Shown piece after piece: positions 1-64,000 of a DNA stretch of 64,000 bases. Position numbers and translations under genes: made by a program. The DNA is taken from contig JBBDYC010000009.1 of assembly GCA_040901985.1 (NCBI GenBank), forward strand, positions 124,364 to 188,363, read 5' to 3'. Source of the DNA: Gemmatimonadaceae bacterium. Its GTDB lineage: Bacteria; Gemmatimonadota; Gemmatimonadetes; Gemmatimonadales; Gemmatimonadaceae. The notes under the pieces were generated by a model, which did not search any database, was not told the DNA's origin, and saw only the letters and a program-made list of their open reading frames with translations. Positions within the stretch are counted from its first letter, which is position 1, and the number at the start of each line of letters is the position of its first letter.

Positions 1-369
1 ACGAGCCTGGCCGCCATCCTGCTCTGGTTCGCGGTACTCGGCGGGACGTACCTCGTCTTCCCGCTCTACCGGGCCGCACCTCCGGAGGGTCTCACGGCGC
101 TGGCGGCGTTCCCGCGCGCCCTGCTGATGTCGGACCCGGAGACGCGCTGGCTCCACGCCTTTGCGATGGAGATCAAGGAGCATATGCCGTGGATCGCCGC
201 GATGCTCGCGACGGCCGTCGCCGTCGTCGCCCACCGCCGCCGCGCCACGCTCCTCGCCGACGGCCCAATGCGGCGTGTCGCCTCGGCGCTCCTCGCAACA
301 ACGTTCGTGATCGTCTCGTTCGTCGCCATCCTCGGCGTCTTCGTCAACAAGGTCGCGCCCCTCGAATAG
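1..369 (+). CDS. Hypothetical integral membrane protein, 5' partial (frame is open from position 1)
   Basis: Frame +1 reads TSLAAILLWFAVLGGTYLVFPLY...WLHAFAMEIKEHMPWIAAMLA...VFVNKVAPLE* with several hydrophobic helices; TAG at 367-369. Confidence 0.75.
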   Translation, partial: TSLAAILLWFAVLGGTYLVFPLYRAAPPEGLTALAAFPRALLMSDPETRWLHAFAMEIKEHMPWIAAMLATAVAVVAHRRRATLLADGPMRRVASALLATTFVIVSFVAILGVFVNKVAPLE

Positions 370-383
370 GGGCAGGAGTCGCA

Positions 384-710
384 ATGCACGAACCAACACC
401 AGCCACTCCGCGCGCGAACGGTGTCGAACTGGCGGCCGTCCTCGCCGCCGGCATCGGCGCCGCCGCGCTGGGCATCTTCGTCCTCCTCCACGAGGCCGGC
501 AGCTACTCGGCCCCCGCCCTCTACGCCCCCTCCGGCGGCCTTTCCGGCCGCACCACCGGGGCGGTCGCTGTGTGGCTCGTCGCGTGGGTCGTGCTGGCCA
601 CGCGCTGGCGCGGCCGCGAGCTCGGACCGACGCGGATCCTCGCCTGGACGCTCGGCCTGACGGCCTTCGCCCTCCTCGCGACCTTCCCGCCGCTCTGGGC
701 GCTGCTCTAG
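384..710 (+). CDS. Small hypothetical membrane protein (108 aa, about 3 TM helices)
   Basis: AGGAG at 374-378 precedes ATG at 384; hydrophobic sequence MHEPTP...LATFPPLWALL*; follows the upstream membrane ORF after 14 nt. Confidence 0.75.
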   Translation: MHEPTPATPRANGVELAAVLAAGIGAAALGIFVLLHEAGSYSAPALYAPSGGLSGRTTGAVAVWLVAWVVLATRWRGRELGPTRILAWTLGLTAFALLATFPPLWALL

Positions 711-749
711 CGACGGCGCGCGCAGTCTCGCGCGCACGGTCTCGCGCGC

Positions 750-875
750 GGTCGGTCGGAGCCGCGCCCGCCGCTTCGGGCCCTCGGCCTTACACGCTGC
801 GAACCCCCGCGAACTGCCGCGGGGTCTCTTGCTACGGCCGGGGGCCCTGCGCGTCGCGCACGGCCCCTTCCTCCC
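750..875 (-). repeat. Structured dispersed repeat, copy A (candidate ncRNA or REP-like ssDNA hairpin)
   Basis: Minus strand reads GGGCCC-C-CGGCC GTAGCAAGAGAC CCCGCG gcagtt CGCGGG GGTTCGCAGCGTGTAA GGCCG-A-GGGCCC GAA ... GACCGACC; core at 790-835. Confidence 0.9.
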
Positions 876-1032
876 TCGGGCGAGATCGTGGCGAGGCCGG
901 CTTGCCAGCTCAGCTTCGTGCGTCTGCCGCGGCGGCGGCGCGAGGGCGGCGGCAGAGGGCCGCGGCGGCGCGCGGGCGGCGGTAGCGCCGAGCCCGCGCC
1001 GACTGGGACTGGGACTGGGCAGGGGCGAGGGA

Positions 1033-1154
1033 GGGAGGGCGCGGGCGCGCGGCGCAGGGGCCTACGCCGTAGCAAGAGACCCCGCGGCAGTTCGCGGGGG
1101 CTCGCAGCGTGTAAGGCGTTGGCCCCGAAGCCGCGCGACCGTGCCCGACCGACC
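1033..1154 (+). repeat. Structured dispersed repeat, copy B
   Basis: Core GTAGCAAGAGAC...GCAGCGTGTAA at 1069-1114; 1046-1133 is identical over 88 nt to 28790-28877; ends in GACCGACC. Confidence 0.92.
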
Positions 1155-1196
1155 GCCCGCGCACGATCGCGCGCACACGCGCGCGCGCACACAGAA

Positions 1197-3830
1197 CTAA
1201 GCCGCCGTGCGGTCCCCGGCGATCCGGTCGAGATCCTCGAGCCCCACGAGCACGTCGCGCGGCTTGGATCCATCGGGCGGCCCCAGCACCCCAGCCAGGT
1301 GCAGTTGGTCAATGATCCGCGCCGCGCGCCCATACCCCACCTTCAGCCGCCGCTGCAGCAGCGACGTGGACCCACCCTGGTGCTGCACGCACACCTCCGC
1401 CGCCTCCCGGAAGAGCTTGTCGCGGTCGCCCTGGTCCTCGGCCGACTCCTCGCCGGCGCCCGCCTCGAGCGCCTCGCGCGCGCGGACCGTCTCGAGGATG
1501 TCCGCCTCGCTGGAGGCCTCCTCGACCGCCATCAGCCCGTCGGCCTCCAGCGCTGCCTTGCGCGCCGCCTTCCGGTCCGTGTACCAGCCCATCAGCCGCT
1601 CGGTGTCCTCGATGGCGAGGAACGCGCCCTGGAGCCGCGCCGGCTCGCTCTTCCCCGGTGGGATGAACAGCATATCGCCGTTCCCGAGCAGCGACTCGGC
1701 GCCCATTCCGTCAATGATCGTGCGCGAATCAATCTGCGACGCCACGCGGAAGGCGATCCGGCTCGGGAAGTTCGCCTTGATGAGGCCGGTGATGACGTTC
1801 ACGCTCGGCCGCTGCGTGGCGAGGATCAGGTGGATCCCGATTGCCCGCGCCTTCTGCGCCAGCATCGCCAGCGGCGTCTCCACCTCGGCGGCCACGGTCA
1901 TCATCAGGTCGGCGAGCTCGTCAATCACGACCACGATGTACGGCAGCACGCCCGCCTTGTACTCGCGGTCCTCGAACCCGACGTTCGGGTCCTTCGGCTT
2001 CCGCAGGGCGAGCCCCTCGCGGACCTTCGCGTTGAAGTCCTGGATGTTGCGCGCGCCATTCTCGGCGAGGAGCTCGTAGCGCCCCTGCATCTCCATCACC
2101 GCCCACTTGAGCACCGACGCCGCGTCGCGGTTGTCGGTGACGACCTTGTGGCGCAGGTGCGGCAGCACGTTGTACACGCTGAGCTCGACCATCTTCGGGT
2201 CCACCATCAGGAAGCGCAGCGTCTTGGGTGTGTGCCGGTAGATCAGCGAGGTGATGAGCGTGTTGACGCAGACCGACTTGCCGGAGCCGGTGGCGCCGGC
2301 GATCAGCAGGTGCGGCATCTTGGCGAGGTCGGCGATCACCGGCCGCCCCTCGAGGTCCTTGCCGAGTCCGATCGGGAGGGCCATCGGCCTGGACTGGTAG
2401 TCGCGGCTCTCGAGCATATCGCGGAAGGCGACGACGTCGGGGGTCGGGTTGGGCACCTCGATGCCGACGGCCCCCTTGCCGGGGATCGGCGCGACGACGC
2501 GGATGCTGGGCGCGCGCATCGCGAGCGCGAGGTCGTTGGCGAGGTTGGCGAACTGGCGCACCTTCACGCCGGGTCCGGGCTCGATCTCGAACTGCGTGAC
2601 CGTCGGCCCGGTGGTGCGGCCGGTGAGGGTGCCGTCCACCTTGAAGGTCTTGAGCGACTCAATGAGCTTGGCGCCCATCGCGTCGAGCTGGTTGCGGTCG
2701 GCGGCGGTGTCACGCACGGTGGCCGGGCTCAGGAGCTCGGGGGTGGGGAGCTCGTCCTCCGGGACGTGGGATGGGCGACGGGAGATGGGAGTCCCACTCA
2801 CCGCTTCCTTCCCTCCCCTCGCCTTCGACGTCCGGGTGCGCAGGTGCGTCGGGGCGAACGGCGACTCGACGGCCTCCAACTCGAGCTGCTCGGTCCTCAA
2901 CAGCGAGAGGGAGGTCAGCGGCTGGTGCTGCGACGCGTGGGCGCTCGCGTCCGCCGCTCCGCCCGCGCCGAGGCCCATCAGCGAGAGGTCCACTGGCGGC
3001 ATCTCGGCGGCGTCGGGTTCGAGGGCTTCGGCGGCGGTGAGGTGGCCGGCCGTCGTGGCGCCGGCGCCGTTGGCGTCAGCGCCCGTGGCGTCAGCGCCCG
3101 TGGCGTCAGCGCCCGTGGCGTCAGCGCCGGTGGCGCGGGCGCGGCCGACGGAGAGCAGCACGCGGACTGGATTCCAGCCCAGCGTCACCGCGGCCAGCGC
3201 GGAGAAGGCGATGGCGATGACGATCCAGGCGCCGGCGGCGCCGAGCAACTCGCGCACGTAGAACGCGGCAAAGGCCCCCCACAGGCCGGCGAGGATGTCG
3301 GGGGTGCCGGGCGCCAGGGTGTCGAGGCGCGCCAGTCCGGCGGCGACGGGGATGATGAGCGCGAGGCCGATCGTGAAGAAGAGGAACCGCTGGTCCTCGC
3401 TCTGCTCGAGCCGGCCGAGGAGGCGCAGTGCGTGGACGGCGGGGATGAGCGGCACGATGACGGCGGCGAGGGCGCCGACGAGGCCGAGGATGGACCAACG
3501 GACGCAGCCGCCGACCGGGCCAAAGGCGCCGCCGGCGGCGCTGCAGGCCTCGTTCAGTGCGGGCGCGCGGCCGAAGATCAGCGCGCCGGCGACGAACAGG
3601 GCGCCGAGGAGGAGCGCGATCCCCGAGACTTCGCGCACGACGTAGAGCCGGCGCGATTCGCTGGCGATATCGTCGGACTTCGCCGCAGCCGTCGTGGCCG
3701 GCGCGGCTGGCGCGGCTGGCGCGGCTGGCGCGGCTGTCGCGGCGTCTCGGCGCACGCGCGAGCGCCGCGGCTGCGGCGCGAGGGGGGAATCGGCGGGTGG
3801 AAGGTCGGCCGTGCTCGGCTTGCGGGCCAT
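1197..3830 (-). CDS. ftsK: DNA translocase FtsK
   Basis: N-terminal TM helices, PHLLIAGATGSGKS Walker A, VVVIDELADLMM, ATQRPSV, C-terminal gamma domain (STSLLQRRLKVGYGRAARIID). Confidence 0.97.
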   Translation of the reverse strand: MARKPSTADLPPADSPLAPQPRRSRVRRDAATAAPAAPAAPAAPATTAAAKSDDIASESRRLYVVREVSGIALLLGALFVAGALIFGRAPALNEACSAAGGAFGPVGGCVRWSILGLVGALAAVIVPLIPAVHALRLLGRLEQSEDQRFLFFTIGLALIIPVAAGLARLDTLAPGTPDILAGLWGAFAAFYVRELLGAAGAWIVIAIAFSALAAVTLGWNPVRVLLSVGRARATGADATGADATGADATGADANGAGATTAGHLTAAEALEPDAAEMPPVDLSLMGLGAGGAADASAHASQHQPLTSLSLLRTEQLELEAVESPFAPTHLRTRTSKARGGKEAVSGTPISRRPSHVPEDELPTPELLSPATVRDTAADRNQLDAMGAKLIESLKTFKVDGTLTGRTTGPTVTQFEIEPGPGVKVRQFANLANDLALAMRAPSIRVVAPIPGKGAVGIEVPNPTPDVVAFRDMLESRDYQSRPMALPIGLGKDLEGRPVIADLAKMPHLLIAGATGSGKSVCVNTLITSLIYRHTPKTLRFLMVDPKMVELSVYNVLPHLRHKVVTDNRDAASVLKWAVMEMQGRYELLAENGARNIQDFNAKVREGLALRKPKDPNVGFEDREYKAGVLPYIVVVIDELADLMMTVAAEVETPLAMLAQKARAIGIHLILATQRPSVNVITGLIKANFPSRIAFRVASQIDSRTIIDGMGAESLLGNGDMLFIPPGKSEPARLQGAFLAIEDTERLMGWYTDRKAARKAALEADGLMAVEEASSEADILETVRAREALEAGAGEESAEDQGDRDKLFREAAEVCVQHQGGSTSLLQRRLKVGYGRAARIIDQLHLAGVLGPPDGSKPRDVLVGLEDLDRIAGDRTAA

Positions 3831-3911
3831 ACGTCTCGGGGATTCAGGGGACGTATGGGAGACGATTCGGGTGGCTATCGGGATACGGGTTGACTACGGG
3901 TTCAAGATCCA

Positions 3912-4021
3912 AGGTGAAAGGGGCGCGCCGGGGACTGCCTGGCGCGCCCGTGTGAGGGAAAAGGAAAGGGGCGCCCCCACCGGGGCCCCCCCCCCCCCCC
4001 ACCCCTTTTCAACTTTCACCT
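3912..4021. repeat. Intergenic purine/pyrimidine inverted-arm element containing a 32-bp hairpin repeat and a C15 run
   Basis: AGGTGAAAG (3912-3920) and CTTTCACCT (4013-4021) are inverted arms; 3916-3947 is the exact reverse complement of 21466-21497; C15 at 3986-4000. Confidence 0.7.
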
Positions 4022-4027
4022 GTAGTC

Positions 4028-5071
4028 CTAGCGTCTCCCCAGCAACAGCCCGCCGCCAATGGTGAACGCCGAGACCTCTTGCTCCACCGCGAACACCTTG
4101 AAGCGTTCGATGCGGTAGCCGAGGTTCAGCGTGAGGGGAAAGCGGTTCCAGGTCCAGCTGAGCCCTGTCTCGCCGGACCAGCCCTCGAGTTCGTCTTTCG
4201 GCAGGGCGTCGTCGCCGAGCGGGATGCCGATGTAGTAGAGGGCGCGGAGCTGCACGGAGAAGTCGGTGTTGCCGACGTTCGCGCGCGTGCGAAAGCCGGC
4301 GCGGGCAAAGGTGTACGTCGAGTCGAAGTCGCCGCCGCCGCCGAACGTGAGGGAGTCGAAGCCGGTGCGCTGGGCAGCGCCAAGGTCGAGGGCGAAGCGG
4401 CGCGATCCCATCAGGAAGGCCACTTCCTGGTACGTGGGGGCATCATCGCCCCCCGCGATGCGGCGGGCGGCGAGGCCGAGGCCGCCACCGCGCGCGCGCT
4501 GCAGCGCGAGCTCAAGACTGCCGAGCCCGGTCTTGTTCTCCGGCTGGAGGGTTCCGCCGTCGGAGGTGCGGACGCTCGCGTTGTGGAGGTCGAACATCAT
4601 CATCAGGTAGACGGGCGAGCGTCGGCGCGTGGTTCCTGCCTCGGCGATGCGCACCGAGTCGCGCCGCACGGCGGCGGTGGCGGCGGCAATCGCGGCGGCG
4701 GTGGCCTGCGCAGGAGTGGTCGCGGCCGGCGGCGTGGCTGCCGGAGCGGCGGGACGTGCCGCAGCGGGCTGTCCGGCCGGCGGCGTGGCGGGCTGTCCGG
4801 CCGGTGGGGTGGCGGGCTGCCCCGCGGGCGGAGTGGCTGCGGGCGGGGTAGCCGGCTGTGCGGCGGGCTGACCCGCGGGCGGTGTGGTCGGCCGCGCGGC
4901 GGGCTGACCCGCGGGTGGCGTGGTCGGCCGCGCGGCGCCCGGCGCCGGCGTGGTCGTCGGCGCCGGCTTGGGGTCGGCCGGCTTGATCGCAAAGACGCTG
5001 CACCCGGCGAGCGGGAGGAGTGCAGCGAGGAGGAACGCGCGCGTCATTGAGGCCTCGTGAGTGGTCGTCAT
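4028..5071 (-). CDS. Hypothetical lipoprotein with Pro/Ala/Thr repeat linker and possible C-terminal beta-barrel-like domain (start may be ATG 5047)
   Basis: Lipobox LLPLAGC; TPPAGQPA repeats; amphipathic strand-like C-terminus (LSWTWNRFPLTLNLGYR). GAGG lies upstream of the ATG at 5047. Confidence 0.7.
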   Translation of the reverse strand: MTTTHEASMTRAFLLAALLPLAGCSVFAIKPADPKPAPTTTPAPGAARPTTPPAGQPAARPTTPPAGQPAAQPATPPAATPPAGQPATPPAGQPATPPAGQPAAARPAAPAATPPAATTPAQATAAAIAAATAAVRRDSVRIAEAGTTRRRSPVYLMMMFDLHNASVRTSDGGTLQPENKTGLGSLELALQRARGGGLGLAARRIAGGDDAPTYQEVAFLMGSRRFALDLGAAQRTGFDSLTFGGGGDFDSTYTFARAGFRTRANVGNTDFSVQLRALYYIGIPLGDDALPKDELEGWSGETGLSWTWNRFPLTLNLGYRIERFKVFAVEQEVSAFTIGGGLLLGRR

Positions 5072-5072
5072 C

Positions 5073-6164
5073 TCAGCGCGCCTGCGGCTGGATGCGCACG
5101 GTGACCTTGTACGCCGCTATCCGCTGCTTACTCTCGGCGTCGGCGTCGGTGAGCGCCTTCAGGTGCGCCGCCCGCAACGCCATATTGGCCCGCAGGTTCT
5201 CGACAGAGACGGTACCCTTGTCGAGCCAGAATCCGCCGACGGCGGCGCCGATCATCGCCACGCTGACGAGAATCGCGCGGCCGTCCGACTTGTACTCCGA
5301 GCGGATCGGCTCCTCGGCGCGGGCGACCGCGGCAATCGCGCCCGTCGCGGCGGCAAAGAATACGCTGGTCATCACCATCCGCACCCGCGGCGCCTTGGCC
5401 GACTCGGGCAGGAGCTTCGTGGTGTCGAGCACCGGCGTCGAGACCGGCGCAAGCGGCGTCGCCGCGGTGGCCGTCGCGTGATGCCGTACGGTCACCGAGT
5501 CGCCGGTGACGGCGTCCACCGCCGTCACCACAAACTCGTATTCCCCCGAGACGAACAGCGGCGTGCGGCCATCGTGGCCGCGGAAGCCGAGCTGGCCGCG
5601 CGAGTCAGGGGTCACGGTGGAGTCGTGGAGGACGCTCGCGCCAGTCGGAAGCGGGGCGACGCGCAACCGGAAGCGCACCGGCCGCGACGCGATCACGCTG
5701 ATGAACGCCCGGCCGTCGGTCCCGACGAGCGAATCCTGCGCCGCCGGGCGGACGGCCACGGCGAGCGTGCGGCTGCGCGCCACCTCGTAGAGGGAATCGA
5801 GGCCCGACCACCGCAGCTCCACGGGGAGCGTGGCATCGGGCGCGAGCCGGATGATCGCACTCAGGTGCGCGAGCGCGGAGTCGGACCGCTGCTCGGCCAG
5901 TTCCTCGGGGTAGAAGGCGGCCGCCATCGTGGCCCGGAGCGCGATCACCTGCGCCGGTCGCATGTTGGGCGCGAACGCAAAGACCTCGTGGCCGCGCCGG
6001 ATCGCGTCGGCGTAGCGGAGGTCGTTCACGTCCGCGCGCACGCGGGCGATGAGGTCGTCGGTCGGCGATGTGCCCTGCGCGGCCGCACCGTCGGAGGCGG
6101 CGGCGAGCGCGAGGACAACGCCGAGGAGGGCGGCGCCGAGGCGTCGCGATTTCCGGAGGGACAT
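5073..6164 (-). CDS. Hypothetical exported protein
   Basis: Signal peptide MSLRKSRRLGAALLGVVLALAAASDGAAAQ; helical N-terminal part; two C-terminal hydrophobic segments; abuts the next gene. Confidence 0.7.
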   Translation of the reverse strand: MSLRKSRRLGAALLGVVLALAAASDGAAAQGTSPTDDLIARVRADVNDLRYADAIRRGHEVFAFAPNMRPAQVIALRATMAAAFYPEELAEQRSDSALAHLSAIIRLAPDATLPVELRWSGLDSLYEVARSRTLAVAVRPAAQDSLVGTDGRAFISVIASRPVRFRLRVAPLPTGASVLHDSTVTPDSRGQLGFRGHDGRTPLFVSGEYEFVVTAVDAVTGDSVTVRHHATATAATPLAPVSTPVLDTTKLLPESAKAPRVRMVMTSVFFAAATGAIAAVARAEEPIRSEYKSDGRAILVSVAMIGAAVGGFWLDKGTVSVENLRANMALRAAHLKALTDADAESKQRIAAYKVTVRIQPQAR

Positions 6165-6221
6165 GGAAACTCTCAGGCCGGGGGAATCAGCAAGCGGAGA
6201 AATGAACGCCTGGGACGCCGT

Positions 6222-7976
6222 TCAGCAACTGACAGGGCGGAACCCGATCGTGTGCGTCTGACCGGCCGCCACCACGAAGGTCGTATCCCATCGTGCGCAG
6301 TTCTCGGCGCGCACGGAGATCGTGACGGAGCCCGCCGGGAAGGTCAGGGTCTGGACGCCGCGCTCACCGATCGGACGGACCTCCTGGCCGATGTAGAGCA
6401 CCGCGCCGGGGATCCGGCTGCCGATGCGGATGGTGCCGGGCCCTGCGGGCGCCGGGGGCTCCGCCGGGGGCGGGGTCGGCGGCGGCGCGGCGGTCCGCGT
6501 GGTCTCGGCCGGCGCGGGCTGCGGCCGTGCGGCCTCCCGTGCGGGCTCCCGTGCGGGCTGCTCCTGGACGGGCTCGGGCGCCGGCTGCGGCCGCGCGGCC
6601 GCATCGCCCGGCGGAGTCGCGGCCGCCCGCGCGCGCGCGGCGGCCTCGGCGGCCGCCGCCACCCGGGCAATCGAGTCCTCCCGGGCCAGCGAGTCGGTGC
6701 GGACCGAATCGGCAAACGCGAGGGCGGCGCGCTGGAAGTTGGCAATCGAGTCGCGGATCGCCGCGCTGTCCACCGGCGGCGGCGTGGCGACCAGATTCTC
6801 GACCGGGGCCGCCTCGCGCCCGAGGACGCCGTCCAACAGGCCACCGAAGAGCTCCGGCCGTAGGTACGCAGTGGCGGCCGTCACGCCGATGGCCAGCGTG
6901 AGCAAGCCGACGATGAGGCGCCCGCGCGACGGACGCGTCGTCTCTTCCTCCTCCTCGTCTTCCTTCGCCACCTTGGGCCGGGGGCGCTTCGGCGGGGTCC
7001 GCTTGGCGGGGCGCTGCGCCGGAATCGGACTCACCGGGACGCTCATCCGCGGCTGCTGCTGTGCGCCCAGCTTGGCGAGCGTGATGATCTGCGTCCGGAC
7101 CTCCGCCTCGACCGTGGGCGGCGCCGCGCCGAACGCGGCCACCGCCTCCTCGAGCGTGGGGAAGCGATCGGCCGGATCCTTCGCCATCATCCGTCGGAGG
7201 CACGCCTCGAGTGCCGGCGGCACGTCAGGCCGGTCCAGGCTGACCGACGGCACCTCGTCGAAGAGGTGGCCCCGCATCACCTCGACGATCGTGTCGCCGG
7301 TGTAGGGCTGCTTGCCGGTGAGCATCTCGTAGGCGACGATGCCGAGGGCGTACTGGTCGGCGGCGCCGGTGACCTGCTTCCCGTTGAACTGCTCGGGGCT
7401 CATATAGTACGGCGTGCCGATGATGGACCCCGTCATTGTGAGGCCCTTCATATCCTCGAGCTTGGCGATGCCGAAGTCGGTGACGATGAGCCAGCCGTCC
7501 TGGTCGAGCATAAAGTTCGCCGGCTTCACGTCGCGGTGGACGACGCCGCGCGAGTGGGCGTAGTGCAGCGCCTTGCCGGCCGCGCTGATGAGCGTCTGGA
7601 CGAACGGCACCGACTGCTGGCCGCCCTCGCGGATCACCGAGTCGAGGGCGCGCCCCTCGATGTACTTCATCACGAAGTAGGCGAGGTCGGGGTCGTCGCC
7701 GACCGCGTAGATGCCGATGATGTTGGGATGATTGAGCGAGGCGGAGACCCTGGCCTCGCGCTTGAAGCGCGCGATGTTGTCGGCCGAGTTCATCATCGCC
7801 GGCGACATCACCTTGATGGCGACCTTGCGGTCGAGCGCGAGGTCGAGGGCCAGGAAGACCGAGGCCATGCCGCCCGTGCCGAGCTCGGCATACACGTCGT
7901 ACCGGCCAATCGTCGCGCGACGGAGTCGCTCGATTAGCGGTTCGGTACCGGCGGCGGTGTAAGTCTCGTTGGCCAG
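6222..7976 (-). CDS. Hanks-type Ser/Thr protein kinase with TM helix and C-terminal PEGA-like domain (start uncertain, CTG 7976 proposed)
   Basis: LGTGGMASV, VAIK, HRDVKPAN, DFG, GTPYYMSPEQ motifs; TM LIVGLLTLAIGVTAATAYL. The ORF-track extension to 8867 runs through a non-coding repeat. Confidence 0.9.
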   Translation of the reverse strand: MANETYTAAGTEPLIERLRRATIGRYDVYAELGTGGMASVFLALDLALDRKVAIKVMSPAMMNSADNIARFKREARVSASLNHPNIIGIYAVGDDPDLAYFVMKYIEGRALDSVIREGGQQSVPFVQTLISAAGKALHYAHSRGVVHRDVKPANFMLDQDGWLIVTDFGIAKLEDMKGLTMTGSIIGTPYYMSPEQFNGKQVTGAADQYALGIVAYEMLTGKQPYTGDTIVEVMRGHLFDEVPSVSLDRPDVPPALEACLRRMMAKDPADRFPTLEEAVAAFGAAPPTVEAEVRTQIITLAKLGAQQQPRMSVPVSPIPAQRPAKRTPPKRPRPKVAKEDEEEEETTRPSRGRLIVGLLTLAIGVTAATAYLRPELFGGLLDGVLGREAAPVENLVATPPPVDSAAIRDSIANFQRAALAFADSVRTDSLAREDSIARVAAAAEAAARARAAATPPGDAAARPQPAPEPVQEQPAREPAREAARPQPAPAETTRTAAPPPTPPPAEPPAPAGPGTIRIGSRIPGAVLYIGQEVRPIGERGVQTLTFPAGSVTISVRAENCARWDTTFVVAAGQTHTIGFRPVSC

Positions 7977-8007
7977 AGGACTTCCGTGTGGGGGCGGGTC
8001 TCGTAAG

Positions 8008-8036
8008 AATGTCCGGCTTTTTGGCCGGGCGGTCAA
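8008..8036 (-). promoter_or_regulatory. Possible sigma70-type promoter for the kinase operon
   Basis: TTGACC-N17-GACATT on the minus strand, about 30 nt upstream of the proposed CTG start; the -10 match is weak. Confidence 0.3.
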
Positions 8037-8330
8037 GTGCGTTGTGTCACCTTCTGACTGCTTATTCCCGGCTTTTTTCCGCAGGTCGGGAGGCGCCGGA
8101 CGCCCTCCCGGGCTCTCGCGCGGATGCTGACAGTCGCGCTGCCGCTCGCTCCGTGACCGCTCCCGGGCCGCCGCCGAACCCTCTTTCGGGGCTGGGTAAG
8201 CTAAAACCGCACATTGCCGGCGAGGCGCACAACGGAGAGCGAGGGGACAGGCTGGCCGGGCCGAGACGGAGCGGACGCCGCGGCCCGCGAACCCGTGCAG
8301 CCCGCGCCGGACCGTGCGCGCGGACAGGGC

Positions 8331-8479
8331 CCTTGGGAGGGCAGCGACGTGCGCCCGGCGAAGGGGCCTACGCCGTAGCAAGAGACCGCGCGGCGGTTCG
8401 CGCGGGCTCGCAGCGTGTAAGGCGTTGGCCCCCGGAGCCAGGCGCTCGCCGCTGCCCGACCGACGCAAAGATCCCAAGG
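8331..8479 (+). repeat. Structured dispersed repeat, copy C (solo)
   Basis: Core at 8375-8420 with apical stem CGCGCG/CGCGCG in place of CCCGCG/CGCGGG; outer stems GGGCAGCG/CGCTGCCC and CCTTGGGA/TCCCAAGG. Confidence 0.9.
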
Positions 8480-8518
8480 CACCCGGCGATCGAGCAGCGA
8501 ACAGCGGGCAGCGAGCGT

Positions 8519-9871
<1,353 letters not shown>

Positions 9872-11065
9872 CTACTTGGCATCCTGCTGCAGCGCATTCC
9901 AGGAGCCGTCCGAGGTCCCCGCGACGCCCTGCACCTTGAGCGCGAACTCGCTCGGGCTGGTGGACGCGAAGAGCGCGGCCTCGTACGAGATGACGCCCTT
10001 CTGGTACCAGTTCATCAGCGACTGGTCGAAGGACTGCATCCCGTACTGGACGGTGCCCTCGCGGATCAGGTCCGGGATGTTGAGCGCCTTGCTGGCGTCG
10101 CGGATGTTGTCGGCGACGGCGGCGGTGTTGACGAGGATCTCGCAGGCCGGAATGCGGCCCGGCCGGTCCGTGCGCGGCACGAGGCGCAGCGAGACGACGG
10201 CCTGCAGCGCGGTCGAGAGCTGGAACCGGATGTCGGCCTGCTCGTTGGGCGGATAGAACGAGAGGACGCGGTTGACCGTCTGCGCGGCGTCCATCGTGTG
10301 GAGCGTCGAGAAGACCATATGGCCGGTGTCGGCGGCCTTGAGCGCGATCTCGAGCGTCTCCTGGTCGCGGATCTCGCCGATCATGATGATGTCGGGGTCC
10401 TGCCGGAGGACGCGGCGCAACGCCTGGGCGAACGACGTGGTGTCGGTCCCGACCTCGCGCTGGTTGATGTGGCAGTTGATGTCGCGGTGCAGGAACTCGA
10501 TCGGGTCCTCGATCGAGATGATGTTGGCGTGGCGGTTCTCGTTGACGTACTGGAGCATCGCGGCGAGCGCGGTGGACTTGCCCGAGCCGGTGATGCCGGT
10601 GACGAGGACGAGGCCGCGGGGTTTGAGCGAGATCTCCCTGAGGATCGTCGGGAGGTTGAGCTCCTCCATCGTCAGCGCCTGGAAGGCGATTGCGCGAAAG
10701 GCGTAGGCGAGCGAGCCGCGCTGCTGGTACACGTTGACGCGAAAGCGGCCGATGCCAGGCACGCCGATGGCGAAGTCGGCGTCCTTCGAATCGTCGAACT
10801 CCCGGCGTTGCTTGGGCGGGATGATCTGCTCGCCGATCGAGCGGAGGTCCTCGGGCTTGAGCGCGGGGAGTTCCATCGCGACGAGCTCGCCGTTGAGGCG
10901 CATCGTCGGCGGGCGGCCGATCTTGAGATGGAGGTCGGAGCCGCTCTGCTGGACCATCGTCTGCAGGACGGTCTTGAAGTTGTAGGCGGGCGCGGCGGCG
11001 GCGGCGGCGGGCGCGGCGCCGGGCGCAGCAGCGGCCGGCTTGGCGGCGGGCTTCTGCTCAGCCAT
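9872..11065 (-). CDS. pilT: Type IV pilus retraction ATPase, PilT/PilU family
   Basis: SDLHL, GRFRVN, VTGITGSGKST, EDPIE, LRQDPDIIMIGEIRD, TGHMVFSTLH, GMQSFDQSL. The canonical AIRNLIRE motif is replaced by AVADNIRD. Confidence 0.9.
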   Translation of the reverse strand: MAEQKPAAKPAAAAPGAAPAAAAAAPAYNFKTVLQTMVQQSGSDLHLKIGRPPTMRLNGELVAMELPALKPEDLRSIGEQIIPPKQRREFDDSKDADFAIGVPGIGRFRVNVYQQRGSLAYAFRAIAFQALTMEELNLPTILREISLKPRGLVLVTGITGSGKSTALAAMLQYVNENRHANIISIEDPIEFLHRDINCHINQREVGTDTTSFAQALRRVLRQDPDIIMIGEIRDQETLEIALKAADTGHMVFSTLHTMDAAQTVNRVLSFYPPNEQADIRFQLSTALQAVVSLRLVPRTDRPGRIPACEILVNTAAVADNIRDASKALNIPDLIREGTVQYGMQSFDQSLMNWYQKGVISYEAALFASTSPSEFALKVQGVAGTSDGSWNALQQDAK

Positions 11066-11561
11066 TGGTATCCACCCGGAAGAGCACCTGGCCGTACTCG
11101 ACCGGGTGCGCGTCGGTCGCGGCGACCTCCACGAGCCGCCCTGTCACCTCGGACTCGATCTCGTTCATGATCTTCATCGCCTCGATGATGCAGAGGACCT
11201 GCCCCTTTTGGATGGTCTGTCCGACGCTCACGTAGGGGTTGGCGCCCGGCTCGGGCGCGCCGTAGTAGGTGCCGACCATCGGCGACTTGACGTCGGCGAG
11301 CGCGGCCGACGACGCGGCGCTGGGGGCGGCCGCGGCGGCCGCCATCGGCGCCGGCGCGGCGGCCGGTGCGGCGGCCGGTGCGGCGGCCGGTGCGGCGGCC
11401 GGTGCGGCAACCGGAGCCGCCGCGTACTGCACGGTGCCCCGCGAGACCGGCGTCTTCGCCAGCCGGATGCGCAGTCCCTTGTCGGACGAGATCTCCATCG
11501 AATCCACAGAGGATTCGTCGAGCATCTCGAGGAGCTTCTTCACGTAGCGGAGGTCAATCAT
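11058..11561 (-). CDS. accB: Biotin carboxyl carrier protein
   Basis: MIDLRYVKKL start, Ala/Pro linker, SPMVGT, IEAMKIMNEI biotinylation motif. Confidence 0.95.
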   Translation of the reverse strand: MIDLRYVKKLLEMLDESSVDSMEISSDKGLRIRLAKTPVSRGTVQYAAAPVAAPAAAPAAAPAAAPAAAPAPMAAAAAAPSAASSAALADVKSPMVGTYYGAPEPGANPYVSVGQTIQKGQVLCIIEAMKIMNEIESEVTGRLVEVAATDAHPVEYGQVLFRVDTNG

Positions 11562-11602
11562 CAAACAGCAGGTGGGAGGTGGTGAGGCGGGAGGCGGGCG
11601 AT

Positions 11603-12721
11603 TCATCCGATCTGCATCAACTCGCGCGGGAAGCTCGTGAGTGTCCGCGGGCCGTCGGGGGTCAGGAGCACATCGTCCTCGATCCGAACCCCGCCCCAAC
11701 CTTCCAGGTAGATCCCCGGTTCGATCGTCACGATCGCGCCGGCCGGCAGCGGGGACTCCGACGTCTGCGCCAGGCGCGGCGCCTCGTGGATCTCCAACCC
11801 GATCCCGTGGCCCAGCGAGTGGCCGAACGCATCCCCGTGACCGAGGCGCTGAATGTAGTGCCGCGCCAGCGCGTCGGCATCCCGTCCCCGCATTCCGACC
11901 CGAACGCCCGCCGAAGCGCTCCCGTTAGCTTCCCGAACCACCCCGTGAACCTCCACCTGGCGCTCCGTCGGAGCGGCGCCGACCACGAAGGTCCGGGTGA
12001 TGTCGGAGCAGTAGCCGGCGTGGACCGCGCCGAAGTCGAAGAGCAGCAGGTCACCCTTGGCGATGACCTGGGCCGATGCCCGGGCGTGCGGCAGGGCCGA
12101 GCGCGGGCCGGCGGCGATGATCGTCTCGAACGGGAAGCCGGCGCTCCCGGCCATCCGCAACTCGTGCTCGAGGATCCCGGCGACCGCCATCTCGGTCATC
12201 CCGACGCGCACCTGCGGCAGTGTGCGCCCGAGCGCGTGCTCGGCGATCCGCACGGCCTCGACGGTGGCGGCAATCTCGGTCGCGTCCTTCGACTCGCGCA
12301 GGATCTCGACGAGGTTGAGCGTCGGACGCCAGCTCCAGGCGGCGCCCTCGGCGCCCTCCTCCACGAACCGCGCCGCGTCCTGGTGCGAGACGTGCGCGGT
12401 CTCGAAGGCGACGACGACGACCCCCTTGAGCTTCTTGTGTTGCTTGAGCTCGCGCCAGAGCCGCGCCCAGAGCGAGTTCCGCTCGATCACGACCTCCACC
12501 GCCGGCTCGACCTCGAGCTTCACCTGCGCCTCGTAGCGGAAGTCGGTGAGGAGGAGGCACTGCTCCATCGTCACCACGACGAGCGCGCTGGAGCCGCTGA
12601 AGCCGGTGAGGTACCGGATGTTGGGCAACGAGCTGACGAGGAGCGCGTCGAGGTCACTCGCCGCGAGCGAGGCCCGCAGCGCGGTGAGCCGCGAGACGAA
12701 CGGCGCCGGCGGGTCAGCCAC
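11603..12721 (-). CDS. Xaa-Pro aminopeptidase/dipeptidase (M24 family)
   Basis: NIRYLTGFSGS, DFG...YCSDITRT, HSLGHGIGLEIHEAP, TIEPGIY...GVRIEDD. Confidence 0.93.
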   Translation of the reverse strand: MADPPAPFVSRLTALRASLAASDLDALLVSSLPNIRYLTGFSGSSALVVVTMEQCLLLTDFRYEAQVKLEVEPAVEVVIERNSLWARLWRELKQHKKLKGVVVVAFETAHVSHQDAARFVEEGAEGAAWSWRPTLNLVEILRESKDATEIAATVEAVRIAEHALGRTLPQVRVGMTEMAVAGILEHELRMAGSAGFPFETIIAAGPRSALPHARASAQVIAKGDLLLFDFGAVHAGYCSDITRTFVVGAAPTERQVEVHGVVREANGSASAGVRVGMRGRDADALARHYIQRLGHGDAFGHSLGHGIGLEIHEAPRLAQTSESPLPAGAIVTIEPGIYLEGWGGVRIEDDVLLTPDGPRTLTSFPRELMQIG

Positions 12722-14039
12722 GCGCGGCGCCGTCCCGTTCGAGCCGGGCGAGCGCGGCCGGGTCGAAGCGCCCGCGGATGCGCATCACGCCCTCGGCCTC
12801 GTCGGCGTCGCTCGCCAGGACCTCCCCCAGCCGATGGACCTCGGCGAGGAGCTTGCCGTCGGTGAGCGGGACGAGGAGCGCGACCTCCGGGCGTCGCGCG
12901 CGCTGGGCCCCGCGAAGCGCCTCCCGCAGCGGGTCGAGGCCGGGGACGCCGTTCCCGGCCGCGCCCCCCGTCTCCTCCGCGCGCGCCGAGACGAAGATCG
13001 AGTCCGGGGCGAGATTCTCCATCCGCGCGCGGATCGCCTCGCGCTCGGCCGGCGCGAGCGCGTCCATCTTGTTGAAGACGTAGCGCATCGGGATCTCCCG
13101 CGCGCCGAGGTCGGCGAGCACGTCGTCCACCACGAGGCGCTGCTCCTCCCACGACGGATGGCTGGCGTCAATCACGTGGAGGAGGAGGTCGGCCTCGCGC
13201 ACCTCCTCGAGCGTCGCGCGGAACGAGGCCACGAGGTGGTGCGGCAGCTTGCGGATGAACCCGACGGTGTCGGTGAGCAGCACCGACTGGCGGTCGCCGA
13301 GGTCCACCTCGCGGGTGAGGGGGTCGAGCGTGGCGAAGAGCCGGTCCTCGACGAAGATCTCGCTCGCCCCACTGATGCCGCGGAGGATCGAGCTCTTGCC
13401 GGCGTTGGTGTAGCCGACGAGCGCGGCGCGGAACGTCCCCGTGCGGCCGGCGCGCTGGACCTCGCGCGCCTTGGTGACGTCCACGAGGCGGTCCTTGAGG
13501 AGGCGGATGCGCTGGCCGACGAGTCGGCGGTCGGTCTCGAGCTGTGTTTCGCCCGGGCCGCGCACGCCGATGCCGCCGCGGAACTTCTCGAGGTGCGTCC
13601 ACATCCGGACGAGGCGCGGGAGCGAGTACTCCAGCTGCGCGAGCTCGACCTGCATCCGCGCCTCGGCCGACCGCGCCCGCACCGCGAAGATGTCGAGGAT
13701 CAGCTCGGCGCGGTCAATGACGCGCTTCCCCACTTCCTCCTCGAGGTTCTTCCCCTGCGCCGGCGAGAGCTCGTCGTCGAAGATCACGACCGTCGCGTCG
13801 AGCGCGGCGATCATCGCGCGGAGCTCCTCCACCTTGCCCCGGCCGATGTAGGTCGAGGGGTCGGGGCGGTCGAGCTGCTGGGTGAGCGTGCCCACGACAA
13901 GCGCGCCCGCCGTGTCGGCGAGCCGCTCGAGTTCGTCGAGGTGCTCGGTGACGTGGTGGCGGGCGTTGCTCCGCTTGATCGGCGCGCCGACCAGGATGGC
14001 GCGCTCCTGCGGAGGGGCGAGGTCAATTAGCGAACGAAT
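12714..14039 (-). CDS. hflX: GTPase HflX (start uncertain; ATT 14039 proposed)
   Basis: QVELAQLEY, GPGETQLETDRR, GYTNAGKS, LFATLD, DTVGFI, NKMD. Confidence 0.95.
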   Translation of the reverse strand: MRSLIDLAPPQERAILVGAPIKRSNARHHVTEHLDELERLADTAGALVVGTLTQQLDRPDPSTYIGRGKVEELRAMIAALDATVVIFDDELSPAQGKNLEEEVGKRVIDRAELILDIFAVRARSAEARMQVELAQLEYSLPRLVRMWTHLEKFRGGIGVRGPGETQLETDRRLVGQRIRLLKDRLVDVTKAREVQRAGRTGTFRAALVGYTNAGKSSILRGISGASEIFVEDRLFATLDPLTREVDLGDRQSVLLTDTVGFIRKLPHHLVASFRATLEEVREADLLLHVIDASHPSWEEQRLVVDDVLADLGAREIPMRYVFNKMDALAPAEREAIRARMENLAPDSIFVSARAEETGGAAGNGVPGLDPLREALRGAQRARRPEVALLVPLTDGKLLAEVHRLGEVLASDADEAEGVMRIRGRFDPAALARLERDGAARG

Positions 14040-14046
14040 GAGTACA

Positions 14047-14118
14047 AGGGAAAAGGTGAGAGGGGAAAGGTGAGAGGGGAAAGGTAACCTCCCACCTGCC
14101 ACCTCCCACCTCCCACCT
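14047..14118. repeat. Heptamer tandem array with purine arm and pyrimidine arm
   Basis: AGGGAAA AGGTGAG AGGGGAA AGGTGAG AGGGGAA AGGT-A-ACCT CCCACCT GCCACCT CCCACCT CCCACCT. Confidence 0.8.
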
Positions 14119-14124
14119 GCAGTC

Positions 14125-14595
14125 CTATGGCATCCCCTCGATCCGCCCCGTCCCCGAATACGGGCGCGTGATGGTCCCGAACGGGGTCGCCATCGTGAAC
14201 TGCCCGGTGACGCGGTAGTCGAGGCGGCCGAATCGCGAGTACTCGCGCAGCGCCTCGCTGAGCGCGGCGTAGCCGAACGTCACCGGTACGACAATCTGCC
14301 CGCGGCCCTTCTGCTCGAGCGTCAGCAGCTTCTCGATCGCCCCGCTGGCGACCTGCGAGGTGTCCACCCAGAACACGTACGAGACGCGCGTTGCGTCGAG
14401 GCGGAATTCATTGGGATTGTAGACGTCGAGCACGACGTCCACCGAGCCGCCCTGCAGGCCGATCGAGGTCACGCGCACGTCCTTGACCTCGACGACCGGG
14501 TTGGCGAACGCCGCGCGGGCGAGGGTCCGGCAGCCGCTTGCGGCGCCGACGGCGAGGAGCGCGAGTACGAGGATGGGCGTGGGGCGGAAGCGCAT
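14125..14595 (-). CDS. LEA_2/WHy-domain lipoprotein
   Basis: Lipobox AASGC; P-V-V beta strands; VYNPNEF (NPN motif). Confidence 0.8.
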   Translation of the reverse strand: MRFRPTPILVLALLAVGAASGCRTLARAAFANPVVEVKDVRVTSIGLQGGSVDVVLDVYNPNEFRLDATRVSYVFWVDTSQVASGAIEKLLTLEQKGRGQIVVPVTFGYAALSEALREYSRFGRLDYRVTGQFTMATPFGTITRPYSGTGRIEGMP

Positions 14596-14612
14596 GATTG
14601 TCTGGGGTTCGG

Positions 14613-15947
14613 CTAGGGTTTCTTGGTGCGCAACGACTCCCACCACGCGAGCCGTTTGGCCACTTCCTTCTCGAACCCGAAGTTGCCGGGCTCGTAGAAG
14701 GTCCGTTCGCGCACCTCGTCGGGCAGGTAGTCCTGCGGGATGTACCCGTCCGGCGCGTCGTGCGCGTACTGGTACCCTGCCCCATAGTCCAGTTCCTTCA
14801 TCAGGTCGGTGGGTGCGTTGCGGATGTGGAGCGGGACCGGCGCCGCCGGCGACTCGCGGGCCGCCTCGAGTGCGGCCTTCCACGCGAGATGGACGCGGTT
14901 GCTCTTGGGCGCAGTGGCGCAGTACAGCGCCGCCTCGGCCAGCGCGAGCTCGCCCTCGGGCGACCCGAGGAAGTGGTAGGCGTCGCGCGCGGCGATGCAG
15001 AGCTCGAGCGCGCGCGGGTCGGCGAGCCCGATGTCCTCGGCGGCAAAGCGCACCGTGCGGCGCGCGATGTAGAGCGGGTCCTCGCCCCCCTCGATCATCC
15101 GGGCGAGCCAGTAGAGCGCCCCCTGCGGATCCGACCCGCGGAGCGCCTTGTGGTACGCCGAGATCAGGTTGAAGTGCTGCTCGCCCGACTTGTCGTAGTG
15201 CGCCAGTCGCTGCTGCAGCGCGGCGATCACCGTCTCGCGGGTGATCTCCGTCGCCTCGCCGACCAACACCGCGGCGGCGTCGAGTACGGTGAGGGCGCGG
15301 CGGGCGTCGCCGTCGCTCTCGGTGGCCAGCACGGCACGCGCCTCGTCGGTGAGGGTGAGGCCGCGGCCGCCGAGGCCCCGCTCGGGGTCGGCGAGGGCAC
15401 GATCCACAAGCAGCGTCAGCGCTGCAGTGCCCAGGGGCTCGAGCACGAAGACGCGCATCCGCGAGAGGAGCGCGCCGGTCAGTTCGAAGCTCGGGTTCTC
15501 CGTCGTCGCGCCAATCAGCGTCAGCAGGCCGCTCTCGACGTGCGGGAGCAGGGCGTCCTGCTGGGCGCGGTTGAATCGGTGGATCTCGTCCACGAAGAGC
15601 ACCGTGCGGCCGCCGAGTGCGCGCCGCCGCTCCCCGTCGGCGACGATCTCGCGGAGCCGCGGGATGCCGTCGGTGACCGCGCTGAAGGGGACGAACTCCG
15701 CCGCGACGTGCCCCGCGATGAGGCGCGCGATGGTCGTCTTGCCCGTCCCCGGCGGGCCCCAGAGGAGGATGGACCCGGTCTCGCCGCGTTCGAGGGCCAC
15801 GCGCAGCGGCTTCCCCGGACCGAGCAGGTGGTCCTGGCCGACGACCTCGTCGAGGACGCGCGGCCGGAGCCGCGCCGCCAGCGGCGCGTCGCCCGGCCGC
15901 TCGAACAGGCCCGGCGCCGGCGTCGTCCCGGCCTTGCCGCGCGCCAC
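14613..15947 (-). CDS. rarA: Replication-associated recombination protein A (MgsA/RarA)
   Basis: [60 protein letters not shown] start just after the ZIP stop. Confidence 0.95.
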
Positions 15948-15949
15948 GG

Positions 15950-16666
15950 CTAGGACGGGTGGCCGAGCGCGGTGCGCAGTGCAAGCGCCACGGCGCAGCC
16001 AGCGAAGAACACGACGTTGTGCGTCCACCCGCTCTTCCCCTGGAACTCGGGGATCAGGTTGGACCCGCCGACGTAGAGCGTCACGCCGGCGGCGAGCGCG
16101 AGTCCCCAGTCGGCGAGCGGGTCCACCAGCTCGGTGAACGCAAAGCCGACCACCGTGGCGACACCGAGCGAGGCGGCGGCGAGGAGCGCCGCGCTCCGCG
16201 AACGGCCCGACGCGATCCAGAGCGACGCGATGGCGAGCCCCTCGGGGACCTTGTGCAGGAAGATCGCGCCGAAGACGAGGATGCCGAGCTCGCGGCTGAC
16301 GTGGAACGCGCTGGCGATGGCCACGCCGTCCACGAACGTGTGCAGCAGGAGGCCGACCAGCGCCGAGACGCTCACCGCGGGCGAGACGTGGTGCGTTTCC
16401 TCGCCGAAGTGAAAGTGCCCCACCAGCGCGTGCTGGGTGAGGTGCACGAGCAGGAAGCCGATGAGGATGATCAGCGCGGCGCGAGAGCCCCCGTGGGCGA
16501 GCGCCTCGGGGACGAGGCCGACGATCGAGACGACGACGAGGAACCCCGCCGAGAAGGCGAGGAGGAGCTCGAGGGTGCGCGGCGACCAGCGCGGGCGGGC
16601 CGTGACCGCGGCGGCGCCGACGACATTGCCCGCCGCAGCGAGGACGGCATAGATGAGGGCGTTCAC
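15950..16666 (-). CDS. ZIP family metal transporter
   Basis: Multiple TM helices, His-rich loop [25 protein letters not shown]. Confidence 0.9.
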
Positions 16667-16672
16667 GTCAGG

Positions 16673-16678
16673 AAGATA
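16673..16678 (-). promoter_or_regulatory. Leaderless-type -10 box (TATCTT) 6 nt upstream of the ZIP GTG start
   Basis: TATCTT-CCTGAC-GTG; no SD sequence; same geometry at 39955-39960 and 49249-49254. Confidence 0.5.
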
Positions 16679-16714
16679 GACGAACCGGGAACCCCCGGTT
16701 CCCGGGCGCGTCGC

Positions 16715-17167
16715 TCAGGCCGCGGCGCTTGGGGCGCCGCCGAGGGCGCGGACGAGGCCGCGCAGGGCGAGTTCGTACCCATCGGCGCCGAAGCCGGCGA
16801 CGATCGCGATCGCGCCGGGGGCGAGCCACGAGTGCCGGCGCTCCGGCTCCCGGGCGTAGATGTTCGAGAGGTGCACCTCGACGTAGGGCAGCGACACGGC
16901 GGCAAAGGCGTCGCGCAGCGCGAGACTCGTGTGCGTCCAGGCGCCGGCGTTCACCAGCGCGCCGGTGACCACGCCGCGGCAGTTGTGGATCGCGTCGAGC
17001 ATCTTCCCTTCGTCGTTGAACTGCGAGAACAGCAGCGTCACCCCGAGCTCGGCGCCCACTTCCTCCAGCCGCGCCTCGATCTCCTCGAGCGTCACCGTGC
17101 CGTAGATCTCGGGTTCGCGGACGCCAAGGAGGTTGAGGTTCGGTCCGTTCAGGACGGCGATCCTCAC
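16715..17167 (-). CDS. aroQ: Type II 3-dehydroquinate dehydratase
   Basis: LNGPNLNLLGVREPEIYG, NAGAWTHTS, EVHLSNIYARE. Confidence 0.97.
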   Translation of the reverse strand: MRIAVLNGPNLNLLGVREPEIYGTVTLEEIEARLEEVGAELGVTLLFSQFNDEGKMLDAIHNCRGVVTGALVNAGAWTHTSLALRDAFAAVSLPYVEVHLSNIYAREPERRHSWLAPGAIAIVAGFGADGYELALRGLVRALGGAPSAAA

Positions 17168-19422
17168 GGCTTGAGGCCCTTCAACCAGCCCTGGAACTGG
17201 CCGAGTTCGTCGTCGCCGCCGGCGGCGGGCGATCCGTCCGGGGCCGGCGGAGCTGCGGCAGCGTCCGGCGAGTCCGGCGCGCCCGCGGCGCCCGGTGCGT
17301 TCGCGGCACCCCCTGCGCTCGCAGCACCCGGTGCGGCGAAGAACTGGTCGAACTTGAGCGTCTCGGAGGCCCGAGGCACGGGTCGGGGCGCCGAGGGCGT
17401 CTCGGCCGCGGCGGCGAACAGCTCGTCGAGGCCAGTGCCACCGCTCGGCCCCTCAAAGGTGCCGATGCCCGCGAGCACCTCGGCCGCGTGCAGGTCGAGC
17501 ACTTCGTGGGCGGCACCAAAGAGCTGATCGAGCGGCCAACCACTGGCCGCGGCGGCGGCGGACGGCTCGGGCGCCGCCACGGGCGCCGCCACCGGCGCCG
17601 CCACGGGCGCTGGGGCCACTGCCACGGCCGCCGCCGATGCGCCCGCGCTCGGCGTGGCGGCACGGCGCGCGACCGCGCTGAAGAAGTCGCGCGCACTTGG
17701 CCCGGCCGGCGGCGTCGGGGTCGGGGTCTTGGTCGCCGTCTTGGTCGGCGTCGCCGGCGTCGGCGTCTTCAAGCCGACGCCGGTGAATGACACCTCGGAG
17801 AGTGCCGCATTCGCCGGCGCCGGCGTGGGCTCCGGTGCGTCGGCGGCAGGCGCCTCGAACTCGGGCAGTCCCTCCTCACTCCGCTCCAGCGCCGCGAGCC
17901 GTTCCTTGAGGCCGGCGTCCGCCGGGTCCTGCGCCACCAACTGGCGATAGACCGCGATCGCCTCGTTGCGGAAGCCCTGCTTGATGTAGAGCGCGGCCAT
18001 CGTCTCGGTGACGAAGGTCGGCGTCGGCTGCGGACGGCGCGGCTCCGGCGGGGCAGCGGGCGGCTCCACGGTCGCCGCGGGCGGCGCCGCGTCAGGCGGT
18101 GCCGACGCCGGTTCGTCTTCCTCGAGGCCGAAGTCGGCAAGGAGCGGCAACGACGAGAGGTCGGACTTGGTCATCCGCGGCTTGGGCCGCGACTCCGGTT
18201 CCGGCTCGAGCGTGGGCAGGGGCCGGGTATCCGTGGACTCACTGACGTCGAGATCCTCGAAGGTGATCGGCACCGGCTCCGGCGGCGCCCCGTTGGCCGG
18301 CGGCACCGCGTGGGCGGCCGACGGCTCGATGGACGCAAGGTCGGCGGTCGTCGCCAACCCTTCGACGGTTGACGGCGCAATGTCGGCGGGCGAGAGATCC
18401 ACGCGGTCGAGGCCGGCGAGCGGTGCGACCGTCACCTCCCCGACCGAGGGCGTCTCGAGCCCCTCGAGCCGCTCGCCAACGTCGCCGCCGATGAACTCGT
18501 CGCTCTCGAGTCCCGCCATCGGCGAGACCTCGGCGGTGAAATCGGCGGCCTCGAGCCCGGGCAGCGTGCCGGCGGCGGCCTGTGCCGTGGGTGCCTCAAT
18601 GATCAGCGTGCGCTCGCCATCGGGCGGCGCACGCTCCGGCGCCGCCGACTCCACCATCGCCACGTCGCTGAAATCGAAATTGATGTCGAGCAACGACGCG
18701 CGGTGCAACGGAGCGGCGCGCGGCGCAGGCGCGGGCGGCGCAGGCGCCGCGACTGCCTCCGGTGGCGCGAGTGTCTTGGCCGACGCTTCGCGCAGGTCCA
18801 TATCCGCGAGCGCCTGGGCATTGATGACGAGTGTCTGCATCGGCACTTCGGGCTTCCGCGGTCCGCTCCGCGCTTTCGGCGCCGGCGCAGCAGGCGCCGC
18901 CGGCTCCGAGGGGCCGTCGAGCTCGACCATCCCAAAATCCCCGTCGCCGCCGCTGACGCTCACGTTCGGCGCCACGGAGACCAGCGAGGCGGCGCTCGGC
19001 GCGCCCTGACCGCCCTCGCCGGAGGCGCCGCCCAACTGCTCGAGGATGTCCAGCACTTCGTCGTTCCGCCGATCCACCTCGAGGACCTTGAGGTACCACG
19101 CCTTTGCGCCCTCGGTGTCGCCGCCGGCGCGCGCGATGTCACCGAGGTGCCGCAGGGCGATCAGGTTTTCCGGGTCGAGCTTCAGCGCCGCCTCGAACGG
19201 CTGGCGCGCCTCCTCCGGCTTGCCCGTCTCAAAGAGCACCTGCCCGTAGACCACGAGCCCGTTCATGTTCTCCGGCTGCTCGTGCAGGTGCTTCTCGCAC
19301 AGCAGGATGGCGCGGTCGAGGAATCCGCCCTTGCGATACTCGTTGGCGAGCGGCGCGAAGAAGCGACGGGGGTTCTCGTGGTACCGTTTCCGCAGGTCTT
19401 CGATGCGGTTCGATTCAGCCAT
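17164..19422 (-). CDS. Large TPR-containing protein with low-complexity acidic Pro/Ala linkers
   Basis: N-terminal TPRs (FAPLANEYRKGG...ALKLDPENLIAL), internal TPR (TETMAALYIKQGFRNEAIAVY); GTGA overlap with aroQ. Confidence 0.8.
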   Translation of the reverse strand: MAESNRIEDLRKRYHENPRRFFAPLANEYRKGGFLDRAILLCEKHLHEQPENMNGLVVYGQVLFETGKPEEARQPFEAALKLDPENLIALRHLGDIARAGGDTEGAKAWYLKVLEVDRRNDEVLDILEQLGGASGEGGQGAPSAASLVSVAPNVSVSGGDGDFGMVELDGPSEPAAPAAPAPKARSGPRKPEVPMQTLVINAQALADMDLREASAKTLAPPEAVAAPAPPAPAPRAAPLHRASLLDINFDFSDVAMVESAAPERAPPDGERTLIIEAPTAQAAAGTLPGLEAADFTAEVSPMAGLESDEFIGGDVGERLEGLETPSVGEVTVAPLAGLDRVDLSPADIAPSTVEGLATTADLASIEPSAAHAVPPANGAPPEPVPITFEDLDVSESTDTRPLPTLEPEPESRPKPRMTKSDLSSLPLLADFGLEEDEPASAPPDAAPPAATVEPPAAPPEPRRPQPTPTFVTETMAALYIKQGFRNEAIAVYRQLVAQDPADAGLKERLAALERSEEGLPEFEAPAADAPEPTPAPANAALSEVSFTGVGLKTPTPATPTKTATKTPTPTPPAGPSARDFFSAVARRAATPSAGASAAAVAVAPAPVAAPVAAPVAAPEPSAAAAASGWPLDQLFGAAHEVLDLHAAEVLAGIGTFEGPSGGTGLDELFAAAAETPSAPRPVPRASETLKFDQFFAAPGAASAGGAANAPGAAGAPDSPDAAAAPPAPDGSPAAGGDDELGQFQGWLKGLKP

Positions 19423-19471
19423 CCGGCTCGGCTCTGGGAAGTGAGAAGGGACCAGCGCCCCGACTTGGGAG

Positions 19472-19550
19472 AAAATACCACGCCGGGAGAGTGCAGGTCA
19501 ATCAGAAGTGTGCGTGTCGCTTGATTTTAGGTCGTGTCGCCGGGTAGGTT
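19472..19550. promoter_or_regulatory. Divergent sigma70-like promoters between the TPR gene and the ppiD-like gene
   Basis: Minus strand: TTGACC(19501-19496)-N18-TATTTT(19477-19472) with TG extension. Plus strand: TTGATT(19521-19526)-N18-TAGGTT(19545-19550). AT-rich island. Confidence 0.45.
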
Positions 19551-19603
19551 TCGAGGTTCTTTCCCACGTCATTCTCCTACCGTTCGCGCCAGGGTTGTCC
19601 GCC

Positions 19604-21433
19604 GTGCTCCAAGAGATGCGAGTCGTTGCCAAGTACGTCTGGATCTTCCTCTTCATCGCGTTCGTCGGAAGCTTCCTCTTCGCCGATATGTCCGGCCTGA
19701 TCGGCCAGGCGCCGGTCACGACCTCCACTGTCGTGGCCAAGGTGAACGGCGATGAGATTCCCTACCTAGCGTGGGAAAACCTCACCCGCTCGCTTGCCCA
19801 GCAGCAGGAACAGCAGACCGGGCGCTCGCTGAACCTCGACGAGCGCCTCCAGCTCGAGCAGCAGGCGTTCGACCAGCTGGTGACCGACCTGCTCCTCCAA
19901 CAGGAATACGAGAGGCGGGGGATCATCGTCACCAACGACGAGATCGTGGCCGCCGCGCGGTACTCCCCCCCCCCCCAGTTCCAACAGGCGGCCGAGTTCC
20001 AGACGGAAGGCCGGTTCGACCAGGCCAAGTACGAGCGGTATCTGGCGTCGCCCCTCGCGCGCCAACAGGGCCTGCTGGCGCAGTTGGAGAGCTACTACCG
20101 GGCCGAGCTGCCGCGGAGCAAGCTCTTCTCGCAGTTGATTGCCGACACCTGGCTGAGCGACGAGCAGCTGTTCCAGGTCTTCCGGGACGAGCGGGACTCG
20201 GCGCGCGTGTCGTACGTGGCGCTGCGCCCGACGCCGGCGCAGGTCGCGGCGGTCACGGTGAGCGAGGCGGAGGTGAAGCGCTACTACGATCGCTACAAGG
20301 GACGCTGGGAGCGGAGCGGGCGGGCGGTGGTCTCGTTCGTCAGCATCAGCCGGATCCCGGTCGCGGCCGACACGGCGGCGGTGGTCGCGCGGCTTCGCGA
20401 GCTGCGCGCCGAGATCGTCGGCGGCGCGAGCTTCGCCGACGTGGCGCGCCGCGAGTCCGAGGATTCCGTCTCGGCGCGCGAGGGCGGCGATCTCGGCCGC
20501 GGGACGCGCGGCCGGTTCGTGCCCGCGTTCGAGAATGCCGCGTTTGCCCTTCGCGTGGGACAGGTCTCCGAGCCGGTAGAGACCCAGTTTGGGTGGCACC
20601 TGATCCAGGCGACCGATCGCAAGGGCGACACGCTCGCGGTGCGGCACATCCTGCTGCGCGTCCGCCAGGGCGATTCCACCGCGACGCTCTCGGACCGCGC
20701 GGCGGACCGGCTGGCCGGGATCGCGGCCGGCGCGAGCGACCCCCGCAAGTTCGACGAAGCCGCCGAGGCACTCGGGCTGCTCGTCACGCAGATCCCGGTG
20801 ACCGAGGGGCAGACGGCCACGTATCAGGGCCTCCCCGTCGGCGGCGTCAGCGGATGGGCGTTCTCCGGCGTGCAGCCGGGCGAGACGAGCGACCTCTTTG
20901 ACGACGAGCAGGCCTACTATCTCGTCCGGCTCGACTCGCTGACGCGGGGCGGCGAGCAGCCCCTCGCGCTGGTGCGCGACGACATCGCGCAGGCGCTGCG
21001 CGAACGGAAGGCCGTGGACGTCCTGGTGCCACAGGGCGAAGCGCTCCTCGCCGACGCGCGGAACTCGACGCTCGAGGCGATGGCGGCCAAGGCCGGGCTC
21101 ACGGTGGACACGACGCGCACGTTCACCCGGCTGAGCTTCGTGGAGGGACTCGGCTATTCGAACGAGGCGGTCGGCGCGGCGTTCGGCCTCGACGTCGGCA
21201 CCACCGCGATGGTGCGCACGATTGATGCCGTCTTCCTGATGCGGGTGAACCACCGGGTCGGGGCATCGCGCGAGGCCTTCGAGGCGCAGAAGGCCACCCA
21301 GCGCCAGCAACTCGGCAACGCGGCGCGCGAACAGCGCATCCGCACGTTCCTCGACAACCTCCGCCGCGAGGCGACGATCGTGGACCGCCGCCGCGACATC
21401 AACGCAGCGCTGCGGAGACAGGTAGTCGAATAA
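19604..21433 (+). CDS. PpiD-like periplasmic chaperone / parvulin PPIase with SurA N-terminal domain
   Basis: N-terminal anchor, VAKVNGDEI, parvulin motifs SFADVARRESED..GGDLG, FVPAFENAAF, VSEPVETQFGWHLI. Confidence 0.88.
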   Translation: MLQEMRVVAKYVWIFLFIAFVGSFLFADMSGLIGQAPVTTSTVVAKVNGDEIPYLAWENLTRSLAQQQEQQTGRSLNLDERLQLEQQAFDQLVTDLLLQQEYERRGIIVTNDEIVAAARYSPPPQFQQAAEFQTEGRFDQAKYERYLASPLARQQGLLAQLESYYRAELPRSKLFSQLIADTWLSDEQLFQVFRDERDSARVSYVALRPTPAQVAAVTVSEAEVKRYYDRYKGRWERSGRAVVSFVSISRIPVAADTAAVVARLRELRAEIVGGASFADVARRESEDSVSAREGGDLGRGTRGRFVPAFENAAFALRVGQVSEPVETQFGWHLIQATDRKGDTLAVRHILLRVRQGDSTATLSDRAADRLAGIAAGASDPRKFDEAAEALGLLVTQIPVTEGQTATYQGLPVGGVSGWAFSGVQPGETSDLFDDEQAYYLVRLDSLTRGGEQPLALVRDDIAQALRERKAVDVLVPQGEALLADARNSTLEAMAAKAGLTVDTTRTFTRLSFVEGLGYSNEAVGAAFGLDVGTTAMVRTIDAVFLMRVNHRVGASREAFEAQKATQRQQLGNAAREQRIRTFLDNLRREATIVDRRRDINAALRRQVVE

Positions 21434-21437
21434 CTAA

Positions 21438-21518
21438 AGGTGAGAGGTGGAAGGTCACCGCACCTGCGCGCCAGGCAGTCCCCGGCGCGCCCCTTTCCCC
21501 TTTCTCCTTTCGCCTTTT
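21438..21518. repeat. Heptamer arms flanking a GC hairpin between convergent genes; possible terminator
   Basis: AGGTGAG AGGTGGA AGGTCAC ... GCGCGCCAGGCAGTCCCCGGCGCGC ... CCCTTTC CCCTTTC TCCTTTC GCCTTTT; 21466-21497 is the reverse complement of 3916-3947. Confidence 0.75.
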
Positions 21519-21765
21519 AAATCAGCCTCTTCGGCTCCGTCCCCTCGGCATCCTTCTGCGGTGCCCCCTGGCGCTCCTGGGCGGGCGGCAGACTCCCCTG
21601 CTCCGCCGGCGTCGAGATCTCGCGCTGCACCTCGTTCATATTCTTCTTGAACTCCTTGATTCCCTTGCCGAACGAGCCGGCGATCTCGGGAATGCGCTTC
21701 GCGCCGAAGAGCAGGAGAACGACTACAAGACCGATGAAGAGTTCGGTCGGGCCGAGTCCGAACAT
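21517..21765 (-). CDS. tatA: Twin-arginine translocase TatA/E subunit
   Basis: MFGLGPTELF...LLFGAKRIPEIAGSFGKGIKEFKK; GGAGG RBS. Confidence 0.95.
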   Translation of the reverse strand: MFGLGPTELFIGLVVVLLLFGAKRIPEIAGSFGKGIKEFKKNMNEVQREISTPAEQGSLPPAQERQGAPQKDAEGTEPKRLI

Positions 21766-21776
21766 ACGAACCTCCG

Positions 21777-22058
21777 TTAGAACAGCGAACGCGCGATGAG
21801 ATAGGCGGCGAGGACCCCGACAAGGCTCAGCAGCGAGACGTCGAGCGCGATGGGTCCCAATCCAAACTTGATGATGACCAGATCCACCGACAAGGGGCCG
21901 ACCGACGGCGTCACCCCGGTGGTGAGGAATTCCTTGACCGCGCCCGACGGCAGGAAGAGCCGGGCAAACTGCGTGAGGAAGCCGCCGACCACGAACCCGA
22001 TGGCCAGCACGATGGCGTGATACCCCGGGCGATGCTTCGCCGAGCCCTGGAGCGCCAT
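21777..22058 (-). CDS. Small membrane protein (DUF4321-like)
   Basis: MALQGSAKHRPGYHAIVLAIGFVVGG...; start overlaps the upstream stop (TGATG). Family assignment is from recall only. Confidence 0.7.
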   Translation of the reverse strand: MALQGSAKHRPGYHAIVLAIGFVVGGFLTQFARLFLPSGAVKEFLTTGVTPSVGPLSVDLVIIKFGLGPIALDVSLLSLVGVLAAYLIARSLF

Positions 22059-23062
22059 CAGGCCCGTCGGTCCATCACGTAGGCCAGCGCGTCCACCAGC
22101 GACTGCCGCACCTCCGACTCCGGCACGCCGTCCAAGGCCTCCTCCGCGAGCTGGGCGAATTTCTCCCCGGTCCGGCGTGCGTAGTCGAGCCCGCCGCACT
22201 CCGCCACGATGCCGACGACCTCGGCGATCGTCGCGTCACCCGGCGTCGGATCGGCGAAGAGGGCATCCACCCGCGCCCGCTGGGCGCGCGACATCTGCCC
22301 GAGCGCCGCGATCAGCGGGAGCGTGACCTTGTGCTCGCGCAGGTCGGTGCCGCCCGGCTTCCCGGTCACCGCCTCCTGCTCGATGTAGTCGAGCAGGTCG
22401 TCGGCGACCTGGAACGCCATCCCGAGCTGCTCCCCGAAGCGTCGGAGCTGGGCGCGGTAGCGCGGCGCGCCGGCCAACGCGCCCATCTCGCACGCCGCGC
22501 CGACCAGCGAGGCCGTCTTGGCCCGGATCAGCGTGTAGTAGTCCGCCTCGGTGAAGGTCAGCGCATCGTACGACGCCAGTTGGCGGAGCTCGCCGAGCGT
22601 CATCTCGTTCGACGCCTGCGTGAAGACCCGCAGCGGCTCGAGGTCACCGAGCCGCACCAGCTCGGCGATGGCCTTGGAGAACAGGAAGTCGCCCATCAGC
22701 ACGGCCACCTGATGACTGAAGATTGCGTTGAGCGTCGGCTGGCCGCGGCGGAGGACCGAGTGGTCCACCGAGTCGTCGTGGACAACGCTCGTCAGGTGCA
22801 CGAGCTCGGCGACCGCCGCCAGCGGGATGGCACGCTCCTCCGGCGTCCCCTCGACCTCCGACGCGAGGAGGAGGAGTGTCGGCCGGAAGAGCTTGCCGCG
22901 CATCCCGCGCAGGTGCGCGTTGGCCGCCTCGACAATCGCGACGTCGGCCTCGACGATCCGCCAGAGCTCCTCCGGCACGCGGTCGAGCCGGGCCCGCACC
23001 GGGAGCTGGATCTCGAGCAGCGCCGGGGCGACCGGCAGGCGCGTCTGCGCGTCGGGCGTCAC
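22058..23062 (-). CDS. Polyprenyl diphosphate synthase
   Basis: GKLFRP, HDDSVD..RRG (FARM), AFQVADDLLD (SARM), GKPGGTDLRE. Confidence 0.93.
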   Translation of the reverse strand: MTPDAQTRLPVAPALLEIQLPVRARLDRVPEELWRIVEADVAIVEAANAHLRGMRGKLFRPTLLLLASEVEGTPEERAIPLAAVAELVHLTSVVHDDSVDHSVLRRGQPTLNAIFSHQVAVLMGDFLFSKAIAELVRLGDLEPLRVFTQASNEMTLGELRQLASYDALTFTEADYYTLIRAKTASLVGAACEMGALAGAPRYRAQLRRFGEQLGMAFQVADDLLDYIEQEAVTGKPGGTDLREHKVTLPLIAALGQMSRAQRARVDALFADPTPGDATIAEVVGIVAECGGLDYARRTGEKFAQLAEEALDGVPESEVRQSLVDALAYVMDRRA

Positions 23063-25380
23063 GTGAGATTCCGCTCGACCGCGCTGAGCCGGTCGCCGAC
23101 GTCGCGGAACTGGATGTCCACCGAGAAGACGCGCTCGTAGAACTTCTTGGCCTCCGGATACGCCTTGGTCTCCTCGGAGATGGCGCCGAGCAGGTAGAGC
23201 ACGCCGACGAGCTCCTCGTCGCGGACGTTCGGCTCGGAGAGCGCGCGCTGGAGAATCGTCGCCGCCACCGGAAGCTGCTGCTTCTCGATGAAGCAGTGGC
23301 CCAGCGCCTCGAACGAGCGCACGCGCGCATTGGGCGCGCGGAGCGCCTTCTGGAACTCGGCGATCGCCTCGTCGAGCAATCCCATCTCCTTGTAGGCGAC
23401 GCCGAGGTCGTAGTGGGCCTCGTGATCCTCGTCGTCCACGTTGTCGGAAACGCCCTGCTTGAACATCCGGAGCATATCGGCGAAGTCCGCCTGCTCGTCG
23501 CCGGTGGGCTCCTTCTCCTCGACGACCATCCGCGTGCTCTTCGGCTCGTCGTCCTCGCGCAGCCAGTCGCCGAGCGACACAAATTCGTCGTCGCTGTCAC
23601 CCTTGGGCTTGGCGGCCTTCTTCGGCATCGGGGCGGGCTTGGCGGGCGCCGCGGTGGTGCTGCGCCGCGGCGGCGGCGGGGCCTCGACGGCAACCTCCTC
23701 CGGGATGGACTCGATGGCCGCCTGGGCGCGCAGGTCGTCCGGCGTGATGTCGAGGACCCGCTGGTAGACCACGCGCGCCTTCTGCGCCTGGCCGTCGGCG
23801 AGCAGCGCGTCAGCGAGTTCGAGGTACGCCTCGGCGAGGAGCCCGCGGTCGTTGGCGCGGAAGGCGAACTCGACCCGCTTCTGGTGGAAGCGGATGGACT
23901 TGGGCTCAAGCCGGACGATCTCCTCGGCGATGGATCCGGCGGTGTCGAGGTCGCCGCCGGTCTCATAGCCGGTCATCGCCTGCTCGAGTTGCGCCACGCC
24001 TTCAGCCCGGTCGCCGCCCTCCAGCAGCGCCTCGGCGAACTGCCGCCGCAGGCCCCAGTCCTCCGGCGAGGCGTCCACGCGCTCCCGCAGGGCGTCCACC
24101 GAGGTCGCCAGTTCCGTGGAGGCCTCGGGCATCTCGAGCACCGGCGCCTCGACCACCGGCTCCTCGAACGGGCTGTCGCCCAGCGGCGAGTCGGTGTCGA
24201 AAACGATCAGATCGTCGGACAGCGATGGCTCCGGCTCGACTTGGAGGGCGTCGCCGCCGAGCGTCGGCTCCGGCTCGATCAGCGATTCCACGGTCCCGAT
24301 CTCCGCCGGCGCGTCGAGGTCCATCACCTCGAGGTCGGGCGCCGATCGCGGCACGGTCGGCGGCTCCTCGCTCTCCACCGGCTCCACCGGAGCGTCGGCG
24401 TCGGCGTCGGCGGGCGGTGCGACCTCGTCGGAGAAGCTGGTGGCCTGGAGTCCTGCCAACGATCCGCGCGGCGGTGGCGGTGCCTCGTCGGCGACCTGCG
24501 TGGGTTCGATGAGGATTGGCTCGGCGGGCGGCGCAGGGGGTGTGGCGGGAGCGGCGGGCTCGGCGGGGGCGGCGGCCGCCGGCTTGGCCGGAGCAGGCGG
24601 AGCGAGCGGCTCAAGCAGCGAGAGTCCCTCGACCGCCTTGGTGAGACGCTTGGTCTCCAGCGGCGACGGCATCCGCACGGACTTGCGGCCGGCCGGCGTG
24701 TCCACGTCGAGGAAGACCAGCCCCGCGCCCCCGGACGAGGACGCCGCACCGTCGGCCTTCGGCTCGATGGACGGGTCAATCTCCTTGAGCTTTGCGGCGA
24801 AGCTGTCGGCATCGCTTGCATCGCCGTCGGCCGACGCCTGCGCGTAGCCCACCTGGAGCTGGGCGATTGACTCGTCCTTCTTCCCCGCCTTGAGGAGTTG
24901 ATCGGCCAGCATCAACCGGACGTCGTACTGGTCCGGCACGAGGTCGGCGAACTCCTTCAGGGTCCGGAAGGCCTCGTCCATATTGCCGGCCTGCTGCTGG
25001 CGACTCGCGTACTCGAGGAAGTTCTGGCGCGCGTCGGCCTTGAAGCCCTTCTCGGCGCTGATCTTCCCGAGCTTGTAGTAGATCACGGTGCGGCCGGGCG
25101 AGGCGCGCAGGATCTTGTTGCAGAGCGCGATGGCCGGGTTGTAGAACCCGCCCTCGGTGTAGTGATCCACCGCCTTCTCCCAGACCGACACGGCGTCCGG
25201 GAGTTTCCCCGCCTTCTGCAGCATATCGCCGACGCGATTGTAGAACGGGATGTCTACCGGATCCTCTTCGCCCCCCTCGTACGCGTCAATGATCTGGCGA
25301 TAGACGTCGAGGGCCTTGTCCACCTGCTTCTTGGCCTCGAGGTCGGCCGCTTTCTTCTTCAGCTTGACGATGTCGGCCAT
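23059..25380 (-). CDS. Large TPR protein with acidic central linker
   Basis: Starts MADIVKLKKKAAD; N-terminal TPR array; C-terminal TPRs (HYDLGVAYKEMGLLDEAIAEFQKA). Confidence 0.85.
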   Translation of the reverse strand: MADIVKLKKKAADLEAKKQVDKALDVYRQIIDAYEGGEEDPVDIPFYNRVGDMLQKAGKLPDAVSVWEKAVDHYTEGGFYNPAIALCNKILRASPGRTVIYYKLGKISAEKGFKADARQNFLEYASRQQQAGNMDEAFRTLKEFADLVPDQYDVRLMLADQLLKAGKKDESIAQLQVGYAQASADGDASDADSFAAKLKEIDPSIEPKADGAASSSGGAGLVFLDVDTPAGRKSVRMPSPLETKRLTKAVEGLSLLEPLAPPAPAKPAAAAPAEPAAPATPPAPPAEPILIEPTQVADEAPPPPRGSLAGLQATSFSDEVAPPADADADAPVEPVESEEPPTVPRSAPDLEVMDLDAPAEIGTVESLIEPEPTLGGDALQVEPEPSLSDDLIVFDTDSPLGDSPFEEPVVEAPVLEMPEASTELATSVDALRERVDASPEDWGLRRQFAEALLEGGDRAEGVAQLEQAMTGYETGGDLDTAGSIAEEIVRLEPKSIRFHQKRVEFAFRANDRGLLAEAYLELADALLADGQAQKARVVYQRVLDITPDDLRAQAAIESIPEEVAVEAPPPPRRSTTAAPAKPAPMPKKAAKPKGDSDDEFVSLGDWLREDDEPKSTRMVVEEKEPTGDEQADFADMLRMFKQGVSDNVDDEDHEAHYDLGVAYKEMGLLDEAIAEFQKALRAPNARVRSFEALGHCFIEKQQLPVAATILQRALSEPNVRDEELVGVLYLLGAISEETKAYPEAKKFYERVFSVDIQFRDVGDRLSAVERNLT

Positions 25381-25487
25381 TCGGGGAGGCGGTCGGCGAG
25401 AAACAGGGCGGGCATCAGTAGAGCGCCGGAGGCGCAACGACCCGAAAGGTACGCCCCGAACCACTGGCGTGACAAGCGTTTGGGTCG

Positions 25488-26744
25488 CTACTCCGTGTGT
25501 GCCGGCCGGCCGCCGACCCAACTGCCCACGCAGCGTCGGTCGCCGTACCAGTACGGGATCTCCCGATGGTCACCCACCGCGAAGAGCGCCAGGTCGCCCT
25601 GAAATCCTGGCGAGAGCTGGCCAAGCTCGGCGGCCATCCCGAGCGCCGCCGCACCATTCACCGTCGCCGCCACGAACGCCTCGGCGACGCTCAGCCGGAG
25701 CTGGCTCACGCCGAGCGTGAGGACCAGCGGGAAGTTCACGGTCGGGCTTGTCCCCGGATTGAAGTCGGAGGCGAGGGCCACGGCGCAGCCGGCCTCGACC
25801 AGCGCCCGCGCCGGGGCCTGGGTGGACCGCCCGAGGAACAGCATCGTCCCGGGGAGGAGCGTGGCCACGGTCCCCGCCTTCGCGAGGGCGGCGATCCCGG
25901 CGGCGGAGACCGCCGCGAGATGGTCGGCGGAGGTCGCGCCAAGTTCGGCGGCGAGCTCGGCCGCCGCGCCGTTCGCGAGTTCGTCGGCGTGCAGCTTGAG
26001 GGAGAGCCCGTGCGAGCGCGCCGCGGTCAGCACCTGCCGCGACTCCTCGACGCTGTAGACGCCGGGCTCGCAGAAGACGTCGCAGAAGCGCGCCAGTCCC
26101 TCGCGCGCCACGGCCGGCAGCATCTCGTGGACGACGAGCGCCAGGTAGTCGGCCCGCGTGCGCGGCGCCTCGCGGTACTCGAGCGGGACCTCGTGCGCGC
26201 CGAGGAACGTCGGGACGAGCCGCACCGGCAGCTCGGCGGCGAGGCGGCGCACCACGCGCAGGGTGCGGAGCTCGGCGTCGAGCGAGAGGCCGTAGCCCGA
26301 CTTCACCTCGATCGTCGTGGTGCCGTGCGCGGCAAGCCGGCGGAGCCGCGCGCCGGCGAGCGCCGCGAGGTCGTCCTCCGGGCGCGTCCGCAGGTCGCGC
26401 ACCGAGGCGTGGATCCCGCCGCCACGCCGGGCGATCTCCAGATACCCGACGCCGGCGGCGCGGAGCTCCTGCTCCTCGTGGCGCGGCCGCCCGAAGATCG
26501 CGTGCGTGTGCGAGTCCACGAAGCCCGGTGTCAGCACGCCGCGCGCGCAATCCACGAGCGTCGCCGCGGGATGCGCCGCGCGGAGCTCGGCATCCGGCGC
26601 GACGGCGAGCACGCGGCCATCGGCCCCGACCGCCACGCCGACCCCGTCGCGCACGCCGGCGTCGGCCATCTCGGCGCCGCGACGCGCGCGCCCCGGGCCC
26701 GCGCACGTCACCACCTGCGCGGCGTTCACGAAGAGCGTCGTCAC
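25488..26744 (-). CDS. hutI: Imidazolonepropionase
   Basis: [47 protein letters not shown]. Confidence 0.96.
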
Positions 26745-28417
26745 GCGCCGTCCGGGCGCGGGCCGCCCATCGGGATGCGGATGCCGGTCCGCCGCGCGGT
26801 CTCCTGCGCCGACGGGTATCCCGCATCGGCGTGCCGCGCCACGCCGATCCCCGGATCGTTCGTCAGCACGCGCTCGAGCCGCTCGCGCATCTCCGGCGTC
26901 CCGTCGGCGACGATCACCTGTCCCGCGTGGAGCGAGTTGCCGATCCCCACCCCGCCGCCGTGGTGAAAGCTCACCCAGCTCGCGCCGCTCGCCACGTTGA
27001 GCAGCGCGTTGAGGATCGCCCAGTCAGCCACCGCGTCGGTGCCGTCCTTCATCCCCTCCGTCTCGCGGAAGGGTGAGGCCACGCTGCCGGTGTCGAGGTG
27101 GTCGCGCCCGATGACGATCGGTGCCGAGATCTCCCCCGAGGCGACGAGGTCGTTGAGCGCCACGCCGAAGCGGGCGCGTTCGCCCTGGCCGAGCCAGCAG
27201 ATGCGCGCCGGCAAGCCCTGGAACCGGATTCGCTCGCGTGCCATCGTGATCCACCGCTTGAGGTGCGCGTCGTCCGGAAACATCTCCAGCACCAGGTCGT
27301 CGGTGCGTGCGATGTCGGCCGGGTCGCCCGAGAGCGCGGCCCAGCGGAACGGGCCCTTGCCCTCGCAGAACAGTGGCCGCACGTACTCGGGGACGAACCC
27401 GGGAATCCGGAAGGCGTCGGTGACGCCGGCGTCGAGGGCGACGGTGCGGATGTTGTTGCCGTAGTCGAAGGCGACCGCGCCGGCGTCCTGCATCGCGCGC
27501 ATCGCGCGGACGTGAGCGACGACGCTCGCCGTCGAGCGGCGCAGGTACTCCGCGGAATCGCTGCCGCGCAGCGCCGTCGCGGCGGCGAGCGACATCGCGT
27601 GCGGGACGTAGCCGTGCAGCATATCGTGCGCCGAGGTCTGGTCGGTCACGACGTCGGGGATCAGGCCGCGCTCGACCATCGTCGGGAGGACCTCCGCCGC
27701 ATTGCCGACGAGCCCGACCGAGAGTCCGCGCCTCGCTGCCTGCGCCTCGCGGATCCAGCGCATCGCCTCGTCGAGGTCGGCCGTCATCCGGTCGCAGTAG
27801 CCGCCCTGCAGGCGCTTCTCGATGCGCGACGGATCCACCTCGACGCAAAGGATCGCGGCGTCGTTCATCGTCGCCGCCAACGGCTGCGCGCCGCCCATCC
27901 CGCCGAGTCCGGCGGTGAGGACGAAGCGGCCGGCGAGGGTGCCGCCGAAGTGCCGGCGCGCGACCGCGCCGAACGTCTCGAACGTCCCCTGCACGATTCC
28001 CTGCGACCCGATGTAGATCCACGACCCGGCGGTCATCTGCCCGTACATCATCAGGCCCCGCCGCTCGAGCTCGCGGAAATGCTCCCAGGTGGCGAAGCGG
28101 CCCACAAGGTTGGAGTTGGCGATCAGGACGCGGGGCGAATGGCGGTGGGTGCGGAAGACGGCGACCGGCTTGCCGCTCTGGACGAGGAGCGTCTCGTCGT
28201 CGGCGAGGTCGCGCAGCGTCGCGACGATCGCGTCGAACGACTCCCAGTTGCGCGCCGCCTTGCCGGTCCCGCCATAGACGACGAGGTCCTCGGGCCGCTC
28301 CGCGACCTCGGGGTCGAGATTGTTCATCAGCATCCGCAGGGCGGCCTCCTGCGGCCAGCCCTTGCAGCTGATCGCCGTGCCGCGCGGGGCGCGCACGACT
28401 CGCGTCTGGTTCGTCAT
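26741..28417 (-). CDS. hutU: Urocanate hydratase
   Basis: [43 protein letters not shown]. Confidence 0.98.
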
Positions 28418-28443
28418 CGCTGGCCGCGGCTCCTCTCAGGCAT

Positions 28444-28460
28444 CGCGCTAATCTAGCGCG
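28444..28460. promoter_or_regulatory. 7-3-7 palindrome overlapping a putative -10 box (TAGATT, minus strand) upstream of hutU
   Basis: CGCGCTA-ATC-TAGCGCG; TAGATT at 28455-28450; GAGGAG lies between it and the hutU ATG. Confidence 0.4.
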
Positions 28461-28509
28461 TCGGCGGGCCCTGTTCTGCTCGCCTGCTGTCTGGCTGGGA
28501 TTCGTGCGC

Positions 28510-28634
28510 GGTCGGGGGGCGGGGGCATTCCCTTCGCGAGCCTCACGCGCTTAGACGCTGCGAGCCGCCGCAACGGCGCGGCGTCTCTTGCTACGCGCGA
28601 CGGCTCGCTGTGGGAACGCCCCCGCCCCCCTCCC
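28510..28634 (-). repeat. Structured dispersed repeat, copy D (most divergent)
   Basis: Minus strand: GGGGGGCGGGGGCGTTCCC ACA GCGAGCC GT CGCGC GTAGCAAGAGAC GCCGC gccgtt GCGGC GGCTCGCAGCGTCTAA GCGCG TGA GGCTCGC GAA GGGAATGCCCCCGCCCCCC GACC. Confidence 0.88.
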
Positions 28635-28768
28635 CAGCCGGCCTCGCACGTGAGGGGCGGCGGCGAGGCGCGGCCCGGCCGCGCGCGAGCGCACGCGACG
28701 CCCACGCCGAGGGCGAGCCAGAGTGAGCGATCCGGATCGCGCCCGCGCGAGCCGACCTGCACTGAAGA

Positions 28769-28898
28769 CCTTGGGAGGGCGGGAGCGGCCGCGCGGCGCA
28801 GGGGCCTACGCCGTAGCAAGAGACCCCGCGGCAGTTCGCGGGGGCTCGCAGCGTGTAAGGCGTTGGCCCCGAAGCCGTGTGGCCGCTCCCGACCGACC
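28769..28898 (+). repeat. Structured dispersed repeat, copy E
   Basis: Core at 28813-28858; 88 nt identical to copy B; outer stem GGGAGCGGCCGCGCGGC/GCCGTGTGGCCGCTCCC; ends in GACCGACC. Confidence 0.92.
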
Positions 28899-28952
28899 GA
28901 CGCACCGACGCACCGCAGTCGCCGTTCAGCAGCGAACGTGCGGGAGACCGCG

Positions 28953-30455
28953 CTACGCAAACTCGCCGTCCGCGACGCCGACCGCGAGCGACTCGATGTC
29001 GCCCCCGAGCACGCGGTCGGCCACGAGCGGCGCCACGCGCGCGCGGACCGCGGCGTAGGCGCGCTCGACCCCGACGCCGGCGCGCAGCGGCCGCCGCGAC
29101 TCCAGCCCCTGCGCCGCGCAAAGGAGCTCGACCGCCAGCACGTGCCGCACATTGTGGAGCACGCGCCGCAGCTTGATCGCCGCGCCCATCGCCATCGGCA
29201 CCACGTCCTCCTTGCTGCCGTCCGTGGGAATCGTGTCCACGCTCGCCGGATGCGCGAGCACCTTGCATTCGCTCGTCAGCGCGGCCGCCGTCACCTGCGC
29301 CATCATCAGGCCCGAGCTGACGCCCGCCGTCGCGGTCAGGAAGGGCGGCAGGCCCTGGTTGAGGTCCGGATGGACGAGACGGTCGGCCCGCCGCTCACTC
29401 ATCGCCGCGAGGTTCGTCATCACGATCGCCAGCACGTCGAGCGCCAGCGCCACCGCCTGGCCGTGGAAGTTGCCGCCGGAGAGCATCGTCCCGTCGTCGA
29501 ACACCAGCGGGTTGTCGGTGGCCGCATTCAGCTCCGGCGCGATCAGCGACTCGGCGAAGTCCAGCGCCTCGAGCACCGGCCCGTGCACCTGCGGCATGCA
29601 GCGGAGGGCGTAGGCGTCCTGCACGCGCGGGTCATTGTCGCGATGCGATTCGCGGATCTCGCTCCCTTCCAACAACGCGAGCAGGCGCGCGGCGGAGGCG
29701 GACTGGCCGCGCTGGCCGCGTGCGGCGTGGATCCGCGCGTCGAAGGCCGCCGGCGTGCCGAGCAGGGCCTCGAGCGACATCGCGCCGGCGGCGTGCGCGG
29801 CGTCCCAGCACCGCCGCGCTTCGACAAGTGCGAGGGCGGCGACCGCGGTGTGCGCCTGCGTCCCGTTGATCAGCGCCAACCCTTCCTTCGGGCCGAGCGT
29901 GACCGGCGCCAGCCGGTGCTGCCGCAACACCTCGGCAGCCGGCCCCTCGCCCTTGGGATGCCGCAGCGTGCCCTCCCCGATCAGCGCCAGCGCGAGGTGC
30001 GCCAGCGGCGCGAGGTCCCCGCTCGCGCCCACCGACCCCTGTTCCGGCACCGGCGGGTGGAGCCGCGCGTCGAGCATCGCGCAGAGGAGCTCGACGAGTT
30101 CCGGCCGCGCGCCGCTGTAGCCCTTGGCGAGGACGTTGGCGCGGAGCAGCATCATCGCGCGGACCTCGCGCTCGGGGAGCCGCGGCCCCACCCCCGCCGC
30201 GTGGCTGCGGACGAGATTCACCTGCAGCTGCGCCAGCTGGTCGGGCGCGATGGCGATGTCGGCGAGCTTGCCGAATCCGGTGGTGACGCCGTACACCACC
30301 TCGCCGCGCGCGGCGATTCCCTCCACAATCGTCCGCGTGGCGCGCATCCGGTCGCGCGCCGTCGCCGCGAGCCGGACCGCGCGCCCGCCGTCGGCGACGG
30401 CGGCGACCTCGGCGACCGTCAGGGTGGAGCCGGTCAGTTCGAGGGCAGCGGTCAC
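28953..30455 (-). CDS. hutH: Histidine ammonia-lyase
   Basis: VYGVTTGFG, GSVGASGDLAPLAH (MIO-forming ASG), KEGLALING, QDAYALRC, GGNFHG; GTG start overlaps the lptD-like stop. Confidence 0.96.
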   Translation of the reverse strand: MTAALELTGSTLTVAEVAAVADGGRAVRLAATARDRMRATRTIVEGIAARGEVVYGVTTGFGKLADIAIAPDQLAQLQVNLVRSHAAGVGPRLPEREVRAMMLLRANVLAKGYSGARPELVELLCAMLDARLHPPVPEQGSVGASGDLAPLAHLALALIGEGTLRHPKGEGPAAEVLRQHRLAPVTLGPKEGLALINGTQAHTAVAALALVEARRCWDAAHAAGAMSLEALLGTPAAFDARIHAARGQRGQSASAARLLALLEGSEIRESHRDNDPRVQDAYALRCMPQVHGPVLEALDFAESLIAPELNAATDNPLVFDDGTMLSGGNFHGQAVALALDVLAIVMTNLAAMSERRADRLVHPDLNQGLPPFLTATAGVSSGLMMAQVTAAALTSECKVLAHPASVDTIPTDGSKEDVVPMAMGAAIKLRRVLHNVRHVLAVELLCAAQGLESRRPLRAGVGVERAYAAVRARVAPLVADRVLGGDIESLAVGVADGEFA

Positions 30456-33400
30456 GGCAGGACGGCGGTCGGTTGACGGTAGGTCCGGCGATCGTAGTCC
30501 ATCTTGATCTCGGGCTGGGCCTTCAGCGAGATGAGGAAGGTAAAGGAGAAGTTCCCGTTCGGCGCCTGCGTGACGCCGAAGATCGCCTTCCAGTCGTGGA
30601 GGTCGCGCTGCAGGGTGACCACCTGGCTCGCGAACTGGCTCCGCTCCACGTCGTAGGTCGTGTTCCACCCCGCGCCCCACTTCGGCGTCAGGTTGAAGCT
30701 CGTGCGGATCCCCACCGACGTCGTCGGCGGCACGCGGATGAACGTCCCGCCCGCCGTCCCGTCGCCCTGGCCGCCGTCGGTCGGCCGGTTGCGTTCCGCG
30801 TTGAAGATGCAGAAGTCGTACTGCGGAAGTCCCGCGAGCGCGGCGCACTCCACCGCCGGGTCGTAGTCAATCACGCGTCCCCCGACCGGCGGCCGCTGGC
30901 GCTGCTGGGAGACGCTGAAGTTCGCCGTGAACCCCCGCGCGGTGTTGAGTTCCTGCACGCCCGAGCGCCCGCGCGTGCCGGTCACCGCGCCGATCCCCTG
31001 TTGGCCGGGGATCATTGACGACACGAGGCCGCCGCCCATCGCGTCGGTCTCGTTCGCCCCCGGGCCCTCGGCCGCGACCGTCGCCACCGGCTGCAGCCCG
31101 AGGAGCCGGACAATTCCCCGCACGATCGCCGAGTTGCGATTGAGGTCGAACCCAAACCGCACCGCCTCCCGGTACGGCTTGAAGACCGCGGTGTCGGTCA
31201 GCACGCTCCCCTGGAAGAGCGAATAGTCCACGCCGAGGTCGAACCCGGGGAGGAGCTCGGACCGGAAGGTGTAGCCGGCGCGGTCGGTGGCGAACCCGCT
31301 GCCGCCGATCTGGCGCTTCTTCTCGAAGTCATAGACCAGCGGCGTGAACTGGAGCGAGACGAGGCGCACCTTCCGTCCGCCGCCGCGCGCCGTGTCGTCG
31401 GGGATCCGCAGCTTCGCCTCGAGGCTCGTGTTGAGCCCGAACGTGACGCGGTTCTGCGCCAGCCCGCCGATGTACGACGCCGGCGACTTACCGAGCGCGA
31501 GGAGGTACTCGTCGCTGACGTCCTTGGCCGGCGAGTAGCCCCACGACAGCGTCGGCGACACCGAGTGGCGCATCCGCTCCGCCGGACCGATGCCCGGCAG
31601 GAGCCGGAAGAGCGTCGGGCTGATCCCCAGTCCGTAGGTCACGCGCTTGGACTGCGAGACCCAGGCGCCGTTGGTCCGCTCCGACCGCACGAAGCTGCCG
31701 CTGGGGTCCACGTTCGACAGGCTGACGTAGGGCGCGACGTTCCACCTTCCCTGGGCGAACTGCGGGAGGCCGACGCTGACGTCGAAGTCGGCCGTCGAGA
31801 GGTAGGTCCGCGCATAGACCCGGTCAATGGTCCGCGATGGGTCGGCCGGGTCGGGGACGGTCTTGATCGCCGGGAAGTCCTGGACGACGTCCGTATAGCG
31901 GTAGCTGTTCTGCACCTGGAAGTTGAAGAACTTGAACGGCGTCGAGAGCGTGATGGCGCTGTTCCGCGTGTCGCGCTTGAGGCGCGTCGAGTCGAGACCG
32001 CCCGGCCCGGTGCCGTAGCGCCAGACGAAGTCACCGGCGGCGTCGAGGTTGAACGCCTCGGTGTTGCGCAGCGCGAAGGTGGGCGTGAGCACGAACCAGT
32101 CACCGACGGTGAGCGGCTTCGACGCCACGTTGAGCGACGGGAAGTCCTGGTCCACCTGGTCGCGACCTGGGTACTGGCGGCGCGACCCGCCGAGGTTGAC
32201 GGTGAACGGCCCCTGCTGGCGCACCAGGTTCGCCTGCGACGCAATCGTTGCCAGCGCCGCCATCGGATTGATGATCGCCTGGCGCTGCACGTGCGTGTTG
32301 GTCACGTAGTTCAGGTTCGTCGAGAGGCGCGTGCGCGACGAGAACTCCTGGGTGTGCGACCACGCGACGCCGAGATTCCGGGTCCCGTTGCTGAGCGCGT
32401 TGCGCGAGACCGCCACCTGGCCGCCGACGAAGCGGTCGAGCCAGCGGTAGCGGAACTCGCCGTTGAGGCGCGTCCATCCGGGGTCGGGCGCCGTCTCGCG
32501 CGCGCTCGACCGCCAGTCCAGCGAGACCTGGGCGTCCACGTAGTCGCTGAGCGCGAAGTAGTAGCCGAGGTTCTCGGCCGTCCGTCGGTAGGTCGGGCTG
32601 TTGCGGACAAGTTCGGAAAAGCCGAGCCGCGGGGTGAGCAGCCCCGAGCGGCGCCCCGTGCGGATGTCCTGGAACATGAACGGGAGCCAGAGCACCGGCA
32701 CCTGGCCGACGTAGAGGATCGCCGGCCGGGCGATGATCACGCTCCGGCTCACCCGCTTGAGTTCCTTGGCGAGGAAGTGGTAGTGCGGGACGGAGTCGAG
32801 GCACGACGTGATGATGCCGTCGCGCCCGTAGACCGTCGAGCGGTCGCTCGTGGAATCGGAGGTGAACGTGGCGCGGTGGGCGAGGATCTGCCAATCCTCG
32901 CCGGAGTTGGCGATGGTGCTGAACTGGCGCGTCCGGCCCTCGCGGCGCGCGAGGTCATAGGTCATCTCCTCGCGCCCGATGACGTCCGCCACCTGGTCGG
33001 GATCGCGCATCACGATTGTGTCGCCGCGCGCGGCGATCATCTGCGTGCTGTCGTTGTAGACGATCCGGCGCGCGACGAGGAGCGTGGAGTCGCGCTGGAC
33101 GCCCGAGCGGCCGCTGTCGGTGGCGGCAAGCGACATCGTGCGCGACCCGGCGTCGAAGCCAATCGAGTCGGACTGATAGCGGACCACCCGGTAGCCGGCG
33201 CGCTGCAGGAGCGCGAGCATCACCGAGTCGTCGGGGACCCAGTGAATGAGCCTCGGCCGGCCCGCCGAGTCGGCGACGGCGCGCCTGATGCTGTCGCGCG
33301 CGGCGGCGCGCCTGATGCTGTCGCGCGCGGCGGCGCGGCCGGCCGAGTCGAGCGGCGGCTGGCGGACGGCCGTGTCGCGGGCGGCCGTGTCGCGCGGCGC

Positions 33401-33532
33401 CTCGACGGGCGGTCGCCGCACCGGCTGCTCCTGCGCGCCGAGGGTCCACGGGCCGCCGACCCCGAGCAGCACGGCGGCCGCGGCGCGGCGCCACGGCCGA
33501 CGCGACGGCCGGCGTGACGGCCGGCGCCTCAC
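30452..33532 (-). CDS. lptD: Putative LPS assembly protein LptD
   Basis: Signal peptide, N-terminal jellyroll-like region with ITSC...PHYHF, RRSGLLTP, long beta-barrel ending QRDLHDW...FTFLISLKA. Confidence 0.75.
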   Translation of the reverse strand: MRRRPSRRPSRRPWRRAAAAVLLGVGGPWTLGAQEQPVRRPPVEAPRDTAARDTAVRQPPLDSAGRAAARDSIRRAAARDSIRRAVADSAGRPRLIHWVPDDSVMLALLQRAGYRVVRYQSDSIGFDAGSRTMSLAATDSGRSGVQRDSTLLVARRIVYNDSTQMIAARGDTIVMRDPDQVADVIGREEMTYDLARREGRTRQFSTIANSGEDWQILAHRATFTSDSTSDRSTVYGRDGIITSCLDSVPHYHFLAKELKRVSRSVIIARPAILYVGQVPVLWLPFMFQDIRTGRRSGLLTPRLGFSELVRNSPTYRRTAENLGYYFALSDYVDAQVSLDWRSSARETAPDPGWTRLNGEFRYRWLDRFVGGQVAVSRNALSNGTRNLGVAWSHTQEFSSRTRLSTNLNYVTNTHVQRQAIINPMAALATIASQANLVRQQGPFTVNLGGSRRQYPGRDQVDQDFPSLNVASKPLTVGDWFVLTPTFALRNTEAFNLDAAGDFVWRYGTGPGGLDSTRLKRDTRNSAITLSTPFKFFNFQVQNSYRYTDVVQDFPAIKTVPDPADPSRTIDRVYARTYLSTADFDVSVGLPQFAQGRWNVAPYVSLSNVDPSGSFVRSERTNGAWVSQSKRVTYGLGISPTLFRLLPGIGPAERMRHSVSPTLSWGYSPAKDVSDEYLLALGKSPASYIGGLAQNRVTFGLNTSLEAKLRIPDDTARGGGRKVRLVSLQFTPLVYDFEKKRQIGGSGFATDRAGYTFRSELLPGFDLGVDYSLFQGSVLTDTAVFKPYREAVRFGFDLNRNSAIVRGIVRLLGLQPVATVAAEGPGANETDAMGGGLVSSMIPGQQGIGAVTGTRGRSGVQELNTARGFTANFSVSQQRQRPPVGGRVIDYDPAVECAALAGLPQYDFCIFNAERNRPTDGGQGDGTAGGTFIRVPPTTSVGIRTSFNLTPKWGAGWNTTYDVERSQFASQVVTLQRDLHDWKAIFGVTQAPNGNFSFTFLISLKAQPEIKMDYDRRTYRQPTAVLP

Positions 33533-34311
33533 GTCGCCGCCCGTCCGACCGCGTCCGCCTCGGCGCGGAGCCGCTTCTCGCGCGCGCGGTGGACGAACCA
33601 GCTCAGGACGATGCTGACCTCATAGAGCCCGTAGAGCGGCACCCCGAGCATCAGCGTCATGATCAGGAGGTCCCCCGGCGTGATCATCGCCGCCCCGAGC
33701 AGACTCCCCACCACCGCGTGGCGGCGATACCGGGCGAGCGTCGTCGGAGTCACGAGGCCCAGCGCGGTGAGCGCGAGGATGACGATCGGCAGCTGGAACG
33801 CGCCGCCGAAGGCGAGGCAGAGGATCACCGTGAACGAGAAGTACTCGCTCGCGGTGATCATCTGCTCCAGCGACGCGGACTGGAACGAGAGGAGGACGTC
33901 GAACATCGCCGGCAGGACGAATCGCACGCAGAGGAATACCCCGCTGGCGAAGAGTCCGGCGGCGCCGATGAGGACCGGGATGAGGACACGCCTCTCGTGC
34001 TGGTGGAGCGCCGGCGCGAGAAACGCCCAGGCCTGGTAGACGATCACCGGCGACGCGGCGACGAGGCCGAGCCCGAACGAGACCTTGAGGACGATCCCGA
34101 TCGGGTCGGCGGGGTGCGTGAAGACCAGCTTCCCGTCGGGCAGGTAGGGCGCGATGGGGACGGCGAGGATGCCGATCACGTCGTAGCGCCAGACGATCGC
34201 GAAGGCGACCATCATCGCGAGCACGAGGGCGCCGAGGGCCCAGAAGAGCCGGTGGCGCAGCTCTTCGAGGTGATCGAGGAAGGGCATCTCGCCCGACGCG
34301 CCGTGACTCAT
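33529..34311 (-). CDS. tatC: Twin-arginine translocase subunit TatC
   Basis: EMPFLDHLEELRHRL, YQAWAFLAPAL, AFQLP, ITPGD, LYEVSI. Confidence 0.95.
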   Translation of the reverse strand: MSHGASGEMPFLDHLEELRHRLFWALGALVLAMMVAFAIVWRYDVIGILAVPIAPYLPDGKLVFTHPADPIGIVLKVSFGLGLVAASPVIVYQAWAFLAPALHQHERRVLIPVLIGAAGLFASGVFLCVRFVLPAMFDVLLSFQSASLEQMITASEYFSFTVILCLAFGGAFQLPIVILALTALGLVTPTTLARYRRHAVVGSLLGAAMITPGDLLIMTLMLGVPLYGLYEVSIVLSWFVHRAREKRLRAEADAVGRAAT

Positions 34312-34349
34312 CGTGTGGGGTGGGGTCGGCGTCGCCGCCCCCCCGCGCG

Positions 34350-35177
34350 CTAGGGACTGGCGCGCAGGAATTCCTGCGCCAGGAGCGCTGCGTCGGAGCG
34401 CGGATAGCGGTCCACGATCTGCTGGTAGATCGCCCGCGCCTGCTGCGCCTGCCCGATGCTGCGGAACGCCGTCGCGCGCTTGTAGAGGGCGTTGGGTGCC
34501 ATCGCCGAGCGAGGATACCGCTGTGCGACCAGCGCATAGACGGAATCGGCGGCCACCCCGTTGCCCTCGTCCGCCCACGTCTCGGCGACGCTGTAAAGCG
34601 CGTCGGGGGCGAGGTCGGAGGTTGGGTGCTTGTCGAGCAGCTCGAGAAAGGCGCCGCGTGCCGCGGTCGTGCTGCCCCGCCGGAGCTGGTCCTGACCCAT
34701 CTGCATCAGTTGGGCCGGACCGAGCACCGCCGGCGCCGGACGCGCCGGCGCCATTGCCGTGCCGCCGGTCGCCGGATCCCCGGCCGGCGGGACGACCGGC
34801 GTCGCGAGCTCGGCGGCCCGCGCCTCCATTTCGGAGCGCAGTTCCTGGATCCGCCGCTGGCTCTGGCCCGTGAGTTCCTGAATCATGATCAGCTGCTGCC
34901 GGATGGACTGCAGGTCCTCGCGGACATCCCCGCGCAGGCGCATCACCGTCGCGTTGGCCGCACGCGCGGTATCGGCGACGTCGGCCAGCGCCCGCGACAC
35001 GCGCAACAACCCGGACTCGATGGCCAACAGCAGGGCCGAGTCCGCCGCCACCCGTTCGGCCCGCACGACCTGCAGGTCCAGCTGCAGGACGCGCACGTCC
35101 TCACGGGTGGCGAAGCACGCGCCGGCCGTCAACACGACGGCCGGCGCGAGCCACTGGAGCGCCCGCCGTCCCGTCAC
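34350..35177 (-). CDS. cpoB: Tol-Pal system protein YbgF/CpoB
   Basis: Lipobox-like TAGAC, coiled coil, C-terminal TPRs (YPRSAMAPNALYK); directly downstream of pal with GTGA overlap. Confidence 0.8.
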   Translation of the reverse strand: MTGRRALQWLAPAVVLTAGACFATREDVRVLQLDLQVVRAERVAADSALLLAIESGLLRVSRALADVADTARAANATVMRLRGDVREDLQSIRQQLIMIQELTGQSQRRIQELRSEMEARAAELATPVVPPAGDPATGGTAMAPARPAPAVLGPAQLMQMGQDQLRRGSTTAARGAFLELLDKHPTSDLAPDALYSVAETWADEGNGVAADSVYALVAQRYPRSAMAPNALYKRATAFRSIGQAQQARAIYQQIVDRYPRSDAALLAQEFLRASP

Positions 35178-35806
35178 GGGAGGCGGAGCATCTCCGCACC
35201 GGCGATCATCTCGAATTCCGAGCGCCGGTTCTGCGACCACGCCGACTCCATCGAACCCATCGCGGCCGGCCGATCCTCACCGTAGCTCACGGTCTCGATC
35301 CGATTCTCGGCAATGCCCTGATCCACCAGGTACCGCTTGGCTGCGGCGGCACGCCGCTGGCCGAGCGCGATGTTGTAGGCGTCCGAGCCGCGCTCGTCGG
35401 TGTGGCCGGCGATGCGGATGCGGAGGTTGGGGTTGGCCCGGAGGAGTGGCACCTTGGCGTCAAGCGTGGTGCGCGCCTCGGGCTTCAGGTCGGCCTTGTC
35501 GAAGTCGTAGTAGATCTGCATCGCGAAGGCGGCGCGGGCCGCGTTCACGCGGGCTTCCATCTCGGCGCGGGCACGGGCCTCGGCGGCGAGCCGCTCGCGC
35601 TCGGCGGCCGCGGCACGGGCGCGGGCTTCCGCCTCGGCGCGGGCGCGGGCCTCGGCCTCGGCACGCTCGCGCTCGCGCTCGACGGCGTCAATGGAGTCCT
35701 GGTTGATCATCGGCTCCGGCGGCGGCGGCGGCTCGGGCGGCCGGCAGGCGGCGGCGCCGACGGCAACCGAGGCCAGGAGCATCAGGGCGAGCTTGCGAAG
35801 TGACAT
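35174..35806 (-). CDS. pal: Peptidoglycan-associated lipoprotein
   Basis: Lipobox AAAC, IYYDFDKADL, GHTDERGSDAYNIALGQRRA, SYGEDRP, QNRR. Confidence 0.93.
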   Translation of the reverse strand: MSLRKLALMLLASVAVGAAACRPPEPPPPPEPMINQDSIDAVERERERAEAEARARAEAEARARAAAAERERLAAEARARAEMEARVNAARAAFAMQIYYDFDKADLKPEARTTLDAKVPLLRANPNLRIRIAGHTDERGSDAYNIALGQRRAAAAKRYLVDQGIAENRIETVSYGEDRPAAMGSMESAWSQNRRSEFEMIAGAEMLRLP

Positions 35807-35856
35807 GGATACCTCGTGGAGGGGGAGCAAGGGGACAAGGAAGGAACGACGGACCA

Positions 35857-37167
35857 CTACCTGGGCACTGCGAACCGCGGCGACCACGCGCCCATCCGGG
35901 CCGCCGCACCGTGGGTCAGCTGTCGCAACCGACCCGACTCCGTATCCAGGACCCAGAGCTGACGGGTCCCGCTGCGCGAAGAGGTGAACACGAGATGCCG
36001 GGCATCAGGCGCCCACGACGGCTGTTCATTTACCCCTTCGATCGTGTGTTGCTTCACGCTGCGATCCCGCAGACTGATGGTGGCGACCTGGAAGCGTCCC
36101 TCGATCTGCGTCTGGAACGCCACCCGCTGCCCATCCGGCGACCAGACCGGGTCCGAGCGATACGACTGGTCGCCGAATCCGGTCGTCGTCAGCCACTGCG
36201 GATTCGCACCATCTGCATCCGTAATATATATCTCCGGCCGCCCCAACCGACCAGACGCAAAGGCGATTCGACGCCCGTCGGGAGAGAACGACGGCGAGAG
36301 ATTCTCCGTCCCCCGTCCGACGGTCACGCGCACCGGCCCTTCACCGCCGGCGAGCGGCACCGCCCAGAGGTCGGTGCCGTCCAGCCCGGACGAGAAGACG
36401 AGCGTCCGGCCGTCGGGAGAAAAGGCCGGCGTGATGTTCGTGCCGCCACTGAAGGAGACCCGGCGCGTCGTGCCGCTCACGAGGTCGCGCACGAGGATAT
36501 GGGTGCCGTCGTCGGCGAACTCGGTGTAGGCGATCGAGCGGCCGCTCGGGTGCCAGGCCGGATGGAGCCCGCTGCCGACGCCAGCCACCGGGCGCGCGTT
36601 GGCCCCGTCGGAGTCCACCGTCCAGAGCGTCCCACCGCGGTTGAAGAGGATGCGTGTGGCAGCAACGCCGGGAACGCCGGTGATCCAGCGCTCGATCTCG
36701 TCGCTGACGCCGTGGAGCGCCATCCGCCAGTCGCCCGAGAGCGGCTCGGCGTCAATCGGGAACTCCCGCGTATTCATCACGCGGGCCGCGCCGACCTCGT
36801 GCACCACGACCTTCACCCCGCCGCCGACCTGCTCGGTGACGTGGAGGACCGCGGCGGCGCCGAGCGCCGCATAGAGCGGATAGTTGAGCGTGCCGGTGGG
36901 CGCGCTGCCGGAGTCCGGCGCGATGACGCCGATCCGGTCGCCGAAATCAATATTGCGCGTGAGGATGGCGCGGATCGAGTCGGCGTAGAGGCCGGCCATC
37001 GGCAGGACGTAGAGTCCCGGGCGCGTGCCGGCGGTGTAGGTGAGCCCGATCCGCACGCCCTGCGGTTCCTGCGGGTGTGCCGCCCGCGGCGTCACGAGGG
37101 CGGCCGTCACGAGGGCGGCCGTCACGAGGGCGGCCGTCACGGCGACGGCAACGAGGACGCGATTCAT
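35857..37167 (-). CDS. tolB: TolB beta-propeller protein
   Basis: Repeated PD40 motifs (PAFSPDGR, PSFSPDGR, PVWSPDGQ, PSWAPD); tol-pal context. Confidence 0.88.
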   Translation of the reverse strand: MNRVLVAVAVTAALVTAALVTAALVTPRAAHPQEPQGVRIGLTYTAGTRPGLYVLPMAGLYADSIRAILTRNIDFGDRIGVIAPDSGSAPTGTLNYPLYAALGAAAVLHVTEQVGGGVKVVVHEVGAARVMNTREFPIDAEPLSGDWRMALHGVSDEIERWITGVPGVAATRILFNRGGTLWTVDSDGANARPVAGVGSGLHPAWHPSGRSIAYTEFADDGTHILVRDLVSGTTRRVSFSGGTNITPAFSPDGRTLVFSSGLDGTDLWAVPLAGGEGPVRVTVGRGTENLSPSFSPDGRRIAFASGRLGRPEIYITDADGANPQWLTTTGFGDQSYRSDPVWSPDGQRVAFQTQIEGRFQVATISLRDRSVKQHTIEGVNEQPSWAPDARHLVFTSSRSGTRQLWVLDTESGRLRQLTHGAAARMGAWSPRFAVPR

Positions 37168-37877
37168 CGCAGGCGGGCCGGGTCGAAGCTGAAGGTCACG
37201 GGGAGAATGTCGTCGGAGAAGTCGGTGGGGAGCACGCCAAAGTTCCGCGCCGCCGACTCGACGGCGCCCTGGGCCTCGAGGTCGAACGCGAAGTTCCCGC
37301 TGCTGGTCACGAACCGGAAGCCGGTGACGGAGCCGTCCCGGCGGATGAAGAAGAAGACCTCGGCCTTGAGCGCGCCCGGATTCCGCGGATGGAAGTTGAG
37401 CGCGATCTGTCGCACGATGTTCGAGAGGTACCCCGGATAGGGGAACGCGATCCCCTCGGTGCGGACGGTGGCGACATCGGTGCCGGCGCCGCCGATCTCG
37501 CCGCCGCCGGCGGTCGGCGCGGTGGTCGGGTCCACGCGCTGCTGCGTCTTGGTGATGTTGGGGGTGGCGCGCGTGGGCGTGCGGGCGGCGCGCGACGGCG
37601 GATTGATCGGGGCGGCCTTCACCGGGTCGGGCGCCTCGGCCTTCGGCGGCGCCTTGGACGTCGGGGTCTCCGGGGCCGGCGTCTCGCGGACGACACCGAC
37701 CGCGCGCTCGCCGGGCGGCGCCGCGACGAGGTCCACCTGGTACATCGGCGGCAGGGGCGGCGGCGGCGCGGCCGTCCAGACCACGAAAGGGGCGACGACC
37801 GCCGCGTGCAGGAGCAGCGAGAGCGCCAAGGCGCCGCCGATTCCCGACTGGTGGGCGTGGAGCGCGGCGGCGCTCAC
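37164..37877 (-). CDS. TolA/TonB C-terminal domain protein
   Basis: TM helix with SLLLH motif, Pro-rich linker, C-terminal IRRDGSV..SSGN..FD. Confidence 0.82.
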   Translation of the reverse strand: MSAAALHAHQSGIGGALALSLLLHAAVVAPFVVWTAAPPPPLPPMYQVDLVAAPPGERAVGVVRETPAPETPTSKAPPKAEAPDPVKAAPINPPSRAARTPTRATPNITKTQQRVDPTTAPTAGGGEIGGAGTDVATVRTEGIAFPYPGYLSNIVRQIALNFHPRNPGALKAEVFFFIRRDGSVTGFRFVTSSGNFAFDLEAQGAVESAARNFGVLPTDFSDDILPVTFSFDPARLR

Positions 37878-38284
37878 CGCGGCAGATCCTCCGGTTCGGC
37901 GACCAGCCCGATATTTCCCACCCCGGCGGCGCGCATGATCGCCAGCACCTCGACCACGCGGCCGTAGTTCACGCTTTGGTCGGCGCGGAGATAGACGCCG
38001 GCGCGGCCGGCCTGGCCGGCGAGGGTGGCGAACGATCCGCGAAACTCGGCGAGCGAGAGCTGGACGTCGTCGGCGAAGATCCGGCCATCACGGGTGACCG
38101 AGATGACCAGCGCGCTCTGGGCATTGAGCGGGCGCGCCGCCGCCCGCGGCAGCGTCACGTCCACCCCACCCTGCATCATTGGCGCCGTGATCATGAAGAT
38201 GATCATCAGCAGCATCATCACGTCAATCAACGAGACGACGTTGATCTCGGCGAGGAGCGGCGCGCGCCCGCCGCGCCGCCGCAT
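37874..38284 (-). CDS. tolR: TolR/ExbD
   Basis: EINVVSLIDVMMLLMIIFMITAPM, LRADQSVNYG. Confidence 0.9.
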   Translation of the reverse strand: MRRRGGRAPLLAEINVVSLIDVMMLLMIIFMITAPMMQGGVDVTLPRAAARPLNAQSALVISVTRDGRIFADDVQLSLAEFRGSFATLAGQAGRAGVYLRADQSVNYGRVVEVLAIMRAAGVGNIGLVAEPEDLPR

Positions 38285-39001
38285 CTAGAGGCGCCCCTCG
38301 CGCGCCATCAGCGCGATCACCTCGGAGCCGAATCCCTCGACCTCGCTGTCGAACCGGTTGAGCCGCGCGGCGAAGATGTTGTAGCCGAAGTACGCCGGGA
38401 TGGCGACCGCCAGTGCGGTCGCGGTCGCGATCAGCGCCTCGGCCACGCCCGGCGCGATCGCCGCGAGATTCCCCGACCCGCCCCGTGCCACGCCGAGGAA
38501 CGCCTCGATGATGCCGAGCACCGTGCCGAGGAGGCCGAGCAGCGGGCTCACCGAGCCGATCATCGCGAGCGTCGGGATCCAGGTGCCCAGCCGATCGCGT
38601 TCGGTGTTGGTCTCGGCGTCGAGGACGAGGCGCAGCGCCTGCACCTGCGACGCCGAGAGCGTGGCCGGTCCGCCTTCGGCGCTGTGGACCATCCGCGTGT
38701 CGGTCAGGAACTGGAGCGCCCGCTGCATCACGCGGGTGTGCGCGCTCGGCCGCGATCGCTTGGCGAGTGAGGCGACCGCCTCGAGCCGCGCACTCCGGTG
38801 GAAGTCGGCCAAAAAGTGCGCGCCGGCCGACTCGGCGCGCCGGAAGGCGAGCCACTTGGCGAGCATCACCGCCCAGGAGATCAACGAGAGGACCAGCAAC
38901 ACGGCGAGCACCACCTGCGTCTCGCGCGAGGCGTTGGTCACGAGCTCGAGCCGCGTGGACGGGATGGCGGAGCGGACCTGCAGCAGGGCGAAGAGGATCA
39001 C
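38285..39001 (-). CDS. tolQ: TolQ/ExbB proton channel
   Basis: SPLLGLLGTVLGI, IAPGVAEALIATA..LAVAIPA; GTG start overlaps the upstream stop. Confidence 0.9.
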   Translation of the reverse strand: MILFALLQVRSAIPSTRLELVTNASRETQVVLAVLLVLSLISWAVMLAKWLAFRRAESAGAHFLADFHRSARLEAVASLAKRSRPSAHTRVMQRALQFLTDTRMVHSAEGGPATLSASQVQALRLVLDAETNTERDRLGTWIPTLAMIGSVSPLLGLLGTVLGIIEAFLGVARGGSGNLAAIAPGVAEALIATATALAVAIPAYFGYNIFAARLNRFDSEVEGFGSEVIALMAREGRL

Positions 39002-39948
39002 TGGGACTCGAACCAGGCAAAGGTGCGGTGCAGGCCGTCCTCGAGCGTCGTCTGCGGCGTCCACCCCAGGACCGTCGACGCCTTGGCGATACTCACGACG
39101 GAGCGCCGTTGTTCCCCGGGGCGTTCGGCGGCGTGCGTCAGCGGGACGGTCCGGCCGGCGGCGCGCATCAGCGTCGCCGCGAGTTCGAGCACCGAGGTCT
39201 CGCGCCCGGTGCCGAGGTTGATCGCCCGGTCATCCACGCGGCCCGGCGGGACGACCGGGAGCGCCGCGGCGAGCGCGTGGGCGCGCGCCACGTCGCCGAC
39301 GTACACGTAGTCGCGCGTCTGGCCGCCGTCGCCGTACACGGTGAGTGGCGTCCCGCTCAGGAGGCGCTGGCAGAAGATGGCCACTACGCCCGCCTCGCCG
39401 TGCGGATCCTGGCGCGGGCCAAAGACGTTTGCGAAGCGCAGCGCGAGGTAGTCCAGTTTATGCACACGGGAGTAGTAGGCGAGGTAGAGCTCCGCGGCGT
39501 ACTTGGCGACGCCGTAGGGGCTCTCCGGGTCCTTTCCATACGTTTCGACGGCTGGCGGGTCCACGAAGTCACCGTAGACCGCCCCGCCGGTGGAGGCGAA
39601 GATCACGCGCGTCTGGCGCCCGGAGGTGCGCACGGCCTCGAGGAGGTTGAGCGTCCCGCCGATGTTCACGTCGGCGTCGAAGACCGGATCGGCGACGCTC
39701 CGGCGCACGTCCATCTGCGCCGCGAGGTGGCAGAGGACGTCAAACCGGCCCTCGGCGACGCAGGCCGCGGCCTCGGGCGACCGGATGTCGGTGTGGACGA
39801 AGCGGGCGGCGGACGGCACCTGGGCGCGCCGGCCACTCGAGAGGTCATCGAGCACCGTGACGGCGTAGCCCTCCCCGAGGAGGACCTCCGCCACGTGCGA
39901 ACCGATGAACCCCGCGCCGCCGACGACGAGCGCGTGTCTGGACGTCAT
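38998..39948 (-). CDS. NAD-dependent epimerase/dehydratase (UDP-glucose 4-epimerase-like)
   Basis: GGAGFIGSH, ASTGGAVYG, YGVAK, NVFGPRQDPHGEAGVV. Confidence 0.9.
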   Translation of the reverse strand: MTSRHALVVGGAGFIGSHVAEVLLGEGYAVTVLDDLSSGRRAQVPSAARFVHTDIRSPEAAACVAEGRFDVLCHLAAQMDVRRSVADPVFDADVNIGGTLNLLEAVRTSGRQTRVIFASTGGAVYGDFVDPPAVETYGKDPESPYGVAKYAAELYLAYYSRVHKLDYLALRFANVFGPRQDPHGEAGVVAIFCQRLLSGTPLTVYGDGGQTRDYVYVGDVARAHALAAALPVVPPGRVDDRAINLGTGRETSVLELAATLMRAAGRTVPLTHAAERPGEQRRSVVSIAKASTVLGWTPQTTLEDGLHRTFAWFESQ

Positions 39949-39954
39949 CCCCCG

Positions 39955-39960
39955 AAGATA
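39955..39960 (-). promoter_or_regulatory. Leaderless-type -10 box (TATCTT) 6 nt upstream of the epimerase ATG
   Basis: TATCTT-CGGGGG-ATG. Confidence 0.5.
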
Positions 39961-39987
39961 CCCAGTGGCGCGCCAGGCTCCTACGCG

Positions 39988-41130
39988 TCAGGGCATCTTC
40001 GCGGTGACACGCGCGGAAATGCCGCGCGCCACGCCGCCATCCGACTGGCCGATCAGGATGGCGCTCGCGCCCCACGGCGTCACCCGGGTCACCTGGGCCA
40101 CCGCGATATCCTCGGGCGGCAACGGCGCGCCCGTGTCGTCCCGGCCCTTTTCGCGCTGCAGCGTCAACTGGTCGCCGGGCACCAGGCCGTCGCCCGCACC
40201 CGCCGCGAAGATCAGCTGGTGGCCAATCGGCGCGAGCACCGGGTCGCGGTAGAGGTAGACCACCGATGTCTGCAGCCCGAACTCGACGTGCGTCGGGAAG
40301 ATGCCGGGCTCGAGGCTGAGCGTGTCGAGCGGCATCGTCAGGTCGCCGGCGTAGACGTCCTCGAACTTCGTCAGCACGACCCCAAGGGCCCGGCCGTTGA
40401 TCGAGGCGGTCACGAGCTTCACCACGCCCGTCGGGATCACGACCCGTCCGCTTCCGGGGACGACCGGCCCGTAACGGAACAGCAAATAGCGCTCCTCCGG
40501 ACCGCCCTCGGCGCCCTCGGGAGTCACGATGTAGACGCGCTCATAAATCTGGATCGGGCGCTTGGTCAACGTGATGCCGACGCCATCCTGCTCGGTGGTG
40601 CCGTCCAGGCGACCCGCCCCGGCGACGCCATTGATGTCCCACAGGAACGGCGCCCGGAGGTAGTCGCCGGCACGGACGGCGGCGGCGCGCGGACGCACGA
40701 GAAGCGACTCGCGCTGGCCGCGCACCACGCGGAAGCGGTTCGGATTGAAGATGGTCATCGCCGGGGGTGGCAGCTCCGGTTCCAGCGCCATCGGGTCGAG
40801 CGGTTCCGGCGCCATCGTGTCGAGCGGTTCCGGCATCGGCCGCGGTTCGTCCGGCGGCGTCCCCGGCGTCGGCTGCACCTCGCCCGAGATGATCAGGACC
40901 TGGTCGGGATAGATCCAATGCGGGTCCGCCACCGTTTCGGTGTTGCGCCGGTAGATCTCCGGCCAGCGGAAGGCGTCGCCGAGGTACTGCGCGGCAAGGT
41001 CCCAGAGGGTGTCGCCCGGCCGCACGGTGTGCGTCCGCACCTCGCCCTGCGCAACGCCGAGGGACGGCGTGAACGCGAGGCCGATCAGCACGGTGGCGAG
41101 GGTCAGTCGAAGGCGGGGCATCGGACGCAT
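39988..41130 (-). CDS. LysM peptidoglycan-binding domain protein
   Basis: Signal peptide followed by HTVRPGDTLWDLAAQYLGDAFRWPEIY..N...DPHWIYPDQVL. Confidence 0.88.
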   Translation of the reverse strand: MRPMPRLRLTLATVLIGLAFTPSLGVAQGEVRTHTVRPGDTLWDLAAQYLGDAFRWPEIYRRNTETVADPHWIYPDQVLIISGEVQPTPGTPPDEPRPMPEPLDTMAPEPLDPMALEPELPPPAMTIFNPNRFRVVRGQRESLLVRPRAAAVRAGDYLRAPFLWDINGVAGAGRLDGTTEQDGVGITLTKRPIQIYERVYIVTPEGAEGGPEERYLLFRYGPVVPGSGRVVIPTGVVKLVTASINGRALGVVLTKFEDVYAGDLTMPLDTLSLEPGIFPTHVEFGLQTSVVYLYRDPVLAPIGHQLIFAAGAGDGLVPGDQLTLQREKGRDDTGAPLPPEDIAVAQVTRVTPWGASAILIGQSDGGVARGISARVTAKMP

Positions 41131-41397
41131 GGCGGAAGTGGGACGGAGGACGCAACGCGGGCCCCGGAGCGGACGGCCCCGGGGTGATTCCAAAGGGTGA
41201 CGAACGGGCGGGGGCGGGGGCAACGGGCCTAGGCGGTGGGAGGTGAAAGGTGGCGTCCGCGCGCGCGAGCCGGAAGGCCGGTGGGGGGGGTGGTAGCCGA
41301 GGGACTCGGAGGGTCCGAGAGGGAAAACGCAGAGGCGGGAAAGGGAGTGGGGGCGACCGATCCCGGCCGCCCCCTCTCGCCTTTCCCCCTTCCCCTC

Positions 41398-41880
41398 CTA
41401 GAATGGCAGCTCGTCGTCGGAGTCCAGGGCTTCGGGGAACTCGGCGAACCCCGAGTCTCCCCCCGCCTTGGCGCCGGCGGCGGCCTTGGCCGGACGCGCG
41501 CTCTCGAATCCGGCGTCCCCGCCCCGCCCGCCGCCGAGGAGGATGACCTCACGCACGTTGATCTCCGTGACGTACCGCGTCTGCTTGTCCTTGTCCTCGT
41601 ACTGGCGGTACTGGATCTCGCCCTCGACGAAGAGCTTGTCGCCCTTCTTCACGTACTTCTCGACGAGGTCGGCGAGCCGCATCCCGCGCTCGCCCTTCGG
41701 GTTCCAGGCAACGCACTTGTGCCACTCGGTCTTTTCCTGCTTCTCGCCGGAGACCGAGTTCCACTGGCGGCTGGTGGCGAGCGAGAACTGCGCCACCTTG
41801 CTCCCGTTCGAGGTCGTCCGGATCTCCGGATCGGCGCCGAGGTTGCCAATCAACGTCACTTTGTTCAGGCTGCGGCTCAC
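41398..41880 (-). CDS. ssb: Single-stranded DNA-binding protein
   Basis: SLNKVTLIGNLGADPE, KTEWH, acidic tail DDELPF; GGAGG RBS. Confidence 0.97.
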   Translation of the reverse strand: MSRSLNKVTLIGNLGADPEIRTTSNGSKVAQFSLATSRQWNSVSGEKQEKTEWHKCVAWNPKGERGMRLADLVEKYVKKGDKLFVEGEIQYRQYEDKDKQTRYVTEINVREVILLGGGRGGDAGFESARPAKAAAGAKAGGDSGFAEFPEALDSDDELPF

Positions 41881-41980
41881 AAGGCCTCCTGGTATGGGTC
41901 AGTCCGCGCCTGCACCATACGCTGGGCTGCGTGTGCGATGGCACCGGATTCTCACCGGTGAAAGCTAAATCCCGCGCGGC

Positions 41981-42071
41981 GGGGGTGTGAGGGGAGCGAC
42001 CCTGCCCTCGCGCTGGGTTCCCCCTCACCTCTCACACCCCACCTCCCACCTCCCACCTCCCACCTCTCACC
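41981..42071. repeat. Heptamer tandem array (CYCACCT-type, about 7 units) with a short purine arm
   Basis: CTCACCT CTCACAC (CCCACCT)x4 CTCACC at 42024-42071; GGGGGTGTGAGGGGA at 41981-41995. Confidence 0.8.
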
Positions 42072-42513
42072 GCAAGATTCGCCCGTGCCGTTTCATTATC
42101 ACCGCGTCCTCGACTGGCGCCGCGTAGTACGCCTTGCGCCGTCCGCACGCCGTGAAACCGCGGCTGGCGTACAGCGCCTGAGCCGCCGCATTGCCGGCCC
42201 GGACCTCAAGATGGACGGTGGAACTCGCCTCCCGGTCCACGAGGGCAAGGAGGTCGTCGAGCAACGCCGCGCCGATCCCCTGCCGACGTTCGGCCGCGGC
42301 GACCGCGAGGTTCGCGATCTCGGCCTCGTCCCCGACGATCCACGCCACGCTGTAGCCCAGCACCGAGCGCCCACGTTCGGCGACGCGCAGTTGCACCGTC
42401 CCGTGGCCGAGCATCGCCCGGAAGGACTTCTCGGTCCACGGATCGCTGAAGCTCGCACGCTCGATGGCGACGATTGCGCCCAGGTCGGCCTCCACCGCGT
42501 CGCGAATCCTCAC
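42067..42513 (-). CDS. rimI: Ribosomal protein S18 alanine N-acetyltransferase
   Basis: IERASFSDPW, NLAV...RRQGIG, LEVRAGNAAAQALY, RKAYY..EDAVIM; follows tsaB. Confidence 0.9.
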   Translation of the reverse strand: MRIRDAVEADLGAIVAIERASFSDPWTEKSFRAMLGHGTVQLRVAERGRSVLGYSVAWIVGDEAEIANLAVAAAERRQGIGAALLDDLLALVDREASSTVHLEVRAGNAAAQALYASRGFTACGRRKAYYAAPVEDAVIMKRHGRILR

Positions 42514-43178
42514 CGGTCGAGCGGGCGCCCCTGGGCCGCCTCCCACTTCACCTGTGCCTCGGCGAGGCGGCCGTACACCGGCTCCCACGACCCCAGCGCG
42601 ACCGGCCCCGCCGCGTGGATGAGCGCCGCGCAACGCGCGGTGCCGCGCGCGTGCGGCGCTGCGTCCAGGTCCTCACCGGGACCGATTGGGGTGGCCTGGA
42701 GTGCCGCGGCGCGGGCCGCGACCTCGGTGGCGGGCGCGAGCCCGAGCGACTCCACCGTCGCCAACGCCCCCGCCGGGCCGATCGTCACGAGCGCCAGGTA
42801 GCGGTCGCCCCGCATCGCGTCGAGGGTCGCCAGCCAGCGGCTGCCCGCGGCGCGCGTGGCGTCCGACCCGGCCACGATCAGCGCGAGGGAGGGCACCGCG
42901 CAGAGCGGCGCGCCGCCGCCGAAGGCGAGTCCCTTGGCACAGGCGCCCACCACGCGGAGCGCCGTGAAGCTGCCCGGGCCGGCGCCGCAGACGATTCGCG
43001 CCACGGCGCGCACCGAGGCGTCGGCAGCCCCGAGGGTCTCGAGCACCGCCGGCAGGAATCGCTCGTCGTCGCCGCTCCGCATCGCCACCGTGCGTTCGGC
43101 GACGACCACGCCGTCGCGCAGCACCGCAATCGTCCCCGCGCCAGCGGCCGCGTCCATCGCCAGCGTCAGTCCGGCCAC
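42510..43178 (-). CDS. tsaB: t6A biosynthesis protein TsaB
   Basis: GAGPGSFTALRV, LDAMRG, EPVY; lies between tsaE and rimI. Confidence 0.9.
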   Translation of the reverse strand: MAGLTLAMDAAAGAGTIAVLRDGVVVAERTVAMRSGDDERFLPAVLETLGAADASVRAVARIVCGAGPGSFTALRVVGACAKGLAFGGGAPLCAVPSLALIVAGSDATRAAGSRWLATLDAMRGDRYLALVTIGPAGALATVESLGLAPATEVAARAAALQATPIGPGEDLDAAPHARGTARCAALIHAAGPVALGSWEPVYGRLAEAQVKWEAAQGRPLDR

Positions 43179-43585
43179 GTGAGTCTCCGCACATCCGGTC
43201 GTCCGGGGACGTGGGCCAAGGTCAGCGCCGTGCGAGCGTCGGGCAGGGTGTCCCCCGCCCGTTCCGGCCACTCGATCAGCACCACTGCCGGCGCCGTCAC
43301 GATCTCGTCCCACCCGAGCTGCGCCAGCTGGCCGGCGTGGTCGAGGCGGTACAGGTCGAGGTGATAGACCGTCCCGCGCGGCGCGCGGTACTCGTGCACC
43401 AGCGCGTAGGTCGGGCTCGTCACCGGCTCGCGGACGCCGAGCGCCGCGGCGAGCGCGCGAATGAGCGTCGTCTTGCCGGCGCCGAGGTCGCCCGAGATCG
43501 TGACGCAACCAGGCCACGGGAGCTGCGCGCCGAAGGCGGCGCCCCACCCGACCAGCTCGGCCTCGGTCAGCTCAGCGGCGGGCAC
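43166..43585 (-). CDS. tsaE: t6A biosynthesis ATPase TsaE
   Basis: [27 protein letters not shown]. Confidence 0.95.
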
Positions 43586-45620
43586 GTCCGCCCCGAGCGC
43601 TGCCGTCGCCCATCGCGACCTTGAGGTCGAAAAGCTCGTCGCGAAGTCGCGCGGCGGTCTCGAAGTCGAGGGCCTTGGCGGCGGCCTTCATTTCCTCCTC
43701 CAGCCGCGCCACCAGGCCCGGCAGGTCGTCCGTCCCGTAGGCGCGTTGTGCCTCCGCCACCTTCTTCTGCCGCTTGCCGCGCGAGCGGTCCGCCTCGCGC
43801 TCCTCGGTGCCGTCGCGCGCGTCGGCGACGCGGGTGCTGAACCGCACCTGGTCGGTGCTCTTGGTCACCCCCGCCGGGATGATGCCGTGCGCCAGGTTGT
43901 GCGCCTCCTGCGTGGTCCGGCGCCGATTCGTCTCGTCGAGACAGCGCTGCATCGAGCCGGTGATGCGGTCGGCGTAGAAGATCGCCCGCCCGGTCACGTG
44001 GCGCGCGGCGCGGCCGACGGTCTGGATCAGCGACCGGTCGGAGCGGAGGAAGCCCTCTTGGTCGGCATCGAGGATCGCGACGAGCGAGACCTCCGGCAGG
44101 TCGAGCCCCTCGCGCAGGAGGTTGATGCCGATCAACACGTCGAACTCGCCGAGCCGCAGGCCGCGCACGATCTCCATCCGCTCGATCGCGTCAATGTCGG
44201 CGTGCATATAGCGCACGCGCACGCCGACCTGCGCCAGATAGTCGGTGAGGTCCTCGGCCATCCGCTTGGTGAGGGTGGTGACGAGGACGCGCTCGCCGCG
44301 CCGCTCGCGCTGGCGGATCTCGTGCAGGAGGTCGTCCACCTGCCCCTTCACCGGCCGGATCTCGATCACCGGGTCGAGCAGTCCGGTGGGACGGATCACC
44401 TGTTCCACCACGACGCCTTCGGAGAGCTTGAGCTCGAGCTCGCCCGGCGTCGCCGAGACGTTGACCGCGCGCGGCGTCAGCTGGAGGAACTCGTCGAACA
44501 TCAGCGGCCGGTTGTCGAGCGCGCTGGGAAGCCGAAAGCCGTACTCGACGAGTGTCGTCTTGCGCGCGCGGTCGCCGTTGAACATCCCGCCGATCTGGGG
44601 CAGCGTGACGTGTGACTCGTCCACGACGACGAGGAAGTCGTCGGGGAAGTAGTCGAAGAGACAGGCCGGGCGGGCGCCGGGGACCCGGCCGGCGAGGATC
44701 CGCGAGTAGTTCTCGATCCCCGGGCAGGTCCCGATCTCCAGCATCATCTCGATGTCGAAGTTGGTGCGCGACTCCAGCCGCTGGGCCTCGAGAAGCTTCC
44801 CCGCCTCGCGCAGGGCCCGCAACCGCTCGACGAGCTCGACGCGGATCTCCTGAACCGCGCGCTCGAGCGTCGGCCGGGTGGTGACGAAGTGCTTGGCCGG
44901 ATAGACCGCCGTGCGCGGGAGCGCGGTGATCGTGCTGCCGCTGAGCGGGTCAATCTTCGAGATCCGCTCGATTTCGTCGCCGAACATCTCCACGCGCACC
45001 GCCTGCTCCTCGTAGGCCGGGAAGATCTCGACCGTGTCGCCGCGCACGCGGAACGTGCCGCGCTCGAAGGCGACGTCGTTGCGCCCGTACTGGATCGCGA
45101 CCAGCGCCTTGAGGATCGCGTCGCGGGCGATCCGCTGGCCGACATCGAGCGTGACCATTGACGCGCGGTAGGTCTCGGGGTCGCCGAGGCCGTAGATGGC
45201 CGAGACCGTCGCGACGATGATGACGTCGCGGCGCTCCATCAGCGACGAGGTCGCGCGCAGCCGCAGCCGGTCAATGTCCTCGTTGATCGAGGCGTCCTTC
45301 TCGATGTAGGTGTCCGACGACGGGACATACGCTTCCGGCTGGTAGTAGTCGTAGTACGAGATGAAATACTCGACCGCGTTCTGCGGGAAGAACCCCTTGA
45401 GTTCGCCATAGAGCTGCGCGGCGAGCGTCTTGTTGTGCGAGAGGACCAGGGCGGGGCGGTCCCACTGCGCGATGACGTGCGCCATCGTCATCGTCTTGCC
45501 CGACCCGGTCACGCCGAGGAGGGTCTGGAACCGGTCGCCCCGGCGCAGCCCGGCGACCAACTCGCGGATCGCGCGGGGCTGGTCGCCGGCGGGTTCGAAG
45601 GGGGATTGGAGGTGGAACAC
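43572..45620 (-). CDS. uvrB: Excinuclease ABC subunit B
   Basis: [43 protein letters not shown]-terminal UVR domain; GTG start at 45620. Confidence 0.97.
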
Positions 45621-45673
45621 GCGGGGGGAAGGGTGGACGGGATGGCGGATCGCACGCCACCCCGCACCGGCCG

Positions 45674-46108
45674 TCAGAGGAACGCCCGCTGCCACGGGAT
45701 GCCGGCGAGGATCAGCGCCAGCGTGATCGCCACGAAGATGAGCGCCTTGCGATGGCGCGCCGCGTCGGTGGCGGCGTTCTTCGCGACGATCCCGCCGATC
45801 GTCATCAGGAGCGTCGCGACGACCATCAGCGTCGGGTGCTCGGCGATGAAGAAGCGGACGGCGGAATCGGCCATCGTCGCCTGCATATTGCCCATCGCGG
45901 CCCTGACGAAGGGACTGACGAAGAACAGGGAGAGGCCGAGCAGGAGCTGCAGGTGGAGCGCGCCGGTGAAGTAGAGGCCGACGCGGCGGGCGGCGGCGTA
46001 CGGGCGGTCGCCGCCGAGTCCCTGCGCCGCCTTCACCAGCGCGACGACGCCGAGGATGAGGATGGCCCAGCGGAGGACGTTATGGGTCTGGAGGATGGCG
46101 AGGTGCAT
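45674..46108 (-). CDS. Hypothetical 4-TM membrane protein (His-containing helices)
   Basis: [25 protein letters not shown] motifs; hydrophobic. Confidence 0.75.
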
Positions 46109-46113
46109 CTGCA

Positions 46114-46237
46114 AAGGCGAAAGGGGAAAGGTGAGAGGGGAAAGGGGAAAGTACTACCGCGCGAGCGTTCGCACCCGGGGGGTTCCCTCCGCCCTTTCAC
46201 CTCGCCCCTGCACCTCTCCCCTCTCTCCTCGCCCACG
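46114..46237. repeat. Heptamer array with purine and pyrimidine arms
   Basis: AAGGCGA AAGGGGA AAGGTGA GAGGGGA AAGGGGA ... CCCTTTC ACCTCGC CCCTGCA CCTCTCC CCTCTCT CCTCGCC. Confidence 0.75.
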
Positions 46238-48433
46238 TCACCCCGTGTCGCCGTCGGCGGTCAGGCGCTCGCGGCGTGCGACCTCGCTGACGCCCTTCAC
46301 GCGCCGCGCCGACTTGATGATCTTGTCGAGGTGCGCGAGGTTCTCGACCTCGACGAGCGCGGCGCCCGAGACGCGGCCGTCGAGCGTCTTCAGCTCGAGC
46401 GACCGGATATCGGTGCCGATCGCGCTCATCGCCGCGGCGAGGTCGGCGTAGAGGCCGCGCCGGTCGGTCCCCTCGATCGCCAGCCGGATCACGAACCGCT
46501 CGCCGGCTGTCTCCTTCCAGTCAATCTCCAGCCGGCGCTCGGGCTCGTGCACGAGGTGGAGCAGGTTTGGGCAATCGCTCCGGTGGATGCTGACGCCGCG
46601 TCCGCGCGTGACGTAGCCGACGACGGTGTCGCCCGGCACCGGCTGACAGCACTGTGCATAGCGCACGAGGAGGCCGTCGGCGCCCTGGATGCGGAGCCCG
46701 CGCGACGTGCCCGGCCGCCGCATCCGGTCAATGAACCGCTCGAGCGCGCTCGGCTTGAGCGCCGTCTCCTGCGTCTCGTCGAGGTCCGGGTAGATCGCCT
46801 TCAGCAGCTGCGTGACCGTGATGTCGCCCTTGCCGAGGCTGGCGAAGACGTGGCTGTGGTCCATCAGCTTGAGCCCCTCGGCGCCGCGCGTCAGCTCGGC
46901 GTCGGTGAGCTTGGCGTGCTTGCGGCGCCGCAGCTCGCGGTCGAGGATCTCGCCGCCGACCGTGACGAACGTCCGCTGCTCCTCGTGGCGGAGAAACTGG
47001 CGGATCCGGTGGCGGGCGCGGCCGGTGTGCACGTGGGCGAGCCAGTCGCGGGTCGGGCGCGCATTCGGCGAGCGGATGATCTCGACGGTCTCCGAGTTCC
47101 GCAGTTCGCGTGAGAGCGGGACAATCTTCCCGTTCACCTTCGCGCCGTGCGTGTGCAGTCCCACCTCGGTGTGCACGGCAAAGGCGAAGTCAATCGGCGT
47201 CGCCCCCTTCGGCAGCTGGATCACGTCGCCGTTCGGCGTGAAGACGAAGATCTCGTCCTGGTAGAGGTCGAGCTTGAGGAACTCGAGGAACTGGTCGGGC
47301 GTCTCGGCGTCGAGCTGCAGTTCGAGCACCTGGCGGAACCAGGAGAGGTGGCGGTCGAGGTCGCGCTTTCCCCCCTTCTCGCCCTCCTTGTAGAGCCAGT
47401 GCGCGGCGATGCCGTACTCCGCCGTGCGGTGCATCTCGCGGGTGCGGATCTGGATCTCGAAGAGCGTCCCGCGCGGCCCGAAGATCGTCGTGTGCAGCGA
47501 CTGGTAGCCGTTCGACTTCGGCGACGCGATGTAGTCCTTGATCCGCTCCTGGAGCGGCGTCCAGGCGCCGTGGATCACCCCGAGCGCGTGGTAGCACTCG
47601 GGGACGTTCTCGACCAGCACCCGGATGGCGTAGAGGTCGTAGATGTCGTCGTACGGCTTGGCGCGCTGCTCCATCTTCTTCCAGATGGACCAGAGGTGCT
47701 TCGGCCGGCCGCTGACCTCGTGGAGGAGCACGCCCGCCTCGCGCAGCTTGGCCTCGAGCGGCCCCGCCATCTCGCCGGTGAGGGCGTCGCGGTCGGCGCG
47801 CGTCGCGGCGATCAGCTTCGCCAGGTTCCGGTACTCCTCCGGTTCCAGCCACTTGAACGCGAGGTCCTCGAGTTCGGCCTTCATTGACGCGAGGCCGAAC
47901 CGGTGCGCCATCGGCGCATAGAGGTCGCGCGTCTCGAGCGAGATCCGGGCGCGCTTCTCGTCAGGCATCCACTCGAGCGTCCGCATATTGTGCAGGCGGT
48001 CGGCCAGCTTGACGAGGATCACCCGCGCATCCTTGGCCACCGAGAGGAGGAGCTTGCGATAGCTCTCGACCTGCCGCTCCTCGCGCGACGCCATCGGCAG
48101 GTGGCCGATCTTCGTGAGCCCGTCCACGATCTGCGCGACCTCACGCCCGAACTCGCGCTCCACGTCCTCCACGGTGACCGCGGTGTCCTCGACCACATCG
48201 TGGATCAGGCCGGAGGCCACGGTCACCGAATCGAGCTGCAGGTCGGCGAGGACCTTGGCGACCTCGACGCAGTGCGTCACGTAGGGATCGCCGTTGAGCC
48301 GCGTCTGGCCGGCGTGCGCCTTCTCGGAGAAGCGGAACGCCCGCACCAGGAGGTCCGTGTCGAGACGCTCGGGGAGCGCCTCGGACGAAAGATCCCAGCC
48401 CGGAATGAGGTCGGTGAGGACGGGCGCGGTCAC
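46238..48433 (-). CDS. rel: Bifunctional (p)ppGpp synthetase/hydrolase (long RSH)
   Basis: Intact HD domain (HDVVED), DRLHNMRT, RPKH, KSNGYQSLHT, EIQIRT, TGS, CCQPVPGD, ACT domain. Confidence 0.95.
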   Translation of the reverse strand: MTAPVLTDLIPGWDLSSEALPERLDTDLLVRAFRFSEKAHAGQTRLNGDPYVTHCVEVAKVLADLQLDSVTVASGLIHDVVEDTAVTVEDVEREFGREVAQIVDGLTKIGHLPMASREERQVESYRKLLLSVAKDARVILVKLADRLHNMRTLEWMPDEKRARISLETRDLYAPMAHRFGLASMKAELEDLAFKWLEPEEYRNLAKLIAATRADRDALTGEMAGPLEAKLREAGVLLHEVSGRPKHLWSIWKKMEQRAKPYDDIYDLYAIRVLVENVPECYHALGVIHGAWTPLQERIKDYIASPKSNGYQSLHTTIFGPRGTLFEIQIRTREMHRTAEYGIAAHWLYKEGEKGGKRDLDRHLSWFRQVLELQLDAETPDQFLEFLKLDLYQDEIFVFTPNGDVIQLPKGATPIDFAFAVHTEVGLHTHGAKVNGKIVPLSRELRNSETVEIIRSPNARPTRDWLAHVHTGRARHRIRQFLRHEEQRTFVTVGGEILDRELRRRKHAKLTDAELTRGAEGLKLMDHSHVFASLGKGDITVTQLLKAIYPDLDETQETALKPSALERFIDRMRRPGTSRGLRIQGADGLLVRYAQCCQPVPGDTVVGYVTRGRGVSIHRSDCPNLLHLVHEPERRLEIDWKETAGERFVIRLAIEGTDRRGLYADLAAAMSAIGTDIRSLELKTLDGRVSGAALVEVENLAHLDKIIKSARRVKGVSEVARRERLTADGDTG

Positions 48434-48561
48434 GGGGTGCTCGGGGGAACGGGCGCGGTGGCCTCCGCCCCCGTTCCCGGTATATCGCCGGGTGGGGACG
48501 GAGGGTCAAGGAGGACGTACCCGGCGTCCGGCCGGCCGGCTGCCCGCCGGTCCCCGCCCCG

Positions 48562-49242
48562 CTACAGCAATCCCGCCTCGGCGAACGACACGTAGCGGCC
48601 CCGGCCGATGACGATGTGGTCCTGGATCGGGATGTCCAGCAGTCGCCCCGCCGACACCAGCTGCGTGGTGATCGCGCGGTCGTCGGGGCTGGGCGTCGGG
48701 TCCCCCGAGGGGTGGTTGTGCACGAGCACGAGGCTCGCCGCCCGTTCGGCGATCGCCTCCCGGAAGACCTCGCGCGGATGGACGAGACTGCTGTTGAGGA
48801 TTCCGCGGCTGACCAGGACGTCGCGCTCGAGCCGGTGCTGCGCGTCGAGGACGGCGACGTGAAATTCCTCGACCGTCAGCCCCTCCATCCGCGGCGCATA
48901 GAAGCGCCAGACGTCGCGGGGGCCGCGCATCGGCTCGCCCTCGTCGGTCGCCTCGACGGCGAGCCGCCGCCCGATCTCGAGCGCGGCGTGGACGGCGAGC
49001 GCCTTGGCCTCGCCGAGGCCGTGGAGGCCGGTGAGGGTGGCAATCGGCAGTTGGCCGAGCCGGCGCAGCGAGCCGCCGGCGCGGTGCAGGAGCTGTTGGG
49101 CCGTCTCCGTGGACGAGCGCCCGCCGGTCGCCGGCCCGAGGAGGAGCGCCATCAGCTCGGCGGTGGTGAGCGCCGGGGCGCCGAGGGCGCGGAGTCGTTC
49201 CCGGGGCCGGTCGGCGGAGGGGAGGTCGAGGACGGATGCCAT
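48562..49242 (-). CDS. radC: RadC / JAB-domain protein (UPF0758)
   Basis: RPRERL, GLGEAKA, VHPREVF, HNHPSGDPTPSPDD, DHIVIG. Confidence 0.95.
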   Translation of the reverse strand: MASVLDLPSADRPRERLRALGAPALTTAELMALLLGPATGGRSSTETAQQLLHRAGGSLRRLGQLPIATLTGLHGLGEAKALAVHAALEIGRRLAVEATDEGEPMRGPRDVWRFYAPRMEGLTVEEFHVAVLDAQHRLERDVLVSRGILNSSLVHPREVFREAIAERAASLVLVHNHPSGDPTPSPDDRAITTQLVSAGRLLDIPIQDHIVIGRGRYVSFAEAGLL

Positions 49243-49248
49243 CGGCCG

Positions 49249-49257
49249 AGGATAGCA
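49249..49257 (-). promoter_or_regulatory. Extended -10 box (TGcTATCCT) 6 nt upstream of the radC ATG; leaderless-type
   Basis: TG-C-TATCCT-CGGCCG-ATG; no SD sequence. Confidence 0.55.
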
Positions 49258-49289
49258 CGCCCCGTCCCGCCCATCACCACCATTTCATC

Positions 49290-52487
<3,198 letters not shown>

Positions 52488-52498
52488 TACCTGGTCAC

Positions 52499-53083
52499 TC
52501 AGTCGGTGGGGCGGTAGAGCCGATGCGTCGTGATGTAGTCGGCGACCGCATCGGGCACGAGGCCGCGGATGGATCGCCCACTCCGCGCCCGCTCGCGGAT
52601 CTCGGTCGCCGAGAGGTCCACGCGCCGCGGGGTCAGGCGCTCGGCCCGGAACCCCGACGGCAACGCGCGACTCTCCGCGCCCCGCCCGGCCACGGCGATC
52701 CGCACCAGACCGGCGAGCGCCCCGGCCTCCCGCCACTGCGGCAGCGTCGCCGCCGTGTCCTCCCCCATCAGCAGGTAGAGGTCGGCGTCCGGGTGCGCGG
52801 CGCGGTAGCCCCGGACGGTGTCAATGGTGAAAGATAACCCCTCGCGCTCCACCTCGACCGGATCCACCTCGAGCCGACGGTCGGCGGCCGCCAGCAGCCG
52901 GGTCATCGCCAGCCGGTGACCGGCGGGCGTCATCGTGGCGTCCGCCTTGAGCGGCTGCCGTGCGGCGGGGATCAGCACCACCCGGGCGAGCGCGAGCTGG
53001 TCGAGCGCGTCGAACGCGAGCAGCAGGTGCCCGATGTGCGGCGGATCGAAGGTCCCGCCGAGGATCCCGAGGCGTCCGCTCAC
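52499..53083 (-). CDS. nadD: Nicotinate-nucleotide adenylyltransferase
   Basis: GGTFDPPHIGH, SFTIDT, LSATEIR. Confidence 0.95.
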   Translation of the reverse strand: MSGRLGILGGTFDPPHIGHLLLAFDALDQLALARVVLIPAARQPLKADATMTPAGHRLAMTRLLAAADRRLEVDPVEVEREGLSFTIDTVRGYRAAHPDADLYLLMGEDTAATLPQWREAGALAGLVRIAVAGRGAESRALPSGFRAERLTPRRVDLSATEIRERARSGRSIRGLVPDAVADYITTHRLYRPTD

Positions 53084-53093
53084 CGGCGCGCGG

Positions 53094-53867
53094 TCAGCGT
53101 GGGGCGGCGACCGGCGTCGAGTCCGCCGCCGGCAGCTTGCAGACGGCGAGGACCTCGGGATCGGTCGGGAATCCGCCCCGGAGGGCCGTGCAGACCTCCT
53201 CGGCGTCCTCCAGATAATTCATCGCCGGCAAGCGGTACACCTTCACCAGCTGGAGCATCGCCTGCCGCGCCTTGTCGGTGTTGGGCCAGTGGGCGACGAC
53301 GTCGGTGAAGTAGATGATCGCCGAGTCGTAGGCCCGGCGGCTGACGTAGTGCATCCCGGTCTCGAAGTCCTTGGTGGCGAACCATTCGTCGAGCCGCGCC
53401 AGCTCCGCCGTCGCCGAGTCCGCAAAGGGCGATTCGGGGAAGATCCCGGCGAGGAGCCGGTACTGGCCCTGCGCGAGGATCCCGTACTGCGGATCGAGCT
53501 CCGGCCGCCGCCAGAGCGCGGCGTAGGCGCGCCCGGAGTGGTAGAGCGCGTCGTCGGCGAAGGAGTCGTCGGGGAACTGCTCGGCGAGCCGCATGAAGCT
53601 CTGGGCGGCGAGCACACGCTCGTTGTTCTTCAGGCGCGCCTGCCCCAGGTACCAGTGCGCGAGCGGGAGCAACGTGTCGCGCGACGGGAGGTCGAACGTG
53701 AGCTTCTCGAAGGCGCGGATCGCGTCGTCCCAGCGCTCGCGCTGAAACCGGTCAACGCCGGCCCGGAAGAGGTCCCCGGAGGTCGAGAATCGCTGCACGT
53801 TCAGCGCCGGCACGCAGGCGACGGCAAGGACGAGCAGGAGGAGGGTGCGGGGCGTCAGCGAGCGCAT
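53094..53867 (-). CDS. bamD: Outer membrane assembly lipoprotein BamD
   Basis: Lipobox AVAC, TPRs, FPESPF, Y.SAIIYF. Confidence 0.8.
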   Translation of the reverse strand: MRSLTPRTLLLLVLAVACVPALNVQRFSTSGDLFRAGVDRFQRERWDDAIRAFEKLTFDLPSRDTLLPLAHWYLGQARLKNNERVLAAQSFMRLAEQFPDDSFADDALYHSGRAYAALWRRPELDPQYGILAQGQYRLLAGIFPESPFADSATAELARLDEWFATKDFETGMHYVSRRAYDSAIIYFTDVVAHWPNTDKARQAMLQLVKVYRLPAMNYLEDAEEVCTALRGGFPTDPEVLAVCKLPAADSTPVAAPR

Positions 53868-54819
53868 CAGGTCGGGGGCTGCATCCGCGCGGACCCGGAG
53901 AGTCCGCGAAAATAGTCAATGGTGCGGGCGAGTCCCTTGCGGAGCTCGATCGTGGGGGCCCAGCCGAGGAGCGTGCGGGCCCGCGTGATGTCGGGCTGGC
54001 GCACCTTCGGATCGTCCGTCGGCAGCGGATGGCTGATGATGGGCGACTTCGACCCGGTGAGTTCCACGACCAGCTCGGCGAGCTGGCGCACCGTGAACTC
54101 GTTCGGGTTGCCGATGTTCACCGGCATCCGTTCGTCACTCTGGAAGAGCCGGTAGATACCCTCCACCTCATCGTCCACGTAGCAGAACGAGCGGGTCTGG
54201 GTGCCGTCGCCGTACACGGTGAGCGGCTCCTCGTGCAGCGCCTGGACGATGAAGTTGGAGACCACGCGGCCGTCGTGCGGCCGCATCCGCGGGCCATACG
54301 TGTTGAAAATCCGGACGATCCGCGTGTCCACGTCCTGCGCCCGGTGATACGCCATCGTCATCGCCTCGGCGAAGCGCTTGGCCTCGTCGTAGCAGCCCCG
54401 CGGCCCGATCGGGTTGACGTTCCCCCAGTACGACTCGGGCTGGGGATGCACCTGCGGGTCGCCATAGACCTCGCTGGTGGACGCCAGGAGGAAGCGCGCG
54501 CCCTTGGCGAGCGCGAGCCCGAGCGCGTTGTGTGTGCCGAGCGAGCCGACCTTGAGGGTCTGGATCGGCATCTGCAGGTAGTCCACCGGACTCGCCGGCG
54601 AGGCAAAGTGCAGGACGCCATCGAGCGCGCCGGCGACGTACGAGTACTCCGAGATGTTGTGGCGGATGAAGCTGAACCGGTCGTGCCCCATCAGGTGCGC
54701 GATGTTGTCCGGATGCCCGGTGAGGAAGTTGTCGAGCCCGACGACCGTGTGGCCGTCGCGCAGGAATCGGTCGGAGAGATGCGAGCCGAGGAACCCCGCC
54801 GCACCGGTGATGAGGACCC

Positions 54820-54823
<4 letters not shown>
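53867..54823 (-). CDS. UDP-glucuronate decarboxylase (UXS-like SDR)
   Basis: [50 protein letters not shown]. Confidence 0.92.
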
Positions 54824-56123
<1,300 letters not shown>

Positions 56124-56127
<4 letters not shown>

Positions 56128-57482
56128 GCGTGGACCGCCGCCGGAGCGCCGCTGCCGAGAGCGGACGAGGTGAGATTGATGATCCGGGCGCGCGACGGGG
56201 TCGTCCGCGCCATCGCGTGCCGCGTGTCCACCACGAGATCGGCGTGGTCGGCGACGAACTGGTAGTCCACCGCGCCGTGCTCGGTCACGAGCACCACCGC
56301 GGCAGCGGCGGCGAGCGCCTGCGCGGTGAGTGCCACGCTCTGGTGCTCGCGGCCGTCCTCACGGAACGACGGCACGTGCGGATCGTGGTAGGACACGATC
56401 GCGCCGCGCTTCTCGAGCAGCCGCATCACGTCGAGCGCCGGGCTCTCGCGCATGTCGTCAATGTCGCGCTTGTAGGCGACGCCGAGGATCAGCACGCGGC
56501 TCCCCTTCACCGCCTTCTCCACCTCGTTCAGCCCCCAGACGACCTTCTCGACGACGTAGTCGGGCATTGCCGAGTTGACCTCGCTGGCGAGGTCAATGAA
56601 TCGCGTCTTGTAGTTGAGCGAGCGCATCTTCCAGGCCAGGTAGTGCGGGTCGAGGGGGATGCAGTGCCCTCCGATTCCCGGGCCGGGCGTGAACTTCATG
56701 AAGCCGAACGGCTTGGTGGCGGCCGCCTCGATCACTTCCCAGACGTCCACGCCCAGCCGGTCGCACACGATCGCCATCTCGTTGACCAGCCCGATGTTCA
56801 CCGACCGGAAGGTGTTCTCGAGGAGTTTCACCAGCTCCGCCGCCTCGGGCGACGAGACGGGGACCACGTGGTCAATCGTCGTCTCGTAGAACGCGATTGC
56901 CACCTCGTTGCAGGCCGGGGTGATCCCGCCGACGACCTTCGGCGTGTTCTTCGTGTGATAGACGGGGTTGCCCGGGTCCACCCGTTCGGGGCTGAAGGCG
57001 AGGAAGACGTCCTTGCCGACCGTGAGCCCGCGGTCCTCGAGCCGCGGTTGCAACACCTCGCGCGTCGTGCCCGGATACGTGGTGCTCTCCAGCACGATCA
57101 ACATCCCCGGGTGGGCGTGCGCGGCGACCGTCGCCGCCGCCGCCAGCACGTACGACATATCCGGGTCGCGCGTCTTGGCCAGCGGGGTCGGCACGGCAAT
57201 CGAGACCGTGTCGGCCGTGGCCAGGACACCCGGGTCAATGGTCGCCTTGAACGCGCCGGACGCCACGTGCCGCGCCACCGTGGCGGCCGGTACGTCCTGG
57301 ATGTGCGATTCGCCGCGCATCAGCAGCGCGACGACGCGCTCGCTCACGTCGTGGCCGACCACCGTGAACCCCGCCTCGCACAACTCCATCGCGAGGGGAA
57401 GTCCCACGTAGCCGAGGCCGACCACGGCGCTCGTCGCCGTGCGGGTCTCGATCTTCTTCAGCAGCTCGCGCTTCTTGCTCAT
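56124..57482 (-). CDS. UDP-N-acetylglucosamine 6-dehydrogenase (WbpA-like)
   Basis: GLGYVGLP, ESTTYPGTT, SPERVDPG, GIGGHCIPLDP. Confidence 0.88.
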
Positions 57483-58591
57483 GTGCCGAAAAACCCTCGC
57501 ACGGCGGTGACCACCTCGTCCAGTTGGGCGCGGGTGAGCTCCGGATAGACCGGGAGCGACACGACCTCGTGCGACGCGCGCTCGGCCTCCGGACAACTCC
57601 CCGCCTTATACCCGAGGTGGGCAAAGCAGGGCTGGAGGTGGAGCGGCAGCGGATAGTAGACCGAGTGGCCGATCCCCTTCGCCTTGAGGTGGTCCTTCAG
57701 CGCATCGCGCCTCGCGACGCGGATGGTGTATTGGTTGAAGATTGACTCGTTGGCCGGGTCAATGTACGGCGTGGTGATCCCGTCCACGCCGGCGAAGGCC
57801 GCCGAGTAGTAGGCGGCGTTCTCGCGCCGCTTCGCGCTCCACGCGGCGAGGTGGGGGAGCTTGGCCGAGAGCACCACGGCCTGCAGCGCGTCGAGCCGCG
57901 AGTTGTACCCGACCTCCTCGTGCAGGTAGGTCTGCACCGACCCGTGCGTGCGCAGCCGCATCAGCCGCTTGAAGAGCGTCTCGTCCTGCGTGACGATCAT
58001 CCCGCCATCGCCGTAGCCGCCGAGGTTCTTGGATGGGAAGAACGAGAAGGTGCCGATTGTCGCGGCCTCGCCGGCCATCGTCCACCGGCCGCCGACCTTG
58101 CGGCGCGCGCCGATGCTCTGCGCGGCGTCCTCGATGATCGGCATCGCGGGGAGGAGGCGACGGATCTCCTCGAGCGGCGCGATCTGCCCGAAGAGGTCCA
58201 CCGGGATCACGGCCTTGGTCTTCGTGGTCACCGCCGCCGCCGCGAGGTCGGGGCGGATGTTGAAGGTCTTCGGGTCAATGTCCACGAAGACCGGCGTCGC
58301 GCCGACGTTGTGGATCGTGCCCGCGGTCGCGAAGAAGGTGAAGGGCGTGGTGACGACCTCGTCGCCGCGGCCGATGTCCAGGGCGCGCATCGCGATGAGG
58401 ATCGCGTCGGTGCCGTTGGCGCAGCCGACGGCGTACTTGGTGTGCGAAAGCTCGGCAACCGCACGCTCGAGCTCCACCACCGGCGCGCCGAGGATGAAGG
58501 CCTGGTCGTCAACGACCTGCAGCATTGACCGCACGACCGCGTCACGGATCGTGGAGTGCTGGGCCTTGAGATCGAGCAGCGGGACGGCCAT
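57479..58591 (-). CDS. DegT/DnrJ/EryC1/StrS aminotransferase (WbpE-like)
   Basis: NGTDA, EDAAQSIGA, SFFPSKNLGGYGDGG, YNSRLDALQ. Confidence 0.9.
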   Translation of the reverse strand: MAVPLLDLKAQHSTIRDAVVRSMLQVVDDQAFILGAPVVELERAVAELSHTKYAVGCANGTDAILIAMRALDIGRGDEVVTTPFTFFATAGTIHNVGATPVFVDIDPKTFNIRPDLAAAAVTTKTKAVIPVDLFGQIAPLEEIRRLLPAMPIIEDAAQSIGARRKVGGRWTMAGEAATIGTFSFFPSKNLGGYGDGGMIVTQDETLFKRLMRLRTHGSVQTYLHEEVGYNSRLDALQAVVLSAKLPHLAAWSAKRRENAAYYSAAFAGVDGITTPYIDPANESIFNQYTIRVARRDALKDHLKAKGIGHSVYYPLPLHLQPCFAHLGYKAGSCPEAERASHEVVSLPVYPELTRAQLDEVVTAVRGFFGT

Positions 58592-58721
58592 CTGGGTCGG
58601 GGCGGGTCGAAAGAGGCCGGATGGCCGGAAAGGGTTCCTGTCGAGCTATGTAAGTTCGCCGGGGGCAGCGACATAGTCAACGAATGCACGTCGTTCCGCC
58701 CCCTTCGGGGCAGTGGCCGCC

Positions 58722-59768
58722 CTAGCGCCCGCTCGCCAGGGGGAGCGGGACTTCCCGCCCGGTCTTCGCCGACTCGTAGATGCCGAGGATCAGCTCGAGC
58801 GATTTCCGCCCGCCTCGCCCGTCGGTGTCGGGGCTGGCTTCGCCGCGAAGCACCTTCAGGACGTTCCGGTAGTAGGGCTCGTGGCCGAAGCCGTAGACGG
58901 AACCCGGGGTCGTGCTCGACGCCTCGATCAGCTTGTCGTCGTCATCGTAGTCGGCAAACTGCCAGTGCTCGATTCGGTTCACCGCCGTGCCGCCGAGGCG
59001 GGCGGTCCCACGCTCCCCGATGATCGTAATTGATCCTTCATAGTTCCTCGGATAGGTCAGCATCGTGACCTCCATCACCCCGATCGCCCCGTTCCGAAAT
59101 CGGAGGATCGCCGCGCCGCTATCCTCGGCCTCAATCCGTCGGGCCATCGTGGCGGTCTTCGCCATCACACTCTCGACGGGGCCGACGAGCCATTGCACGA
59201 GATCCACGTAGTGCGAGGCCTGATTCATGAACGCCCCGCCGTCGAACTCCCACGTCCCGCGCCAAGGCGCCTGGTCGTAATACTCCTGGGGACGCGCCCA
59301 TCGCACCGTCGCGTTCACCATGAAGATCCGGCCGAACCGCCCTTTCTCGATGGCGCGGCGCAGGAGCTGCACCGACGGGTTCAGTCGGTTCTGTTTGACG
59401 ACGAAGAGGTGCACTCCGGCCGCGTCGCACGCCGCCACCAGCGCATCGGCAGACGCCAGCGAGATTGCCATCGGCTTCTCGGACACCACGTGCTTCCCGG
59501 CCTTCGCGGCCAGCACGCCGTGCGCGGGGTGCAGGCCCGAGGGCGTGGCGATCGACACCACGTCGCAGGGGACGTCCGCGAGCATCTTCTCCTGGCTCTT
59601 GAACCACGGAACGCCCCACTTCTCGCCGGCCGCTTGCGCCCGCTCCTCGACGACGTCGCAGACGGCGACGAGGGAGAGACCCTCGATCCGCGACAGCGCC
59701 TCGAAGTGATTCCCGCTGATGCGGCCGCACCCGACGAATGCGACCCGAAAGTTCTGCTTCGCCGTCAC
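58722..59768 (-). CDS. Gfo/Idh/MocA oxidoreductase (WbpB/WlbA-like UDP-GlcNAcA 3-dehydrogenase)
   Basis: [42 protein letters not shown]. Confidence 0.88.
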
Positions 59769-60352
59769 GGCCTGGCTCCCGCAAGAGGTTCGATTCCCCA
59801 CTTCGTCTCCGCATACGTCGCGCCGCACGAGCCACAGGTGTAGCGTCCGGCCGCGGGCGCCGGAAGTTTCTCGCCACACCTGCACATCCATCCAATCCGC
59901 CGCGCCGGCACCCCAGCCATCATCGCATACGGGACCACGTCCCGCGTGATGACCGCCCCCGCCCCCACGAACGCATACTCCCCGAGGGTCACGCCGCAGA
60001 CGATTGTCGCATTCGCGCCGATGCTGGCCCCGCGCCGGACGAGCGTGCGCTGGTACTCGTGCTTCCGGACGACGTGACTTCGCGGATTCATCACGTTCGT
60101 GAACACCATCGAGGGCCCGCAGAATACATCGTCCTCGAGCTCGACGCCCTCGTAGATGGACACGTTGTTCTGCACCTTGACGTTCCGTCCGAGCTTGACG
60201 CCGTTCATCACCACGACGTTCTGCCCGAGTGAGCAGGCCTCGCCGATCACGGCCCCCGGCATCACGTGGCAAAAGTGCCAAATCTTCGTGCCCTTGCCGA
60301 CCTGCGCGCCGGCATCGACGAAACTGGATTCGTGCACGAAGTAGTCGGTCAT
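59765..60352 (-). CDS. Hexapeptide N-acetyltransferase (WbpD-like)
   Basis: [41 protein letters not shown]-terminal CxCG...CxxC. Confidence 0.9.
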
Positions 60353-63300
60353 CCAATCGTCTCCTGCCACTCCTGCAGCGACCGCACCGTCGCCGGCCGG
60401 GTCCGCATGGACTCGATCGCGTCGCAGGCCGCACTCGCCGCGGAGAGCGTGGTGGTGTACGGCACGCGGTGCGCAATCGCCGCCTGCCGGAGCGAATAAT
60501 CGTCCTTCTGCGCCCGCTTGCCCAGCGGCGTGTTGATCAGCAGCTGCAGGCTCCCGTTCACCATCAGGTCAATGCCGTTGGGCCGCCCCGCGCTCACCTT
60601 GAAGACCCGCTCGGCCGCCACCCCCTGCCCCTCGAGATAGCGCGCCGTGCCCTCGGTGGCCACCAGCCCGAATCCCATCGCCGCGAACCGCGTCGCGATC
60701 CCCGCCGCCTCGGCCTTGTCGTGGTCGTTCACCGTCAGCATCAGACGCCCCTCCCGCGGCAGTCCGTTCCCCGCCGCCAGTTGCGCCTTGGCGAACGCCG
60801 TGCCGAAGGTGTCGCTGATCCCCATCACCTCGCCGGTCGAGCGCATCTCCGGCCCGAGGATCGGGTCGAACTCGCGGAACTTCGCGAACGGGAACACCGC
60901 CTCCTTGACGCTCACGTACGGCGCCACGATCTCCTCGGTGAAGCCGAGGGCGCCGAGCGACTCGCCGAGCATCACGCGCGCCGCCAGCGAGGCGAGGGGC
61001 CGGCCGATGGCCTTTGACACGAACGGGATCGTCCGCGACGCGCGCGGATTCACCTCGAGCACGTAGACCACGCCATCCTTCAGCGCGTATTGCACGTTGA
61101 TCAACCCGACGACGCCGAGCGCCTTGGCGAACGCCACCGTGTGCCGGCGCATCTCGTCCTGATGCTCCATCGAGATCAGGTAGGGCGGCAGCACGCAGGC
61201 CGAGTCCCCGGAGTGGATTCCCGCGTCCTCGATGTGCTCCATCACCCCGCCGATCACGGTCATCGTGCCATCCGAGATCGCGTCCACGTCGGCCTCGAAG
61301 GCATCCTCCAGGAAGGCGTCCACCAGCACCGGCCGGTCCTCGGAGACGCGGACGGCGCGCCCAAAGTAGTCGCGGAGCGACGGCTCGTCATAGACGATCT
61401 CCATCGCCCGGCCACCGAGCACGTAGCTCGGCCGCAGGAGCACCGGGTAGCCAATCCGGTCGGCGATCACGACGGCCTGCTCGACGCTCGTCGCCGTCCC
61501 GTTGGGCGGCTGCTGCACGCCGAGCCCGCGCGCCAGCTCCTCGAACCGCCGACGGTCCTCGGCGATGTCAATCGCCTCCGGCGACGTCCCAAGGATGCGC
61601 ACCCCCGCGGCCTCGAGCGGCTTCACCAGCTTGAGCGGCGTCTGGCCCCCGAGCTGGACGATCACCCCCACCGGCTGCTCGCGCTCGACGATCTCGAGGA
61701 CGTCCTCGAAGGTCAGCGGCTCGAAGTAGAGCTTGTCCGAGGTGTCGTAGTCGGTCGAGACGGTCTCCGGATTCGAGTTGACCATGATGGTCTCGTAGCC
61801 GGCCTCGCGGAGCGCCATCGCCGCGCGCACGCAGCAGTAGTCGAACTCGACCCCCTGCCCGATCCGGTTCGGCCCGCTGCCGAGGATCACCACCGACTTG
61901 CGGCCCGAACGCGGCGACTCCGATTCCTCGTCGTACGACGAGTAGAGGTACGGCGTATTCGACGGGAACTCGCCGGCACAGGTATCCACCATCTTGTACG
62001 CGGGGCGGATGTCGAACCCCCAGCGCCGCTCGCGTGCGGCCTGCTCGCTCTCGCCGCGGAGCGCGCCGAGTTGCCGGTCGGAGAAGCCCATCCGCTTCAT
62101 CCGGCGCACGGCGCGCGCGTCGGGCGTCGTGAGCGAGGCAAACGCGCGCTCGGCGTCCAGCAGCTCGGCGAACTGGTGGAGGAACCAGGGGTCCACGCCG
62201 GTCCGCCGGTGGATCTCCTCGACCGTCATCCCGAGGACCAGCGCGCGCTTGATCTGGAAGACGCGCTCCGGCACCGGCACGGCGAGCGCGGTGCGGACGG
62301 CATCGAGGGAGTCGTCGGCGACTCGGTCGTCCGCCGGACGCGCGCCGACGCTCCATCCCGGCCGCCCCGTCTCGAGCGCCCGCAGCCCCTTCTGGAACGC
62401 CTCCTTGAACGTGCGCCCGATCGCCATGGACTCGCCGACCGACTTCATCTGCGTCGTCAGGTTCGGGTTGGCCCCGGGGAACTTCTCGAACGCGAAGCGC
62501 GGCACCTTCACCACGACGTAGTCGAGCACCGGCTCGAAGCTCGCCGGCGTCGTCTTGGTGATGTCGTTGGGGATCTCGTCGAGGTGATACCCGACGGCGA
62601 GCTTGGTCCCGATGCGCGCAATCGCGAAGCCGGTGGCCTTGGACGCCAGCGCCGACGAGCGCGAGACGCGGGGGTTCATCTCGATGACGACCATCTCGCC
62701 ATCCGCGGGATTTACGGCGAACTGGATGTTGCACCCGCCCGCCGCCACGCCGATCTCGCGGATCACCTGGATGGCCGCGTCGCGCATGGTCTGGTATTCG
62801 CGGTCCGACAACGTCATCGCCGGCGCGACGGTGACGGAATCGCCGGTATGCACGCCCATCGGATCAATGTTCTCGATCGAGCAGATGATGACGACGTTGT
62901 CGGCCGAGTCGCGCATCACCTCGAGCTCGTACTCCTTCCACCCGATCAGCGAGCGCTCGATCAGCACCTGCGAGATCGGCGACTCGTCGAGGCCGCGGCG
63001 GACGATTTGCTCGTACTCCTCCCGGTTATAGGCGATGCCGCCGCCGGAGCCGCCGAGCGTGAAGGCCGGACGGATGATCGCCGGGAACCCCGTCCACTCG
63101 GCGACGTCGAGCGCCTCCGGCCAGGTCGTCGCGATCCGCCCCTCGGGGCACTTGAGCCCGATCCGCGCCATCGCCTCGCCAAAGAGCTTGCGGTCCTCGG
63201 CGACGGCGATTGCCCGCGCGTTGGCGCCGATCAGCTCGACGCCGTGCTTGGCGAGGACGCCGCGCTCGTGCAGCGTCATCGCGACGTTGAGGGCGGTCTG

Positions 63301-63576
63301 GCCGCCCATCGTCGGGAGGAGGGCGTCGGGCCGCTCGCGCTCGATGATCAGCTCGACGAACTCGGGCGTCACCGGCTCGATGTAGGTGCGGTCGGCGATC
63401 TCGGGGTCCGTCATGATCGTCGCCGGATTCGAGTTGACGAGGATTACCTCGTACCCGTCGTCGCGGAGGGCCTTGGCGGCCTGGGTGCCGGAGTAATCGA
63501 ACTCGGCACCCTGCCCGATGACGATCGGGCCGGAACCGATGAGCAGGATGCGATGGATGTCGTTACGACGCGGCAT
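60349..63576 (-). CDS. carB: Carbamoyl-phosphate synthase large subunit
   Basis: [54 protein letters not shown] domain. Confidence 0.98.
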
Positions 63577-64000
63577 CGAGGAGGTCGTCAATGATGTCGG
63601 CGCGCGTGCGGCGGGGAGTCCACCCCGTCGCCGCGCGGAGCTTGGCGGCGTCGCCCACGAGCGCCGGGACATCCACCGCGCGCTGCAGCGCCGGGTCGGG
63701 CGCAAGGGACGCCGTGACGCCGGCGCGCGCGAGCACCTCGGCGGCCAGTTCCCCGACCGTCACCCCACTCCCGCTGCAGACGTTGTAGACCTCGCCCGGC
63801 GTGCCGTGCGCGACCAGCTGAATATACGCGGCGGTCACGTCCTCCACGTGGAGGAAATCGCGGACGACCTCGGTGTTGCCGATCGCCACGGACCGCCCGG
63901 GCGCCTGGCGCGCGGCGACCGCGCGCGCGACGAGCGCCGGCAGGAGGAACTGCGGCGCCTGCCCTCGGCCCGAGTGATTGAACGACCGCGTGGCGACGAC
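63563..64000 (-). CDS. GDP-sugar SDR (Rmd / GDP-mannose 4,6-dehydratase family), 5' partial
   Basis: ...[17 protein letters not shown]...[17 protein letters not shown]...GEVYNVCSG...GD..KL...TGW; frame is open to the window edge. Confidence 0.85.

Follow-up and report, generated by a model that had tools for sequence, protein, structure and literature searches.

RAYT or Ssn enzymes account for the REP-like repeats described so far, whereas for the rod-shaped repeats (rods) described here no such enzyme was found. As far as the accessible text of the relevant reports goes (PMC3733652, PMC8266576, PMC6006769), the rods resemble the REP/BIME/REPIN elements associated with RAYT: they are intergenic, strand-specific imperfect hairpins that form opposed doublets, cluster locally, are present or absent among relatives and combine GTAG with an apparent AA/GC mismatch in the core. 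They differ in length (about 140 nt compared with 20–40 for REPs) and in that GTAG is embedded, the long outer arms carry G·A tandems, cores can be exchanged and doublet members are unlike. Their copy number is low, and no Y1 gene is linked to them. The spacing between GTAG and the AA/GCA mismatch also differs from that of E. coli REPs. With the NTS/SRM repeats and their Ssn GIY-YIG ssDNA nucleases, as presented in the available part of the source (PMC11893778), the rods have in common that they are dispersed hairpins of ssDNA, leave a loop free and are candidate substrates of a small site-specific enzyme. The sequence differs from the NTS/SRM given there, and the five rod carriers tested have long-frame GIY-YIG genes only, none with a rod nearby.

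Integron attC sites have one folding strand, conserved unpaired bases and a variable terminal loop. The rods are similar in all three respects, and also in lying often antisense at the 3' end of a gene with toxin-antitoxin-like cargo between copies. However, rods contain no attC core boxes, and the attC-like sites of the genome studied (G000) form a separate family. For Gemmatimonadota, the accessible literature on REP-like repeats or structured non-coding RNA motifs yielded nothing relevant; supplements may list such repeats. The rods are a real family of about 140-base non-coding repeats found in one bacterial family and apparently not described before. We regard them as probably a DNA repeat that is lineage-specific, does not code for protein, is non-autonomous and behaves in the manner of REP/BIME elements, with a putative partner protein.

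Rods in the window and in related genomes

The initial annotation had placed five intergenic copies, A to E, in the window (the whole analyzed stretch of 64,000 nt). Their positions, strands, cores, stems and intergenic placing (5/5) were all confirmed, and the rods reach slightly past the ends it gave:

1..710, plus strand: end of the accessory block of three genes (417, 176 and 108 aa)
740..885, minus strand: Rod A, the left-hand rod of the divergent doublet A/B, with its core at 790-835
886..1022, unstranded: spacer of doublet A/B
1023..1164, plus strand: Rod B, the right-hand rod of A/B, with its core at 1069-1114, faces the ftsK stop
8331..8479, plus strand: Rod C, core 8375-8420, single copy, faces the accC stop
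28504..28640, minus strand: Rod D, the left-hand rod of doublet D/E, with its core at 28551-28594, upstream of hutU
28645..28758, unstranded: spacer of doublet D/E
28769..28899, plus strand: Rod E, the right-hand rod of D/E, with its core at 28813-28858, faces the hutH stop

As annotated, the apical stems are CCCGCG/CGCGGG (A, B, E), CGCGCG/CGCGCG (C) and GCCGC/GCGGC (D). The core-flanking stems are GGGGCC-T-ACGCC/GGCGT-T-GGCCCC (B, C, E), GGGCCC-C-CGGCC/GGCCG-A-GGGCCC (A) and GCGAGCC..CGCGC/GCGCG..GGCTCGC (D). The arrangement of A/B and D/E as divergent doublets was absent from the annotation. A/B lies between the 108-aa gene, which ends at 710, and the ftsK stop at 1197. C is flanked by the accC stop at 8519 and by a gene for a Ser/Thr kinase (kinase family match starting near 7910), and D/E by hutU and the hutH stop (28953).

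G000 holds 8 copies, 7 of them inside 31 kb. About 300 distinct copies were gathered, with 1–16 per genome. The family model matched Gemmatimonadaceae alone in a sample of the phylum, and rods were not found in 136 of the 150 relatives' genomes searched. Among close neighbours, 61 of 64 pairs are divergent doublets, none of the 61 with a gap above 647 nt. Sister cores without GTAG occur within the same outer rod. Confinement to one chromosome region was rejected, since the rod neighbours map onto 95 genes on 17 of the 19 contigs of G000; they peak (11) in the recA-ftsK-accC-hut bin. An origin from phages or plasmids was likewise rejected: viral contigs gave 0 matches for the main core and 3 for a sister core, all within reading frames, and no rod match was found on plasmids.

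All 23 sites that could be mapped to orthologous positions in G000 (17 distinct places) are empty there. Neither an insertion boundary nor a target duplication could be made out, because the relatives are too diverged. When the rods were considered as MITEs, their ends proved self-complementary with unconserved sequence, and the empty sites were too diverged to show target duplication. Other sites are shared. The accC 3' end carries a copy in genome G041 too (L207), as with Rod C, and genome G018 has a doublet upstream of hutU (L206), as with D/E. The rplL-rpoB site, old and shared, carries a rod in 9 loci; such sites are equally compatible with a host function and with mobility.

Beyond the window, at G000:C9:122.4-122.8 kb and 2.7 kb upstream of A/B, lies a doublet near-identical to it; the two enclose the three-gene accessory block. 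None of its genes belongs to a Pfam family, and the block is not at the corresponding place in G041. The spacer of A/B is homologous to that of the upstream doublet and has diverged more than the rods. Near-identical rods or doublets also bracket accessory genes in L234 and L284, as in G000, and divergent rods enclose such genes in L081 and L426; core genes (radC, hutU) are bracketed by some rods as well. Contigs from four DNA runs break at the duplicated doublets, and a usable joint was not obtained.

Folding strand and folding nucleic acid

Each rod of ~140 nt ends in a free apical loop, beneath which lies a bulged core of conserved sequence, and its stems are broken at G·A tandems and at GNA/GNA loops. 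The GTAG strand is the folding strand, through retained G·A mismatches. Folded as RNA, it reached z-values from -4.5 to -8.2 with 0/200 shuffles as good in 5/5 window copies; the opposite strand folded more weakly in 4/5, the exception being copy C. With DNA parameters the GTAG strand folded better in 5/5. In a larger comparison it was favoured in 78/80 cases with DNA parameters and in 71/80 with RNA parameters. G·A mismatches make up the main strand asymmetry (789 compared with 121 T·C among 1672 arm mismatches). GA/GA accounts for 137 of 276 2x2 loops and GNA/GNA for 71 of 116 3x3 loops. AA is opposed to GCA in 126/194 copies and GA to GAA in 37, and position 6 is a fixed non-pair in 157/194. 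The five core-adjacent pairs are Watson-Crick in 938 of 970 cases and G·T in only 4; the outer arms contain 432 G·T versus 254 A·C on the GTAG strand. The apex ranges from 3 to about 40 nt. The annotation had counted about 7 G·T wobbles on the GTAG strand against about 2 on the other; the direction stands, but DNA folds give 14 versus 7. Its proposal of selection on a single-stranded structure of this strand is supported by strand choice, covariation and G·A excess.

Folding most likely occurs as single-stranded DNA. DNA is favoured over RNA by C-GNA-G triloops, the near absence of core-adjacent G·T and the lack of an Rfam match. G·A tandems and GNA/GNA loops occur in RNA too. The apical loops contain 45 C-GNA-G triloops and 4 RNA-type tetraloops (GNRA/UUCG/CUUG) among 194 copies; such loop counts are not independent of descent. 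GCGNAGC is described as an extra-stable DNA mini-hairpin in the accessible part of PMC13037366. The Rfam 15 covariance models gave 0 matches at gathering score and, at E up to 10, only sub-threshold miRNA/CRISPR noise, in agreement with the annotation, which did not recognise the motif as a known family.

The annotation had offered two options, of which the ssDNA mobile repeat fits better and the ncRNA or ribozyme worse. A multicopy structured RNA (a small RNA, a ribozyme-like motif or an mRNA 3'-end stabiliser, with the internal loop protein-binding or catalytic) would account for strong covariation with invariant loops, the G·T excess in the outer arms, the 85 of 120 rods that face the 3' end of a gene and the long retention of the rplL-rpoB site. 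We consider it unlikely in view of the Rfam result, the prevalence of DNA-type triloops over RNA-type tetraloops and the low count of one-sided stem changes (5 in 1811 cells). Furthermore, neither doublet matches a promoter or terminator (no sigma-70-like promoter or terminator match was found in spacer D/E), spacers are not conserved and shrink to 21 nt core to core, and sense orientation is not preferred. Between co-directional genes, 11 rods are sense and 13 antisense. The annotation had argued against a riboswitch from mixed orientation; a riboswitch or terminator was rejected for lack of sense bias and of a terminator match.

The stems show 346 two-sided against the 5 one-sided changes; in close copies the ratio is 14 to 6. 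In 9 loci the 3' end of rplL recurs in inverted form on the far arm. Covariation partly reflects template switching (mechanism as outlined in the accessible part of PMC8794818). Since template switching can produce it, the covariation, although strong, is by itself weaker evidence of selection than was assumed. Neutral quasi-palindromes kept complementary by template switching alone would fit the two-sided changes without wobble intermediates, the flipped loops and the inverted rplL end. However, arm copying would remove mismatches, whereas G·A, the position-6 non-pair and the core persist on one strand. This retention largely refutes the neutral explanation, which we consider very improbable; doublet polarity (61/64) and the lower divergence of rods than of the spacer between duplicated doublets also speak against it.

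Search for a mobilising enzyme

The annotation had proposed an HUH/RAYT-type transposase, with GTAG at the hairpin foot as the REP hallmark. Neither point was supported: GTAG lies ~45 nt inside the rod with paired flanks, and no Y1 gene was found in G000. Y1 genes occur in 5 of 16 rod-bearing genomes and 20 of 87 genomes of Gemmatimonadaceae, with a rod at 0 of 57 Y1 loci. A custom Y1 HMM found nothing in G000 or beside rods, and a motif scan of 2277 called G000 genes revealed no HUH candidate. The 134 neighbour clusters contain no transposase, integrase or reverse transcriptase families.

Other partners were rejected as well. GIY-YIG genes (10 loci in 5/5 carriers tested) all have long frames of 416–783 aa without a nearby rod; no small single-domain gene of the Ssn kind was found there. 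Y2 (IS91) is represented only by two C-terminal fragments in G000 (0/4 in the other carriers), and IS110 recombinase by 1 weak partial match in 5 carriers, none linked to rods. An IntI/attC system is discounted by the missing attC core boxes and by IntI itself, present in 0/5 carriers and 5/5 non-carriers tested. As to a Xer/dif likeness of the 3' core, a XerD-like half was seen in 0/429 loci, and the dif-like site of G000 is unlike the rod core.

A derived GTAG-class REP family, whose RAYT (TnpA-REP) most carriers have lost or which is served by a RAYT encoded at an unlinked locus, is quite improbable. The order of GTAG and then an imperfect hairpin containing an AA/GC mismatch is reminiscent of group 2 REPs of E. 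coli as described in the accessible text of PMC8266576; doublets, intergenic sites and local clusters are all REP-like, and Y1 genes are known in the family. By test, however, the rods are not GTAG-REPs, because GTAG is inside the rod, with no unpaired 5' foot, and no RAYT gene is linked. In addition, sister cores lack GTAG, Y1 is missing from 11 of 16 carrier genomes, and 5–16 copies per genome are few for REPs. Opposed hairpins could also be single-strand initiation or replication-restart signals (ssi/pas-like), at which a primase or restart protein is loaded onto one strand or the other. One rod per strand in opposed pairs and the mini-hairpins reported at phage and plasmid priming sites (accessible part of PMC13037366) suit this idea, but it is highly improbable given the many relatives without rods (136/150), the lack of rod matches on plasmids and phages and the freely varying positions.

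Proposed mode of action and significance

For the REP/BIME-like DNA repeat that we favour, we propose the following mechanism. The GTAG strand would fold while the DNA is transiently single-stranded, as it is, for instance, on the lagging-strand template. A putative site-specific nuclease or strand-transferase that binds ssDNA would recognise the core and nick nearby; its gene would lie in trans or have been lost since. In a divergent doublet each strand would have its own folded rod 3' to the spacer, which would allow both strands to be handled. This would spread copies locally and turn the sites into hot spots at which small gene blocks are gained and lost. Stems would be rewritten in complementary steps as the template switches between arms, while selection would keep the G·A mismatches and the core, ensuring strand-specific folding and avoiding a long perfect palindrome.

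For RNA motif discovery the rods are a caution, as they pass covariation tests yet resemble folded DNA. Judged from sequence, they carry a clear predicted protein-binding signature, composed of the invariant bulged core, the strand-specific G·A architecture and strict doublet polarity. With no known enzyme to match this signature, the rods may serve as ready bait for a new ssDNA enzyme or host factor. More tentatively, and rather improbably, they could be recombination or nicking sites, their several cores being interchangeable, for a new ssDNA-processing enzyme other than Y1/RAYT, Ssn, IS91, IS110 and IntI, allowing integron-independent capture and shedding of small gene blocks in Gemmatimonadaceae. 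If so, the mutual exclusion with IntI, seen in a small sample, would be meaningful.

Copies and architecture of the rods

The window contains five intergenic folded repeats of ~140 nt (rods), located where the initial annotation had placed them:

750–875, minus strand, rod A
1033–1154, plus strand, rod B, forming a divergent doublet with A
8331–8479, plus strand, rod C, a single copy
28510–28634, minus strand, rod D
28769–28898, plus strand, rod E, forming a divergent doublet with D

As single strands all five fold far better than their own shuffles (rod z −4.5 to −8.2, 0/200 shuffles as good). A genome-wide search of the source genome, G000 (2.64 Mb, 19 contigs, 99.97% complete), yielded seven whole rods, all at 122.4–153.2 kb of contig C9; six form three divergent doublets and one stands alone. 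An eighth copy is split across the ends of contigs C13 and C8. Doublet A/B recurs in a direct repeat 2.7 kb upstream, and the duplicated doublets, which differ by few bases in the rods and by many in the spacer, flank three genes without a Pfam family. This block is absent from the corresponding place in genome G041. Short tandem repeats, including a repeated rod 3′ tail, were seen at rod ends (window 1003–1022; C9:122.78–122.85 kb; loci L004 and L104).

Each rod is capped by a free loop of 3 to ~40 nt on a variable stem, and some rods have a third arm. The conserved core below combines a mismatched A·G, a loop of AA/GCA or GA/GAA, and a bulge of three bases; its invariance is partly by construction, since the core itself was the bait for most copies. 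Altered cores were also retrieved by covariance model search. Five base pairs below the core are followed by a fixed non-pair and a further stem; next come a GNA/GNA loop, a long stem and tandem GA/GA pairs. A small extra hairpin forms the third arm or sits at the apex at L230, L276, L307, L314 and L435. Fused or rearranged doublets with inner arms deleted or swapped occur at L238:2166–2275, L206:16805–16950, L253 and L017:1499–1652. Other cores sit in the same kind of outer rod and retain only the inner GAGAC/GGCTC part. One such sister core turned up in 6 of 14 genomes of a single genus and in no further genome among 387 searched. It makes divergent doublets both with its own copies and with main-core rods, and it too carries GNA triloops.

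The covariation noted in the initial annotation was confirmed on 140 model-aligned copies. In this structure-fitted alignment 99.1% of 1811 cells are paired, and both sides have changed in 346 cells versus 105 in shuffles (0/500), with 5 one-sided changes. Model-free anchored counts agree (Watson-Crick 938/970, G·T 4), and in 85% of cases a rod's own arms pair better than the 95th percentile of crossed arms. The covariation has to be read with care, because template switching makes and repairs stems in one step (PMC8794818). Observations that fit this process are changes on both sides that skip wobble intermediates, loops that are flipped, and a far arm bearing an inverted copy of the 3′ end of rplL. 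The inverted copy, in the rplL-rpoB rod, spans the last 15–25 nt of rplL at nine loci (L047, L070, L098, L113, L118, L231, L240, L276, L289); other arm extension past 40 nt is weak (7–16% above control). Features that resist arm copying, namely G·A mismatches, the lack of pairing at position 6 (157/194 rods) and the core, are firmer evidence of selection than covariation.

Arrangement, turnover and distribution

Neighbouring rods up to 700 nt apart are divergent in 61 of 64 pairs (2 convergent, 1 tandem), with core-to-core gaps of 21–647 nt and unconserved spacers. In all 23 cases (17 distinct places) in which the two flanks of a foreign copy are adjacent in G000, no rod lies between them, and the spacer is shorter in 22 of these. 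The accC end, hutU, ftsK-yraN and rplL-rpoB are rod places common to several genomes. Same-strand rods flank an HTH and nucleotidyltransferase block (L234) and one gene (L284), and divergent rods surround DUF4160/DUF2442 (L081) and an HTH gene (L426). Because the core genes radC and hutU are bracketed as well, cargo capture is a suggestion. As a raw observation, several rods adjoin genes for recombination or DNA repair, namely dnaE2/imuB-like, radC, yraN-recA, rmuC, ligD and HhH-GPD, at L060, L075, L082, L087, L048 and L178.

The exact core pattern occurs in 89 stretches of a species-level genome collection; among the matches listed, 77 of 80 are labelled Gemmatimonadota and one Actinomycetota. 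A covariance model built on rods matched 14 of 150 genomes of the family, taken to be Gemmatimonadaceae, in 10 of 60 genera. In a phylum sample it matched 3 of 30 family genomes versus 0 of 119 others, with 22 candidates scored per genome, so that weak copies can escape. Five genomes searched more deeply hold 5–16 copies each. A metagenome scan gave at least 124 further stretches. The distinct main-core copies collected number 304; the viral contigs and plasmids searched contained no main-core rod.

Folding molecule and candidate partners

The GTAG strand, proposed earlier as the folded one, is indeed the better folder in 78/80 rods with DNA parameters and in 71/80 with RNA parameters (the 80 include one mis-parsed match). 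The asymmetry is due to G·A mismatches, which number 789 in the arms of this strand versus 121 T·C. C-GNA-G triloops are the most frequent apical loops (45/194; RNA-type tetraloops 4/194; related copies are not independent counts). According to PMC13037366, GCGNAGC is an extra-stable DNA mini-hairpin with far less stable RNA counterparts. That rods act as RNA appears unlikely. Neither doublet A/B nor doublet D/E matches a promoter or terminator; between co-directional genes, single rods lie in sense 11 times and in antisense 13 times; and the Rfam comparison called for by the initial annotation returned no match. Rods face a gene's 3′ end in 85 of 120 cases, which may stem from promoter avoidance.

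As probable strand-specific folded DNA in opposed pairs, rods resemble REP/BIME elements. Their GTAG and AA/GC mismatch recall E. coli REPs (PMC8266576), the mismatch lying at another distance from GTAG than it does there. The respective membership tests placed rods outside GTAG-REP, Ssn and attC; the comparison drew on PMC3733652, PMC8266576, PMC6006769, PMC11893778 and PMC13037366. The earlier idea of an HUH/RAYT substrate is not supported: 5 of 16 rod-bearing genomes, many of them incomplete assemblies, carry HUH/RAYT-type (Y1) genes, and rods are missing from all 57 Y1 loci. A RAYT that was lost or is encoded at an unlinked locus we regard as quite improbable. With ~300 copies and 5–16 per genome, a rod-flanked gene present in every carrier would, we infer, have shown up. 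Transposase, integrase and RT families are absent from 134 rod-neighbour clusters (simple codon model calls, cut to 400 aa); the recurrent frames beside rods are housekeeping genes. GIY-YIG genes in carriers are long and show no rod linkage.

The IS91 and IS110 families were rejected as partners, as they are not common to carriers. C-terminal fragments of IS91-type (Y2) transposases lie at C1:31842–32000 and C9:112953–113063 of G000; the rod cluster is 9 kb away from one of them, and neither has a rod beside it. Integron integrase was found in 0/5 other carriers (G097, G018, G249, G356, G044) versus 5/5 rod-free genomes (G016, G007, G055, G045, G042), with G000 positive by motif, in a small sample of incomplete assemblies with kinship uncontrolled. 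Two integron-integrase-like genes lie near contig starts in G000 (C3:2282–3304, C17:1022–1783). Two sites at C9:317895 and 319332 we take to be attC-like and a family separate from rods, and C6:42856 is presumably a dif-like site, judged by consensus.

The rod family is real and well supported. A literature search, mainly of open-access papers, found no earlier description, and the family is probably undescribed. The most likely reading, held with moderate confidence, is that rods would act as folded single-stranded DNA with a putative partner.
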